Below, piece by piece: positions 1-64,000 of a DNA stretch of 64,000 bases. The position numbers were made by a program, and so were the translations under genes. The DNA lies in the NCBI RefSeq assembly GCF_030684315.1, contig NC_081363.1, forward strand, positions 83,041,678 through 83,105,677, read 5' to 3'. Under the pieces are notes generated by a model, which saw nothing but the letters and a program-made list of their open reading frames with translations, searched no databases and was not told where the DNA came from. Every line of letters starts with the position of its first letter. Within the stretch, counting starts at the first letter, position 1. The DNA is from Stegostoma tigrinum (lineage: Eukaryota).

Positions 1-1069
1 TCTAAGAATTATACACTGTACAACATCTCCAGTCAGAAGAGAATGAGAAGGTGCCCTAATGAGACGTTTCTATTTCCTCCTACTAATTCCTCCGTAACAC
101 TATTCCTATGTTACATGAAAAGTCATAATGTATTTGCATCAAATATATGAGTTTCACTACAAACGTGTTTTACTTAACTCTATTGTATCATGGCATCTGA
201 TTTCCTCGACATGTGCCCTTATCAAATCATTCGATACAATATTGTCTTTACCAACTAAATTAATAACTTTTAAATTGTGCAGCTATAATATTAAACTCCA
301 ACAAAACAATTACAAGTTATTCTTTCAAAAGACCTCGAAGTAAATTGATTGTGAAGACCATAAATAAGTTTCATCCAAGTTGGTGGATATGTGTATTCAA
401 GGAAGGTTGTTCAACAAAAGAGATAAGTATGCCTTTGTCCACTGTCAAATGTTATGTTAACAGGTATACAGTTCCTTCAAAAACAAAACCTGACAGGATG
501 CTCAGCCCTCACTTCATCCCAATGTAGCATAACAGGCAACAAACCAATGTCACTGGCATCGACAGTCAGTTCCAATCTCTTTTCATAATTTTGTACTGCT
601 AAAACTAATGTGGTTGTCAGCACAGCTTTCAAGTTAGAAACGGTGCTCTGACATTCTTTTCAAAACCTTTGTCTTTTTTTCCAATACATTTGTCAAAGCA
701 GTCATTAGAGTGCTGAAGTTTGAAACAATTTCCAGAGTCCATTTACCAACCAATGGCAGAATGTTGCATTTTGTCTTTGGCATGAGAAAAATGAAAAGCT
801 GTTATTTTCACTTTTCCTGTTATCACATGATCCCATATCAAATGTGACTCAAAAAAGCCAGTTTTGCTTTGTTAGATTCACTTTCAACCTAATTTAAAAT
901 AAAATCAGCTACTTGTAACTAATCAACCAGTTCAGTTAAGCGTTGCACATGCTTATCCCATTTGCACTGAATATGATCAAGTTGTTGATGGACTCAAAGC
1001 AAAGGAAGGGTCTTGCAATTATTAAGTCAGATAATCAAAGGAAATTTGATGGTGAATTTTCCATTGCAA

Positions 1070-1217
1070 ATGGAAACACTTCGCCTCAAATAAACAATTC
1101 AGTATCACAAAAGCTGATATCAGCGAACTCCAGCTACTATGACTTGATTCAATTCTATTCTTGTACTTCGTGACCTCAATCCTCCCCTACTTGGCCCAGC
1201 GTCTCTGCATTCAGGCC
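1070..1217 (+). pseudogene. Decayed coding exon 1 of EEF1AKMT3/METTL21B-like pseudogene (psiA)
   Basis: GGTGAATT..ATG context resembles the A2 start (GGAGAATT..ATG). SSYY..QFY aligns to A2 PSCY..EFC, and S-V-S-A-F to GVSAY. Ends GCC|GTAAGT like A2 exon 1. Frameshifted, with stops and loss of VWD. Confidence 0.5.
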
Positions 1218-1259
1218 GTAAGTATTTTGCTGTATGTGCAACAGATCCCCTACGTTAAC

Positions 1260-1545
1260 ATCCCAGATGTTACTATCTACAAGATGCACTGCAGAAATTC
1301 ATCTGCCCTCTGTGTCAAACGGCAAGGACAGATATAAGGGAACACCATCACCTGGAAGTTCCCCTCTTAGCTACTCACCATGCGGATTTTGAAATATATT
1401 TCCGTTCTTTCACTGTCACTCAAAATCGCAAAATTCCCTTCCTAACGGTATTGTGGATCTACTTACAGCACATGGGCTTATGCAGTTCAACTTGGGAAAC
1501 TAAGCACAGGCAATAAAAGATGGTCACCCAATGAGGACCACATCT
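1260..1545 (+). mobile_element. Degraded LINE 3' fragment (L2/CR1 group)
   Basis: Similar to other LINE 3' remnants in the window (43150-43790, 58020-58260), ending in GGCAATAAA..CCACAT. Confidence 0.45.
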
Positions 1546-1680
1546 GAGGAGTCAATTAAAAATTATAACCTGTAGGTAAATAGTTTTTTCCAGTTCTATT
1601 CACAGAAATAGACCCATGAGTCTGTGGTAGTCTGTAATTCACCTCCATATTGTAATTAACCTCGATATTGTGTTTCACTC

Positions 1681-1985
1681 GGCAGCACGGTGACACAGTG
1701 GCTGTCACTGCTGCCTCACAACGCTAGGGAACTGGGTTTGATTCCTGTCTTCATTGAATGTCAGTGTGGAGTTTACATGTTTTCCACGTGTCTGCATGGG
1801 TTTCGGTTGAGTGTTCCGGTTTTCTCCCGCGGCCCTGAGGATGTGCAGGTTATGTAGAGTGGCAATTTTAAATGCAGGGTTAGAGAATAGGATGGGGTGT
1901 TGTACCTAGATGGCATGCTCTTCGGAGGACTGGCGTAGGCTTGATCGGCCGAATAGCCTCTATCTTCGCTGTGGGGATTCTCTGA
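1681..1985 (+). mobile_element. HE1-like V-SINE
   Basis: tRNA-like head GGCAGCACGGTGACACAGTGG, V-domain GTGTGGAGTTT..GGGTTTC..CCGGTTT, CR1-derived tail GGGGATTCT. Confidence 0.85.
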
Positions 1986-2137
1986 TATTTGGAAGGTAGC
2001 ATTGCATCTGATCTACATTTGAACTTTTAATTTCTGTTGACGTCTCCAAATCACAGTATCTTCAAATCTTACAGTATAGAAGAGGTCCATTAGCCCATCG
2101 AGCGTACGCCAAAAAAAACTACAGTAAATCTATACTA

Positions 2138-2304
2138 GATAACAAGGTGTAGCGCTGGATGAACAGGCCAAGCAGCATCAGAGGAGCAGGAAAGCTGACG
2201 CTTCGGGTATTCTGAAGAATGGTCAAGACCTGAAACTTCAGCTTCCCTGCTCCTCTGATGCTGCTTGGCCTACTGTTTTCATCCAGCTCTACACCTTGTT
2301 ATCT
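2138..2304. mobile_element. Inverted (palindromic) PLE terminal-repeat insertion
   Basis: AGATAACAAGGTGTAG... is mirrored by ...CTACACCTTGTTATCT; degenerate hammerhead core near the centre. Confidence 0.8.
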
Positions 2305-2817
2305 ATAGTTGATCTTTTTTTCTCCTGTCTGATGTATTCATTACGTCATTCATATTGCGTTTCTCTCTGATTTGCAAACTCTGCCTTAAACAATTACACT
2401 ACAGGTAATAAAACTATCATCTTGTCTTCAATAAGAAAATTCTGAACTAAGTACAAAATATTGGAAATTTGAAACAAAAAAACAGAAAAAGTGGACAGAA
2501 GAGTCTGACAGCGTCTGTGGAGAGGAACAGAGTTAATGTTTCAAGTCCAATATGACGTTTCCTCAGAACACTGAATTCTAAACTTTTCCTTTTTTTATCT
2601 GCTCTAATGGCATTGTTTATTTAGCTCTTTAAAAATGGTTTTTAATCAAGTTACATGCTTTAGTTAGTTTTTCTCTGCAACTTGAAGCTTAGCCTAGAAA
2701 TGAAGTCTCTGACTTCATTTCAAAAGGAATGAATTACACATGCTCCTTTGGAACATTTCTAATGGCAAACAGCATCAGAGAAATTCCTTTATCCCAATCA
2801 TTGGTGCCATCTCCCCA

Positions 2818-2938
2818 AGGGTTTTGACCCGAAACGTCAGCTTTCCTGCTCCTCTGATGTTGCTTGGCCTGCTGTGTTCAACCAGCTCTACATCTTGTTA
2901 TTTGAGACTTTCCAGCATCAACAGTTCCTACTATCTCT
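2818..2938 (+). mobile_element. PLE terminal-repeat fragment
   Basis: GACCCGAAACGTCAGCTTTCCTGCTCCTCTGATG..CAGTTCCTACTATCTC, the same family as 59709-60621. Confidence 0.75.
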
Positions 2939-3419
2939 GTGACAAAATTTGCATATGGCCTTACTTGAGGAACCTTCCAGAATGTCATCTTTCCTTATTA
3001 GCAATTGACACTTTGATCAAAATTGCAACACCACCTCCTAATTTACTCACCTTGCTGTCTCACCTGAAGATTGTATTCGCTGCAATGCAGATCTTCCCTC
3101 AGCCATGTCTTATTGATGGCAATGATATATCTACATGTGCTAACTTTCAAGATCATTTACATTACTCGTATGGTTCCTTGCGTTAAAATAAATGCCATCC
3201 AATATGCTGACCTTTTACGTATCCCAAATTGGTTGAATACACTTTGTTTGACAGACCAACTTGGCTCTTCTTGTCCATTTGTCTGCGCTTCACAGTTAAG
3301 CGACCTCTGTTCCACATCCCATTCCCTTGCCAAAATTAGTTTAAAGACACGTCAACAGCACCAACTCTCCCCACTACCCATGGCCACCACACACCACAAG
3401 TCCTGCTTGCGGTTCAGGT

Positions 3420-4200
3420 GCTAATGCTTACACTTGTATGGGCTGTGTCATGTCTAGAAAGGGCCTCAATAATCCCAGAATATAAAGGACTCCTTCTTGC
3501 CCCAACTCTTCAGCCACACATCCTTCAAGCCTGTTTATTGCTACGTTCACTCGTATGTGACACCAGCAGTAAGCCAGAAATTACAACCTTTGAGGTTTTT
3601 CAAATTGCTACTTAGCATCCTAAATTTTTGTTGCAGACCTCATTCTTCTTTCTGCGTACATACTACGCACTAATGTGAATTGTGACTTCTAAATGTTCAC
3701 TTATCACCTTCAGAATGCCCTGCAGTTGTTCATCGACAACCTGTTCCACAGAAACATCCTTCTTAATATAGAGTGTTCTACCACTGTATTTGTTCCTCTC
3801 TGTTTGTTCCACTTTGTGGAGCTGCTCCTTCAGTACACTCCCAGATGAACAACGTCACTCTCGCTTTTTCCAAAACGCAGAAAATGATCTTTAGTGAGGA
3901 GCACTCAGGGATTTCCTGACTGACTACCTAACCTTCTTCTGATTCACTGTGATATGTTCTTTCCTAACAGCACCTCCTTACGCTGCAGTAACCACGTATG
4001 AAGGTGTGCCGTCGTGGAACACTCAGCCTCCTCGATGCACTGCACTGCCTTCAGCTGATATCCACGTTTCGAAGTCCAGTGCTCAAATTGATCGAATGGG
4101 TGGCAATTCCTGTAGATGCGGTCATTCTGATTGCAGGGGCATCTAAGACGTCCCACATGCTGCAGGCCACGTGACACGCGAATCCAAGCTCCCCTGCCAT
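3420..4200 (-). mobile_element. Degraded CR1 5'/ORF1 fragment
   Basis: Minus strand TGCAGCATGTGGGACGTC.. resembles the Cys-rich start of CR1 ORF1; heavily mutated. Confidence 0.5.
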
Positions 4201-4739
4201 ATCTTTGTTTAAAGACTTCTTACTCTAAATTTAAGACAAATTCGAAATTATGTATATTTTCTTTAAAATGAAGAAGATGGAGCTCCTAATTTTTAATACA
4301 GCTTTAAAGTAGACAGAATCAACCTACCCGCGACCTACTAATCAGCTCACTGTATTGTGTTAGTGTCACTTTCGTCAACCTTTACGAATTCTGGGCGGCG
4401 GGGCGTGTGTGGGGACACGGGGGAGTGGCGGTGGTGGAGGTTCCTGTTAGGTTTAGTTGCCGTTTTGATAATGCTCAACTTTGCCTTGCTCTTATGGCTT
4501 TTTATTAGGAATCTCTGCTGCCAGTGATAACCCTTAGGTTATCTCTACTGTTGCTCCAACTGACCCTCTCGAGTCAGGAAAGAATACAGTCGAGAAAAAT
4601 TTTGCATAAATCAATGTCCCAAGTCTCACTTAAGTCCGCTTTTAAAGTCTGTTTTATGGTGATGCTGAATTGCTGCACATTCCTCCCAGCCCCTTGTGGG
4701 GCAATACAACTTCGCCAAATGGGTCACAAGTCAAACTGA

Positions 4740-5520
4740 GCATGCATGAGGTCTCGAGTGTCATCACTAATACCAGAACTGTATTCAACCACATAGAGAT
4801 TAACTCGAGGTCAGTGAAAGTGAATGTCCGTGATATCAAGGCAGACTGAGTGTGGCAATAAGGCGGCCTAGAAAAACTAGAATAAATGGAAATCAGTAAG
4901 AAACCCACGTATTGTTTGGGGCAATTGCAAACACAGAGGAAGTTATCTGTGACTGTTTGTAGTAATAATCCCAGCCACAGAACAATACTGTAAAAGATCT
5001 TCAGTGTTGTATCCTGAGTCCAACCATCTTCAGCTGTTTCATTAATGTGCTTTCCTCCATCTTGAATCAGAAAAGGGGATGTTCACTGATGATTGCACAA
5101 TGTCCAACACCATTTTCAACTCCTTAGATGTTGAAAGTAGCCCGCCTTCATATGCAACAAGACTTAGCAAGAATCTTGGGTTGGGATGATAAACGGCAAA
5201 TAATATTTGTGCTACCCAAGTGTGAGACAATGACAATCGGAAGAGACCCGTTGTTCCTTGACGTTCAATGGCATGAGCAACGGTGAATTTTCCACTGTTA
5301 ACAACCTGGGAATCACCTTTGATTGTAATCTGAACAAGATTATGTAAACTGCTGCTACAAGAAAAAAAATCAGGGACCAAGGAATTTGGTGCATGTATTT
5401 CGCCTTCTGTCTTCCCAATGTCTGCCCGCTCTCTGGGTAGACATGTCAGGAGTTCAATGGAATGTCGGCCGAGCGATTAGAACCGGGCAATAAATGCGGT
5501 CCGAAACAATGATGCCCACA
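4740..5520 (+). mobile_element. Degraded LINE reverse transcriptase and 3' fragment
   Basis: Remnants of the QGSVLGP-TIFS-FIN and MFADD RT motifs (CCAACCATCTTCAGCTGTTTCATTAAT, ATGTTCACTGATGAT). Confidence 0.6.
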
Positions 5521-6230
5521 TTGTCTTGAGCAAGTTTTAAAGAAATACAGTGAAAAGGGCAAAGCCGTTGCCTTTATCTCGCTTTGCAAATCATGAAGTC
5601 ACGATTAATCTCATCTATATCGCTAGTAATTACCTGAATCTGAACTAAATTATCAATAGTATGCAGCCTCCGCTGCTGAACATACAGGTAGCGCTATGCT
5701 ATAGTTTCACCAAATAATGTTTAAGTGCTCTTTGCACTGCTGCTCACCTGCTTTCCTCATTAAAAAAGTGCCGATCACTTGGGTCATGGTAATGATACAG
5801 TGAGGAATGTGTTTGACCATGTAGTTACAGTGTACTTGATTATAGTTCTGCCGCTATTGCATACCGACTCATTTTACATGTTGGTTGTGTCACGGTGGTA
5901 GAAGCTTTTGCCGTCATGTTTTCATACCAACTACTGCTGTTCGCTATTTCAGGACTTGACCAAATCGGTCAGCTGTGGAGCTACCAAGGGCACCTCGTAT
6001 TATATGTCCATTCTGTTGGCGTGTTAACGGGATTATGATATTTCGTGGGACCCACAGATGACACCATATCACCCCCTCATGCTGCCACACGTAGTAAATC
6101 TGAGTTGACAGTAAGACAGTACAAGACCAGGCATGGATTTAGTGACATCGGCTGAATTGTTTGCCTGTTTTAACTATCTCCATATTCATGTCTCTTTTGG
6201 AGAATGTTGCTCAAACGATTTTGCAGGCTT

Positions 6231-6432
6231 GGTTGCTTTCCACCATGCTACTCATGCTTTTTTTGATTTTCAAAGGTCCCCCTGCTGTTCCCGCACAGTT
6301 TCCTTCTGGTCCTGACTGTTTCAGGTGCACGTACTCACTCCAAGTTCCAGTTCTGCTTTTAAAAAAGAAATGATAAACAAAACTTACATGTGAAAACACA
6401 GCACACAGTTGTTTTAAATTGCAGAATTAAAA
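6231..6432 (-). repeat. Recent ~200 bp copy of 22670..22868 (B1 intron-0 end, 5' UTR and first 8 codons)
   Basis: Direct alignment shows about 10 substitutions and 3 gap bases over ~200 nt. Confidence 0.95.
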
Positions 6433-6627
6433 GCAAGAGCAGGCGATCTATGATCATATCCTGATCAGCAGCTTTTATGAGGCTCGTGAGACGGTTCAAA
6501 AACAAATTTGCTGTGGCTGCTCTCACATCCTGCTCCCATTCTCCATTCACCTCAGTCATTGTAGGCCTGCTGGTTTTATTAGGTTCACGTTATTTTATCC
6601 TAATGATTGCATATCCTGGCTTTTCAC

Positions 6628-6739
6628 GAAATTGCTCTTTACAGGTTCATTGAGAAGGACAACATTCGGTTTTCTGGGGAAACGTTGATTCGGTTCAGAA
6701 CGGGCACTGGAATGCCAAGGGTTTTAGCCACCCTTATTG
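6628..6739 (+). pseudogene. psiA exon 2 (SAM-binding motif I destroyed)
   Basis: 112 nt, as in the intact paralogs. EIALYRFIEKDNIRFSGETLIRFRTGTGMPRVLATLI-G aligns to [38 protein letters not shown]. Acceptor reads CAC instead of CAG; donor GTGAG intact. Confidence 0.9.
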
Positions 6740-7754
6740 GTGAGCGAGAGGCTGCGAAGGGACAAGCCGCAACGTCCTACCATATAGAAAACAATATGGA
6801 CGGCATGACCCGTCCTGTCTGTATTGGGGAAGGGGCTTATTCACTCAAAAGGACATGTGATTTGATCATGTTCTCTTGTAATTGATACAAGTTCATTGCG
6901 AGTTCGTCAGTTGCAAAGTTTTAGTTGTCAAATCATCACCGAAGAGAAAGTAAACAGAAGCTAAAGTATATCAAAGGCTTCTAGACGGCAATTAAAGTCT
7001 TCAGAGCATGCTGAGAATCAAAGTAGAGTCCATGTGTGAGAAACATCATTATAAACGGGTAAATGGGACCATATTAGAATCTTATTTACTATAAATCAAT
7101 GCTCGTGCTCTAAAAAATGGCATTCGTTGTGAAAACGACTACAGCTGGCGTTAAATAAGATAATATCTTTGACAATCTCGTGACGTTTCAAGGTGATGTG
7201 ATAAGACAACACCTACGCAGCCAAAGATAAACGCAGAAAGGGTAACTAAAAAGTAGACAGGTTTTGAAAGGGACAGTAACCAGACAGAAAGGTTGAAGGA
7301 GGAAAATTCATTTTGAAGGCGAGGTGACAGAAAGAATCTTTGGCGTTTCTATACAAGAGGAACTATGGAGTCGCTACAGACTCTCAAGAAAGCCGAGGTC
7401 TTGGAGTGTTGAAGGGGTAGAACATGCAAATTATGAAGAATATGAGCTTAAAATTTTGTTGCAGACAGCCGTGTTGACAGAATGCTCATCACTGTGTAGC
7501 TTAGAATAAAACAAGCCAGTACAATGCCCAAAGCTGTGTGGAGACAAGTTGGCAGACAGCTCGCCTTTGAGTTGGGGCTCTTTATCTACCATGATCCCAA
7601 TAAAGGGTCAACAACAGCAAACTAAAACATAATTGTTTTAACTAAATAACTAAAACATAAAACATCGCCTGCTCTATAAAGTTTTATCTCTAACTCCAGC
7701 ATTTGCAGTTCCTGCTATCACTAAAACATAATTGTGTTTCCTCTCTCTCATCAG

Positions 7755-8144
7755 GTGGAAATATTGGTACAATAGATCAGCTAAGCGTCCTGAAACAAAT
7801 ATAAAGCAATGTCAGAATTAACATTCCCGGTGCCGGTCGACCACGTAAACAAATCTGACCTTTAACACTGATCGAGAATCACACAAACGTTCTTCCGGAT
7901 TATGACCATCCTTGTTTCGAACGTTGTGTCTTCTTTTCAAATCCATGCCAAATTAATGCAGACATCGTGCCATTTCTCAAATCAAACCACTATAATTTAT
8001 TTTACTGGTTAATTAAAACATTCGTATCAAAGCAATTTTCCTACCAAAATCCTCTACCTGTATAGTTTAATTGCAATATTTACAGTATAAAGGACAAGGA
8101 TATTTATATATTCCAAAATTACCAAACGCGGGGTGGCCCTCTAA
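7755..8144 (+). pseudogene. psiA exon 3
   Basis: CATCAG|GTGGA acceptor. VLKQI*SNVRINIPGAGRPRKQI*PLTLIENHTNVLPDYD and KDKDI align to A2 exon 3. Stops at 7802 and 7856, plus frameshifts. Confidence 0.9.
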
Positions 8145-9024
8145 TGCAAAGAATGCATTTCCCTGTCTCTAAATTTAGTACTATGGTTTCTGGGCTTCGC
8201 TGTCGCTGGCTTAACTTTGAAGTCATATGTGCTAACTAAGGTTTATTTTCTAAATTTAAGTTCCATTGATAATTTATCTCTTCCTAAATCACACGAAATC
8301 TCTCGCGCCGGCTGTTTCTCTGATATCAAGAAGTTACTTGATACCTTCGAGGTTGGCAAGGTACAACTAGCAGGAACCGCACAAGCAAACTTCGGTTTGC
8401 TCCTAGCATGATACATTATGTAATTCTTTATCGTAAATATGTATTTTCTGAGCTGGCATGAACAAGATAACCAGCGGATGATGAGTTGGAGATTGCTGTG
8501 AAATGTTGGACTCTATCGTAATGTCTTCAGTCCTACCTACCGGTTTGCCTCTTTAATGCTCTAACCGCCTCGTCGTGTGTGAGACTTTACTATTAACATG
8601 GACAATCCCTGTTGGTGGCAAGAGGTTGAAGCCATCACATTGTCCTGCACTTGGCACTTGAAGTTGACCGAGCGCTGACGAATGAAGCTATTAGCTGGGT
8701 CATTCAAATTTGACAGATCCTTTGGGAGTGAAAGTAATGGAAAATGTTGTCAACCGACCCAGAGGTTAGCAGGAGTTTAAGAACCAGTAACTAACAGAAA
8801 ATGAATACAGTGCCCCCAGTATATTCTCTACATAATGGTAATTATTAATAGGGTTGCTAAAACATGCATTTTAGTTTTCTCAAATACAATGGTGATGCAC
8901 ATCGTCTTTAGGCGTGTGCTCCCAATGCTTATATTTTCAAGAGTAGTTAAACACATTGCACTCTTTGCGAGCAGATTTTTTTTTTCGTCGAATATGGGTG
9001 TCTGTCAGTCAGTTTTAACTCGAT

Positions 9025-9623
9025 TGGCTTTCATTATCAGGGGGATTGAGTTTAAGAGTCGTGAGATCTTGTTGCAGCTCTATAAAACTTTGGTTAGACC
9101 GCACTTAGATTACTGCGTCCAGTTCTGGCCGCCCTATTATAGGAAAGATGTGGATGCTTTGGAGAGGGTTCAGAGGAGGTTTACCAGGATGCTGCCTGGA
9201 CTGGAGGGCTTATCTTATGAAGAGAGGTTGACTGAGCTCGGACTTTTTTCATTGGAGAAAAGGAGGAGGAGAGGGGACCTAATTGAGGTATACAAGATAA
9301 TGAGAGGCATAGATAGAGTTGATAGCCAGAGACTATTTCCCAGGGTAGAAATGGCTAGAACGAGGGGTCATAATTTTATGCTGGTTGGAGGAAAGTATAG
9401 AGGGGATGTCAGAGGCGGGTTCTTTACACAGAGAGTTGTGAGAGCATGGAATGCGTTGCCAGCAGCAGTTGTGGAAGCAAGGTCATTGGGAACATTTAAG
9501 ACACTGCTGGATATGCATATGGTCACAGAAATTTGAGGGTGCATGCATGAGGATCAATGGTCGGCACAACATCGTGGGCTGAAGGGCCTGTTCTGTGCTG
9601 TACTGTTCTATGTTCTATGTTCT
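9025..9623 (+). mobile_element. CR1 (HER1-like) LINE, 5'-truncated
   Basis: ORF2 C-terminus LYKTLVRPHLDYCVQFW..RGDLIEVYKI..FFTQRVV; (TTCTATG)n tail. Confidence 0.95.
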
Positions 9624-9778
9624 AATAAAGTGACTTAAATGTTGCTGCATTCGGTACACGCACATCAAGGCAACGATTTCGTTGGAAAATGTTGATGTAA
9701 GAGACATCGTTCAGCTATGGTAAATTGTCCCTGGCAACAGTGTATCGACTGCCTCATGAACTAGCGTCAAGCGTCATT

Positions 9779-10545
9779 CATAGAACATAGAACATTACAG
9801 CACAGTAAAAGCCCTTCGGCCCTCGATGTTGTGCCGACCTGTCATACCGATCTCAAGCCCATCTAACCTACACTATTCCATGTACGTCCATATCCTTATC
9901 CAATGACGACTTAAATGTACTTAGAGTTGGCGAATCTACTGCCGTTGCAGGCAAAGCGTTCCATTCCCTTACTACTCTCTGAGTAAAGAAACTACCTCTG
10001 ACATCTGTCCAATATCTTTCACCCCTCAATTTAAAGCTATGCCCCCACGTGCTCGCCGTCACAATCCTAGGAAAAAGGGTCTCCCTATCCACCCTATCTA
10101 ACCATCTGATTATTTTATATGTTTCAATTAAGTCACCTCTCAACCTTCTTGTCTCAATGAAAACAGCCTCAAGTCCCTCAGTCTTTCCTCGTAACACCTT
10201 CCCCCAGGCAACATCCTAGTAAATTTCCTCTGCACCCTTTCCAAAGCTCCCACATCCTTCTTATAATGCGGTGACCAGAATTTACACAATACTCCAAGTG
10301 CGGCCGCACCAGAGTTTTATGCAGCTTCGCCATAACCTCTTGGTTCCGGAACTCGATCCCTCTATTAATAAATGCTAAAACACTGTATGCCTTCTTAACA
10401 GCCCTGTCAACCTGGGTGGCAACTTTCAAGGATCTGTGTACATGGACACCGAGATCTCTCTGCTCATCTACACTACTAAGAATCTTACCATTAGCCGAGT
10501 ACTTTGCCTTCTGGTTACTCCTGCCAACGTGCATCACCTCACATC
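9779..10545 (-). mobile_element. CR1 (HER1-like) LINE, 5'-truncated
   Basis: EQRDLGVHVH..LVRPHLEYCV..RGDLIETYKI; tail reads (CATAGAA)n on the + strand. Confidence 0.95.
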
Positions 10546-12416
10546 ATTTTGCATTTCTACATTGTTCCATTTGCGGCACCACCATCGAGCTTCGTGAGAT
10601 GAATGGAATCCTGAACACGGTCCGTCCATAATTGTCATTGATAATGTTGTGGTGAAACAATGCAGCTCCTGCTGACATATCTCCCAACATGCCGAAGGCC
10701 GTGAGTTCCAGGGTTGATGGCACTATGACAGTGAAGCAATCCTAGTCTATTAATAAGTCAGGAAGTCTTACTGAATAGTTATTTTGCCTCAATATTTACC
10801 CCATAGACTGTGCGATTTTTACGTGGATTTTACTGTGAACCCGTTCACTCCTCCTGAACTGGGGGAAATTGGTGGTGGTTCTTTCCATCTATTGCTATCC
10901 TGGCTCTCACAGCGGACGTGCACAGCTCAGGGTATTCTTCTCCCGCTAATATTGTCATGAGAGAGATGCAGTTGTGACAGGTCTATCTGTCGACCGATAA
11001 GGGCGAGAGAAAATCGCTTTGTTTTTGGTCTTGTTGGCCCTGTTGGCACTTAATCCAAATAGACAAATAAACAGTCAGTGGACCAGTTGAATATTTATGA
11101 CAATCCAGAAGTTCAGTGGTCCAAAGTTACTGAGACTGGATTTACAATTCAAATATATTAACTAAATTTACACAAGAACATAAGAAATAGAAGCAGAAAA
11201 TCGTCTACTGCTCCTTAGGAACTTCTCTACAATTCACAAATAATGTGATTGATTTGATTGCAGCTTCTATTGTGTGAGTATGGGGAACTGGAACTTTAAG
11301 CGGCCGATTACGAGGCGTCAGTTTGACGTCACCAATCATTTTTAGGTCGGGAAATTACTTCGTCTAACTTTGCTACCTGTGTAATAAACATCTCCTTAAT
11401 AAAGCACTTGCTATGTAACATTTCGGCCGATGTTCTTCTTACAAATTGGCTTCGATATCCCTTTCCTGTGTGCCCTCCCTGCAACCAATCCCATCCTTCG
11501 TATAACCTAAGATCTCTTGACTAACTTAGACTCTAAAATATAAAATGACCCGACTTTCCATTGTTTGTGAGCAGGAGAAGAATTCCAAACATTAATGACC
11601 GTCTGAGAAAGGAAATTACTTCTCAGCAAGGAGTAGCTGTATGCCATCTGCGTGTAAACGTTGTAAAGTAGCAATTCTAAATTTCGATTTGTACTCTAAT
11701 ATCTGTAGAGTAACATCAGCATTCTCTAAATCCATATTACTACCAACAAATGTTTTGTTTTGGTGAATTGAACATTGTTTCCCCGTTCCAATGCAAAGGT
11801 ACAAGCGTGCTATTATCCAACGGTGACCCCATAATAAGAATCATCATACTCGCATAATGCATATTTTGTAAATAGGGTCACACTTTAACGAAATTGCACC
11901 CTGTTTCAGCTCAGTATTAGGTAAATGCAAGAAATGATCCACATATTGCAACATCAAGTTTTAATTTGCAATTTTTTGTCATCATTCATGCTTCTTTTTA
12001 GTTATTTGGTTTGAAATTGCATTCTTTTGTTGCAAAAACGTAAAGCTGTGATAGTTTAATCTGCACACCCTGTTCTATTTAAGCTCTAAAACACTATCAA
12101 AGATTATCATCTTTGCTGATGACAATCTGTACAATTAACACTCGTCGATGAGTTAAATATGCACAAGACCAGAATATGTCACTATTTCCAAAATCTAAAA
12201 TACAATGAGATCATAGTCTAAACATTTTCACTGCTTACGAAAGGTGTCTACTTGTCTTGTAATTTATTTCAATCAATGAAAAATAAGTTCCAGTAGTTTT
12301 AAATCGCTTGCACGTCAGTTAATGGCAATTGTTTAATGCAGCAAAAATGAGTACCGCCACAGCATAAAGCCTGAATAAAGGTGATTTCAGTTAAAAAAAA
12401 TGCCTTTGTAAAATTT

Positions 12417-12640
12417 GAGATAACAAGATGTAGAGCTGGATGAACACAGCAGGCCAAGCAGCAACAGAGGAGCAGGAATGCTGACGTTTTGGGCCTGGAC
12501 GCTTCTTCAGAAATTTCTAAAGAAGGGTCCAGGCCCGAAACGTCAACCTTCCAGCTCCGCAGATGCTGCTTGGCCTGTTGTGTTCACTCAGCTCTACACC
12601 TTGTTATCTCAGATTGTCCAGCATCTGCAGTTCCTACTAT
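12417..12640. mobile_element. Palindromic PLE terminal-repeat insertion with 13 bp TSD
   Basis: CTTTGTAAAATTT at 12404-12416 and 12641-12653; arms centred on CAGAAATTTCT. Confidence 0.9.
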
Positions 12641-12771
12641 CTTTGTAAAATTTCTCAGGTTAAACTATGCAAAGAGAAGAAACGACAGCAAGGTACATGT
12701 TTATTGAAAAACATATTTTTCAAGACAGAATGCGGATTCCAATGCATCCTTAGGAGATTAATTTGAGAAGC

Positions 12772-12777
12772 TTTATT
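12772..12777 (-). promoter_or_regulatory. Candidate poly(A) signal of B1
   Basis: AATAAA on the minus strand ~120 nt after the stop; a second one at 12700-12705. Confidence 0.4.
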
Positions 12778-12895
12778 CCAGAACCTGATAGACTTTCAAT
12801 TCCATCTTCACTCAGAGAATTCAATTCTCATAAAGCTGAGAGTCGAATGCACAGCTTGTGGGGTGCAATGTTGGGAAATAAATAGGCATCAGAAA

Positions 12896-13290
12896 TTAGT
12901 GCCCGTGGCGCGGGTGTTTTCTAGTCAGTTTGTAAATGCAATTACTTCCACTTGTATGAAGTATTTCGCTGTTAAACTGCTTAGGCAGGAGGTCGTCGTG
13001 AAAATTGATGGCGCCCTCTCTGGCCGCCAGGTTAGAAGACATGTAAACTATTGTTTTGTCGGTGCAGAAGTACAACAGTGTCTGCAAAAGACCAGCAAAT
13101 TGAGAGGGATTGTACACAATGTCTGAACCCAGAATGTAATCAAAGTCAGTTGGAAAGTTGTTCTGATCGTCACCCCAAGATAGGGCCCGGATTGATGAAC
13201 GGTGTCTGCTGCTGGCTGGAACGTTAGCTTGAACGTTGTATTCTATTTGATTCAAAACATATGACCTATCCGTCAAGGTGACATCTCCAC
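12896..13290 (-). CDS. EEF1AKMT3: EEF1A lysine methyltransferase 3-like (METTL21B-like) paralog B1, last coding exon
   Basis: CCAG|GT acceptor. GDVTLTD (post-I), NVQANVP, RALSWG and LGSDIVY (motif II + DxxY) match METTL21B. 395 nt to TAA. Confidence 0.93.
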
Positions 13291-14075
13291 CTGGTAAAAA
13301 TATTAATATCACATCATTATCTGAACATTGCTTCGCATCATGAGATATATGATGCAGATTTCTCACGCAAGAAAAGTGGAATTCACGCAATGAATTGAAA
13401 CGCTCTTAACTATTAGGCTCCTAATGACTTTGAGGCAAAAAGCCAGACAACAGCCGCGTCCACCGACTGTCTGTGTCATAGCTGCAACGCAAGTCTCAAA
13501 GGAAGATCAAGTGCAATCAGATATTTGCAAAATCATATCCCTGACAAGAAGAATCAATCCATCTCTAACGGACTGTCCACTTCCCTTACACTAGAGCGCA
13601 GTGCGTTGAACAACTGAACTGTTTGTCTTACTAATCCCAGCATTTTGTAATACTCTGATCTTGTGAGCATTTAACAGCGTGTCTGAAAATATTAGATTGC
13701 AGCGGTCTGCCATTGTAGACCCCTCAACCCTAAAGATCCTTAAGAATAAAACAGACAAACAATAATTCGGAACGCAGGAGCACGGCCATTAGAACGTCCA
13801 CAGTCGCGCCTCACTAGTATCAATTGTAGATTTGCTCCAATGCCTTGAAATTTGGATAACAAATCAGCTTTCCCTATCGAAGAGCGGAAAATTGAGAATG
13901 ATGAACATCTGAAACGAATACAGAAATTGTCAAAGACTGAACAGGTCATGGCGTCAACTGTGGAGAAAGTAATCGCCAAATTTCAAAACATGAGGCTTTT
14001 GCCAGAGCCTTATACCTACGTTATGCGTGAATAACTAAAGAAACATCGCCAGTTTAATTTTGTTCCGTATCTTTA

Positions 14076-14246
<171 letters not shown>

Positions 14247-14669
14247 TTATAACATTCAAACACATGGTTGCTATTAGATTTACGTTGATCAAAACACATT
14301 GATGCTACTGAATTTACATTTCTTTTCAAATCTCTATGACGACATGGGACTATCATTACAGTGCAAGTAAAGACAGTGGCACTTCTGGCCTTGTAGACTA
14401 GAGATTTGAAAAACCTTCAGAAAACATAGCGCACAGTGTTAACCGTGAAAACCTACCACGTTAACGAGTGGTTCTGACGTTTTGATCAAACATTTAGATG
14501 TTATGCTACCAATGAAACTCTGCTGCGTCTGAATCTCATCAGTCCGTAAGATCCCAAAGTCAGAAAACATCTAAATAACGTATGCCCAGAAGATTCATGA
14601 TACCAGACAAAGTAGGGGGTCATCAATATCCAAGCGTTACGTACATAATTCTTTCAGAAGCAGAGCGGT

Positions 14670-15290
14670 TTTGTGTCAGAACAAAATCAAAGTTTCTGGA
14701 AAAGCTCAGCAGGTCTGGCAGCACCTGTGAAGTCAAAAAGAGTTAACGTTTCTGATCCGGCGACCTTCCTTAGAACTGGACAAGCGGAACCATATCGCTG
14801 TTGCGGGGAGGAAGAGAAAGGGTGAGAAGGAAGTGTGAGAGATGGGTCGAACCTGGTTGAGGGCCCTGTCGACAACGGAGCTGAGGAATCTTCGGTTGAA
14901 GAAGGTGGACACTTCGAAGTCTCCCTTGTCGAAGTTGGCCCCATCTGAACCTATGCGGCGGAGACGGCGGAACTGAGAGAATGAGTTGAGTCTTTACGGG
15001 AAGTGCGGTGTGAGAGGATATATAGTCCTGGTAGCTGTGAGAGTCAGTGGGTTTGTAGTGGATATTAGTGACAAGTGTATCCTCAGCAATGGAAACATTG
15101 AAATGTCGAGGGATAGAAGGGAGGAGTCAGACCAAGTGAAAGTGGAGTGGAAATTAGAGGTGAAATTGATGAAGTTTTCCAATTCCAGACGAGAGAGTGA
15201 AGCAGCACCGATGATATCAGCGATATATGGAAGAAAGAGTTGTTTTGGGGACCGGAATAGGACTGGAGCAAGGAATGTTCCACGTACCCC
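14670..15290 (-). mobile_element. PLE reverse transcriptase fragment plus terminal repeat (second, older family)
   Basis: YIADIIGAASLSRLELENFINFTSNFHSTFTWSDSSLLSLDI is a PLE RT YxDD region; the terminal repeat has GAAACGTTAAC. Confidence 0.8.
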
Positions 15291-15699
15291 ATTCTGTATC
15301 AGTTCAGACCCTACTCTGACTTCAACTTCGGGCAGTTCAAAAATACAGGAAAGTGCGTTCTTTGTTTGCTGCAAAGGGAAAGAATATCTAAGACAACCTG
15401 CAGAAGAACTTGAAAATGGAAGGCCCAGTCTGAGTCATCAATGTTGGGGCACATGACATCGGCGACAATGGATTGCGGGAGATAATCCTGCTAAGGAAAT
15501 TACAGAAGTGGGGAACGAAATAAAAAGACAGGATGACTGATTATGTTAATCGTTACATGGATAGCAGAAAGGAATTAACGCGCGATTGAAAAACTGATGC
15601 AGTCAGAGCACTTTAGCCCTGCTACGATAGAATAAGCGTAACAGCTTAATCGATCATGTCTACAAAGACTCTGCAAATGAGTATTATGAGCCTTTTAGA

Positions 15700-17410
15700 A
15701 GTGGGAACAATTTCTTCCTATCTACTCTACCAAGCCCTTTCATGATTGAGAAACTTTTTCTGTTAGATCTGTCAGAAGCCTTCTTTTATCCGAAGGGAAT
15801 AGTACAACTTCTCCAATCTATCCTCAAAATAGAAATTTCTCCTTCCTGCAACCATCCTTCTGGATTCTCTGCATCGTGCTCCCAACATTCCCATAGTGTG
15901 TTACCTAGCAGTGTACACGATGCTCCGGCTGAGAGCTACTAATGTTTTACACGAGTTCAGCAAATCTTCCCATCTCTTGTACTCTCTGTCCCTTTAATGC
16001 AGCCCAGGATCCTGTCAGCTTTATTAACGGTTCTCTACAACTGTCCTAAACTCTTCAATGATGTGTGCACATATATACACAGGTCCCTCTGTACTAGAAC
16101 CGTCTTTAGCATTGTACTGATTGCTTTATATTGTCGGACTGTGAACTAAAAGTGTAAAAGAAACGACTGTACCAAGGAAACTACGTGATAAAGAATTTGC
16201 CATTTTCAAAATACACGTGATTTATACTGCAAGAATGCTTTATTTAAGTATGCAGGGCGAGGGGAGGTTATGGGGGAAACCAGAGGAAACAATGAGTATG
16301 TACAGAGCAATTCTGCCCAGTGAGAGTCATTTGATAGGTATTTCGATTGGCATTAGTTTTGTAGTTCCAGGACAGCTCGTTATAATAACAACTATTGAAT
16401 TGGTTCCTGGTCAGGTAGCTACAGCCTTGTAAGTGAACAATACAACAAAAACATCTCATCTGCAAAGAAAATTCATCATATGTCTTTCTCCCCCTTCTAT
16501 GTGTGGAGAAGTAAAAGAAAATCTCAAGTGGCAAGCTACTGTCCCTCACCTTTTGCCTGTAAGCTGTCCCCTCTGAAGAGAAGGGAAACGAAACACCTTC
16601 AGGGACATTGAAAGTGTGAACTGGCAACTGAAAAAGAAAGTCTGAGAACTGTTGCACAGCAACCTTGTGTAACCAGCAAATAGAAGAATACACAAGAAAC
16701 AAAAGGAGCCAAAAAGACAACAACTCTTTCAGATCTGTAATCCACACTGGTGCTTGTCTGACTTCATTTCCTTTTCAATTGATAATATTTGCATCATGTC
16801 TTGTCTGTTTGTGTCTCTGTTGTATAGCACGGTGATTTTAAGAAAAGAGTAGATTTTAGTTTATAATTTCTACATTACCAATATTCATTTCTGTTTTGCC
16901 TTTGCTTAAAAAATGTTTGCAATAAATAGTTGAGGATTTGTTGATGTAAAATCACTGCGCGTATTCTCTCAATCAGACAATTAGTTTGAATTGGGGCTAC
17001 TCAATGGTTTAATCAAATTTCACACTAGTGACGGATGTGGGAACTGTGGGGCTTGATTTCTAGTGCAATACCCAAGTGAGTCATGTAGTTCTTCCTATCA
17101 AAATACATCATCTCACCATTCTCTGCATTGAACTTCAACTGTCATTTTTCTGCCTACTCCACCACTTTTGTATATCATTTTGGAGTTCCATGCTATCTTG
17201 CTCGCAGTTGGCAAAACTTTGAAGAATATTATCATCTGTAAAATCTGAAAACCATGATCTCTATCATTAATACATATCAGGGAAAGCAAGGTTCCCATTA
17301 CCGACCCCAGGGGAATTCTATTACAAACTTTCCTCCAGTCTGGAAAATATCCATTAAGCATTTTCACTGTTTCCTATCACTCAATCAATTTCATATCCAC
17401 ATTTCTACTG
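15700..17410 (-). mobile_element. Degraded CR1 fragment interrupted by a ~950 bp insertion (16140-17085)
   Basis: RT motif IPLGSVMGTLLSLICIND (17113-17367 ORF); CR1 sequence resumes across the gap. Confidence 0.6.
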
Positions 17411-17979
17411 GCTCCGTACATTCCATAAATTTGAGTAATTATGGAAGTTTGTAGGAATTTAAACTAAAAAGGGGAATAAGCAACTGCAAAATGCTTAAGT
17501 TTGTAGAGATAAGAATTAGGAAATCAGATAAAAATCAGTTCAAAGTAAGAAAAGAAAGTATAATAAAAGCACAGAGAACATTAATCTATCTCATAGAAGA
17601 ATAAACTAACTGTTAAAGTATGAGAGAACAAAAACAACTAAAAAGACAAGATTATACTGCCTGTACAGCAATGTACACCGTATTCAAAAGTCGATCATGG
17701 AACCTGAAGTAATAAGCTATAGTGAGGAACCATAAGTGGTAACAATAATTCAAGTAAGGCTACATTTTCTTTAAAAAATTGTATTGACAATTGCTCGTGG
17801 AAGGTGGTGATATAACCACAAAAGACAAGGATGGAAGAAGCGTGTAACCCCACTAGTCAGAGCTAGCAAAACTAAAGAAATGACACTGCAAATTCAGGGT
17901 CAGAAACAGAATCAAATGTCGATTGTAATGAAAGATTTAAAGGGATCTTACTTTTTTAAGAAGTAAAATTCTTTCACAG

Positions 17980-19380
17980 AAAGTAGGTGTCATTGGCTGC
18001 TAGCATCCCATCCCATTACCCTTCAAAAAGATAATGAGCTGCCTTCTGGGACCGTTGCAGTTTATGTGGTACAAGTCAATATGTGGTACTAGGAGGAAAA
18101 GAGGCCCAGGAATTTGGTACTGACAGGGAAGAGGCAGTGATAATTTATCAGTTTAGGATGGGGCTTGTAAGAGAACCTGAGGTAGTGTTTAGCCCCGTGT
18201 TGCCCTGTATTTCTAGATGGTAGCAGTCGTAGGTTTGGAAGGTGGTGTCAAAGGAACCTTGGTGACTTGCTGCAATATATATTATAGATACTACGCACTG
18301 CTTCCATTTTGGTCAGTTGTGGAAGGAGTACCAGTTTAAGATAGTGGGTGAGGTGCCAACAAAGTTTTCTGCTTTGCTCTGAACAGCGTTGTGCTTTTAG
18401 AGTACTACTGGAACTGCATTCTTGCAGGAAAATGAAGAGTTATCCATGATGCTCCTGATTTGCAAATCATGGGAAGGCCTTAGAGAGTGAAGTCTTAGTT
18501 TCCGACATTCAATTGTAGCCGTAATAATTTCAATGATGTTGATAGTGGAAAATCAATGACAGTAATGCTGTTGAATGCAAAGGGAAAATTGTTAGATTCA
18601 CTTTTCTTGTCACTAGTCATCGTCTGGTACTTGTGTGGTGTGAATGTTACTTGCCACTTACCAGCACAAGTCTGAAAATTATCCAAGCCTAGCTCCATGT
18701 GAGCATAGACTGCTTCTGTACTTGACAAGTGAAAAATAGTCTGGAACGCTATCACATCATGAGTGAATAATTCTCCTCCTTACCTAACGATGGAGGCATG
18801 GCTAGTGACAATCCTATTGAATATGTTTGGGCTGAGGACATCGTTCTGAAGAACTCCTGACACTTTGTCCGAGGACTGAGGTGCCCGACTTTCAACAATT
18901 GCAATCATCATCATCGTTTCAACAATGATCGTTCTTCATGTTAGTTGTAATGCCAATCAGTAGAGTTTATTTTTTTAAGTCCCTCAGTCTCATTGACACC
19001 AGACTTTCCCTGTCTCTTGATCTCATTACCGGACAAATGCTACTTGGTTGTAGAAGGTTGATCAGTCTCACATCACCACAAGTTTTATTCTCCCTTGTTG
19101 ATATTTGTACAAAGTTAGAATATGTTACGGGGCTGAGTGGCACTGGCAAATTATTGTTTGGTATGAAGCACTTGAGAGCACTATGACAGCCCTTTCAATC
19201 GCACTGTTACGATCAAGAGTTGACTGATGGCGCAGTAACTGGACAGGTTGGATCAGGTCTGCTCTTTGTAACCAGAAATTTTCCATAATGCCTGGTAGAT
19301 TGCAGTATTGTAGCTGTTCAAAAACAGCTTGGCTAGAAGGTGGATGTTCTGGAGCACCTGGCTTTATTACTACTCAGAAT
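17980..19380 (-). mobile_element. Degraded LINE (same family as 4740-5520)
   Basis: KWQVTFTPHKYQTMT and ISTRENKTCGDVRLINLL RT remnants. Confidence 0.6.
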
Positions 19381-19809
19381 GTTGTCTGAACATATAGCTA
19401 ACTTGTCAAACTTTCTGCGTGGAGGATTAAATTTCAAGTCTTCTATTTTTGAGAGTGAGGCGAGGTAGGGACCAATCTTCATAATGATAAAGTTTGACAG
19501 AATGTTGAATATTAATTTAAAATAACATAATTGCAATGCAATAAATTGATGATTATTAAAAGTGCCAAGAAGAGAACTAGCCAATTAAAACTGTTTAGCT
19601 TTTTCAGGAAACAGAATTATGAGGAGATAGACTACAGCCTAGTCCTGGTCATCAGCAATGGGCGTTGGAGGGAAGCTATGCCTCAGCTGGAATTGGATTT
19701 AAGTAACGCTGACCTTGCTTTCACCTCTAGTGGCACACACTCCAAGATTGTCTCTCTTGAATTCACATGAAAGTGGAAGTCGGAAATAAGTGAAGTTTCA
19801 AGTTTAGTC

Positions 19810-20400
19810 ATGCATCTCGTTCACTCAAAGTTTCACACACACTCCACACGCCTGACTCCCACTCCATCCCTCAAATGTACAAACTCTCATATTCCCTCAC
19901 TAACTTTCTCTAACGTACAACACACCAGCTTACTACCCTTCCACTCCTTCCTTGTTCTACAGATATCCCCACTCTCGCCATCGCTCGTTCCTGCACATAC
20001 ATTCACACTCCTATGCCCCTCACTATCACCCTTCCCCACGCACACCCTCTCACGTATTTCTCCCTACATGGATCCCAACTCCTTCTGACTCACTCAGTCA
20101 TCCCTGACTCACATACACCTCACTCAGACACCTTACTCGCAAGGCCCCCAATCACTCATGCGTACACCGCTTGATCATTCCCTCACAGCCCTCACTCACT
20201 CACCCCCCCTCACTTCACCTTCATTCATTATACACTTCAATCACTCAACGCAACCTGCTCATTCATTCACACCCCTCTCATTCACTCATTCTTCACTCTT
20301 TCACCCCAAGTACTCCATCGTCCTTTACTCACTCCACCCATGCACTAACTTTCTTTCAGTATCTTCTTTACGCACACGCACAGGCATACAAAGTGAGGGA
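19810..20400. repeat. C/A/T-rich low-complexity tract (CACT/CACTC-like)
   Basis: G-poor + strand with repeated CACTCA/TCAC motifs. Confidence 0.7.
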
Positions 20401-20834
20401 GTTTCAGCTACCCCTGCCCTTCCCCTTAACTCTGACCCAAATCCGTGCTGAACTCGTAAGCTCTTCACAGAACAGTTGAGCACCTAAGCTGGGGGCCCGC
20501 TCGACTGCCTGCAGTTTCATCCTGTCACCCTGTTTTCGCCAACGACTGCAGCATCACTGTCACCCCTGGTGTTCAGGGAACGCAGGCAGGCAGCTTCGGT
20601 CAGTTCACTGCTGCTCCTAATTAGATGCCACTTCTTTTTCCGTGTTTGGTTGCTGTAAGGCTAAAGGAAGGAATCGGTATTTGCTCAAAGTGTCCTTTTA
20701 TTTCTAGCCTACTTAATCTAATTGCTTGCGAAATGAGTTGCTCCGCCATTGGTAACTATGCATCAACCTCTGGGATAAACCCATAACTCTCCCTCACTAA
20801 CTCCTCTTTTTCCCGCGCTGGTAAAAACTTACTT

Positions 20835-21070
20835 TAGAATCGCTACAGCTTGGAAGCCGGCCATTCGGCCTATCGAGCCTACACTGACCCTCTGAATAGC
20901 ATCGCACCCAGACCCACCCTCTACCAGCTTGCATTTCATATAGCTAATCCCGCTAGCCTGTGGAAGGAATCCTGGGAACCAGGAGAAAACCCACATTGAC
21001 AACCCCCCGAGTGTGGAATCGAGCCTGGATTCTTGGTGCTGTGAAGCAGCAGTACTAACCATTGAGCCTA
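20835..21070 (-). mobile_element. HE1-like V-SINE (internally deleted)
   Basis: Reverse complement of the SINE head GGCTCAATGGTTAGTACTGCTGCTTCACAGCACCA and of its tail. Confidence 0.75.
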
Positions 21071-21547
21071 CCTCATTGATCAATGCTGCTTTCAGTCAGC
21101 CTATCTGTTACTTGCTGAGAGCTTTGATCTCTTATTTATTGGTAATAGTGTTTTAACCACATTTGATCACTTTTATGCATGGTAAACGCTATTTAAATAT
21201 AACTTGCTTTGTTCTTTAGAAAGGGCGAAGGCTATTCGTTAAGGAATCAAACACAAAAAAATGCGTTCGATCTGAATAGATTGCATCTTCACATCTCAAA
21301 GATAAATTTGAAAGACAGGACAAAGCATAATTACAAACAGAATATTTAATCAGAAGGTGACTAGTGTCAACTGATTAACAAATTGACATTCGGTTAATAT
21401 TAGTAATTTTCCAAAGACGGAACGGGAACAAATCCAGAAGTTTTCACTTAACATCAGATAGATGGTTAGAAAAATAATCTGACACTTGCCAATCAGTTAT
21501 AATATGAAAACAGCTTTTAAAAAAAAATCAAAACATTGCAAAGTATT

Positions 21548-21710
21548 CTCCCTCTCTCCCTATTTATTTTAGAATCCCCTTCCCCTCCCCCATTTCTGAA
21601 GATGGGTCTCGACCCGAAACGTCAGCTTTCCTGCTCGACCTGCTGTGTTCATCTAGCTCTACACCTTGCTATCTCAGATCCTTCAGCATCGGCAGATCCT
21701 ACTATCTCTA
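21548..21710 (+). mobile_element. PLE terminal repeat
   Basis: CTCTCCCTATTTATT..CTGAAGATGGGTCTCGACCCGAAACGTCAG..CTACTATCTCT. Confidence 0.85.
21596..21625 (+). ncRNA. Minimal hammerhead ribozyme motif (PLE-associated)
   Basis: CUGAAGA-U-GGGUC-UC-GACCC-GAAA-C-GUC. Confidence 0.6.
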
Positions 21711-22562
21711 TAGACTGAGGAGTCTATTGTTTATGAACTCTAAATGGCTTGGATTCAGGAATCAGGATGTAGTTTTAGAACTTTGTGGAATATGTCAAAT
21801 TGTAGTTTTTTTTAGAAAAGGAGAATTTTGAGATAGTACAAGGTGACGTAAGTAAATTTATACTGTAGGAATACAACTGTCAAATGAGGTTCAATGTAGA
21901 TAAGTTTGTCACAATACATCTTGGAAGGAAGGATACAAATATGGAAACTTTGTACTCTTTAAAACGAGGTGGATAAATTGGCAGGTGTAGGGGTGCGGCT
22001 GTTTCAAACTATCATACAGCAGGGCAACAGAAAAATAAACACGAAATTTGTGTTCATTCATGGAGGAGGACAGAATTGCGAAGAACAGAGGTCAGGATGA
22101 AACTTGTACGGAAATTTTTGCTAGACTCCCATGAATTGAGTTCCATGTTAACAAAGGAGAAGGTTTGAAAAATTCCTTGGATTATAACAAAAGGAAGAGG
22201 CCATATCTGTCTAAGAAGAATGATTTGGGGGGAAAAGAGAGAAGTGAGTGGAAACGGAATTTGCTCAAGTTGTTCACTACGGTGGGCCTTGTCAGAATGT
22301 TATCACTGAAACCTTACTAATTATGCGATCAGAGCATTCAAGAGAAAGATGATACACCTGTGAGGAAGAAGAGTTGGTATGTTCAGGTGAGTGAGGAGAA
22401 ATGAATGAAATCTGGTCTGGAGCGTAGATAATAGCTTGAACCAATGGCTGGTCCTCTAAATGCCGTGTACATGTCAGATCATCCAGCAAATTAGTTGTAC
22501 AATGGTTAGGAAGTATACTTTCAAATCCAAACATTGCGGTTGCAATTGGTTGCTACACTTAC

Positions 22563-22694
22563 AGGTTCCCAGACAAAAGCCGAAACACCCAGGTATGCTC
22601 CTTTAAAGGTAGAGATCTTCAGACTGTGTTCACCAAAGTCATAGTTCTTCTCCTCCAATTCGAGAGGGGGGTTGCTTTCCACCATGCTACTCAT
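22563..22694 (-). CDS. EEF1AKMT3: B1 coding exon 1
   Basis: MSSMVESNPPLELEEKNYDFGEHSLKISTFKGAYLGVSAFVWEP|GTAAG; 44 codons like B2 exon 1; in-frame stop upstream; candidate acceptor near 22790. Confidence 0.9.
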
Positions 22695-25600
22695 GCTTTT
22701 TGGTTTTCAAAGGTCCCTCTGCTGTTCCCACGCAGTTTCCTTCTGATCCTGACTGTTTCAGGTCCACCTACTCACTCCAAGTTTCAGTTCTGCTTTGAAA
22801 AAGAAATGATAAACAAAACTTTCATGTGAAAACACAGCACACAGTTGTTTTAAATTGCAGAATTAAAATGAACGATTCGTAGCAAAACCTCCCCAAACTG
22901 AGCGTAGATATGGCTACCATAATAAACCACCAACATTCATAATGAACTCACCATTAACCTCACGTCATGAAGATGAGCAGCGGCAATTAAAATTGATGAC
23001 ACAATTCAATGCCCAGGCAAACCTTAATACTTGCAGGACGCTTACTACGAAACGAGATTGAAATGATTGACAGTCAATAAGCTGACTTGCAAATGAGCGC
23101 CTGCTGTAAATGTTGCTTCTGCCATTTGAATTCTTCAGGAAGTAACAAAAAATGGAATGTCAGTGTTCTACTGCAATGAATCAGTGACTCTCCAGTGGCA
23201 TTGCTCTTTAGAAATCTAGCGTAAGACTGAGAGTTATCGGAAATGCTCAGAGATGAGACACCACAAACTAACACAGAAGATAGCAGAAGCACTGAATATG
23301 CACAGGGTTCACATCTGAGAGTGTTGATGCATAAGGCAAGCTGACGCCCCTCTTTAAGCTGTAGGACTCTGCCACGTTAGGAGCTTTGGTAGCTGGAAGA
23401 AAGGTTGGAAAGATTTTGCGACATTCTATCTCGTTTTTTTAATAAACCAGTGAGTCTTTGGAACATCGAAAACCAATACGACTTCTCAAGAGAACTCGGT
23501 TTCTTTAATTGAAGATTTAATAATGCTTTTCCTAGTTGCTTTTGTTTTGTTTCTGGCGAATTTAAATATTCTTTTAAACAGCGGTGGAAGCTGTTTATTT
23601 TGCATGTGAGCGTTTCATGGACTCCAGTTTCACATAAATAACGCCTACAGAAAGCCGGAACATGGAAAATGTATTCGACAATGGCGCGCAATGCGCCAGA
23701 CAGCTCTTCATTTACATGCAAGTTGAGCCTAGTAGCTGAAAAGTGAAGCTACAAGCGCCATTCAGTGTCACAAAAGAATAATTCCCGAGCAAAGAAGGCC
23801 ATCGCGATTCAACGTACGATATAACCATGGACGGAACCCCGAAAATCAATATAACCATTCAAAAATGCTTTCCTTCCCTAATGCTTACTATTGTTTCGAG
23901 GTGTTCGTTGATTCTTTGGTGGTAAATTCAAACCTCTTTCGGTTGAGGAAGATGCACTTGTTTTACCTATATACATTTATGAAGCAGCTAACTGTCGCAC
24001 CTCTAGCCCATCTGTCTCCTAGACCATTTGCAAATTTGCCATTTATTATCTGTAGCAATGCGCCGCACAGGCATCTTTCTTACTGAAATTTGTCTAAGTA
24101 CAAACCAGACGTAAATTTCTTTAAAAATTCTATTGAAAAACAAAAGGGTAAATGAATCTAAACAGATAATCTAAACGAGGGAAATAAATGCGGATAAACT
24201 GTGATTTTGACTGTAGTGACACGGATGTTTTACTGTTGTTATCAATATTGAGATAATTGTGAAGATTTTTTTTCCATTCTCTGTAACATAATGAGTACAA
24301 CTAGGGATCAAATGCTTAGAGTGAACTTGGTTTGTAACAAATGTCTTGTTTCATACTCATCCAACTATTAACACTGGAATCAGCCACAGAAAACAGAAAA
24401 GATCCCTCAATTGCATTGGACGGTATTAACCTCCTGTCTTGTCCACAATAGAAGTCCCAGTCACAATCTATTCATTTGTCATAATTCGAAAATATTATTC
24501 TTCCGTCATAACCCATACCCTAGTGCTGAGATGTCGAGCCTTGAAACCTGTTCATATTTTCAACTTTTACTACAACTGGTGAAAAGTTGCGGATTGTATC
24601 CTGTTCTTCATGCGGAATGTTACGAGTGTAGTGGAGAGCGTCAATGTTTAACGACATCCCTTGTATCTAGTCAAATAATAAAGCCACAAGTTTCGAATTT
24701 GTAAAAAAAATGCAAGAGTCAAACAAAGTAAGCGCCGTTACCGAGACACCATCTCAGGTTATCAGTCATACAGTACTCTCAAACAGAAGCAATACACATG
24801 AGCACGTAGTTTAAAACTGAACGCTTAAACTGAAGCTTTTCTTTTTGCCATTAACTTCTCCTCAGAAAGTTTCTTGCCATTTATCAGTGTCCTAGAGGTT
24901 CCTTCACTTCCTGGGTACAGACGGAAGTGTTGCGGGTCTCTAAAATCAACTTGAAGACATCTCACTGTGCCTGCTTTTCGCCGAAGTAGGAGCTTTCTTG
25001 GGGTCTACCCACCAGCCTCCCCCGATCCGTCCTCCACCTGTGGTTCAGCAGTTGATTATAAACGCCCCAGCCCAAGCATGGACTCCATTGCACGGACTAA
25101 AATGCCCTGCAGAAATTCCTTTGTTTCCTTACATCCCCTTTGCTTACGGTCAACAACAATTCCCATTTCTTAGACTCTATTTTTCTGTCTGCTGAACTCC
25201 CGGCTGGCACCCACCGACTGAGATGCTTCCAGGTCCATCTTCTCCGAATACTAAACAAAGCCTCACTTTGAATCATACAACCCTATGGCAATAGATGTTT
25301 GTAAAACAGTCCACTAAATAGACAAGGCTCCTAGCCTTAACGTCTGCATGAAAAAATAAACTATCTAATGAAGATTATCTCCGTTTCATTGTCCTCACAT
25401 ACCTAACTCTGAACTCCTAGGTACATTTGAAAACTCTTTGAACTGCCGCTACTAAAGGCAATTTTGAAAGTGCAGCATTTTAATTAGCTTACTCTTATAG
25501 ATCTAATCTATAACAAACTCAGTTTAACTTTAAACACCAACACTGAGCTACATACTTCGTAATCTACCTGTGTAGAGATGTTATTGCACACCTCTGGAAC

Positions 25601-25979
25601 AAACTGGACTTAATCCCAAGCCTCTGGTTCAGAGGTAAGGGTATTACCACTGAGCCACAAAAGTCCCAATCAGAAACTAGATGATTATGACAATGTTGTC
25701 ATCTCAACGGTCATTAAATTCAAATAAAATGAATGGAATATGGAAATAAATGGCCTCTTATTAACCCGCCCGACACTGAAAAATCATTTAAACTGTTGAT
25801 CCCCAGACAATTGCTTTCATCGAAGAAAGGACATTCGTGCAGATAATTATTCTAACAATAAGAGCGGTGATACAACTAATTCAAATGATAATAGCACCGG
25901 ACGTGATAAACGGATTGTTTAATAAAATGATGCAAGGATTGTTTAAATTAAGTCAGAATCAACAACGCGTCAAACTCAC

Positions 25980-26110
25980 TTCAAGCTGCCGAACTGCACC
26001 TCAGTGATCGTTTATCCTCTCTTTATTGCACCCCTCGAATTCACAAAATGACAAATCTGCACTGGAATAACCGCACCGTGCTCTTGCGTTTCCTTTTCGT
26101 TAGGCACAGA
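25980..26110 (-). other. Inferred non-coding first exon of B1
   Basis: Donor CTTGAA|GTGAGTT is identical to that at 62681; the exon lies just downstream of a TATA box. TSS approximate. Confidence 0.6.
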
Positions 26111-26131
26111 TGTACATCATGGAGCATATCG

Positions 26132-26243
26132 CTATTTATAGGCTTTAAAATGGCCAGGCTTTATCGCAAGATGTCAGTTCTTGGCCAATGAAGGAAAAAA
26201 AACCGTGAAGCTGACGGAATAGTTTTGTGTTTTCAGTGGGCGG
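26132..26243 (-). promoter_or_regulatory. B1 core promoter: TATA, TTATCGCAAGATG, CCAAT, GC box
   Basis: TATAAATAG (26140-26132), motif 26161-26173, CCAAT 26185-26189, GGGCGG 26238-26243; the module is paralogous to 62834-62862. Confidence 0.65.
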
Positions 26244-28154
26244 AGCATATTTACATTGCTTACCTAAATCCTGAGAAGCAACATACAATAACTGAGCAAG
26301 TAGCTAGGCCATTCTAACCGTAATAAAGTAGGACAACTATCTCGCATTCATCCGTGCTCTGGCTTCCATCAAAAGCTGTCCTTCAATAAAATTGGTATTA
26401 AACCCGAGTTCACGAGAATCTATAATAAAAGCAAAATATTTTAATTGCGATTGTTAGCCCAAGACTCATCTCAAACTGAAGTCTCCTAAGTACTCCTTTT
26501 TTGTTGTTACGTTAGTCACGAGTTCATTGTTTTCTTCCGTTTTAAAAAAGAGAAGTTTTAGGAAATATTTGATGGAGGGGTTCCCAGCCACTGTTCCTTC
26601 GAAATTGGCAGAAGGCTCAGTAACCAGAAGATACAGTAGTATTATTTTACACTTCTGAAGCAGGTAGGGCTTGAATCCGAGTCACCTGGCTCAGTGGCAG
26701 GGACAATACCACTTCGTTTCAAGATACAGATTTGGGATGATTAGCAGAAGGATTAGACTGGACATGTTCCTTATTAACGCGGCGAAGTGTAATGACTTGC
26801 ATGGTTCTAACTGAAAGGCAGCAGATTTTTTTATAAATTATATTGGGTAAACGTTCTAACGGAAAACAGAAAGTTGAGAAAGTAAGAGAAGTGGGAGTGG
26901 GATCAGTTGAGAAGCTCTACCAAACATCAGCACAAGCAGGAAGGATCGAATGATCTCGTTATTTGCTTTGTGACTGCATTCTACATTAAGTTAGCACCTG
27001 CTGCTGTCAATAATGCTCTCATTAAACGAATAAATTGAAATTATAAATCGTGGAACAATTCATTTATTTTTAGTTGCTTATAAATGCCCACGTTGACCGC
27101 TTAGCAGGATTGGTTAGAGGCAGCGCATTACTCCATTAAATTGAGCAATTTTGCAACACTACAAGTTGAAGAGCATTTGGGTTTATGGGACAAGTTCTGA
27201 GCTGAGTAACTTTCTATTCTTCACAATCGACATCATATGTACGTTTGTTTTTGTAAACGTTTGATCACAACTATTATTTTTCAGTCCTCGTATTATAAAT
27301 AAAGCAACATGAACATTTTGACACTTCACCTTATCAAGGGATGCCCCAGTCTATCTTACAAGTCTTTAAATTGTCACGAAAGTAAGCAAACTATCCAACT
27401 TAGATCACTGGAGAATGCTATCATTGCATCTTCCGATTACGCTATTTTTACTATTCAAACAGCTCTTACAAACAGATTCGGCATCCTAAGTGAGGTCTTA
27501 ATGCTCAGTAGACTCGTGGAAGATAGTACTACACGGATGGGTAGCAATTGAATACGGCATTTCTCTGACTGATCCTGAAACGAAATGGTATTTTACCTGC
27601 CTCTGAGCCCGGTGGCTCTGGTTTATGTCCTACCTGCTGCAGAGGCGCATAATAATATTACTGAACAGGTTAATTAGGAAATATTCATGTGGAACTCCTG
27701 CAGCAATACGAACTAATGACAGCACAGTCTTCCCCGTATCTTTGGGTCACCTTACTTGTTTTCAATTCAGTCACTCTTACATTTACTCTAGGCGCAGTCT
27801 GTTCTTATTTTCTTTCCGAAGATTTGTAGAAATTGCCTTTTGCTTGAAGTATTTTACTCCAGACCCGATTCCCATCTCTCGAGCTCACCTGCCTGACCAC
27901 ATGTCATCCTTTAAAAATAAATGACAGGCCGACTGCTTTGTTGTTGCATTATTTTATTCACGAGCGGAAGGAAGGAATCGGTGATTTGTCAACAGATGCA
28001 AACAATCGCCGGGGCTTCACGTTGTCCATAGTCTGTGGGGTATTTGCATTTCTGTCTCCTCGAGTCTCGGGGCTTTAAAAGAAACCATCTAAATGCAGAC
28101 TGTTTTGAAGTGCAACATGAAACTGAACTCTTTTCCAATACTTTGTGTAAATAT

Positions 28155-28469
28155 GTGGGTGTATCTCTCTGTCTGAGCGCGTGCCTGCTTGTGTGTGTCT
28201 GCGTGTACCTGGGTGTGTCGATGTGCGTGTATCAGTGTTTGCGTGAGTACCGCTGTGACTGTGTGCGTGTTTGTGCCTGCCAATGTGGCTTGTCAACATA
28301 TCGCTGTGAGCGTGAATGTGAGTGAATGAGTCTGTGTGTCTGAGCTTGTGTCTATATTTGTGAGTATATGTGTATGAGTGAGTACATTTGTGTGCGCTAT
28401 GTGTATGTCAATCTGTGTCTCTATATGCATGTATGTCTATGCGTCTGTGTCTGTGCACTTGTCTGAGTC

Positions 28470-28521
<52 letters not shown>

Positions 28522-28535
28522 TTCTCGCGCGCGCG
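28155..28535. repeat. (GT)n microsatellite with degenerate flank and short (CG)n
   Basis: Near-perfect GT run ~28477-28522 followed by CGCGCGCGCG. Confidence 0.9.
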
Positions 28536-28826
28536 CTCTTCTGCTTATGTTTCAATCTGCGTCAACTGTTTCGGACTGAAATGAGGAGGAATTTCTTCTC
28601 TTCACTCAAAAGGCAATTCTCTACCCCATAGAGCTGTGTAAACTCACTCATTCGGCATAGTCAACATGAATATCGATACATTTCCAGTTACTAATGCCAT
28701 CAAAGGACATGGGCATAGTGGGGAATACGATGTTGAGGTCGGTGATCGGTCATCTAGGATGACAGAACAGTCTCCATAGGCTGAATAAGGCAATGAGATG
28801 TAGAAAGAGAAGTGGTCTATTTGACA

Positions 28827-28959
28827 GGAGATAATGGGAACTGCAGATGCTGGAGAATCTGAGATAACAAAGTGTGGAGCTGGATGAACACAGCAGGCCA
28901 AGCAGCATCTGTGCTCCTAAGATGCTGCTTGGCCTGCTGTGTTCATATAGCTCCACGCT
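28827..28959. mobile_element. Palindromic PLE terminal-repeat insertion with 14 bp TSD
   Basis: TGGTCTATTTGACA at 28813-28826 and 28960-28973. Confidence 0.9.
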
Positions 28960-29039
28960 TGGTCTATTTGACAAAACTGCCATGTTCTTCCTTGCTCATA
29001 TAACCAGTCTATATCCCCCTGTACTCTTTCTGTGTCATC

Positions 29040-29760
29040 CCCACCACTTGCCTTCCTGCTTGTTGTTTCTGTCATCTATTAACGTGGTGATAGTACTTCC
29101 TTCAAATGTATGCAACCAACTGTGACTCCAACACTGATCCTTGTGAACTCTACTAGTTACAGTTTGCAATCCTGAACTTTCCCCCTTTAGCCTATCCCTT
29201 TGTCTTTTATTAGTTAGCAGTTTCTCGAATCGTGCTTAATATGTTACCCCAACACCATGGGCTTTAACCCTAAAGGTTAGTCTTATGTGCAATACCTTAC
29301 AAAATTCTTCTTGGAAATACAGATATATCCCATCTACTGGTTCCCCTTGATCTATCCTGCTCGTTATTTCTTCAGAAGATTTGAATACATTTTCAGGCAT
29401 GATTTCCTTTTCATGTAGCCATTCTGACTCTGTTTTGCCATGTGATGCAATTCGAAATGCTCTGCTATTACATGCTTTATAGACTCTTTCTGTAATGGCA
29501 GATTTTAGGATAAGTGGCCTACAGATTCTTGTGTTCATCCTCCTTTGTTTTAAACTAAGTGCTTTATGTTGGCAGTTTTTCAATCCTCTGGGGCAGTTTC
29601 AGTATCTAAGGACTCTTGGAAATTTATTATCAAAGCACGCTTTTTTTCTGTAGCTACTTCCTTTGCTATTCTCAGATGCAACCTATCGGGGAATTTATTG
29701 GACACTGGCTCCATTACTTTCCTTAATACATTTTCTACAGTGATAATCACTGTACTTACT
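29040..29760 (-). mobile_element. Degraded CR1 RT fragment
   Basis: EEITSRIDQGEPVDGIYLYFQEEFCKVLH..KAHGV. Confidence 0.75.
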
Positions 29761-30151
29761 TTCTTTCCTTTTATTCCTGCGAGGGCAAGAATGTTGTACC
29801 CATATTTCTATGTTCCTAAACTGGGAGTTGATTGTATCCAAAATATCAGTTTTCATTCTGCATTAGTGTACAAATTACATTTACAATTTGATAAGGAGAG
29901 GAATGGGATGAACTCAAAAAATTGTAAAAGAGGCAATACCTTAGGGCGAGTAGGTGAGTAAGAATAATTTCATTACGTTCCACATTACATGGGACAGCTG
30001 ATATTGTTCGACCGCCCGACTGGCCCCCTTTTGTGCCGTGACCATGTTGCGTGAGAAGTATGTGCGTTGCACAACCTCAGGACAAGGCTCTCATTCATTT
30101 AGGACTGAAATTAGGGAAAATTCCTTCACTCAGAGTTGTGAATTTTTGTAG

Positions 30152-30381
30152 AAATCGTAAGAACTGACGATGCTGGAGTCAGAGATAACACAGTGTGGAG
30201 CTGGAGGAGCACAGCGGGCCAGGTAACATCAGAGGGGCCGGAAAATTGACGTTTCGGGTCAGGATCCTTCCTGAAAATCAGACCTTTTTGAAGAACGGTC
30301 CTGACGCGAAAAGCCAATTTTCCTACTCCTCTGATGCTGCCTAGCCCGCTGTGCTGCTCCAGCTCCACACTGCATTATCTA
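30152..30381. mobile_element. Older palindromic PLE insertion within a CR1 3' fragment, 13 bp TSD
   Basis: TGAATTTTTG(T/C)AG at 30139-30151 and 30382-30394; mirrored arms. Confidence 0.8.
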
Positions 30382-33300
30382 TGAATTTTTGCAGTTGTTC
30401 ACCTCAGAAGATAGTGGATGCTCCATTATTGAATATTTCACAGCTGTGGTTTTTAAATAGATTTTTAATCTCTTGGGGAGTAGAGAGGTGCAAAGAGTGG
30501 GCAAGCAAGTGGAATTGAGATAAAAGATCAGTCACCGTCCAGTTGTATTGAGGAGGTTCCAGGCATAGAAGAGCTGTTATTTCATATTTCTACTGTCAGG
30601 GCGGGGAGGGGCTATAAAATAGGAGTTTGAGGGAATTGTTTTTGTCCTGTGGTTCACCAGTCACGGTATTTTAGGAAGCGACTATGGACGTCACCACGGA
30701 CATGACCTAAAATATTTTTTCAATTATGTTTGTTATCTTAACCTATTCTGAGCACTGAAAAGTTTTGTTATTCTACAGTGGATGCGGCTAGCGGCAAATA
30801 TGGACTTTAAGGATTATAGCTTTCATTTGTGATACAGACTTGGCTACAGATCTGATGCCAACAAGTAGATTTCCATAAACTAGTATTTTGAACTGGATAA
30901 TGATCCAGAGAATGAAATAACCAACTTCTTGTTAACAACGCGAGGTTTCAAGGTGATCCTAAGTAAACCATCTGAGCTATGCAGCTTCCGTTTTTTTTAT
31001 TTTATCAAATGATGTGGCTTATCTGAAAAACTGAATGAAACGGGTGTGTTTTTTGTGCATGTTGATAGCATAGTTGTTTCTTTGAATGGCTGTCGTTTTG
31101 TGAATGACGCACAACCAATGAACTTTTTTTTCATTTCGAGGTCACTGCACACTTCTTATCGGAAAATGTTCTGTGCACTCAGCACTAGTTCACGAGGTTC
31201 TAACGTTTTCAAAGTAAGTGCGTTCAACTTGTTCCGGGTCGGTGGAGTTTTCTTTTCTCATTTACCACAGTGTCTCCTGTAATATAAGCAACATCTGCGA
31301 TCATTTTGTCTTGTTCCACTACACATCTCAGCTGTTAACAGTGTTTGTGAAATTTGCTGTAATATGCAGAAATGTTTTTAAATGACTAAAGTTTCTTCCG
31401 GACCAAGTAACGATGGCAATGAAGTTCAGCAGCTTCACAGGAGAATTGGTTCCGAGAGATGACTCGACCAGGGGCTTTAAGAATGTTGGTGTGATTTTCT
31501 GCAAGGATTTACTCTGTAATTGAGTTGGAAATTCACCTCGTAATGTCTCAGCAAATTGGTCACTATCTGTCGCTAGGTCGGCTGTTCCAGATGAATAAAT
31601 CTGAGATGTAATGGTCCTCGCAGATTGGAATGAGGTGGGGTGAGGGGAGGGATTACTTGGTGTTTGTAATCAGAATGAAGAGCCAGTGGCACTATTTTCC
31701 AATTTCATAAAGAGGAAATGAACTAATGCAAAATTAATGTGAGTTTTATACCTGCTGTTGGCCTCAGCTTGGGCAGTAAGACTGACATTGAAATACACAC
31801 GAGCACGCAAGTGTTGTCAGAACTCCACAATCAAAACTGAGGTGAATTTTATTTCTCCAAATAAACGCATTTAAGATACCGTCCTCAAGTCTCCAAAGTA
31901 GTTATATCAGTTTTTAAGACATTCAGTACATGTCCTAACAGTCTACACATTATTTCAAGCTAAGTGAAATCATCCAGACATAGTGAAAATACAACTTATT
32001 TCTGGTAATGTCTCGAGGACTCTGGGTAGTGATGATGTCGCTGGACTGGTAATTCAGAGTCCCAAACTAATTCATTGTGGACATGAGTTTATATCTGCCT
32101 GCTGTAGGTGGTGAAATTTGAATTCAATAAAATACAAAATACATTAATGGCAAGTCTAACGCCAACACTGTTTTGAAGTGAATAGATGGGACTTGGTGCA
32201 ATCTCAGGCCTTGACAGAAAAGCTGTGGATCTAACATCTACGTAAGGTGGGAAACCTACTAGAAAAGCATTGCAATAGTCTTGTTCCAAAAAAAATGCAA
32301 CAGTCAGGCGAAGACAAGGGTAGATAAAAGTTTGCAAAGTTGGAAGAAAACAGTATTATTGATGAAGCCAATAGATCACCACAGTGTTAAACAGAGACCC
32401 ATGTGAGCAAGTTGTATGTTTCATCCTCAGACTTCCTGGCAAGGATAGGAATGGAGTTCGTGACTAGAATAGATATTTAGAAAAACAGAAGGCCCAAAAT
32501 TCTTGATAGTTTGTTTGATAAAGTTTATTTTCATCCAGCGGTAGTTGTCGAAGAAGCAGCGTGACAGCTCGAAGACGTGATATAAAGAGCTGGTGATAAG
32601 GTAGATCTGTTTTCCAGCATTGTTCAGGTAAAATACCCGTAATTTTTGCAAAAGTCATACAATAGCAGTAGGTTGGGAGGGACGATAGATTGGTTCTTGG
32701 AATACTCGAGCAGTATTGATACAGAATAAGGAGGAGAAGCAGTGCAGGATATCCCCCGACTGTCGCTGGATGTGTTGGGATGAAACATGATGCAGGCTGT
32801 CTCTGCTAGCTGGAAAACAGAGAAGGCATTGAAAGAAGATTGTGTGATTAACCATCTGAATCTGCAGTTTCTTCATTCTTTAAACAGGATTGTGTATTGA
32901 AAGTGAATAAAAGGTTGTCAGGGTTAGGCAAGAATTTCGAATTCAAAACACAGGCAGATCAGTCATTATCTTATGGAATGATGCAGCTGGGCCTCGGAGG
33001 CCAGATAGCCCATTTCTTCTGACTTGTGTTCAGTTAATTCATTTGTTAGTTAGATGTAACTCAACGTCATCAATTTTGAGAAGAATTGCATCCAGACCCA
33101 GAGAACCACAATTAGAAATGTGCAACCATTGCTCAAGGTAAACACAATTCTTTAAAGATGCTCGCACAGCATAAATTACACGGTTGCACGATGGTGTACA
33201 ATATTAATTTGAAGGTACCTGTGCTGAACAACATATTTAATTCCAAGCCATTTCTTCCAGCAAGGTATTCCTTGCTCAGATTTGACAGTTGTGAAACTTT

Positions 33301-33582
33301 ATGTGTACTAATAAATCAGAATTAATGACTTCAGGCCAGAATACCTTTGCTAATTGTATTGAATTTAATACGCTGCTGGAAGGCTGTGTATCCAAATTTC
33401 CACTTATAAAATAAAATATTCAGTAGGACATATGTCCACTGCAGTGTTTATTCGGCCAGTTCGACAATTAGTAGTATGCTTTAGATTGTATGTTCTGACT
33501 GAGCCTCTAACATGTTCTAGGCTAACGCAATTGCCACAGACGTACAAATTGTCAAGCCCAAGCCAGCAAGGACATAAATGGG

Positions 33583-33870
33583 ACGGCACAGCGGCTAGCA
33601 ATGTTGCCTCACAGCGCCAAGGACCCGGGATCGATTCTAGCCTCCGGCGACTGTCTGTGTGGAGTTTGCACGTTCTCCCCGTGTCTGTGTGGGTTTCCTC
33701 TCAGAGTCCAAAGATGTGCAGTCTGGGTGGATTGGCCACGCTAAATTACCCGTAGTGTTCGGGTATGTGCGTTATAGGTGGACAAGTTGGGGTGGGATGC
33801 TCCACGGGTCGGTGTGGGCTTGTTGGGCAGAAGAACCTGTTTCCATGCTGTAGGGATTCTATGGTTCTAT
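33583..33870 (+). mobile_element. HE1-like V-SINE
   Basis: GCCTCACAGCGCCAAGGACCCGGGATCGATTC..GTGTGGAGTTTGCACGTTCTCCCCGTGTCTG..GGATTCTATG tail. Confidence 0.9.
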
Positions 33871-35658
33871 GAATGTGCCGCCTTAAACAATAAAAGATTT
33901 GGTGTCCTTACAGCATGTTATAAACTTCAGTTCAATCGCTTTATCCCAGTTCCTTATGGATCTCATGATGAGCTGCAATCTGCCCGATCCTTTACAATCT
34001 CATTAGTATCGCTGTGTATGGCCTGAGATATCACTACGACTGAAGGAGAGTCTGGGAGACGTTACTTTCTTACAGCCATTGGTAACTGCTATTGTCATCA
34101 ACACAATAATTAAATGGAGTCTCTAATTCAGGACTTCTTTTAGCGACAGGATTGCATCCACTACGTCAGCTCACTGTCAGCTTTTGCAGAAAAGACGTGC
34201 AAAATTAAAGATATCTTCTTTCAATTGTATAGACTTTTTGTGAGACGTGCCTGGAGTATTGCGTTGAGTTTTAGTCTCTTCATCTAAGGAAGTTTATATT
34301 TGTGTTACCATTAGGGTAGCACGCCTTAAATCGAGTTCCTCTCTTCCTAGAATCATATCAAATGTTAAAGTTTCTTTCTTGTGAAATGTGCACAGTACCC
34401 CAATTTTCCTGGCTTTCAGATAAAGGTTGATAGAATGCACGGGCAGGTTTCTATACTAAGCAAGAATTATCACCTATTATAAGTAATTTGTGACAACAGG
34501 TAAACAGATATAAACCATTGACATCTAACGCTACTAACTGAAACTCTATTCCACTTATAAAGTCACCCTACACACAGAGGTAAACAAATAAGGAAAATAG
34601 ATCATTGGTGGAGGTAGAAATACTGGAAGATTAGTTCAGTGGCCTTTACTTCCTGTTTCCAATGTAGGAATAATTCTTCTTCAGTTGGTCAGGTGTAATT
34701 CTCTGGATGTTCCACTGGTCTGTAAGAACCACAAACCAATTCATTCACGTGAAAATGTCTCCGGTTGCTTACAATTAAAAAGCTGCAGCTTACTGCCAGT
34801 GCCGCAAGAAAGGCAATTGGTTTTCTTCAGGTTTAAACCAACCTTTTGACTTCATAGAACAAGTGGCCTCTGGTCAGGGAGAAGATCAGTATTTTTTTCT
34901 CTTTCTGTCTCAGGAATTTGCATCGAGCTCCAAGCTTCTCAGCCCGCGAGAACTAATCACACAGTTATTGGTAAGCAAAAGGTTACTGTTATTAATAACT
35001 AGTCACCAGTCCATAGACGAATCAACTGCATCTAAATACAAAACCCTCTGCTCGTCTTCATCTGCAAGTCAAACTTTAAATACTGCTGATCATTAAAAAT
35101 GGTGTTTAACAATGCTTGCCATGGGTACTTGATTGCTACCTTTTCAAAACATGTAGCACCCTAAAAATATCTTTCTGTTTTCAGTGCACAGTTTTATAAA
35201 GAAAACACAAAGATAACTAGATATGGTCCTTACCCTTGCCATGGAAAAAGTGCAATTGAGGATCAGCAGACTAATTCCCGTGGCAGTAAGATTGTTCTAC
35301 ATTGAGGAGATTGGACTTTTATTCTCTGGAATTTAAAAAAAATGAAAGGTTGAAACAGATAGTCTTTGAAATTCTGAAACCTGAAGTGGTGTAATAGCTC
35401 AACCATTCTCCGAGTTCAATGCAAAGATTGACAAATTTCTAATGCTTAATGGCATCAAGGGGAATGCAAGAAAATTGTAAAGAGATGATCGATCGGGCAT
35501 AATCTAGAATGATGGAACTGGTTTGAATGGTCCACTTGGACTACAAATACATTCGTGCCTCTTTCTTAGTCAATGGGATTCATCTGCTTTCAGTTGGAAT
35601 CTTCTTCTGGGAATCCAAGTCAATCAGAGTCTTAAAACTGCCGAACTCAGTTGGTGGA

Positions 35659-35778
35659 TGTAGGGTCTAGGCCCGAAACGCCAGCTTTTATGCTCCTAAG
35701 ATGCTGCTTGGCCTGCTGTGTTCATCCAGTTCCACACTTTGTTATCTCGGATTCTCCAGCATCTGCAGTTCACATTAT
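35659..35778 (+). mobile_element. PLE terminal repeat with 13 bp TSD
   Basis: CTCAGTTGGT(G/A)GA at 35646-35658 and 35779-35791. Confidence 0.85.
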
Positions 35779-37955
35779 CTCAGTTGGTAGAAAGAACACT
35801 TTTCTATATACAGTCTTTGAAGACACAAATAATGCAGTCAAACGTAACTATTTTATTGAAGAGCACACTAACACTTTTCTGAGCATTTAATTCAAAGTAA
35901 GGAATATATATAGGAATAGACAAAACTTCATAGCAGAGAAGGCAGCCTTTCTTAATGCTATTCATATTCCTTAAGCCCATACTGACTTCTATCTCATTTA
36001 CTGTACTACTTTCACCTGATATCTCTGACATTTTACCAAATATCATTGTTTAGCCAAAGACGTGAAATTATGCAGTTTGGTTTGGCATGCAGAATGGACT
36101 CAGATCACAGCATTACCTTTACTTCTTCGGGGAAAGAAAAGCTTTGTTCTGGTACATAGAACGATTCAATGCATCGATATCCTGTGATTTACATGTGCAG
36201 TGTATTGTCCCAACAGGAAAGTAAAGTGGCTCCCAGCAGTTTACTAGTACTCTCTTCCTCCCTAAGCCTCATTTCAGTTTCTGAATTCTGGATTACATGT
36301 ACCTACGGACTCCACTGATTCTGCGTTGTTTGCCATTGGCCTCTCGGAATGCTAATGTTACATAACATAGACATTACTCCATAATATCTCGTCTGAAACC
36401 TAACTTGTTCCAGAGCTGTGCAGGCATCTAAACCTGTTTCATCACTTTCAATAATCTACTCGCTTAACGTTCCCAAATGCATCAGGTGTGATTTGCAGAA
36501 TTATTTTTATCGCCAATCGTTAACAACGTGGTTTCAATACGTTCACTGAACAAACTGCAAACTATAGGTCAGACTCATTATGCACCTTCTCTTTCTGGGG
36601 CGCCTCATTTTTACTGCATCCGTTATTGTATATTCAACTGACGAATTCTTCGTGCGTGGCATTTGCTTTGCCAATGCGACCTCGCAGCGTCTAAAGTGCG
36701 TCATTAAAATTAATTGCACTTTCGACCCTTGCTGTATGCTAAAATACGTGTAAAGTGCCAGAAAGCACGCGCCACTTCCGTCGCGTGTATGTGATTCTGT
36801 GCCATACTGACTGAATGCGACGTAATGTTTGAGTTAAGCATACGCTTAGCCCTGTCATTCTCCTGTGAACAAGAGCACAAGCGTTTTGTGTGCGCACGGC
36901 GGCTACCTATGATGTTAACTAAATAACTAGGAAGATGAAGAGTGGTGCTGGGGAACGCAAATGGGATGGTGACAGATGAGTGCTGGTAGGCAGTGGTGGG
37001 GATTGGTCAGTGAAGTGGGAGGAGCGGATAGGTGGGAGATGAGATGGACAGGTTGTGTCAGGTCAAGGAAGCGGGGATGAGGGGGATTGGTCATGCGATG
37101 AGGCCGGGGGGTGATGGTGAGGAGATTCTGAAACTGGTAAAGTCCACATTTAGACCATTGGGCTGTAGGATCCCGAGGCAGAACATGAAGTGCTGCTCCT
37201 CCAGTTTCCGGGTGGCGCCATTGTGACACAGAAAGAGGCTCAGAATGGACACGTCATCCAGGGAGTGAGAGAAGGAGTTGAAGCGATTCGCGACCGGAAG
37301 GTGTTGACGAACCTCTGTCTGATGTGAATGGTTTGTTTGGTGCCATGTATGGAGGTGAGGGTGGAGAAGTAGGGGCAGGTGTAGCACTTCCTGTGGTTGC
37401 AGGTAAAGGTGCCTGGGGTGGCAGGGCTAGTGGGAGTGTGTGGAGCGGCCGAGGAAGTCACTGGGGGAGCGGATCTTACGAATGGCAGATTGGGGTGGGG
37501 AGGGAACTATATCTTTGGCAGTGAATTCAAATTGCAGGAGACGAAAATGGCGGAGATTGATAAATTGGGTACGGAGGTTAGTGGGCATATCACCCAAGTA
37601 AACTCCGTATCCAACATATCATTCTCTGCCACTTCCGCCACTTGCACTCTGCCCCGCAACCAAAGATATGTGTCCCTCCTAACCCCTTCCATAGGGACCA
37701 CTGTCTCCGTGACTCCCTGGTCCGCTCCAGACTCCCCATTAGCCCCACCACCTCCCTCCCCTCGAACCTTTCCCTGCAACTACAGGAAGTGCTACCTCTG
37801 CCCCTAACCTTCCCCCTGCCTCCATCCAAGGTACCAAACAAACCTTTCACATCAGACAGAGATAATGGGAACTGCAGATGCTGGAGAATCCAAGATAATA
37901 AAATGTGAGGCTGGATGAACACAGCAGGCCAAGCAGCATCTCAGGAGCACAAAAG

Positions 37956-37985
37956 CTGACGTTTCGGGCCTAGACCCTTCATCAG
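37956..37985 (-). ncRNA. Minimal hammerhead ribozyme motif
   Basis: Reverse complement reads CUGAUGA-A-GGGUCUAGGCCC-GAAA-C-GUC-AG. Confidence 0.65.
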
Positions 37986-38100
37986 AGAGGGGGATGGGGT
38001 GAGGGTTCTGGAATAAATAGGGAGAGAGGGGGAGGCGGATCTTCAGTCCGCCTCCCCCTCGCTCCCTATTTATTCCAGAACCCTCACCCCATCCCCCTCT

Positions 38101-38130
38101 CTGATGAAGGGTCTAGGCCCGAAACGTCAG
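38101..38130 (+). ncRNA. Minimal hammerhead ribozyme motif
   Basis: CTGATGA-A-GGGTCTAGGCCC-GAAA-C-GTC-AG. Confidence 0.65.
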
Positions 38131-40192
38131 CTTTTGTGCTCCTGAAATGCTGCTTGGCCTGCTGTGTTCATCCAGCCTCACATTTTATTATCTTTCACAT
38201 CAGACAGATGTTCACCTGCAAATCCGTCAAAGTGGTCAATTGTGGTCTGCATCCGCTGCTCCCGATGTGGCCTCCTCTACATTGATCAGACAAAGTGGAG
38301 GCTCGGCGATCACTTTCCAGAGCACTTGCGCACTGTTCACCACAAACGCCAACACCTTCTGTTCACGAACCACTCCAACTCCCCCTCCTACTCCCTGGGC
38401 GACATGTCCAGCCTGAACCTCCTCCAGTGTCACAATAACGCCACCCATAAACTGGGGGAAACCCACCTCAGATTCTGCCTTGAGAGCCAATGGTCTAAAT
38501 GTGGACTTTACCAGTTTCAGAATGTCCCCACCACCACCCCACCCGCCTCATCTCACGTCCAACCCTGGTTCTCATCACCTCCTCCTCCTTGGCCCGACAC
38601 AACCTGTCCATCTTCTCTCCCACCTATCTGCTCCTCCCACCTCACTGACAAATCCCCACCACAGCCTACCTGCACTCACCTATCACCATCCCACCTACCC
38701 TCCCCTACCCCACCCCTCCTCTCCCTATTTATTTCGGAGCTCCCTTCTCCCACCCCCATTTCTGAAGAATGGTCCTGACTCGAAACGTCAACTTTCCTGC
38801 CCCTCTGACGATGCCTGGCCTGCTGTGTTCATCCAGCTCCACCCTGTTGTCTCTATATTTTGCTCTTTACTTTGTGAAAGGACCGATTCATCTCCGTTGG
38901 GCGGAGATGTGGGGGAAGCTGGAGTAAACGTGAATCGGTTGCAGTAACTGCCCATGATCTTCCTTTCCTGCAAAAGGGGGCTAATAGAATGGTTCCTCTC
39001 AGATAAAGCTAATATGGTGCACTAAATTTCATTCCACTTGAATGACGATGCCTTCTCTGATTGACGGTCGCATCGTTCCAGTACTAACGGTTAGGGATGA
39101 TAGAGGATGGAAGGATCCTGTGGCCTGATTGTATTACTTATAGAACTGTTGAGAAACTGCATCAACGGTATGACACAGATTCCTGCGTTTAGAGATGAGT
39201 TAGCTTTCCAACCGTGACGCCACTGTTTTGTATTTGGTTCAACTGTCGTCCTCAAAGCTGCTTTTACCCATCACTACCAGCCCCCTCCCTCTTCCCAGCG
39301 TGAATGAGGCCAAGGACAGAAAGAGAAATTCACTTCATTCTCTCTCCACCACCTTATTTGGAAAATAGTGACGAACATTTGGCTCCTAGGGTCACTGGAG
39401 GTGAACATGACTTCAGTAAGCTGTTGTATAAAGATTTGTGGTTTAGCGTTGGCAAGCATTTTGACCAAGATAAGCGAGAAGACTCAGGCGGATGATTATT
39501 GCTGCAGTCGCGATATTTAAAATCACAATGAACACTAGCATTTCACAGACCATGTCAAAGCTCTTATGAGACGTGAACAGAATGTTGTAAGAGGGTGACA
39601 GAAGGCTGTTTGGATGATGTCACTTAGGGCAGAGGGTAATGAATAAATTGAATGATCTACTAAGGTAACTGAGATTGAATGGCTCACAAAATGTAATAGA
39701 TAAATACAAGAACAAAATGTTGAAACTTTATCTAGGAAACATTGTGGGATATAATAGTGTACAGAGGCACTGGTCAAAATAATTGTTATTGTTATTTCAT
39801 ACTACATTCCCATAGCAAATGATTTCGTCCAATGAATGGGGGACTGACTCCGAGTCTTTAGAATCAGATCTGAAACGCATCATTTTATGAGCATCGTTAG
39901 CGTGAGCCGATTATGTTGAATTCTGCGCAGTTTCCACAGAGTAGTGAACACCTCGGTTCAGAGACTGCGCTCTAGCCTCTGAGAGGGAGACGGAATCCGA
40001 GCACACAATCTGTGAGATTATAGAGGGCCTGCTTTGCAGCAGGCGGAGAATCTACCCCGAAGGGTGCTCCGTAGCAATCATAAAGAAGCTGCTAGAGGTT
40101 GAACAGAAGCTTGGCGAGCTGACACGAGGGATCCTCCCTCTCATCACTGTTGCTACTACCTGGCGCGCGGCAGCAATGACGGTCATGCTTTA

Positions 40193-40272
40193 TTGCACAA
40201 CAATAGACAGGACGCGTGATTGGCTAGGGGGAGCCCTGGGACGTCCGCGGAGTGCGTTGGGCGCTTTATAAA
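40193..40272 (+). promoter_or_regulatory. A2 promoter in a CpG-rich region: TTGCACAA, inverted CCAAT, TATA
   Basis: TTGCACAA 40193-40200, ATTGG 40219-40223, TATAAA 40267-40272, about 70 nt before the ATG. Confidence 0.65.
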
Positions 40273-40338
40273 TGCAAGTGGGCGCTTCGAGCTGGCGCCC
40301 TGGCCCCACTACAAACATCGGAGAATTCATTTGAGAAG

Positions 40339-40512
40339 ATGACGACGCAGACGCCGTCCTCCGAACCTTCCAGAAACGACGCTCCCTACGACGAGAGTTA
40401 CTCTCCGAGCTGCTACATCATCCACAACAACTTTGAGTTCTGCGGATATAATCTGAAAATCGCCCAAATTCTGGGCGCTAACCTGGGCGTGTCGGCGTAT
40501 GTCTGGGACGCC
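40339..40512 (+). CDS. EEF1AKMT3: EEF1AKMT3/METTL21B-like paralog A2, coding exon 1
   Basis: AAGATGA start; ..FEFCGYNLKIAQILGANLGVSAYVWDA|GTAAGT matches METTL21B [27 protein letters not shown]. Confidence 0.93.
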
Positions 40513-40759
40513 GTAAGTTTGCAGCATTGGCCGCTTGGAAGAGAGGCAGCCCCTTGTATCTCACATGAAATCAAATGTAACTTTCCCACTCTCTTTTTCT
40601 CTATCTCTCTCTCTGTTCTTATTGACGCTGCGTTTATAAAAGTCCCTCTCCCTCTCTCCAGTTTGTAAACATCTCCGATCAGACACATCTGGAGCGGCTA
40701 CCTGGGACATATATTGAACACTTGCGTTTGATTAGGAGCAATTTCGCTTCTACACGCGT

Positions 40760-41510
40760 CCTTTCTCCATGGGTGGTGTCAAAGCGCGTTAGATCAGCGG
40801 TGAAGCTAACGAAGCCATTTGACCTCTTGCCTGTGGAGGCTCGATATGTCATTCTTGCAGCAAAACCTCTCCTCCTATCCATGCCCCTCATGATTTTAAA
40901 AAAATCTCTATAAGGCCACCCCTCAGTCTCAGATGCTCCAGGGGAAATTGCACTAGCCTTTCATATAACCTATCCAGATGCCTTATTAAATGTTAGAATT
41001 TTACGCGGCTCCACCACTTCCTCTGGCAGTTCGTTCCATACACGCACCACCCTGTGCTTGAAAAAAAGGTTATCCTTCAGAGATAGTAGGAACTGCCGAT
41101 GCTGGAGAATCTGAGATAATAAGGTATAGAGCGGGATGAACACAGCAGGCCAAGCATCATCAGAAGAGCAGGAAAGCTGACGTTTCGGGCCTCCTCCAGG
41201 TGCTTTTTTAAGTCTTTCCCCTCTCACCTTAAACTTATGCCCTCTAGTTTTGGACTCCTCCAACCTCAGAAGAAGGATTTGGCTATTCACCCTATCCATG
41301 CCCCTTATGATTTTAAAAAAAACCTCTATAAGACCATTCCTCAGCCTCAGATGATCCAGGGGAAAATGCACTAGCCTATTCAGCCTCTCCCGATAACTGA
41401 AACCTCCAGTTCTGACGATGTCCTCCTATTTTGTTTTCTGCACCCTCTCAAGTTTAACAACATCCTTCCAATACAAGGGCGACCAGGTGTACGCAGTAAT
41501 CGCCAGGTTA
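40760..41510 (-). mobile_element. CR1 fragments with a nested PLE terminal repeat (41079-41190)
   Basis: RNGLIEVFFKIIRGMDRV..TRGHKFKVRGER..RVVRVWNELP. Confidence 0.8.
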
Positions 41511-42090
41511 GACAGCGTCTATGGTGGGAGAAGAGGGTCAATGAATTTTTATCAAAGGTAGTGAAGAGGAGTTGATAGGAGTTTGAAAAGTACCACATTT
41601 CAAGCAAGAAAGAAGAGTAAGGAGGGGAATCGAACCTTAGAGAAGACTGGTAAATAGAGTTGGTGAGCAGGAGAAAAGAACTATTGTGATGATCGATCCC
41701 TCCAATAACCTCGATCCCATTTTGTTTCCTTTCTTTTTCAGATATCTGTTGCAGTCTCTTTTCTTTCAATTAGTTTCGCTTTCAGACCGACACCGTTTCC
41801 AGGCGCTCTTCATTCCGTCCTTCGCTCTTTTCCCGCTCATTTTCGCTTAAGAAAGATAGGCGGGAGGCGGCAACCTGTTGGTCCATAGAGCGCCGACCTC
41901 CCAGGGAAATTCCGCCCAGAGCACGGTGCCTGAGATCAGGCTAGCGAACGCTGAACTGAGCCCTTGGGAGCTTGGCTGTAGTGTCCGGCTGACAATGGTT
42001 CCAGGAGCCTCCCTTATTCTTTGTAAGGAATGAACTGAATGCAGAGCTCACCGGCTCTTTGGTATCAAGTGTCAGGCCCAAGTGTGTTGA

Positions 42091-42360
<270 letters not shown>

Positions 42361-43149
42361 TGAATGATTTATTGTCACGTATATCTTAAAGATACAGTGA
42401 AATGTGTTTTGTCGCCACTGTCCGGCATGGTTTTGAGTTACAATTAGGATAAAAAGAAATTGCTCAAATAAGACTTCATCTTCTTATGGGGCAGATGGGC
42501 TCCGACGGTTACGATCACTATCTACCGTGCAGGCGCCATCTCGGACCTTCCTTATGTTGGACTAGTTTCTATTCGAAGGATTTGTTTTATTGCTGTAGCC
42601 TTTCATTTCTTGTGTTATGTTCAAGGAGAATGTAGATGAGGTCCGCACCGAAGCCTTGTTATAGTTAATTTATCTCATTAGTTAGATGAGGAATATTCTT
42701 GACGCTCTATAGAAAAAATAATCGAGTCCTGACCGGAAATCATCCCCTCCATCGATATTACCAAAAGAAAAGGCATATTGCCTGGCTATTTAATCGAAAC
42801 TTAGTGCATAGGACACGGCTATGAACAAGTATCGACAGCGCATTGACGTGCCAATAATACCTGGCTGTTCAAGTTGATTGCGCAGTTCAAGTAGATTGCT
42901 TTTAACAAAGAGATTAGAAGCTTTATCGGTTGAATTTTCTCCAAATCCAGACGGCAATCGTTTCACTTTCTGGTTAGAGATCAAACAGAGTCCGTGAAAA
43001 AAAGTATTAAAACAGCATTACTATATGGAGCAGGCTGTGTCCCCATTTGTCAAATCCTGAAAACGATTGAGGTTTGGACTAATGACCATCTCCAACAAGA
43101 GACAACCTCCCCTTGGTAAGCTATTACATAGCTTTCGCCGAATGTCACA

Positions 43150-43790
43150 CTATCAATATGCTGGAATTATCACTGACCAGAAACTGAACTGAGCCAACAT
43201 CTAAGTGCTGTGACAACATGTCCAAATCAAGAATTTGGAATTCTGCAGGGTGTAAATTCCTACTTACTCTCCAAACTGCCCGAAACCTTGAAGGCACGAG
43301 TATGATGCCGTATCTCCGCTTACCTGACTGAGCCCACTCCACCAACACATGAGAAACTCAACATCTTCAAGGGCAAAGAGGCCTTACTCATTGGTATGTC
43401 TTCTCCATCCACCAGCTTAGACACTCAATCCCTCCATCGCGAAAGTACAGTAGCAGCAATGTACATCTCCAGATGCATTGCCAACTCACCTCAACCTCAT
43501 TACACAACACTTTCTAATCTTTTGACTTCCAACTTTTTGACCTCTAACCCCTATAAAGACGAAGACAGCGGAAGCAGGCGAGCACCGCTACCTGAAAGTT
43601 TCCCACACAGCGTACCCCTCATTTAAAAATATGCCATGGTTCCTTCACTGTGAGGTAGTCAAAATCCTGAAACTCCCTCTCTGACAACCATGTGGGTGCA
43701 CGTACATCACATAGACTGCAACCGTTCAACAAGGCAGCTGACCACCACGTTTTCAAGAGCACCTGGGGGTGGACAGGAAACTCTGTCTTT
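43150..43790 (+). mobile_element. Degraded LINE 3' fragment
   Basis: Similar to 1260-1545 and to the reverse complement of 17980-18500. Confidence 0.55.
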
Positions 43791-44584
43791 ACCAGCTTAG
43801 GTAAGCGAAACAAAACTTTGTTGTGCCATTTCGCGGCTATTGCAGTTACAGAAATACAACTTAGTAATGTTAATTTTTGAGAGTTTGAATGGCATCTAGC
43901 CATTTATGACATCTATTTCTCTACGACACAAAGCAGAATTAAATAATAAGAAGACAACATTGTGATTTTTGAGTTAAATGGTCACCTTGCAAAATGAAGC
44001 ATGAAAATGTAAGCACGCTTGCCTTTATAATCGAGCATTTAAAACATCCAACACCGGACGACCACATCCAGTAACGGTGCAGTTCCTGCAAGGATAGCAG
44101 GATGTGCGATGAAAAGAAACAGCTCAAAGGCGGACAACGGGAGGGAAGAGGCAGAGGTGTAGAAGAGAGAAAAGGCTGAGGTCCGATCGGTTAAAAACAC
44201 ATCCGCTGGTATGATAGGGGGTGGAGGAGCCACAACAGAACAGGGTTGAACGGTGCAGAATTTCATGCATAGTTGTAGCCCTGGAGAAGGATGAGGAGAT
44301 AATAGGCCGCAGCGCGGGAAGATTAGATCACGAGTATGGAAATTATGGAACGAGCTGTTGTCGGATTGTTAGAGCTTTTACAATATGAAAGTTTGATCAG
44401 TGGTTTGTAAGCAAAAAAAATCCTAAAACTTCCAAATTCGTTCAGGTATTTGAAATAAAAATGCAAATTCTGAATTACGCAATGTATGGTCGGTTCCAAT
44501 GGGCATAACAGGTTCATTCCCCGTTGCGCAATTGGTGAGAATGATTGAGTCGGCCTTCAGGTATCCGGAACTTGAATCAAATGT

Positions 44585-44778
44585 CATGTGCGTGTGTGTG
44601 CGCGCGTGTATACGTGTATTTTTATGTTGATGCGCGTGCGCGCCAGTATGGTTCTGTATTAGAGTGCGCATGTCAACAGATGCGTCTATGTTTGTGTTGG
44701 TGTGTATGTGTGTGTGCGTGTATGTGTATGTGTGGCTGCCTGTGTGTATGTGTATGCGTGTGTCTATGTTTGTGTGGG
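44585..44778. repeat. Degenerate (GT)n/(GC)n microsatellite
   Basis: Alternating purine-pyrimidine tract. Confidence 0.8.
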
Positions 44779-45346
44779 TTTTGGAGGAGGGGCGATGTGT
44801 GTTCGCCTGTTTTATAATTGGCTGAGAAAACTGTTATTCTTGAGAAGTGCCGTGAATTGTATCAAAGGTTTATTTCTGCCAAATGGGGGAAATGTGTAAA
44901 CTGCTTTTTTACACAGAATACTGTAAACAGCGAGCTGTATTGAACACTTTCATAACTTCAAACAGTGCATAAATCTGCCGATAAAGCTGACTTAAAAGTA
45001 AGTACGTTTTAATTTTTGTCATTCGAGATGATACTCCGGATAGATTCCCTGTGCTGGTGTACCTATGGAAGTGCACAACCATTGCTATTCAGTGGCCCTT
45101 CCTGGCAGAGATTCAGTACGATGCTGTATAAATTGTCATTTCCTTTCTGGTACCTTAGTCCTGACGAATAGGCGTAAAGCTTCGACTTCATTTATTTTAA
45201 GGAATGCTTAAGCACAGCACCGTGTGAATGAATACTTCACCAGAGTTTTCTCCCATAGAGTCGTTTCTTTTTGATTATGTGATCACGGTGTCCAATCAGT
45301 TCACAACAACAAATTAGAACTGACCTAGTTGTTTTCCCCTCGTTAG

Positions 45347-45828
45347 GTGGAGATGTAACCATGACGGATAAACAGAAGGTCCTGAAGCAAATCGAAACCA
45401 ATGTCCAAGTAAACGTTCCCAGTGCCTGCAGACACCGCCTGCAAATCCGCCCGTTGACTTGGGGTGAAGACCACACGAACTTTCCTACTGACTATGATTT
45501 CGTCCTGGGTTCAGATATTGTATACAGTTCAGTTACCTACCCGGCTCTAATAGAGACCTTCCGCCATTTCACCAAACAGGGAGCTACAATCTATCTCTCT
45601 TCAGAATTAAGAAAGAGAAATGGATCTCTCTCCTTCCACGAAGAGAGTTTGCCTCAGTACTTTGACTGCCAAGTTGTTGACAGGTTAGAGGACAAAGATA
45701 TCACTCTGTACAAAATGACTAAAATCGATAAAGGTTCTGAGTATGATCTTCCAACAAACGATAGAAATTTGCTTTTGACTGATCTCCACACTGGGGTTCA
45801 TCCAACCTCTTTATCACTCACTAACTAA
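45347..45828 (+). CDS. EEF1AKMT3: A2 last coding exon
   Basis: GTTAG|GT acceptor; GDVTMTD, NVQVNVP, RPLTWG, LGSDIVY, LPQYF; 482 nt to TAA. Confidence 0.93.
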
Positions 45829-46330
45829 GACCTAAAAGAAGTATTCAATATCTCCTCAACATTTTAAATTTATGCTTGTTTCCTACTAATTTATCTACCA
45901 CCTGACATCATTTACCAGGAATCGATTGTTTTCTAATATCTTGGCCAAATGCCATTTGCCTTCCATGAGGAAAGAGGAATCAAGTTAGTGAACATTATCA
46001 TACCATCCTGGGAAAGCGGTTATGGCCATAGATTACCCACACGTAGATCTTTAGAGAAAGTTAAATTGAGGAATACACTTCATTTACCTGTTAAGTTGTG
46101 AGTTTGTGCTGCTAAAAGAGCAGGCAAGTTGATGTTTGCACCCAAGTTTCCAACATCATTGCAAACAACTCCATATAATTGACCATCTCCTTTGGTCACC
46201 AGTAATATTTTCAGGTGCTGTTCAATGTGGCCGATTGAGTCGCTGACTAATGTAACAAACTATCAGACCATTGGCTTGGGCCCTGCCAGCATTGCAAAAT
46301 CAATAATATGTTGCTGCTAGTAACATCTAG

Positions 46331-46635
46331 GTTGAGCTAGATCCTAGAGGGTGAACTGAGATACATCCGACAGTGTAGTTGACTTAATTCCTACGAATGG
46401 GCTGAGCTATATCCTATCGTGTGAGTTGTACGTTACAGACTATATTGTAGTTTGTGATATATGTCGTAGAGTGTCGGTTGTGAGCTATATCCTATAGTGT
46501 CGGTTGAGCTACAATCGACAGGGCGGATTGTGAGCTACATGTTATGGTATGGATTGAGCTATACCCTACAGTGTGGGTTATGAGCTATTTCTTACACTAT
46601 GGCTGAACCAGTGTCGGTTGAACTAATAACTACAG
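46331..46635. repeat. Degenerate ~24-26 bp minisatellite, about 12-13 units
   Basis: Recurring unit close to GTTG(TG)AGCTATATCCTACAGTGTGG. Confidence 0.75.
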
Positions 46636-48574
46636 AAAGCCACCTTTAGGATTCTGTATTATATTATACCGATAGTCGTCGGTCCTCTGCTGATTACTTT
46701 CTGTGCAAAGAAATGACTCTTAAACATTGCTTAACATAACTCTATTAACATTCACAAGTCGTTTGCAGAAATAAAATTGGCTGGATGGCTAACGTTTCCG
46801 GATCTGAATGCATTGCATTAGTTAAACTAATTAACTGGAAACATACTTGTCAGTATGGGGAATTAGCTTTGGCAAATGAAAGTATTTAAATCTGAGATTT
46901 CGCCCCGTTTAACTTCGATGTACTCTTTAGGATAACTGTTTCTTGCTGCCAAAACATAGTGTGTCTTCCTCCTAGCCGAAAGTTCAACGTTTAATTCCCA
47001 GCCCGGGTTTTGATGACCAAGGATACACACCGGCAAAACTGGCTCAGTATCTACCGTTAAACCATGAAACATCGGCCAATGGCAGATGCTAGAATTTGGC
47101 CCATGTGCTGGAAAGATGATTCTAGTATCCTCCTTCATTGTCCATAGTTCCGGGCTACCAACATCATCACATTGCCAAAACAGATCAGGATACACGACTT
47201 CTCGCGTGAACTGTAACAATAAGGACATGTTCGTTGATCAAATGCTGGATAAATCGGCGGCAAGCGTGCGTCAGCGGGTCTGGTACAGTATCCACATGTA
47301 GCTGATTCGGAATTGGGATGTGGCTGATTGAGTCGCTGACTAATGTAACAATATGCACTTCGTCATCGAGAAAGGAACGCAAATGCACGTCACTTAGTGC
47401 GGCGTTTCATTTTGATAGAAGAAACGCACGATAATATCGTTGCCAGTGCTTTCCTTTAACCTCACCGAAGACTGGAGAATTTTGCTTAAATGGCAATTAA
47501 CTAATCATAAGTACATAACATAATAAAACCGTCTGCAAGGTGTTTTAATGAAATTATAAGCACAGTTTAAATCGTTTTTGCTTATACACCTGTAATTTCC
47601 GTCAGAAAGGGCCGGACAAACTGATATTATATGACCGAGCTTTATGATTAGCAAATTGTTGATATACCACCTTATTAACCAACTCTAACGGCCTTCCTTG
47701 AATGACATTCAAATGATGCACCTCTTCTCTCCATTTATTTATTCAAGTGTAAATGCAAACGTTTTAAATAAGCAAAGCAGCCACCGTTCTGCAAGATTGA
47801 AACTAACTAATCTCTCGATTATGCTCCATCATTATGTGTACCGTCTTGCTTAAGCCGTGGTATTCACATTGACTTGGAGCCTTGAACAAAGAGTCCAGTT
47901 ACTACTCAATTGATGTCAATCCGCAAACTCGAATTTTTCTGCTTCTAACAATTACGTTCATCAGTGACAGAATGAATTAAAGTTACAGAATGTAGCAGAG
48001 CTAATTATGTCCGCATCTGTAGATTTTCTTTTAAGTTGCACGAACAATAAGTGTTGGATAATGTTATTGCAATACTATTATTTTTATAACCGTTTTCTGA
48101 GCGACCTCTGGGCATTTTAAACTCCGTCCCTTATGTTAGCAACAATAGAATTTTCTTCTTTTTGTAAATCCAGAAATACTTTGATTTCATCGTTCATTTT
48201 GAACCAAGGTCACTTAGAGACAATTTAAGCAGCTACCATATTGTGAGTCGTAGTACAGACGGTATTTCGGAATTACGGCGATATCAGCACGCAAGTCTTT
48301 AATTTGTAAAATATTGTTACTGCCATTGAGCCATGAATCAACAGGGTTTATGTGAGGACAGGCACAATTTGCCAATACTTCTCCCATAGGAATATAATGT
48401 CTATCAGATTGTAATTTTATTCAATTTCAACTGCGGGTTCCCATCACCTTGTTCATTCTCCCCAGGATAGACAGTGACGAAGTAGCATTACAGCCTTTTC
48501 CTTCTCCCAGTTGCTTGTAGGTAGAAGATAGAAGTTATAAAATGTTTGCAGCACATGCATTCTTTGCACGTGGA

Positions 48575-48850
48575 GGGAGACAGTAATGTAATGGTAAATC
48601 CAGGCTAATTTCTGGGATGTGGGTTCACATGTCCTCTGCCTCAGCTAGTGGAATTTAAATTCAGTAGATAAATCTGGAACACAAAAATCAGTTTCAGTAA
48701 TGATATCTATGATGGCTATTTTTAAATCATCTAGTTCACACTTGCCTTTTATGGAAGGAATCTGCCGTCCTTACCTGATCTGATCGACATGCGACTCCGG
48801 GCCTACAGCAATGCGGTTGATTCTTAACACTCTGATGGACAAAACAGTCA
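48575..48850 (+). mobile_element. Deu-domain SINE (SacSINE1/AmnSINE1-like)
   Basis: CATCTAGTTCAC..GGAAGGAATCTGCCGTCCTTACCTG..GACTCC..ACAGCAATGCGGTTGATTCTTAAC, as I recall the Deu domain. Confidence 0.7.
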
Positions 48851-51510
48851 ATTAAAAAGGGTGAAGAAATGTATTTTAGAAAGTAGAATGTGGGAATTTG
48901 GTATAAACAACTAGTAGGGGTTAATGCGGTGCAGTAGCAGGCAAATCCGTGATATATATAAATCTTTGTGGTATGCAAGACACATTAAGAAGACCATTCA
49001 TAGAAAACATATACGCACATCACTGGTTTTATAGCCTAATGCTGAACAAGGGAAAATATGCTTTAAAAATGTTAAAATCGCTGATTGGACGTAACAGGGT
49101 TGTGAAGCCCAATTCCCCCGTGCATGAACAGAATGTCAGAAATTGGGAACACTTCAAAACTGGATTGTTCTAATATTTTTCTGCGTATCATGAGATCTCG
49201 TTTGACTGGTGTTGTTAAACTAGCAGTTTTCCAGGTTCCTCGTAAATATTGACAAATCGGAGGAACAAGAAAGGCCATAAGAATCACCGAGGTCACAATC
49301 TTCCATTGAACTGACGTCATTCCTGGCGCAATACGTAGTCTATTATCAGGTTGCGCTTGGGGAAGGTGAGATGTTTTGGTCTTAGACAGAATGACAACTT
49401 AACCTTCAGATGAAGGTGGGCAAGGAGGCACCCTGTCCCATGGTCATCAGTTGAAAAAAAAAACTGGATAATTGACACAGCTTAAATCACCAGTCCTTAG
49501 AAATATGATATATCAACACGTAATCAAAATCAGGAAGCAGCCCACATCAAGGAGCCGTCTTCTTCATACGGAAGGTCCACCGGAAAGGGGGCGAAAGACT
49601 TAAGATCAGCTCCCTAACACTTCGATTGGAGAGCAAGAGGCTGTCTTGACATGTGTAATGAGATCAACATATTCCAGCAACAGTTCATATCAGTGAACTA
49701 CCTACAGTTGTGATTTTTTTTCTCTAACACCTACACTACTGCTTAACAAATTTATCAACTATCTGAAAATTCGATTCCAATAGTCCACTGCCTATATTGA
49801 AGTTTTATCGACCCAAATCTCCAAACATTAACGAGAATAAATTCCAATCATGGAGCAGTTCCACTGAATAAAGGATTGCCATCCATCCCTAGGTCCACAT
49901 ACCGATTCCCCTCAAAAGCAACTCAGCTACTCACATCCCAGACTTCTTTTTTTATCCTGTATTGCTCCACATTAACTAATTTCAGAGAGTTATCCAAATA
50001 TCTTTTGGATTGAATCTGGCTCAATCGAACTCACATGCAACGTATTTCAGGCATTGCTGATCTGAAAGGTCTCTTGGCCTCCTCTTGGCTCTGCTTGTTG
50101 TTTGATGCTCATTAGTTGGAGTCTCTATGATACCCAGTTCTTGTCATATTTAGGCACAGACTGCTGCATATCTGTAGACAATCAGATGTGACTGAACATT
50201 ATGCAATGACCGGTGACACCCCCCATCTTTGACCGTCCATGGTCATTGATGAAGCAGGTGAAGGTGAGTTGGACTTGTACACAACCTTGAAGATCTCCTT
50301 CTGCCACGTCGTGAGCTGAGAATATTGGTCTCCAGAAGCCTCAGCCACGCTCTTCCCCAAGTTGTGCAGAGCCAGTGGAAGCTCTTCCCCTGTTCCAATG
50401 TGATTTCAGTTTTTTTGAATATTAGCGCTTGGCGTTCCCTTTTATTAAATATTTTCGCATTAGTTTATTTATCCAACATTGCAGGATTTCTTTGTTTCTG
50501 GGAGATTGGCAACAGAGTGAGTGACTAAGAGGGGAGGGATATAAGGTTGGAAATATCATCTGTTGTAGAATGAAAATAGGCCCAAATTGAACTAAAGAAA
50601 TCCCCATCTGGTCAATGTCATCCCAAGAAACCGTCCTTTTTTGCTGCAGTTATCAAAGACGTTATTCTATCCCAGTAACCACTCACCATTGTCCGACGCA
50701 CCGCTGTCCAAAGCCAATGACCATATTTCCTTGACCATACACGAGGTTCACATTCCTTTGACCACCTAGAGTGCACTGACAACTTCTTTTCGCAGTTAAC
50801 CATCCTTAAATCTAAGTGAACAAAACACCACACTGTTCGCATGCACTGTCTGTTCCTACTGTTCAAACACTTTCACCATCCGACACTCCACAACCAACTA
50901 CACTAACAAAATGGACAACAATAAATGTCAGCGATCGCTCCCCAAGCCGTATTATATACACACAATTGTCTGCGCTCATTTTCAATGCTCTATTGCCAAC
51001 AAACTACGGTCGGCGGCGAATAGTACATACACGATAATCCACAACAATCAATCCCTCTCTTAGAACACGAACTATTCACACATCACTTTCCACACTCTAC
51101 ACTCCAATGCTCATGTCCCGTCGATGTCTCGCTGCCCAGAACCTGAGTTTCATTTCTCACAATCCGCACTTCAATACCAAGATCTTGCAATCTCGAACCC
51201 ACTGTGTGCACCTTACGGTTAGTACCTTTCTGTTCAGAATGCATTGCCTTCCCATTTTTATACCCGCCATACACTTCAGCCCATTTTTCTACAGTGCACC
51301 GTCCGCAATCGAGCACCTGCACCCTCCCAGCGCAACCCACTGACTGCACCCCCTTGTCAACACTCTTTTGTCCGAGGTAACTGTGGTTCCTACCACGAAC
51401 CCCTCCACCGCAACCCCCAACACAGAACCTCCACAGAGGTGATCACCAGCAGCCATTGATCTACTAATTATCTATCAATAGGCTGAAACCGGGATTACTG
51501 ATCTGTGGGA

Positions 51511-51659
51511 GAGAGATAATGGGAACTGCAGATGCTGGAGATTCCAAGATAATAAAATGTGAGGCTGGATGAACACAGCAGGCCAAGCAGCATCTCAGGA
51601 GTGCTCCTGAGATGCTGCTTGGCCTGCTGTGTTCATCCAGCCTCACATTTTATTATCTT
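51511..51659. mobile_element. Palindromic PLE insertion with perfect 55 bp arms and 15-16 bp TSD
   Basis: Arms 51546-51600 and 51605-51659; TTACTGATCTGTGGGA at 51495-51510 and 51659-51674. Confidence 0.95.
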
Positions 51660-52094
51660 TACTGATCTGTGGGAACAGGAAACTTTGCTTCCAACAGCAG
51701 CTGGTTGACCAGAGATCAACAATTCTCTCTCTCTCTAACCACAGCGCCAACCACATCAGTGGCCTCAAGCTGGTACTGCACCCTGCCATACTGGAGGTCA
51801 TAAGTGCTTGTGGTCGGTCTGCGTAGTTAGAAGAAGGGCCTGAGAAGCCAAGGAAGGAGGGAAGCATTCGCGGACACTCTGAAGGGCCAGGGAAGCCAGT
51901 TAAGGCAGAATCTTCTTCCATCGCCAGGCCGGGGGCACAAGTGGCGGCTTAGCTTTCGACATTCATGTCATTGGTTTAATCTGAGCCATGAGATTAGGCC
52001 ATTTCTTAGGCTTTTATTGACATCTTAGGGCCTGCTTTGGAACATCGGCTGGCGGCCCACTGGATGCATCTCCAAATTATATCTGCATGAACAC

Positions 52095-52265
52095 TGAGGG
52101 GCAATTTAGCATGGCCAAGCCACCATCAACTTAACGTCTTTGGACTGTGGGAGGAAACCGGGGCACCCGGCAGGAACCCACGCAGACACCCGGAGAACAT
52201 ACAAACTCCACACAGATAGTCACCCGGGTCTGAAATAGATGCTGTGATGCAGTGCCTCCACTGTG
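52095..52265 (-). mobile_element. HE1-like V-SINE fragment
   Basis: TTTGGACTGTGGGAGGAAACCGG..ACCCACGCAGACAC..AAACTCCACACAGA. Confidence 0.8.
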
Positions 52266-52407
52266 CGTCCGTGCTGCCCCGTGCTCCTCTGCACCTGGAT
52301 CAAAGCAAGTCTCGGTTTCGTTGCAGAGCAGTCTGTTCTCACGCCAATGCAACCTTCTTGCTAGGCAATCTGTTTTCACTTAACTTTCCAAAATTCAGCA
52401 ATTACAG

Positions 52408-52735
52408 AGTCATAGAATCATAAAGTTGTACAGCATGGAAACAGGCCCTTCGGTCCAACTCGTCCATTCTGATCAGGTATCCTAAATTAATCTAGACCCA
52501 TTTGACAGCATTTAACCTATATACCTCTAAACCCTTCCTACTCATGTACTCATCTAGATGCCTTTTAAATGTTGTAAATGTATCAAACTTCACCACTTCC
52601 TCTGGCAACACATTCCATTCACGCATCACACACGGCGTACGATAAACTTGCCCCTTAGGTCCCTTTGATATCTTTCCCCTCTCACCGTAAGCCTATGCCC
52701 TATAGTTTTGGGCTCCTGCGTCCTATTAACCCTTA
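52408..52735 (-). mobile_element. CR1 3' fragment
   Basis: GTCATAGAATCATA tail; CACCACTTCCTCTGGCA..TTCCA segment. Confidence 0.8.
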
Positions 52736-52847
52736 ATGATATGGCTTAGAGGTGTCTTTGTTTTTGATAATACACACCGCATCCATTCACATTCGGAATC
52801 ATCTTAAATAATTCACCGACTCCAAGACAACAGCATAACATCCACCT

Positions 52848-53073
52848 AAGATAACAAGGTGTAGAGCTGGATGAACACAGCAGGCCAAGCAGCATCAGAG
52901 GAACATGAAGACCGACGTTTCGGGCCTAGACCTTCTTCAGAAATTTCTGAAGAAGGGTCTAGGCCCAAAACGTCGGCCTTCCTGCTCCTCTGATGCTGCT
53001 TGGCCTGCTGTTCATCCAGCTCTACACCTTGTCATCTCAGATTCTCCACCATCTGCAGTTCCTACTATCTCTG
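52848..53073. mobile_element. Palindromic PLE insertion with 13 bp TSD
   Basis: ATAACATCCACCT at 52835-52847 and 53074-53086; centre CTTCAGAAATTTCTGAAG. Confidence 0.92.
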
Positions 53074-53131
53074 ATAACATCCACCTCTTTGGTTTGCCGA
53101 TGCATTAACATGCAAAGTAGTATTTTATCGA

Positions 53132-53262
53132 TGAATGAAGGGTCTAGGCCCGAAACGTCAGCTTTTGTGCTCCTGAGATGCTGCTTGGCCTGCTGTGTTC
53201 ATCCAGCCTCACATTTTATTATCTTGGAATTCTCCAGCATCTGCAGTTCCCATTATCTCTGA
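53132..53262 (+). mobile_element. PLE terminal repeat with 14 bp TSD
   Basis: TAGTATTT(T/C)ATCGA at 53118-53131 and 53263-53276. Confidence 0.88.
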
Positions 53263-54558
53263 TAGTATTTCATCGAGTTGCGTGAGCAGTTCATCATTTC
53301 CCCATTAAGTGATTTCTGCATTTGAAGACGGTAAATATTTCTGCGTCACCATTGTTGCTCATTTCTAGGTTCAAAGTGGTTGAACTCACATTGCTCGCCG
53401 TTGAACTCCGTTTGTCATCAGCTTGCTCGCTGATTGTGCGTGCATTGTGGCGTATATCTGAAGTAGGAATATACAGGACATCATATGATTTGCTTTTGCA
53501 TTTTTGAAGCCAATCAATACAAAGGACAAGTTCAAATAATCCACAATATGCGAAACCATTCTGTAAACTGATACATATCATTCTTATTGTGATTTTTATT
53601 CATTTTTATTTTTGCATATTGGTGTGATTTTAAACCACAGATTTTGGGAAAAGTGGAGCAAATAAATCACTATTCATTCAATTCCTTCAGTGGCGGGAAC
53701 GATTTTAAGCTGTATCACAGTTCTATTGCTTGCAATAAAATGAAACTAACAATTACAGATGACATGCACATTTTCGGAAATGCAAGCAATATAACTTTTG
53801 GCTTTTCATTCAGAGAGTTCAATGGTATTCTACACTTTAGCCCAGAAGAATGAATTCCAGCTTTAAGGGTTGCTGCGGGTACCAGAGATATACCAGCATC
53901 CCATAGCTCCAAATGAAAAAAATGAGAAGGTCGCATTTAAAATAAAAACCAAGAGTAGGCATAGAGTTGGGGTAGAGTTATTATTAGTGTTATGTTGGAG
54001 AGGTTAGTGAAGATTAAGGATACCTTCATCACATTCCAGAACTGGAACGAAATTGAAATCCCGTTCATTTCGAACAGTGGAAGAAACCTGTTCTGTGAAT
54101 GGCCAGGAACTGAATCAATGCAAAGAGCGATTAATTCTGTTTTCTAATAACATGCTACCAATTAAATTGCGCCCCCTGTGATTTAGCCAGTTTACTTTAA
54201 ATATTTTTTTAATTGTAAGAGACGGACTGATCGTCATAGCAGTGCAATTGTGGGTTCATCACGGATACCAAACTGAATCATTTCTATCCTGGAACCTTAT
54301 TTTGCTCCTGGAACTACCTTTAAATTATGTGCCTGTCCGGGGTGGTCTACGCGACGTTAGCAACATAAATGTCTCCTATTCAGTCCCTTTATGAGCTGTT
54401 CTTATATATGACCCTCGAGACAAATCTTCGGCTCGCAATTTCCAGTAAGGGATACGTACGTTTAGTGTTTTAACGGGTCGTGCCAATGTGTACCACCAAT
54501 ATTTTTGACGATCCAGGAAAGTGAAAAGGACAGAAAATGGAAGGTAAAGCACGTGATA

Positions 54559-54564
54559 TTTATT
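54559..54564 (-). promoter_or_regulatory. Candidate poly(A) signal of B2
   Basis: AATAAA on the minus strand ~75 nt after the stop. Confidence 0.45.
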
Positions 54565-54637
54565 CAAATGAAAATGTTAGCAACGCTCGGAAGGAAAACA
54601 GTAGATGGTTGTCTATCTTCCGACCCTGCATCAGAAA

Positions 54638-55032
54638 CTAGTCCGCATCGTCTGGAGCTTTTTTTGTCACTTTGTAAATGCAACTACTCCCACTGGTATG
54701 AATGAGTTGGCTATGAAATTGCGCCGGCACGAGCTCATTGTGGAATTCAGCCGACCCCTCTCTATACTTCACATCCGAGCACAGATAAATTATAGTCTTT
54801 TCTGTGCAGAAGTGCAGCAATGTCTGTATAAGATTCGGAAATTGTGATGGGCTGTACACGATGTCCGATCCAAGAATGATATCAAAGTCGGTTGCGAAAC
54901 TGTCCTGGTCGCTACCCCAAGCCAGGGCGCGGATTTTGGAACGGTGTCTACAGTCGAGCGGAATATTAGCCAGTATGTTATACTCGATTTGTTTCAAAAC
55001 GTACGGCCTATCCGTCATGGTGACATCTCCAC
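54638..55032 (-). CDS. EEF1AKMT3: EEF1AKMT3/METTL21B-like paralog B2, last coding exon
   Basis: GCAG|GT acceptor; GDVTMTD, RALAWG, LGSDIVY; 395 nt to TAG, the same length as in B1. Confidence 0.93.
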
Positions 55033-55194
55033 CTGCCAAAAAAGAAGTCATATTTATCCTCTGGCTCTCCCCAGCGTGAGTTGCCACATATTCATTGCTA
55101 AATACGCTCTAAGTCCTTGCCGCTGAACGCACCCACATTACTCTACGACACCTACCTCACCGCATCCACCCCTACTCACATTCCGAATAGTTCG

Positions 55195-55481
55195 TAGAAT
55201 CCCTACAGTCTGGAAACAGGCCTTTTGGCCCAACAAGTCCACACCGACCCTCATAGCATTCCACCCAGTCCCATTCCCCTATAATCCACCTAATTTACAC
55301 ACCCCTGAACACTACGGGTAGTTTATCATGGCCAATCCACCTAGCCTGCACTTCTTTGGACCGTGGGAGGAAACCGGAACACCCGGAGGAAACCCACGCA
55401 GACACGGGAAGAATGTGCAAACTCCGCACAGACAGGCGCCGTCATGCTGTGAGGCAGCAGTGCTAACCTCTGAGCCACCGT
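55195..55481 (-). mobile_element. HE1-like V-SINE
   Basis: Head ACGGTGGCTCAGAGGTTAGCACTGCTGCCTCACAGC, V-domain and tail on the minus strand. Confidence 0.9.
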
Positions 55482-55759
55482 CAATAGTCAATTAAATAGT
55501 TATTTAAATTAGCTCAATATTTTGTCTTGCAATTCGATGGCTTCTTTTTTCTTTCTAAGAGGGAATGCACATTAGAAACGATTACTAACAGGAATGCGCA
55601 AACAGCTTCTGAATCGCTCGCTGCCTGTCCATTCGGGTCTGCGAATCTTGGGGAGCGAGGGATGTGCAGACGCTGTAAAGTAACAACTGTGTGTTTGTTG
55701 TTGCTTACGATTGAGTCAGGGATCAGTGGAATAGATCATGGAGTACGGATGTACATGTC

Positions 55760-56580
55760 CTAAACAGGATATGTAACTAGAGGCATTGTGACCATGGGGA
55801 ACGATTGTAGCAAGGAACATAATATAACCTAATATTTAGCAGATGAAATTTAATATCAGGATAATCGAGGAGAGGCTGTATACAATAGCGCTAGAGTTCT
55901 AAAAGAGGTACGAGAGCGGAGGGAACCAGAATAGATTGCCAAAATTGTTAAAGGTGGCAAGACAGGTTGAGAAATTGTTTGAAAGGGCAGACAGCGTCCA
56001 GTGCTTTACAAAACGAAGAGTAGTCTACAAACTCCAGGATGTTATAGCGTATCTTTCTGAAACAATGGCTCGGCCTCAGTCGAAGCATTAAGTCCAATTC
56101 TGGACGACACAATCTTAGAAAGATGCGAAGACGTTGGTGAATGTGCAAATAAGATTTACCAGCACGGTCCCAAGAACGAGGGTCTTCACTTTCATGGATA
56201 ATTGGGGGAAGAGGGAGCTGCTCTCTTTAGAGAGAAAGTCGACAGCAGATTCGATAAAGGTGTTCGAACTGACGAGGAGTCGAGAGAGAGGAAACAGACA
56301 GAAATTGTTCCCATCAATAGAATTAAAACAAAAACGTAGTTGCTGGAAAAGCTCAGCAGTCTGGCAGCATCTGTGAAGGAAAACAAAACAGAGTTAACGT
56401 TTCGGGTCCGTTGACGCTTCTATTTTTGTTACTATCCGCAGCTCTTTCGGTTTTTATTTTCTATCAATAGAATTGTCCAGTGTAAGGCTATGGGGAAAGG
56501 AAGGAGAGTGGGCTCAGCAAAGTTGCCCGTAGGTATAGGGCCGAATAGAAACGTACTGCGCTCTAAATATTCTATGATCC
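55760..56580 (+). mobile_element. Degraded CR1 with a nested second-family PLE repeat (56325-56462)
   Basis: CR1 ORF2 remnants; the nested repeat is flanked by ATCAATAGAATT at 56313-56324 and 56463-56474. Confidence 0.65.
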
Positions 56581-57490
56581 TATGACAGTAGCATGTAAAT
56601 AACTAATTAGTAACGAGAGAGATAGCATTTAGAGGCAGCACTATGTTGGGAATAATTATAACTATGTTCTGGGCTGGTTATTGGGCTCTGGAAATTCTAT
56701 ACCATGCTGAGTCACGCCATGCAGCGACGGGGTGCAAGTGGGAACATCATCACACGCTGGCTGTGACTTTTAAATCTGCGGAACTTCAAAGGCGAAATAT
56801 GTAGCTTTGACAAGGTCTAGTCAAAGAAAGTCCCCCAATAATCAGACACGGCACTCAGCTACAACGCAGTCAAAAGGGACAAATCCCTTATCGTGAGTTA
56901 TAAGCAATGTAAAGTCAATGGCCAGCAAGTGCCCAGCATCCATCCAGGTCAGTACTACCTTCAGAAGCAGGTGTCCCTTTCAGATTCCGAAGGTTGTATT
57001 GTAGTGAAATTTTCAATAACGAGAACAAAGTTGGTTCGAGAACCAAGAGACAAAAGGCAAAACCTTCAGTCCGGCAGGGATTATTAGGAGCGCACATGAT
57101 CTAGCAGTTTGTTATAACACTATTTCCTGGTGATTGTGTCGTTAATTGTTAGTTGCACGTTGTTATTTTCATGTTAACAGTCTTTTGATTTTCCTTTATG
57201 ATGTTGATCAGTAAAGAAAACGCACAAATGCATCAGATAATGCAGAGGGGAACCACTGCCTCAGTCATCGGTGGGTCGATTGCTCTTGTTGGTGAAGCGA
57301 CACAAATTTGGTCGATTTGAAGGTTCCCGTCCAACTATTGTCCGATTGCCCCTTCCTTCTAACATCGAGGATTGTGAAGTTAGTAGTGCACTTTGGGGAG
57401 CACGTCACTAAGGGAGGGGTCTCGTAAAGTCTCCGATTGGGCGCTATCCCCTGCGTTGCGTCATGAGGAGCTACTGCTGTGTTCACTTAC

Positions 57491-57602
57491 CCAACAGCAC
57501 CGCCAATATGCCCACAATTCCAGTGCCAGAGCCGAGTTCAAGCACCTTCTTGCCGGTAAAATCAATCTTCTCAGCCTCAAAATAGCGACAAAGGACAATC
57601 CC
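57491..57602 (-). CDS. EEF1AKMT3: B2 coding exon 2
   Basis: CAG| ... |GTAAGT, 112 nt: [38 protein letters not shown]. Confidence 0.95.
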
Positions 57603-58721
57603 CTGAGGGGGTAAAAACACCCACAGTCTGACCAAGATATTTATCTGTAAACGGTCACAGTTTAAAGATAATTCTGGAAAATTGGCAGGCTCGTTAAGGC
57701 TCACTCAGACACCTTATAATGGAGACATTAGCGAACCCCTATGAGCAATTACAAACTCTTGGCTTCAGTTCGGAGAGGACAGCGAATCTAATGAGAAGCA
57801 ATTTTTCAAGGGCCACTAACCCTGAGTGCCCTTGCAAACGAGGAACTGCGTTCATTATGTAAACATTGTGCATAGCCGGGGGTGGACATGAGAACTTTTT
57901 TTTAGGTGTTGGATTACAGTTTCACTGCATTGCAAGTCTGAGGTGATGACTGTGGACTTTGTGCAGAGAAAAATACTTTACAAACTGAACCACACTAAAC
58001 GGACCTTGTTGGGTTAAGGGCGTCACTGAGCAGCAAAGGATTATTTCCTGCAAAGGTGCGTACTTCTCGCGATATTTCCACGTAATGTGTCATAAATGTC
58101 CCTGTTACTTCACTGTCGCTGAGTCGAAATCCGGAACTCCCCTCCCTAACAGCAGTGTATGTCCCTACATCCCAAGAACAGCAGTAATTCAATAAGACGG
58201 CTCACCATCACCTTCCCCGGGGCAATTAGGAACGGGCAATACATGTTTGCCAGGGGGCGGCGTCCATTTCCCAGGAATAAAAAGAAGTACCGCCGAATAC
58301 ACGTGTGCACAGCAGCAGCACCTCGGCAACCGAGTCTGATTTAGAATGCCACAGGTGCAGTGCACTACAGTATATGTTTTCTAAATTACAGCAATGATCA
58401 AAGATTAACAAATAATCTGGCTCCCGTGTGACATCACACTTGCGATGAGCCCTGTCTGACAAGGAAGCCAGTTCAGATTTTGAAGGCTGGTGCAATTACA
58501 ACATTTAAAAAGCTGGTTATATGAATAAGAGGGGATTAGAGGGATATGGGCTAAACATTAACAAATGGGAGTGGTCGGCATGGATGAGTTGGACCGAAGG
58601 GCCTGTTTCCGTGCTATACATGACTCAATCAGCTTCTAATCTGCCCCTGTGCAGCCAAATTGGCAAAGGCGTTCATTTTTAATTCCGAAGGAAACTTTTT
58701 GTAACAGTCCACCAGACTTAC

Positions 58722-58853
58722 AGGTCCCCAAACATAAGCAGAGACGCCTAAAGAAGCTCCTTTAAACATCGTGATCTTTAGAGGGTGTCCGCTGAATTCA
58801 TAATTCTTCTCCTCCAACTCCAGGAGGGGATAGTCAGCCGTGCTACAGTTCAT
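58722..58853 (-). CDS. EEF1AKMT3: B2 coding exon 1
   Basis: MNCSTADYPLLELEEKNYEFSGHPLKITMFKGASLGVSAYVWGP|GTAAGT; 44 codons; candidate acceptor TTACTTCTAG at ~58972. Confidence 0.9.
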
Positions 58854-59708
58854 CCTCCGTGCTGTCAAAGGGCTTCTCGCCAATTTCCAAACAGACGTCT
58901 CCCAATCCAAGACAGAGCCCTGTCAGTTTCGCCTCCGCGGATCCACTCCAAGTTGTTGCTGTTTACTTTACCTAGAAGTAATAAAAGAACTTACGGAAAA
59001 CTCTGGTGTAGACAAGAAAAGGAGTACACCACTGTAGCTGAGCTTTAAATCTCTGAATATAACGGGAAGCCCCGCATGTGAACGCACGACTATCTTCTGT
59101 TTAAAATGGATGTAACAGGCGAAATTCACCAAATGGGAAAATTGGGTTAGAATAGTCATGTGTTTGCTTTTGACAGGCAGAGACTCGGTGAGCCAAAGGG
59201 ATTTTTTTTCCTGTGCTGTGCATTTCTTTGACTGTATGGACATGAACGGAGGTTGCCCTATGAATAGCTTAAGCGGACGATGCCATTTTGCTGCTAATCA
59301 GCTTCACAAGGCTGATAGAGGTGTTATCACAAGCTAAAATCATTCGCAAGTCGAGGAACTGGGAGCATACCGCTTCCTGGGTCCAGTGGGCGAGAAAGAA
59401 ATACCCCTGTTCTGCTTGGCCCACAAGAGGTGCGGTGTGCAGATGCTTACTCTATGGATCTGGCCCTCTTCTGGTCAGGAGCGGGAATCCACTGTTTAGC
59501 GTGGAATGGCAGGTTTGATCCCTGCATCCAAAAGACAATGGTTCTGCATCAGAAAAAAAACATTGCGGCGCTCAGAGTGAATTGTTTTTGCAGAGGGCTG
59601 GCACAGACAGGGCAGATACAATGGCATCCACTTGTGATACTCGTCTCCTCTTAGCTCCTAGCTTTCCAGGGCGTCCGGAAATCCAATAAGAATTGCTTAA
59701 ATATCAAT

Positions 59709-60621
59709 GATAATGAAATGTGAGGCCGGATGAACACAGCAGGCCCAGCAGCATCTCAGGAGCACAAAAGCTGAGGTTTCGGGCCTAGACCCTTCATCAG
59801 AGAGGGGGATGGGCTGGGGGTTCTGGAATAAATAGGGAGAGAAGGGGAGGCGGACCGAAGATGGAGAGAAAAGAAGATAGGTGGAGTGGAGAGTATAGGT
59901 CGGGAGGTAGGGAGGGGATAGGTCAGTCCAGGGAAGACGGACGGGTCAAGGAGGTGGGATGAGGTTAGTAGGTAGGAGATGGAGGTGCGGCTTGGGGTGG
60001 GAGGAAGAACAGGTTAGGGAGGCAGAGACAGGTTGGACTGGTTTTGGGATTCAGTGGGTGGAGAGGAAGAGCTGGGCTGGTTGTGTGGTGCAGTGGGGGG
60101 AGGGGACGAACTGGGCTGGTTTTGGTATGCGGTGGGGGAAGGGGAGATTTTGAAGCTGGTGAAGTCCACATTGATACCATTGGGCTGCAGGGTTCCCAAG
60201 CGGAATATGAGTTGCTGTTCCTGCAACCTTCGGGTGGCATCATTGTGGCACTGCAGGAGGCCCATGATGGACATGTCATCTAAAGAATGGGAGGGGGAGT
60301 TGAAATGGTTTGCGACTGGGAGGTGCAGTTGTCTATTGCGAACCGAGCGGAGGTGTTCTGCAAAGCGGTCCCCAAGCGTCCGCTTGGTTTCCCCAATGTA
60401 GAGGAAGCCACACCGGGTACAGTGGATGCAGTATACCACATTGGCAGATGTGCAGGTGAACCTCTGCTTAATGTGGAAAGTCATCTTGGGGCCTGGGATA
60501 GGGGTGAGGGAGGAGGTGTGGGGGCAAGTGTAGCATTTCCTGCGGTTGCAGGGGAAGGTGTCGGGTGTGTTGGGGTTGGACGGCAGTTTGGAGCGAACAA
60601 GGGAGTCACGGAGAGAGTAGT
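59709..60621 (-). mobile_element. Young 5'-truncated PLE with an open GIY-YIG endonuclease frame and 13 bp TSD
   Basis: VVYCIHCTRCGFLYIGETKRTLGDRFAEH..HF..LGTLQPNGIN (60014-60484); TSD CTTAAATATCAAT at 59696-59708 and 60622-60634; hammerhead-like motif 59771-59800. Confidence 0.93.
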
Positions 60622-61054
60622 CTTAAATATCAATATTGTGTTTTTCTGAAAAGATGAGCCATCAGTCTCCGACATAACTTACTTTTATGGTCTCGGCCGC
60701 CTGTGGCCGTCAAAGTGGACGCGGACGGCTCTCAGTTTTCGTCTGAGGAAGGATCACTGGGTTTGCACTGTAAACTGATTTTTTTTTCTTCACAGATGCT
60801 GTCAGACTAGCTGGACTTTTCTAGCAACTTCTGTTTTTGGTCCTGATTTACAGCATCCGCAGTTCTTTCGGGTTTTTCTCTAGTTCTCTTCCTTAAGTAT
60901 TAACTTCTTATCTGACTCAGATCCAGCATTTAGAGGTGGATTGGGGAACTTAAGACTCCTGTTAGTTTCGTCAGGGATTTTATTAGTTGCTGTCACTGTT
61001 CGTCGTTTTGTCGTGAACTCAGATGTTCTTAAAAGAGATTGGTGATATCTTGCT

Positions 61055-61625
61055 ATAGAGTCATAGAGATGTACATCACACAAACAGACTCTTCATTCCA
61101 ACTCGTCCATGCCGGCCAGACATCCCAAACCAATCCAGTCCCATAGGCCAGCTTTGGTCCATACCTCTTGAAACCCTTCTTGTTCATGTACCCATTCAGA
61201 TGCCTATTAACTGTTATAATTGTACCTACATCTACCACTTTCTCTGGCAGCTCATCCCATACATGCACCACTCTCGCCTGAAAAAAGTTGCTCCCTAGGT
61301 CTCTTTTATATCTTTCCCCGATCACCTCAAACCTATGCCTTCTAATTTTGGACTCCCCCACTCTCGGAAAATGGCCTTGGCTATTCGCCCTATCCATGCC
61401 CCTATGATTTTATAAATCTCTCTGCTGCCACCCATCAGGTCCAGGGAAAATAGCCCCAGCCTCTTCCCTATAGCTCAAACCCTCTAACTCTGGCAACATC
61501 CTTCTAAATCTTTCCTGAACCCTTTCAAGTTTCACAACATCTTTCCTACAGCAGGTAGCCCAGAACTGAACGCAGTATTCCAAAAGTGGACTAACCAATG
61601 TCCCGTGCAGCCGCAACGTGACCTC
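61055..61625 (-). mobile_element. CR1 3' fragment
   Basis: TLVSPLLEYCVQFW..LERVQERFRRMLP..RVVHVWDELP. Confidence 0.88.
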
Positions 61626-62680
61626 CCTTTCGCAGGTACTCCACTATGGCGGGGAAGGCATGGCCACAGCCATAATCCCTGCAAAATGTTGCCCCAGGGT
61701 CGTCAGAGGCAGGTCAAATGGAAAATCTTTAGTTATACGGTGGAAAATACAAGGATACATATCTTAAAGGCAGGAAGTTACGGACGATTAAACCATAATC
61801 CCCACCAATGGATCACAGATACTGGTCCAAATTCAAAATGTACATGACATCTATCAGTTTCACTTGGGTCTTCGAGGTCCAGTCCTGTTTGGAATCATTG
61901 ATCTCAGTATACTCAGTAATTCGTCTTCATTTAAAACTCACTCGTTTGCAAAGGCTCTTGTAGTGCAGTGGTACTGCCCCCACCTCGGGCTGGGAGACCT
62001 GGATTTAAGTCGTCCCCCTGTTCCAGACATAATGTCTACGGAGAGGTCGGTTGGGAAATAGAAAATGCACACGTTTCTGTCATAAGCCCCGATCTAATAC
62101 AGAGGGTTAACCCTGCAACACAATCCCACTTGTGACTGGAAAGGGGTGAATTCCACCTTCTCTTGTGTTCTGCATGTCTTAAAATCTCTCCGTTTTCTTT
62201 CTTTACAAGTTAGAGTTAACCGAAAATAGATCAGTTATCGTATTGTATGTTTTTTGCAAGATTGTTCTCACAGATAATAATGACTGCTATTATTCCCAAT
62301 AACAACATAACTATTACATTTCTGTATATTTTGTACTGCTAACAGTAGTCTAAGGATTCTAACCATAAATTGCATATAGCGTAAATTTAAATAGTAATTT
62401 AGAAATTCTTTGAATAATTGATAAGGTTTGTTTTACCATTTCCAATGGTTTTTGCAATATGAATATTGTCAGTTCCCAATCCTGTGATAAGCGGATTACA
62501 AGAAATAATTTGTACTGCGTTCTTCCATCGAGATTCTGGGTTTTCCAGACTCTTAGATCTCGCAGAACGAAAGGATGCGTTTGCTTAACGCTCCGTGGAC
62601 GCAGCAGGGGAGGTGGAGGGAGGAGCCAAGAAAGCGGATCCTAAGGAATGAAACAACAGTGAGGAAGAAACAGAACTCAC

Positions 62681-62790
62681 TTCAAGACACCTCGCTGTTC
62701 CCTCGGGGATCTGGCGCTGCCTTTGTTTTAGCCCACGTGTCAAATGCACGGAACAGAAGTGCACTGTTGCACTGAATGTGTGCTCCAGTT
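62681..62790 (-). other. Inferred non-coding first exon of B2
   Basis: Donor CTTGAA|GTGAGTT shared with 25980. TSS approximate. Confidence 0.55.
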
Positions 62791-62825
62791 TTAACCTGTC
62801 AAAATCTCGCCAGAAATAATGGCGA

Positions 62826-62890
62826 CCAGGTTATTATCGCAAGATGACGACTGTTGACCAATGGTGGAGGGGGGGGGGGGGGGGGTGGGG
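62826..62890 (-). promoter_or_regulatory. B2 promoter module: TTATCGCAAGATG, CCAAT, G-tract
   Basis: Motif 62834-62846 and CCAAT 62858-62862 have the same 24 nt offset as in B1; G17 run at 62869-62885. Confidence 0.6.
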
Positions 62891-63044
62891 AAAGCGCGAA
62901 CCGGGATTGCTGACAGAAGAGCTTTTGTTTGGAGGACGTAGGTCAATATAAAATCACTCACTGGCAATGCGACCGGTCAGGTCTTTCGCGCAGCTAAACT
63001 GTGCTAATCCGAGCCCTGCTTTTCTGTCAACCTGTTCAGAAATA

Positions 63045-63270
63045 TCTCGAATCTCTGCAATAATGATCAATGATTATCGTGATAACCTATTTGGTTCACC
63101 AATGCCCTTTAGGGAAGGAAACGGCCGTGTTTAACCAGTCTGGCCTGTCTGTGACTTCAGGTCCACGAAATATGATTGACTTAGCTGCCTCCTGGGATCG
63201 CCGAGCAAGCCACTCACATCAAGGACAAAGAGAGGTGGGCAGCAAATGCTGGCTTTGCTAGGGACACAAT
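63045..63270 (+). mobile_element. Deu-domain SINE
   Basis: GGTTCACCAATGCCCTTTAGGGAAGGAAAC..TCTGGCCTGTCTGTGACTTCAG; similar to 48575-48850. Confidence 0.65.
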
Positions 63271-63279
63271 CAATTGATT

Positions 63280-63720
63280 ACTTTCAATACACGCCCTGGC
63301 ACACTGAGACGTCTCACTACTCTTAGGATTGCAGGATATATTTGCAATATGCATTTCCTGTCAAAGGTTGGCTGAGGCATGCAGTCGAAGGAGCTTTGCA
63401 CGACTTTCTGCCATAGGAGTGGTCTTTGCACATTGAGCCTCAGAAGAGGCTGTCCAAGTCTGCAACCACCAGTCCTGGAACTTAATTTCAGTGGAAGTTT
63501 ATCTACCACCAGCCTTCTGGCACGCAGCTCTCCGATTGTCTTCTGGCACCTGTCGTCTCCTGGTGCTTTCCTGGGAACAGCCGGGAATTGTGCTTGACAG
63601 AGCTTCTCAGGATGAATATTGATAGAACCCATCCCCAGACCTTTTTCACCGAAGGCACTGTCCAGAGGAGGTGGAAGACATTTGTTTCCTCTGTGTCAGT
63701 GGCTCCATACTGTAATCTGG
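63280..63720 (-). mobile_element. Degraded LINE 5'/endonuclease-region fragment
   Basis: GQPLLRLNVQRPL resembles the start of a LINE AP endonuclease; weak. Confidence 0.35.
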
Positions 63721-64000
63721 ACTTTTTGGCTCCTATGTTCCTTTAAAGATGGGACAGGAAATCAATTGCTAAGGGAAGGTTTATACACCTGAATCTAGAA
63801 TTCTAAAGTAGGCAACAGAGCCAGAGAGACAAAATACATTATCATTCATATTGACATGAGGCCCAAGCTACTTCTAATTGACAAATGACTATCTCAGCTG
63901 GAACAGTGACGATAAAGTCCAGTTCTGTATTGACAGCAGGCCTTCACTTCTTGTTAGGTTGTAGGGTTATCTTGTGAGTGAGGCCAAAGTAGCAGCATCT

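Follow-up and report, generated by a model that had tools for sequence, protein, structure and literature searches.

Three intact genes and one pseudogene of a METTL21B-derived array in the zebra shark, with probable growth by unequal crossing-over and likely new targets

The window analyzed here, the whole 64,000-nucleotide stretch of Stegostoma tigrinum DNA, holds four METTL21B-like gene copies in the order psiA(+) B1(-) A2(+) B2(-), as an earlier note on this DNA had proposed. Its features, in window coordinates, are as follows.

1070..1217, (+): possible psiA coding exon 1 remnant (unproven); ends GCC/GTAAGT like A2; score within background
6231..6432, (-): young partial B1 copy (splice acceptor, 5' UTR, first 9 codons), 195 nt before psiA exon 2
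6628..6739, (+): psiA exon 2 of 112 nt, with AC in place of the acceptor AG and a decayed SAM motif I (IRFRTGTG)
7755..8140, (+): psiA exon 3, broken by 4 stop codons and 2 frameshifts and without DxxY; approximate end
12896..13290, (-): B1 last coding exon, 395 nt including the stop; AATAAA at 12777 and 12705
14099..14210, (-): B1 112-nt exon, with motif I ELGSGTG
22563..22792, (-): B1 first coding exon and 5' UTR; ATG 22694, 132 coding nt; predicted acceptor near 22792
25980..26190, (-): predicted B1 promoter block and non-coding first exon; block 26161-26190, then TATAAA; exon ends at a GT donor
40217..40512, (+): A2 promoter-like region and coding exon 1; ATTGG, TATAAA at 40267, CpG-rich; coding 40339-40512
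42118..42229, (+): A2 112-nt exon
45347..45828, (+): A2 last coding exon, 482 nt; 33-aa C-terminal extension
54638..55032, (-): B2 last coding exon, 395 nt; AATAAA at 54564
57491..57602, (-): B2 112-nt exon
58722..58971, (-): B2 first coding exon and 5' UTR; ATG 58853; predicted acceptor at 58972
62681..62863, (-): predicted B2 promoter block and non-coding first exon, homologous to those of B1; block 62834-62863; GT donor

Both B genes are read from the minus strand as coding exons of 132/112/395 nt (B1: 22694-22563, 14210-14099, 13290-12896; B2: 58853-58722, 57602-57491, 55032-54638), and each encodes 212 amino acids with GT-AG splice sites and no internal stop. Their identity of 145/212 (68.4%), like the exon lengths, is exactly what the earlier note had counted. 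A2 is intact, with coding exons of 174/112/482 nt, a product of 255 amino acids and identities of 102/212 to B1 and 110/212 to B2. Exon phases (0, 1) agree across the intact copies and exon 2 measures 112 nt in psiA as well. Spliced A2 is identical to the zebra shark RefSeq protein P0001, B1 is identical to P0430 from Met4 onward, and B2 agrees with RefSeq P0219 over 194 residues; we rejected the 332-aa RefSeq model as the main product of B2, since its extra 116 residues have no Pfam match and the last strand is dropped. The selection check suggested earlier gave a dN/dS of ~0.17 for B1-B2, indicating constraint; the dS values are near saturation and of no use for ordering events. Four sequencing runs matching the window behave as genomic DNA (contigs cross introns, differences are few, and there are no exon joints among the contigs shown) and therefore inform on the assembly of 40150-59150 but say nothing about expression. 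Judged from their sequences, A2, B1 and B2 would be active enzymes.

The promoter block and donor are conserved between B1 and B2. For the B2 upstream region, the B1 promoter block was the best match among 630 slices (score 96), and slices overlapping neither B promoter site scored at most 68; this is a fairer comparison than the chance figures for the motif patterns, which are post hoc because the patterns were drawn from the two sites.

Search, tree and fold support the assignment of the window genes to the METTL21B family, and not to separate METTL21A/C/D subfamilies, in agreement with the earlier expectation that the copies would not scatter among ancient METTL21 branches. Their best PDB match is human METTL21B (E 3e-63), with METTL21A at 1e-33 and the METTL21A/C/D matches spanning E 1e-33 to 1e-18; METTL21A/C/D membership was rejected because the METTL21B match is far stronger, in a comparison that covered METTL21A-D. 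The PF10294 profile (Methyltransferase family 16; cut-off 21) scores 115 bits for A2, 99.7 for B1 and 53.3 for the last exon of B2 alone. ELGSGTG, TD, W-G and DIVY are carried by A2, B1 and B2 and decayed in psiA; the available text of PMC5416902 gives motif 1, post 1, motif 2 and (D/E)XX(Y/F) as the family 16 hallmarks. B1, the only protein folded, yielded a model (pLDDT 92) with a seven-beta-strand fold and an N-terminal hairpin, at TM 0.91 to 4QPN (METTL21B) versus 0.80-0.87 to METTL21A/C/D structures. EEF1AKMT3/METTL21B (eEF1A-KMT3) is thus the best match in sequence and fold and the nearest named relative in the trees, and its motif 1, post 1, motif 2 and DxxY are all present in the window genes. 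METTL21A/C/D share the fold and the lysine cage, but are far more distant in sequence and are not the parents of the array; they are close members with different substrates (HSPA, AARS1, VCP) according to the accessible part of PMC10238732. The array enzymes are predicted from sequence to bind SAM and to methylate a protein lysine.

The window is one end of a larger array. The zebra shark carries at least eight annotated copies on one 96.4-Mb contig (P0001, P0430, P0219, P0439, P0420, P0241, P0036, P0256), so the further copies sought beyond the window exist. Other sharks and rays have relatives of these genes too: the tally is 16 clusters for a single Heptranchias contig, and 11, 9 and 5 for Heterodontus, Mustelus and Pristis. 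A protein search gave 63 matches, 62 of them elasmobranch and none from a named organism outside that group. The named bony-vertebrate matches showed no sign of such an array, and bony vertebrates appear to keep one gene of this enzyme. A2 and B1 were already annotated (P0001, P0430) among the RefSeq shark and ray models called 'EEF1A lysine methyltransferase 3-like', names that are automatic.

The window genes are not the EEF1AKMT3 orthologue. They fall in an expanded clade (100/97), outside of which lies the orthologue clade (P0047, P0263, P0048, P0302, P0303, P0305; 98/84), whose proteins sit on contigs other than the arrays wherever a contig is given. P0303 and P0305, from two species, are annotated as isoforms of mitochondrial elongation factor Ts (TSFM), which we take to be the neighbor of human METTL21B; human EEF1AKMT3 presumably lies beside TSFM/METTL1. 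In contrast to EEF1AKMT3/METTL21B, the window genes are paralogues arrayed on another contig, with the shark orthologue separate, and they are without the orthologue's N-terminal VFP..LF segment and KMR.EH loop. As they are not the orthologue, eEF1A-K165 activity is not to be assumed.

Trees were built under LG+G4 without a mixture model, apart from one early FastTree tree that left out P0001 (= A2), P0219, P0044 and P0022. The best tree joins the array and the shark orthologue (100/99), with a root that makes bony vertebrates paraphyletic. That union, together with the finding in two trees that no named bony-vertebrate protein lies inside the expanded clade, makes it quite unlikely that the array represents a more ancient paralogue, one arising for instance by whole-genome duplication, that bony vertebrates lost. 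In favor of such a paralogue, the AU test (p=0.35) does not reject a clade of the orthologue with bony vertebrates, and thereby an origin older than the bony/cartilaginous split; the array contig also differs from, and is larger than, the orthologue contig.

Every window gene is closer to genes of other shark orders than to its neighbors in the window. B1 shares 98% of its residues with whale shark P0216, 77-80% with copies in Heterodontus, Mustelus and Scyliorhinus and 68% with B2, and B2 groups with sawshark copies (100/94). A B1+B2 clade limited to carpet sharks (AU p=0.002) or to galeomorphs (AU p=0.004) is rejected, and with it a species-specific origin of the set; on these sequence trees, the B1/B2 split is shown to predate the galeomorph radiation. 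The lineage-specific set of three genes envisaged earlier therefore gives way to an older and larger group, with at least eight copies on the contig and relatives in other shark orders. The trees favor placing the B1/B2 split before sharks and rays separated (92/81), without rejecting the alternative (p=0.069). The best trees of the two types are congruent, (B3,(B1,B2)) and ((Aa,Ac),(A2,(Ae,Af,Ad))), but not significantly, as B1+B3 (p=0.12), A2+Aa/Ac (p=0.20) and Aa/Ac+Ad/e/f (p=0.25) are none of them rejected.

By trees and frameshift-aware scores, psiA is A-type, and B1 and B2 are B-type. Exons 2 and 3 of psiA (tblastn E 4e-10 and 2e-13) are real and decayed, about 60% identical to A2, which upholds the dead A copy of the earlier note except for its exon 1. 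The candidate at 1070-1217, with VSAF and then GCC/GTAAGT, is a plausible remnant in sequence, but not a significant one: its score of 28 against A2 exon 1 is matched by 42 of 970 window slices, and a second comparison gave 46.5 against a background of 34.3 +/- 6.8. The supposedly A2-specific residues QIRPLT and DKDI do not mark psiA as claimed, for psiA reads QI*PLT, and Ae (P0439) carries IRPLI and DKDI, Ad (P0269) VRPLV and DKDI. The top 5 frameshift-aware scores all come from the A2 lineage, and the best tree placement is beside A2, with the base of the Ae/Af/Ad clade 1.5 log-likelihood units worse. The expected groupings, psiA with A2 and B1 with B2, are thus the best ones, but the alternatives are not rejected; for psiA, this applies to most of the 110 placements tested.

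It is quite unlikely that psiA is a late carpet-shark copy of A2, dead on arrival and unrelated to the B1/B2 duplication, with the 200-bp B1 fragment marking the same event. The best placements do lie inside the carpet-shark A2 pair, and the B1 5' fragment before psiA exon 2 (189/202 identical to 22670-22868, with sharp ends) echoes the B1-5'...A2 order. However, that fragment is 94% identical, whereas the psiA exons stand at ~60% to A2, and the psiA-A2 values of pS 0.65 and pN 0.36 still indicate a selected past.

Outside the window, gene order was read from accession numbering. The consecutive accessions GCC35807-813 correspond to A2, B1, Ae, Af, B3, Ac and Aa, and XP_060684634-641 run in the same order, which suggests the arrangement [Aa Ac B3][Af Ae psiA B1][A2 B2]. 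A convergent A+B unit duplicated repeatedly fits this order; the likelier A-type partners of B1 are Ae and Af, which lie immediately beyond the window, and psiA would make a third. The dot-plot of the window against itself, put forward earlier as a check on the cassette, did not reveal one: it gave 21 low-copy matches. Apart from one 63% match (1340-1491 / 43580-43730), which we take to be an old mobile-element end, no match outside the B genes was collinear, and the other self-matches look like old mobile-element fragments. Across the proposed 37-40 kb cassettes, collinear non-coding similarity is absent beyond the B-gene exons, UTR and promoter, and comparisons of the psiA/A2 and B1/B2 intron flanks are mostly at background; such loss is expected at this age. 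Duplication of the cassette fits the gene order, and the psiA-A2 pS overlaps that of B1-B2 (0.56).

The minimal history, in which A and B arose by one inverted duplication, a psiA+B1 / A2+B2 cassette was then doubled a single time and psiA and A2 are true sisters, we consider unlikely. The scores and placements of psiA point to A2, the two pS values overlap, and an A+B clade is not rejected (AU p=0.33). Against this, accession order places Ae, Af and still other A and B genes immediately past psiA, the 'A2-specific' motifs recur in Ae and Ad, intergenic collinearity was not found, and the best tree makes A the sister of type C (91/93) and not of B. Both types are old, as the earlier note held, but their origin by inverted duplication is unproven.

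We favor, with a probability of roughly 0.6, the reading that the copies in the window, three intact and one dead, belong to a METTL21B-derived array of cartilaginous fishes whose enzymes likely have new targets. An early EEF1AKMT3 duplicate would have founded the array, and unequal crossing-over probably enlarged it before the living sharks radiated. The convergent A(+)/B(-) unit may have been duplicated twice, with extra single-gene duplications of A producing the order given above, and psiA would have died long ago.

The catalytic cage and the loops predicted to grip the substrate have fared differently. W57, D104, W133, D151, Y154 and V52 (P0318 numbering) are retained in A2, B1 and B2, while orthologue-conserved residues have changed at N-terminal P17/L22/F23, A53, L155 and K181-M182-(R183)-E185-H186-T188, with subfamily-typical replacements; A2 retains R183 and T158. 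By the secondary structure of the B1 model, the changed residues map to the S2-H1, motif II and S7-H5 loops. In METTL21D-p97 these loops hold the substrate loop (PMC10339199, available portion), and target choice in METTL21A-D has been argued to rest on residues away from the shared cage (PMC9942839, available portion). Among 92 conserved orthologue columns, A2 keeps 71, B1 63 and B2 64, compared with 80-81 in gar and shad and 92 in the whale shark orthologue, in a comparison that left out bony proteins >250 aa and kept 77; this comparison is partly circular, and faster evolution alone could cause the lower counts. The whale shark orthologue also keeps 33/33 'orthologue-specific' columns; since variability within the array was what defined these columns, low retention in the array genes is in part built in.

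Because the gripping loops changed while the cage was kept, the intact copies likely have new substrates, as far as sequence can tell. Under the favored reading, purifying selection would have kept the cage and each subfamily would have fixed its own gripping-loop residues, a case of neofunctionalization; the enzymes would likely have left eEF1A Lys165 to the separate orthologue and act on different targets. We regard as somewhat unlikely the alternative that the array enzymes still methylate eEF1A, at K165 or a nearby lysine and perhaps on different paralogues, and were kept for tissue or stress expression or for dosage. The closeness of the window genes to METTL21B and the R183 and T158 of A2 speak for it, as does the available text of PMC5416902, in which the K165 region differs between eEF1A paralogues and methylation is inducible. 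Yet the orthologue persists with its 33 residues complete in whale shark, B1 and B2 are without its N-terminal segment and differ from it in the S7-H5 loops, and about ten subfamilies across shark orders would exceed the usual need for dosage.

A broader proposal, which we hold tentatively and somewhat short of even odds, is that cartilaginous fishes have had about ten METTL21B-derived subfamilies since before the shark radiation, each marking its own protein, with the orthologue keeping eEF1A K165 and with one array plus still-expanding satellite loci. The primate expansion of FAM86/eEF2-KMT is alike in that there, too, a family 16 methyltransferase of a translation factor proliferated within a single lineage (PMC10238732, accessible part), but the FAM86 copies are mostly pseudogenes in segmental duplications, whereas the shark array comprises about ten intact subfamilies, common to shark orders and partly to rays. 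Our literature search, outside which most subscription papers lay, found no published description of a shark METTL21B-like expansion, its subfamilies or a target change; PMC8662637 contains no mention of shark or cartilaginous fish, the main text of PMC8455134 none of methyltransferase, and tissue-data terms occur in 0 of 8 supplementary files of PMC13188829.

As a mechanism, the duplication is nothing unusual. In humans, each family 16 methyltransferase is credited with essentially a single substrate (PMC10238732, accessible part), and for an enzyme of this kind one would not expect an old and conserved expansion into several subfamilies, as seen in sharks and rays. The analysis corrects annotation, in that many '3-like' models are not orthologues of the eEF1A enzyme. 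The array provides matched natural variants for asking what sets METTL21 target choice, and the broader proposal, if true, would make them a natural series in which three loops reprogram a family 16 enzyme. The array may also point to methyl marks peculiar to cartilaginous fishes.

The METTL21B-like expansion is real and ancient, larger and older than the earlier note held, and its array was built by tandem duplication of the ordinary kind. In a 62-row tree, whose bootstrap was not fully settled, a conserved shark/ray clade (98/84) stands apart from the expanded clade (100/97), the two being joined at 100/99. The conserved clade lies on contigs other than the array's, and two of its members are named mitochondrial elongation factor Ts isoforms, names that agree with the position of human METTL21B, which adjoins TSFM. 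This separate clade, with its other contigs and TSFM-linked names, identifies the window genes as paralogues, not the orthologue, of the eEF1A enzyme EEF1AKMT3. An array origin before the bony/cartilaginous split was not rejected by the AU test (p=0.35). The enzyme looks single-copy outside array-bearing lineages. Many bird proteins among the matches listed carry the EEF1AKMT3 annotation; the gene is reported absent in birds in PMC5416902. Six teleost proteins (P0064, P0077, P0078, P0082, P0088, P0092), 555-1923 aa long, contain between two and six methyltransferase stretches, and one of the clusters is named mettl21ca; they are possibly METTL21C-like proteins of several domains or tandem models fused together.

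Translation and alignment recovered the locus order psiA(+), B1(-), A2(+), B2(-) as previously claimed, and likewise reproduced coding exons of 132/112/395 nt in B1 and B2 (212 codons each, canonical splice sites) and their identity at 145/212 residues. A2 has 255 codons in coding exons of 174/112/482 nt. The pseudogene psiA retains exon 2 at 112 nt, its acceptor broken, and an exon 3 carrying two frameshifts and four stops; its exon 1 identification is only suggestive, the candidate's score being equalled by 42 of 970 window slices. The spliced A2 protein is identical to a Stegostoma tigrinum RefSeq protein, B1 is identical to a second from Met4 onward, and B2 matches a third across 194 residues, identities that make zebra shark the almost certain source of the window; array proteins are already in RefSeq, under automatic names. 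The PF10294 profile was passed, the closest solved structure is human METTL21B, and the predicted B1 structure aligned to 4QPN with a TM of 0.91. P0219, the RefSeq model of B2, follows the last exon up to residue 194 and then takes 138 more from pieces lying downstream (54695 to ~53400; 47213-46866); it is probably faulty, possibly a rare isoform. Four DNA runs cover 40150-59150 piecewise and differ little from it, which excludes an assembly artefact as the source of A2 and B2. Two A2 coding differences in these runs, at 40351 (predicted T5S) and, within the 112-nt exon, at 42134 (H to R), are probably alleles.

In the lineage-specific set of three active genes proposed earlier, the three loci are indeed intact, and the set fails in its extent: a check for copies outside the window found five more on the same 96.4-Mb Stegostoma contig. 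Counted as 90% clusters among the matches listed, single contigs carry at least 16 copies in Heptranchias, 11 in Heterodontus, 9 in Mustelus, 8 each in Cetorhinus and Scyliorhinus torazame and 5 in Pristis, though faulty models may be counted. Divergent Callorhinchus proteins also fall inside the expanded clade. Loci outside the main array include P0258, P0262 and P0085 on a 12.4-Mb Heptranchias contig, the P0073 cluster on a 10.9-Mb Rhinoraja contig, and P0049, P0090, P0099, P0249 and P0257. Some contain numerous almost identical copies, with 15 in the P0258 cluster, which suggests recent bursts of copying.

Every window gene has nearer relatives in other shark orders than within the window. 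B1 joins ray copies (92/81), and a grouping that excludes the rays was not rejected (p=0.069). The earlier grouping of B1 with B2 is kept in the best tree, (B3,(B1,B2)), and lost as a clade of carpet sharks (p=0.002) or galeomorphs (p=0.004) only, both rejected. In Chiloscyllium punctatum and Hemiscyllium, with further A-type (Aa, Ac, Ae, Af), B-type (B3) and third-type (C) paralogues included, accession and locus-tag order runs B2, A2, B1, Ae, Af, B3, Ac, Aa, C; B2 and C were placed by locus tags and the others by consecutive accessions, in which no gene lies between B1 and Ae. If accession numbering tracks gene position, as we infer, the order in window orientation would be [Aa Ac B3][Af Ae psiA B1][A2 B2]. 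This grouping agrees with the best trees, which are (B3,(B1,B2)) for the B genes and ((Aa,Ac),(A2,(Ae,Af,Ad))) for the A genes. B2+B3 was rejected (p=0.002), and B1+B3 and both alternative A groupings were not.

The dead copy psiA is A-type and scores highest with the A2 lineage. Among 110 placements the best lie beside A2, as had been claimed; a placement at the base of Ae/Af/Ad trails by 1.5 units, and most of the rest were not rejected. The residues cited for that link fell away: the supposed QIRPLT reads QI*PLT, and both RPL and DKDI recur among other A-type paralogues. Synonymous divergence is 0.65 (0.55-0.76) for psiA-A2, overlapping 0.56 (0.47-0.67) for B1-B2, all near saturation. Since order and best trees are congruent while most alternatives stand unrejected, the tandem duplication of an A+B cassette is plausible in a wider form, short of proof. 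An A+B clade, as the single split proposed earlier would give, was not rejected, and the best tree places A as sister to type C.

An acceptor is predicted inside the 5' UTR of both B1 and B2, and the two genes share a block (CATTGG...CATCTTGCGATAA) 3-4 kb upstream, followed ~180 nt later by an identical donor context. These features argue that both are probably four-exon genes whose predicted promoters were duplicated alongside and are still conserved. The block has just two matches across the window. Mobile elements, given here under putative family names, fill the introns and spacers.

Features of the window
26161-26190 (B1) and 62834-62863 (B2), minus strand: promoter-like 30-nt block, kept between B1 and B2 while introns are at background
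2137-2304, 12410-12657, 37855-38195, 51509-51660, 52846-53270; 36921-38734; 60014-60622; 8805-10600; 40970-41500; 61053-61850: palindromic short element of very high copy, inverted pairs of an endonuclease-bearing retroelement fragment, and LINE reverse-transcriptase fragments, occupying introns and spacers

The A2 start is CpG-rich with a TATAAA box, and B1-B2 dN/dS is ~0.17 over 160 codons; together with the promoter conservation, these are indirect signs of function. A 202-nt stretch in psiA intron 1 (6231-6432 against 22670-22868, 94% identical) copies the B1 acceptor, 5' UTR and first nine codons. It is far younger than the gene duplications and likely arose either by templated insertion or as the remnant of local duplication and deletion.

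According to PMC10339199 and PMC9942839, Asp96 and Trp126 of METTL21D bind the cofactor and Asp144 steadies the target lysine, which sits in a cage of Val38, Trp43 and Tyr147; the three loops S2-H1, motif II and S7-H5 grip the loop of the substrate. A2, B1 and B2 all keep the counterparts of these residues. Of 92 columns conserved among 77 bony and 8 shark/ray orthologues, 59 are retained throughout the array and 33 are not, a split that is partly circular and to which faster evolution also contributes. Mapped onto the B1 model, 16 of the 33 changed columns lie in the N-terminal segment or the three loops, and most subfamilies carry their own replacement (KMR.EH becomes ELRKRN in A2, NLAARE in B1 and DVKYRE in B2). 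Between carpet sharks and Heterodontus, array orthologues share 71-83% identity, against 86% for the EEF1AKMT3 orthologue. At cage position V52 (METTL21D Val38), subfamilies Ac, Aa and C carry Phe or Tyr, which might alter the number of methyl groups added.

With the cage kept in A2, B1 and B2 and the loops altered, the array enzymes would be SAM-dependent lysine methyltransferases that are still intact but act on changed targets. The main rival to these changed targets is that they methylate eEF1A itself, tissue- or paralogue-specifically; PMC5416902 describes the K165 region of eEF1A as variable, which favours it, and the subfamily-specific loops speak for changed targets instead.

The expansion is apparently undescribed so far. 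Literature searches, confined to listings, found no paper on it; the available part of a metazoan METTL survey (PMC8662637) makes no mention of sharks, and a term search of the main text of the whale shark genome paper (PMC8455134) found no mention of methyltransferases. Its closest precedent, covered in PMC10238732, is the FAM86 expansion in primates, whose copies are largely pseudogenic.

What the first reader, a model, noticed from the sequence alone, without database searches (positions are those of the whole stretch)
37845..38208. Recurrent head-to-head PLE hairpin insertions with 13-16 bp TSDs and a ~30 nt end asymmetry
Seen: seven palindromic insertions of the same terminal repeat (2138, 12417, 28827, 30152, 37861, 51511, 52848). 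Six have clear 13-16 bp TSDs, so each palindrome is one integration event. In those six, one arm runs to the long end (..CAGTTCC(C/T)A(T/C)TATCTC) and the other stops ~30-40 nt earlier, usually at an internal TTATCT. Two independent copies (12417, 52848) share the centre CAGAAATTTCT. Known: PLEs form inverted partial duplications and have an optional short 3' tail. Inference: integration is stereotyped and two-ended (each nicked strand primed at a different TATCT site) and mass-produces hairpins, some with mirror-image ribozyme motifs. These could be a non-autonomous unit and a source of dsRNA or cruciforms.
Basis: partly seen in the sequence, partly recalled or inferred. Interest (0 to 1): 0.7.

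Follow-up and report, generated by a model that had tools for sequence, protein, structure and literature searches.

The report
Penelope-element head-to-head insertion scars in shark
The hairpin-shaped repeats are real but are the already described head-to-head insertion scars of a Penelope-like jumping gene in shark-type DNA, each made afresh at its own site, likely by copying one RNA from both cut DNA strands at once.

Summary
Confirmed: 7 of 7 palindromes exist; 6 of 7 carry 13-17 bp target duplications, and in those six one arm is 32-42 nt longer at its outer end. They are 3' ends of a Neptune/Nematis-type Penelope-like element (GIY-YIG with CX4CxxC linker; 90-91% to whale and zebra shark proteins). 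An inverted 5'-truncated copy, a TSD and a 30-40 nt tail on one end only is the published PLE insertion form, and two RT start sites flanking the tail were shown in vitro. A master hairpin element is not supported: centres differ, hairpins arose in about four subfamilies, single-arm copies share the same ends and TSDs, and contigs from public runs show many different head-to-head joints. The shared centre is a stop hotspot at the ribozyme's 5' edge, possibly the RNA start. The useful extra: in 3 of 3 informative hairpins the short arm reaches further 5' while the long arm holds the tail, which excludes simple cDNA fold-back and fits twin priming on one RNA (inferred, small n). Ordinary structure, modest mechanistic lead.

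The parts
37844..37860 (+). left target-site duplication copy (17 bp maximal; last 4 letters also fit the element's long end)
37857..38039 (-). long arm: element 3' end including the ~34 nt tail (about 37857-37891), young subfamily
37958..37985 (-). minimal hammerhead core in the long arm (motif match only)
   Evidence: motif class from PMC4209133 passages
38039..38046 (+). centre: sense-strand element letters belonging to the short arm, 1 nt shared with the long arm
38047..38194 (+). short arm: element 3' region ending at the internal TTATCT site
38101..38128 (+). minimal hammerhead core in the short arm (motif match only)
38192..38208 (+). right target-site duplication copy (first 3 letters also fit the element's short end)
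36921..38856 (.). older, ~71-78% identical ~1.9 kb head-to-head copy of the element's endonuclease/3' region, into whose right arm the 37861 hairpin inserted
2137..2305 (.). hairpin, old subfamily, short+short, no convincing TSD
12404..12653 (.). hairpin with 13 bp TSD, short left / long right, both arms stop at the hotspot
28813..28973 (.). hairpin with 14 bp TSD, long left / short right, imperfect 8 nt homology at centre
30139..30394 (.). hairpin with 13 bp TSD (1 mismatch), divergent subfamily, long left / short right
51495..51674 (.). hairpin with 16 bp TSD, young subfamily, arms 56/56 identical, long left / short right
52835..53086 (.). hairpin with 13 bp TSD, short left / long right, both arms stop at the hotspot
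53118..53276 (+). single-arm copy, long end, 14 bp TSD (1 mismatch); absent from a contig of organism D
35646..35791 (+). single-arm copy, long end, 13 bp TSD (1 mismatch)
59696..60634 (-). single-arm ~910 nt copy, short end, 13 bp TSD, carrying the GIY-YIG endonuclease coding end (60014-60622)
2817..2939 (+). single-arm copy, long end, no TSD found
21547..21709 (+). single-arm copy, long end, no TSD found
41077..41192 (-). single-arm copy, long end, no TSD found

Best explanation
These are dead-on-arrival head-to-head insertions of a Neptune/Nematis-type Penelope-like retroelement, each flanked by one target-site duplication and likely made by twin priming: the element's endonuclease would cut both strands about 13-16 bp apart and each free 3' end would prime reverse transcription on the element RNA. 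Shown: structure, TSDs, two fixed outer ends 33 nt apart, element class, and that each arm can hold element letters the other lacks. Inferred: one cut strand primes at the inner (short) start site and leads, the other primes at the outer (long) site 33 nt behind on the same RNA and trails, displacing the leader's cDNA; the two cDNA 3' ends are then joined through 0-2 nt (once ~8 nt imperfect) of homology and filled in. Inferred: the recurrent centre is where cDNAs run off the RNA 5' end just upstream of the hammerhead. The hairpins are by-products, not a separate mobile unit.
For: [quoted passage not shown] One event per hairpin: removing insert plus one TSD at 37861 restores a colinear coding sequence against two paralogues; a contig of organism D skips exactly insert+one TSD (145 nt) at the single copy 53135 (read from tables 3 and 8). 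Both ends are start sites: single copies end at either the long (5 of 6) or short (1 of 6, with TSD) site; 1490 and 1078 contigs have loose ends at the short site in two organisms; Frangieh 2024 shows two RT starts flanking the tail and cutting plus extension of both strands. Two separate cDNAs: short arm reaches 8, 9-17 and 3 nt further 5' in 37861, 28827, 51511 while only the long arm has the tail; 12417 and 52848 are zero-loop palindromes sharing AT. One RNA: 6 of 6 TSD-bearing hairpins are long+short; the long arm is the lesser-reaching arm in 3 of 3 informative hairpins and in 2 of 2 determinable contig joints, one of which stops just before the short site; joint P about 0.008 (window) to 0.002 under independent choice, post hoc. 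Hotspot: 7 of 14 hairpin arms start 2-5 nt upstream of the hammerhead core, in the old subfamily at the A of a YYANWYY match 31-32 nt below TATTTAT.
Against: Small numbers, chosen after seeing the data; long+short pairing alone P=0.06. 2138 is short+short without TSD; the old 1.9 kb hairpin's left end lies ~115 nt inside the short site and has no TSD; 3 of 6 single copies have no TSD. The in vitro data are for a Poseidon element, this one is Neptune/Nematis-type. Only 15 of 945 joints were shown and the reference edges bias which are listed. YYANWYY occurs 11 times per kb and is absent at that place in the young subfamily; no RNA data map the start. No whole genome was held, so pairing of ends could not be counted genome-wide.
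Confidence: 0.62

Rival explanations
1. Two-ended priming, but on two separate RNA molecules or two pLTR copies of one tandem transcript, each choosing a start site independently.
For: Gives the same anatomy; PLE transcripts are partial tandems with two pLTR copies; explains 2138 (short+short) and arms that both stop at the hotspot.
Against: Predicts at most half long+short pairs and no bias in 5' reach; seen 6 of 7 and 3 of 3 (joint P ~0.008).
Confidence: 0.2
2. Self-priming / fold-back (Arkhipova 2013): one strand folds back on a palindrome and is copied, and endonuclease resolution leaves the tail on one side.
For: Published reading of head-to-head PLE structures; arms are near-identical in young copies (146/148, 56/56); 28827 has an 8 nt imperfect self-complementary centre that could fold back.
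Against: The loop letters read in the short arm's direction in 37861, 28827 and 51511, so the short arm would be the template, yet the other arm has 32-42 more element letters; zero-loop centres cannot be made by intramolecular fold-back without added bases; single short-ended copies with TSD exist.
Confidence: 0.1
3. A non-autonomous hairpin element that is itself transcribed and retrotransposed as a unit.
For: 12417 and 52848 share the centre and are of the same subfamily; some joint-spanning contigs have depth 150-500 against 2-19 on unique flanks in the same run, so some joints may be multi-copy (contig depth is not copy number).
Against: 5 of 7 centres differ; hairpins occur in about four subfamilies whose single-arm members lie in the same window; the same stop is used by one arm of 2138, by the divergent 30152 and by many different joints; both outer ends are precise, whereas a copied hairpin RNA would have one ragged end; 12417 and 52848 arms share no evident private variants.
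Confidence: 0.06
4. Assembly or library fold-back artefact.
Against: TSDs, asymmetric ends, arm divergence of 1-18% that tracks subfamily age, 79% of sampled words of 37600-38600 held in one public run (possibly the source sample), head-to-head joints in two organisms.
Confidence: 0.02

Closest known systems
Canonical insertion unit of endonuclease-positive Penelope-like elements (Arkhipova 2013 PMC3846280; Craig 2021 PMC8557442 Fig. 2; Schostak 2008 PMC2377424 Fig. 1C)
   Same: Head-to-head inverted 5'-truncated copy, one TSD round the whole unit, 30-40 nt tail on only one end, palindromic junction, hammerhead in the pLTR (passages seen).
   Different: Here both arms are so truncated that only a 130-340 nt hairpin remains; TSDs 13-17 bp against 8-10 bp in the rotifer passages; hairpins are 7 of 13 short insertions in this window.
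Poseidon_Ac in vitro mechanism (Frangieh 2024, PMC11167929)
   Same: Two RT start sites flanking the tail, downstream of a hammerhead; both target strands cut and extended; dimer predicted.
   Different: Poseidon clade, not Neptune/Nematis; the text read does not explain inverted copies or pairing of the two starts; it reports no homology between RNA start and cut DNA, whereas a weak 1-4 nt overlap is hinted here (P 0.01-0.07).
L1 twin priming (Ostertag and Kazazian 2001; recalled, not read)
   Same: Both nicked strands prime on one RNA, cDNAs joined by microhomology, one TSD, 5' inversion.
   Different: In L1 the second primer lands at variable internal sites and arms do not overlap; here the second start is fixed 33 nt from the first and the arms duplicate the same sequence.
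Animal non-LTR retrozymes (bioRxiv 10.64898/2026.07.22.740005)
   Same: Short PLE-derived, hammerhead-bearing sequences, reported in one chondrichthyan genome (passages).
   Different: Retrozymes are head-to-tail tandem units; these are head-to-head and show no constant unit.

Membership tests
EN+ Penelope-like element | C-terminal GIY-YIG endonuclease after an RT domain | tested here: met
   PF01541 E 4e-4 (21 bits, just under the 22.6 cut-off) on 60014-60622; the 91% identical P0001 has RVT_1 then GIY-YIG. No RT is present in the window itself.
EN+ Penelope-like element | two cysteines between GIY and YIG (CCHH motif) | tested here: met
   CxxC inside the core in the window fragment and 6 of 7 homologues; the histidines were seen by eye only
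EN+ Penelope-like element | minimal hammerhead motif in the pLTR | tested here: met
   5 intact core matches by pattern; no Rfam hammerhead hit; cleavage not tested
EN+ Penelope-like element | optional 30-40 nt 3' tail, inverted copy, TSD | tested here: met
EN+ Penelope-like element | partial-tandem pLTR-ORF-pLTR full-length copy | not testable with these tools
   no full-length copy in the window; no genome held
Neptune (or Nematis) clade | CX2-5CxxC linker upstream of GIY-YIG | tested here: met
   CX4CxxC at residue 25 of the window fragment and in 5 of 7 homologues; definition
Neptune (or Nematis) clade | RT phylogeny with reference Neptune elements | not tested
   no labelled reference RTs on hand; Neptune versus Nematis not resolved
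Penelope/Poseidon clade | absence of the CX2-5CxxC linker | tested here: not met
   linker present
Non-autonomous hairpin element / MITE-like unit | copies share one fixed internal structure | tested here: not met
   only 2 of 7 share a centre; arm lengths 50-183 nt; varied joints in contigs
Non-LTR retrozyme | head-to-tail tandem repeats of a hammerhead unit | tested here: not met
   no such array in the window; one head-to-tail joint at the hammerhead cut site among 15 shown

The most novel reading that the evidence does not exclude
PLE inverted ends are made by obligate twin priming on a single RNA: a leading RT starts at the short site, a trailing RT at the long site 33 nt behind and displaces the leader's cDNA, which explains at once why the tail is on only one end, why the tail-less arm reaches as far or further, and why both run off at the RNA 5' end just above the hammerhead. 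Shark genomes would hold thousands of paired-end records to test this, replacing the antisense self-priming model.
Probability: 0.35. Interest if true: 0.55.

Novelty: new member of a known kind. Interest (0 to 1): 0.3.

Why it matters
As a structure it is ordinary for Penelope-like elements. Its value is as a natural data set: how PLEs make tandem and inverted ends is called still undefined in Craig 2021, and these short, abundant, TSD-bounded hairpins record both priming sites and both cDNA stop points of single events. A genome-wide count of end pairing and of which arm owns the centre would discriminate twin priming from self-priming without any bench work. The hairpins also fold into long duplexes if transcribed (310 of 337 nt paired for 37861), but no expression evidence exists.

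Tried and rejected
Whole-genome mining: no genome held. Metagenome scans: 0 hits; 120 loci from a shorter pattern were chance matches of at most 23 nt. Rfam: nothing at gathering threshold; sub-threshold miRNA hits merely reflect the hairpin. Runs X9 and X10 gave no cover on the unique flanks, and X1 covered them patchily, so they say nothing on empty sites. Primer-template microhomology at 3' junctions: first test (P 3e-5 to 5e-4) used a one-sided null and was too generous; the corrected two-sided null gives 20 letters over 15 junctions against 10-13 expected, P 0.01-0.07, so only a hint. My first guess of Poseidon clade was rejected (linker motif). An extra G before the sense arm in two joints as a copied cap was considered and dropped: it can be the last letter of the antisense arm. 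Literature searches listed no paper on shark PLE hairpins or on twin priming in PLEs; the library lacks most subscription papers (Arkhipova 2006, Evgen'ev and Arkhipova 2005, Repbase reports not seen). Supplements of PMC11167929: 3 files, 7,325 characters, no hit for invert/tail/palindrom/duplication; figures there could not be seen and may bear on the mechanism.

Full report
Observation. The palindrome at 37845-38208 is real: arms 37892-38039 and 38047-38194, 148 nt, 99% complementary. A search of the window with that arm finds the other six named palindromes, six single-arm copies and the 3' end of an older copy. In every hairpin the element's 3' ends point outward. Direct repeats of 13-17 bp flank 6 of 7 hairpins and 3 of 6 single copies; such repeats arose in 2 of 3000 random junction pairs. 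In the six, the long arm has 32-42 more 3' letters; the two TTATCT ends are 33 nt apart. 2138 is short on both sides and has no convincing TSD.

What the repeat is. The single copy at 59709-60621 carries a GIY-YIG coding end (PF01541, E 4e-4, just under the curated cut-off) that is 91% and 90% identical to whale shark and zebra shark proteins, the first with RT followed by GIY-YIG. [quoted passage not shown] A minimal hammerhead core lies ~65 nt upstream of the short end, as described for PLE pLTRs (Cervera 2014, passages). No RT tree was built. The family is abundant: 222,367 contigs of run X1 were laid on 51300-53500, with most depth on these arms (depth is not copy number, and other repeats in the stretch contribute).

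One event per hairpin. The 37861 hairpin lies inside an older ~1.9 kb head-to-head copy of the same element. Removing the insert and one TSD copy gives a sequence colinear with the same coding region in the 59703 copy and in the mirror arm, each of which has the target once. For the single copy 53135, a contig of organism D (depth 10.1) runs to 53126 and resumes at 53272, a skip of 145 nt, exactly insert plus one TSD (read from tables 3 and 8; arithmetic). For 51511 the same run is consistent with an empty site but the joint was not shown.

Not a unit. The arms of each hairpin belong to the same subfamily, and about four subfamilies are involved, with single-arm members alongside. Five of 7 centres differ. 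Among the 15 joints shown (of 945), 12 are antisense-to-sense joints from other loci in two organisms, with 11 different antisense end points. Eleven of the 12 have the sense arm starting at the hammerhead's 5' edge, but the reference arms themselves begin there, which biases the list. Inside the window 7 of 14 hairpin arms (4 of 7 hairpins, two subfamilies) start 2-5 nt upstream of the core. So the centre shared by 12417 and 52848 is best read as a stop hotspot. In the old subfamily that base is the A of a YYANWYY match 31-32 nt below TATTTAT (initiator and TATA-like labels are recalled; YYANWYY is common and is not matched there in the young subfamily). PLE promoters lie in the pLTR (Schostak 2008, passages; there TATA-less), so run-off at the RNA 5' end is a plausible, untested cause. 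Against this section: some joint contigs have depth 150-500, so a few centres may be multi-copy.

Mechanism. Frangieh 2024 (parts 1-3 of 4 of the text read) showed for a Poseidon element that RT starts at two internal sites flanking the tail and that both target strands are cut and extended. Here single copies end at either site with TSDs, so both are start sites. Arkhipova 2013 (passages) explained head-to-head structures by self-priming. The centres argue against simple fold-back: in 37861, 28827 and 51511 the loop letters are element sequence read in the short arm's direction (8, 9-17 and 3 nt extra reach), yet only the other arm has the tail, so neither arm can be a copy of the other; 12417 and 52848 are zero-loop palindromes sharing AT; 30152 is ambiguous. 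Two cDNAs joined at their 3' ends fit all of these. Whether both were made on one RNA is less sure: long+short in 6 of 7 (P=0.06), long arm trailing in 3 of 3, and in 2 of 2 contig joints where the tail must be on the antisense side, one ending just before the short site; combined P 0.008-0.002, post hoc. A trailing RT that displaces, but cannot pass, the leader predicts exactly this; it is L1-style twin priming (recalled) with a fixed second start. Overlap between element ends and TSDs is 20 letters over 15 junctions against 10-13 expected (P 0.01-0.07), a hint of short primer pairing only.

Comparison and novelty. Craig 2021 Fig. [quoted passage not shown] The structure is therefore known; this shark family is a new member. 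Eight searches (listings only unless cited above) showed no paper on these shark hairpins or on PLE twin priming, but subscription papers and Repbase were out of reach. An earlier scan note (e1-9899527) reached the same 'ordinary' verdict on another genome; it is a lead, not support. dsRNA, editing or cruciform roles were not testable; in a hairpin transcript the ribozyme motifs would be predicted to be buried in duplex (310 of 337 nt paired). Verdict: real, known kind, with a testable mechanistic refinement; interest 0.3.

Noticed in passing
window 36921-38856: Older ~1.9 kb head-to-head copy of the element's endonuclease and 3' region (arms 71-78% alike, centre near 37587); its left end stops ~115 nt inside the short site and no TSD was found. 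The 37861 hairpin is nested in it.
   Followed up: partly
joint 51654->53160 (run X1): A head-to-tail joint in which the second unit starts exactly at the predicted hammerhead cut site (after GTC), hinting that cleaved RNA is sometimes used as template; one contig, depth 255.
   Followed up: no
window 12896-13405 (-), 45283-45828 (+), 54638-55108 (-): Three related exons of lysine-methyltransferase (PF10294, METTL21-like; one scanned) genes, suggesting a local paralogue cluster in mixed orientation; hairpin 12417 lies ~250 nt from one exon.
   Followed up: no
window 9255-10155: Inverted pair of CR1/L2-like LINE fragments (221 nt arms, 71%), with RT C-terminal coding sequence at 8805-9536 (family label recalled).
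   Followed up: no
window 41077-41192: Single-arm PLE copy inserted into a LINE 3' fragment (40970-41425).
   Followed up: no
window 37696-37985 and other arms: Conserved TATTTAT 34-36 nt upstream of the hammerhead core in 5 of 5 copies that reach it, across subfamilies; possible core promoter of the pLTR.
   Followed up: partly
window 52835-53276: An old hairpin and a young single copy lie 45 nt apart, and another young hairpin 1.2 kb upstream: local clustering of independent insertions; the family covers about 7% of the window.
   Followed up: no
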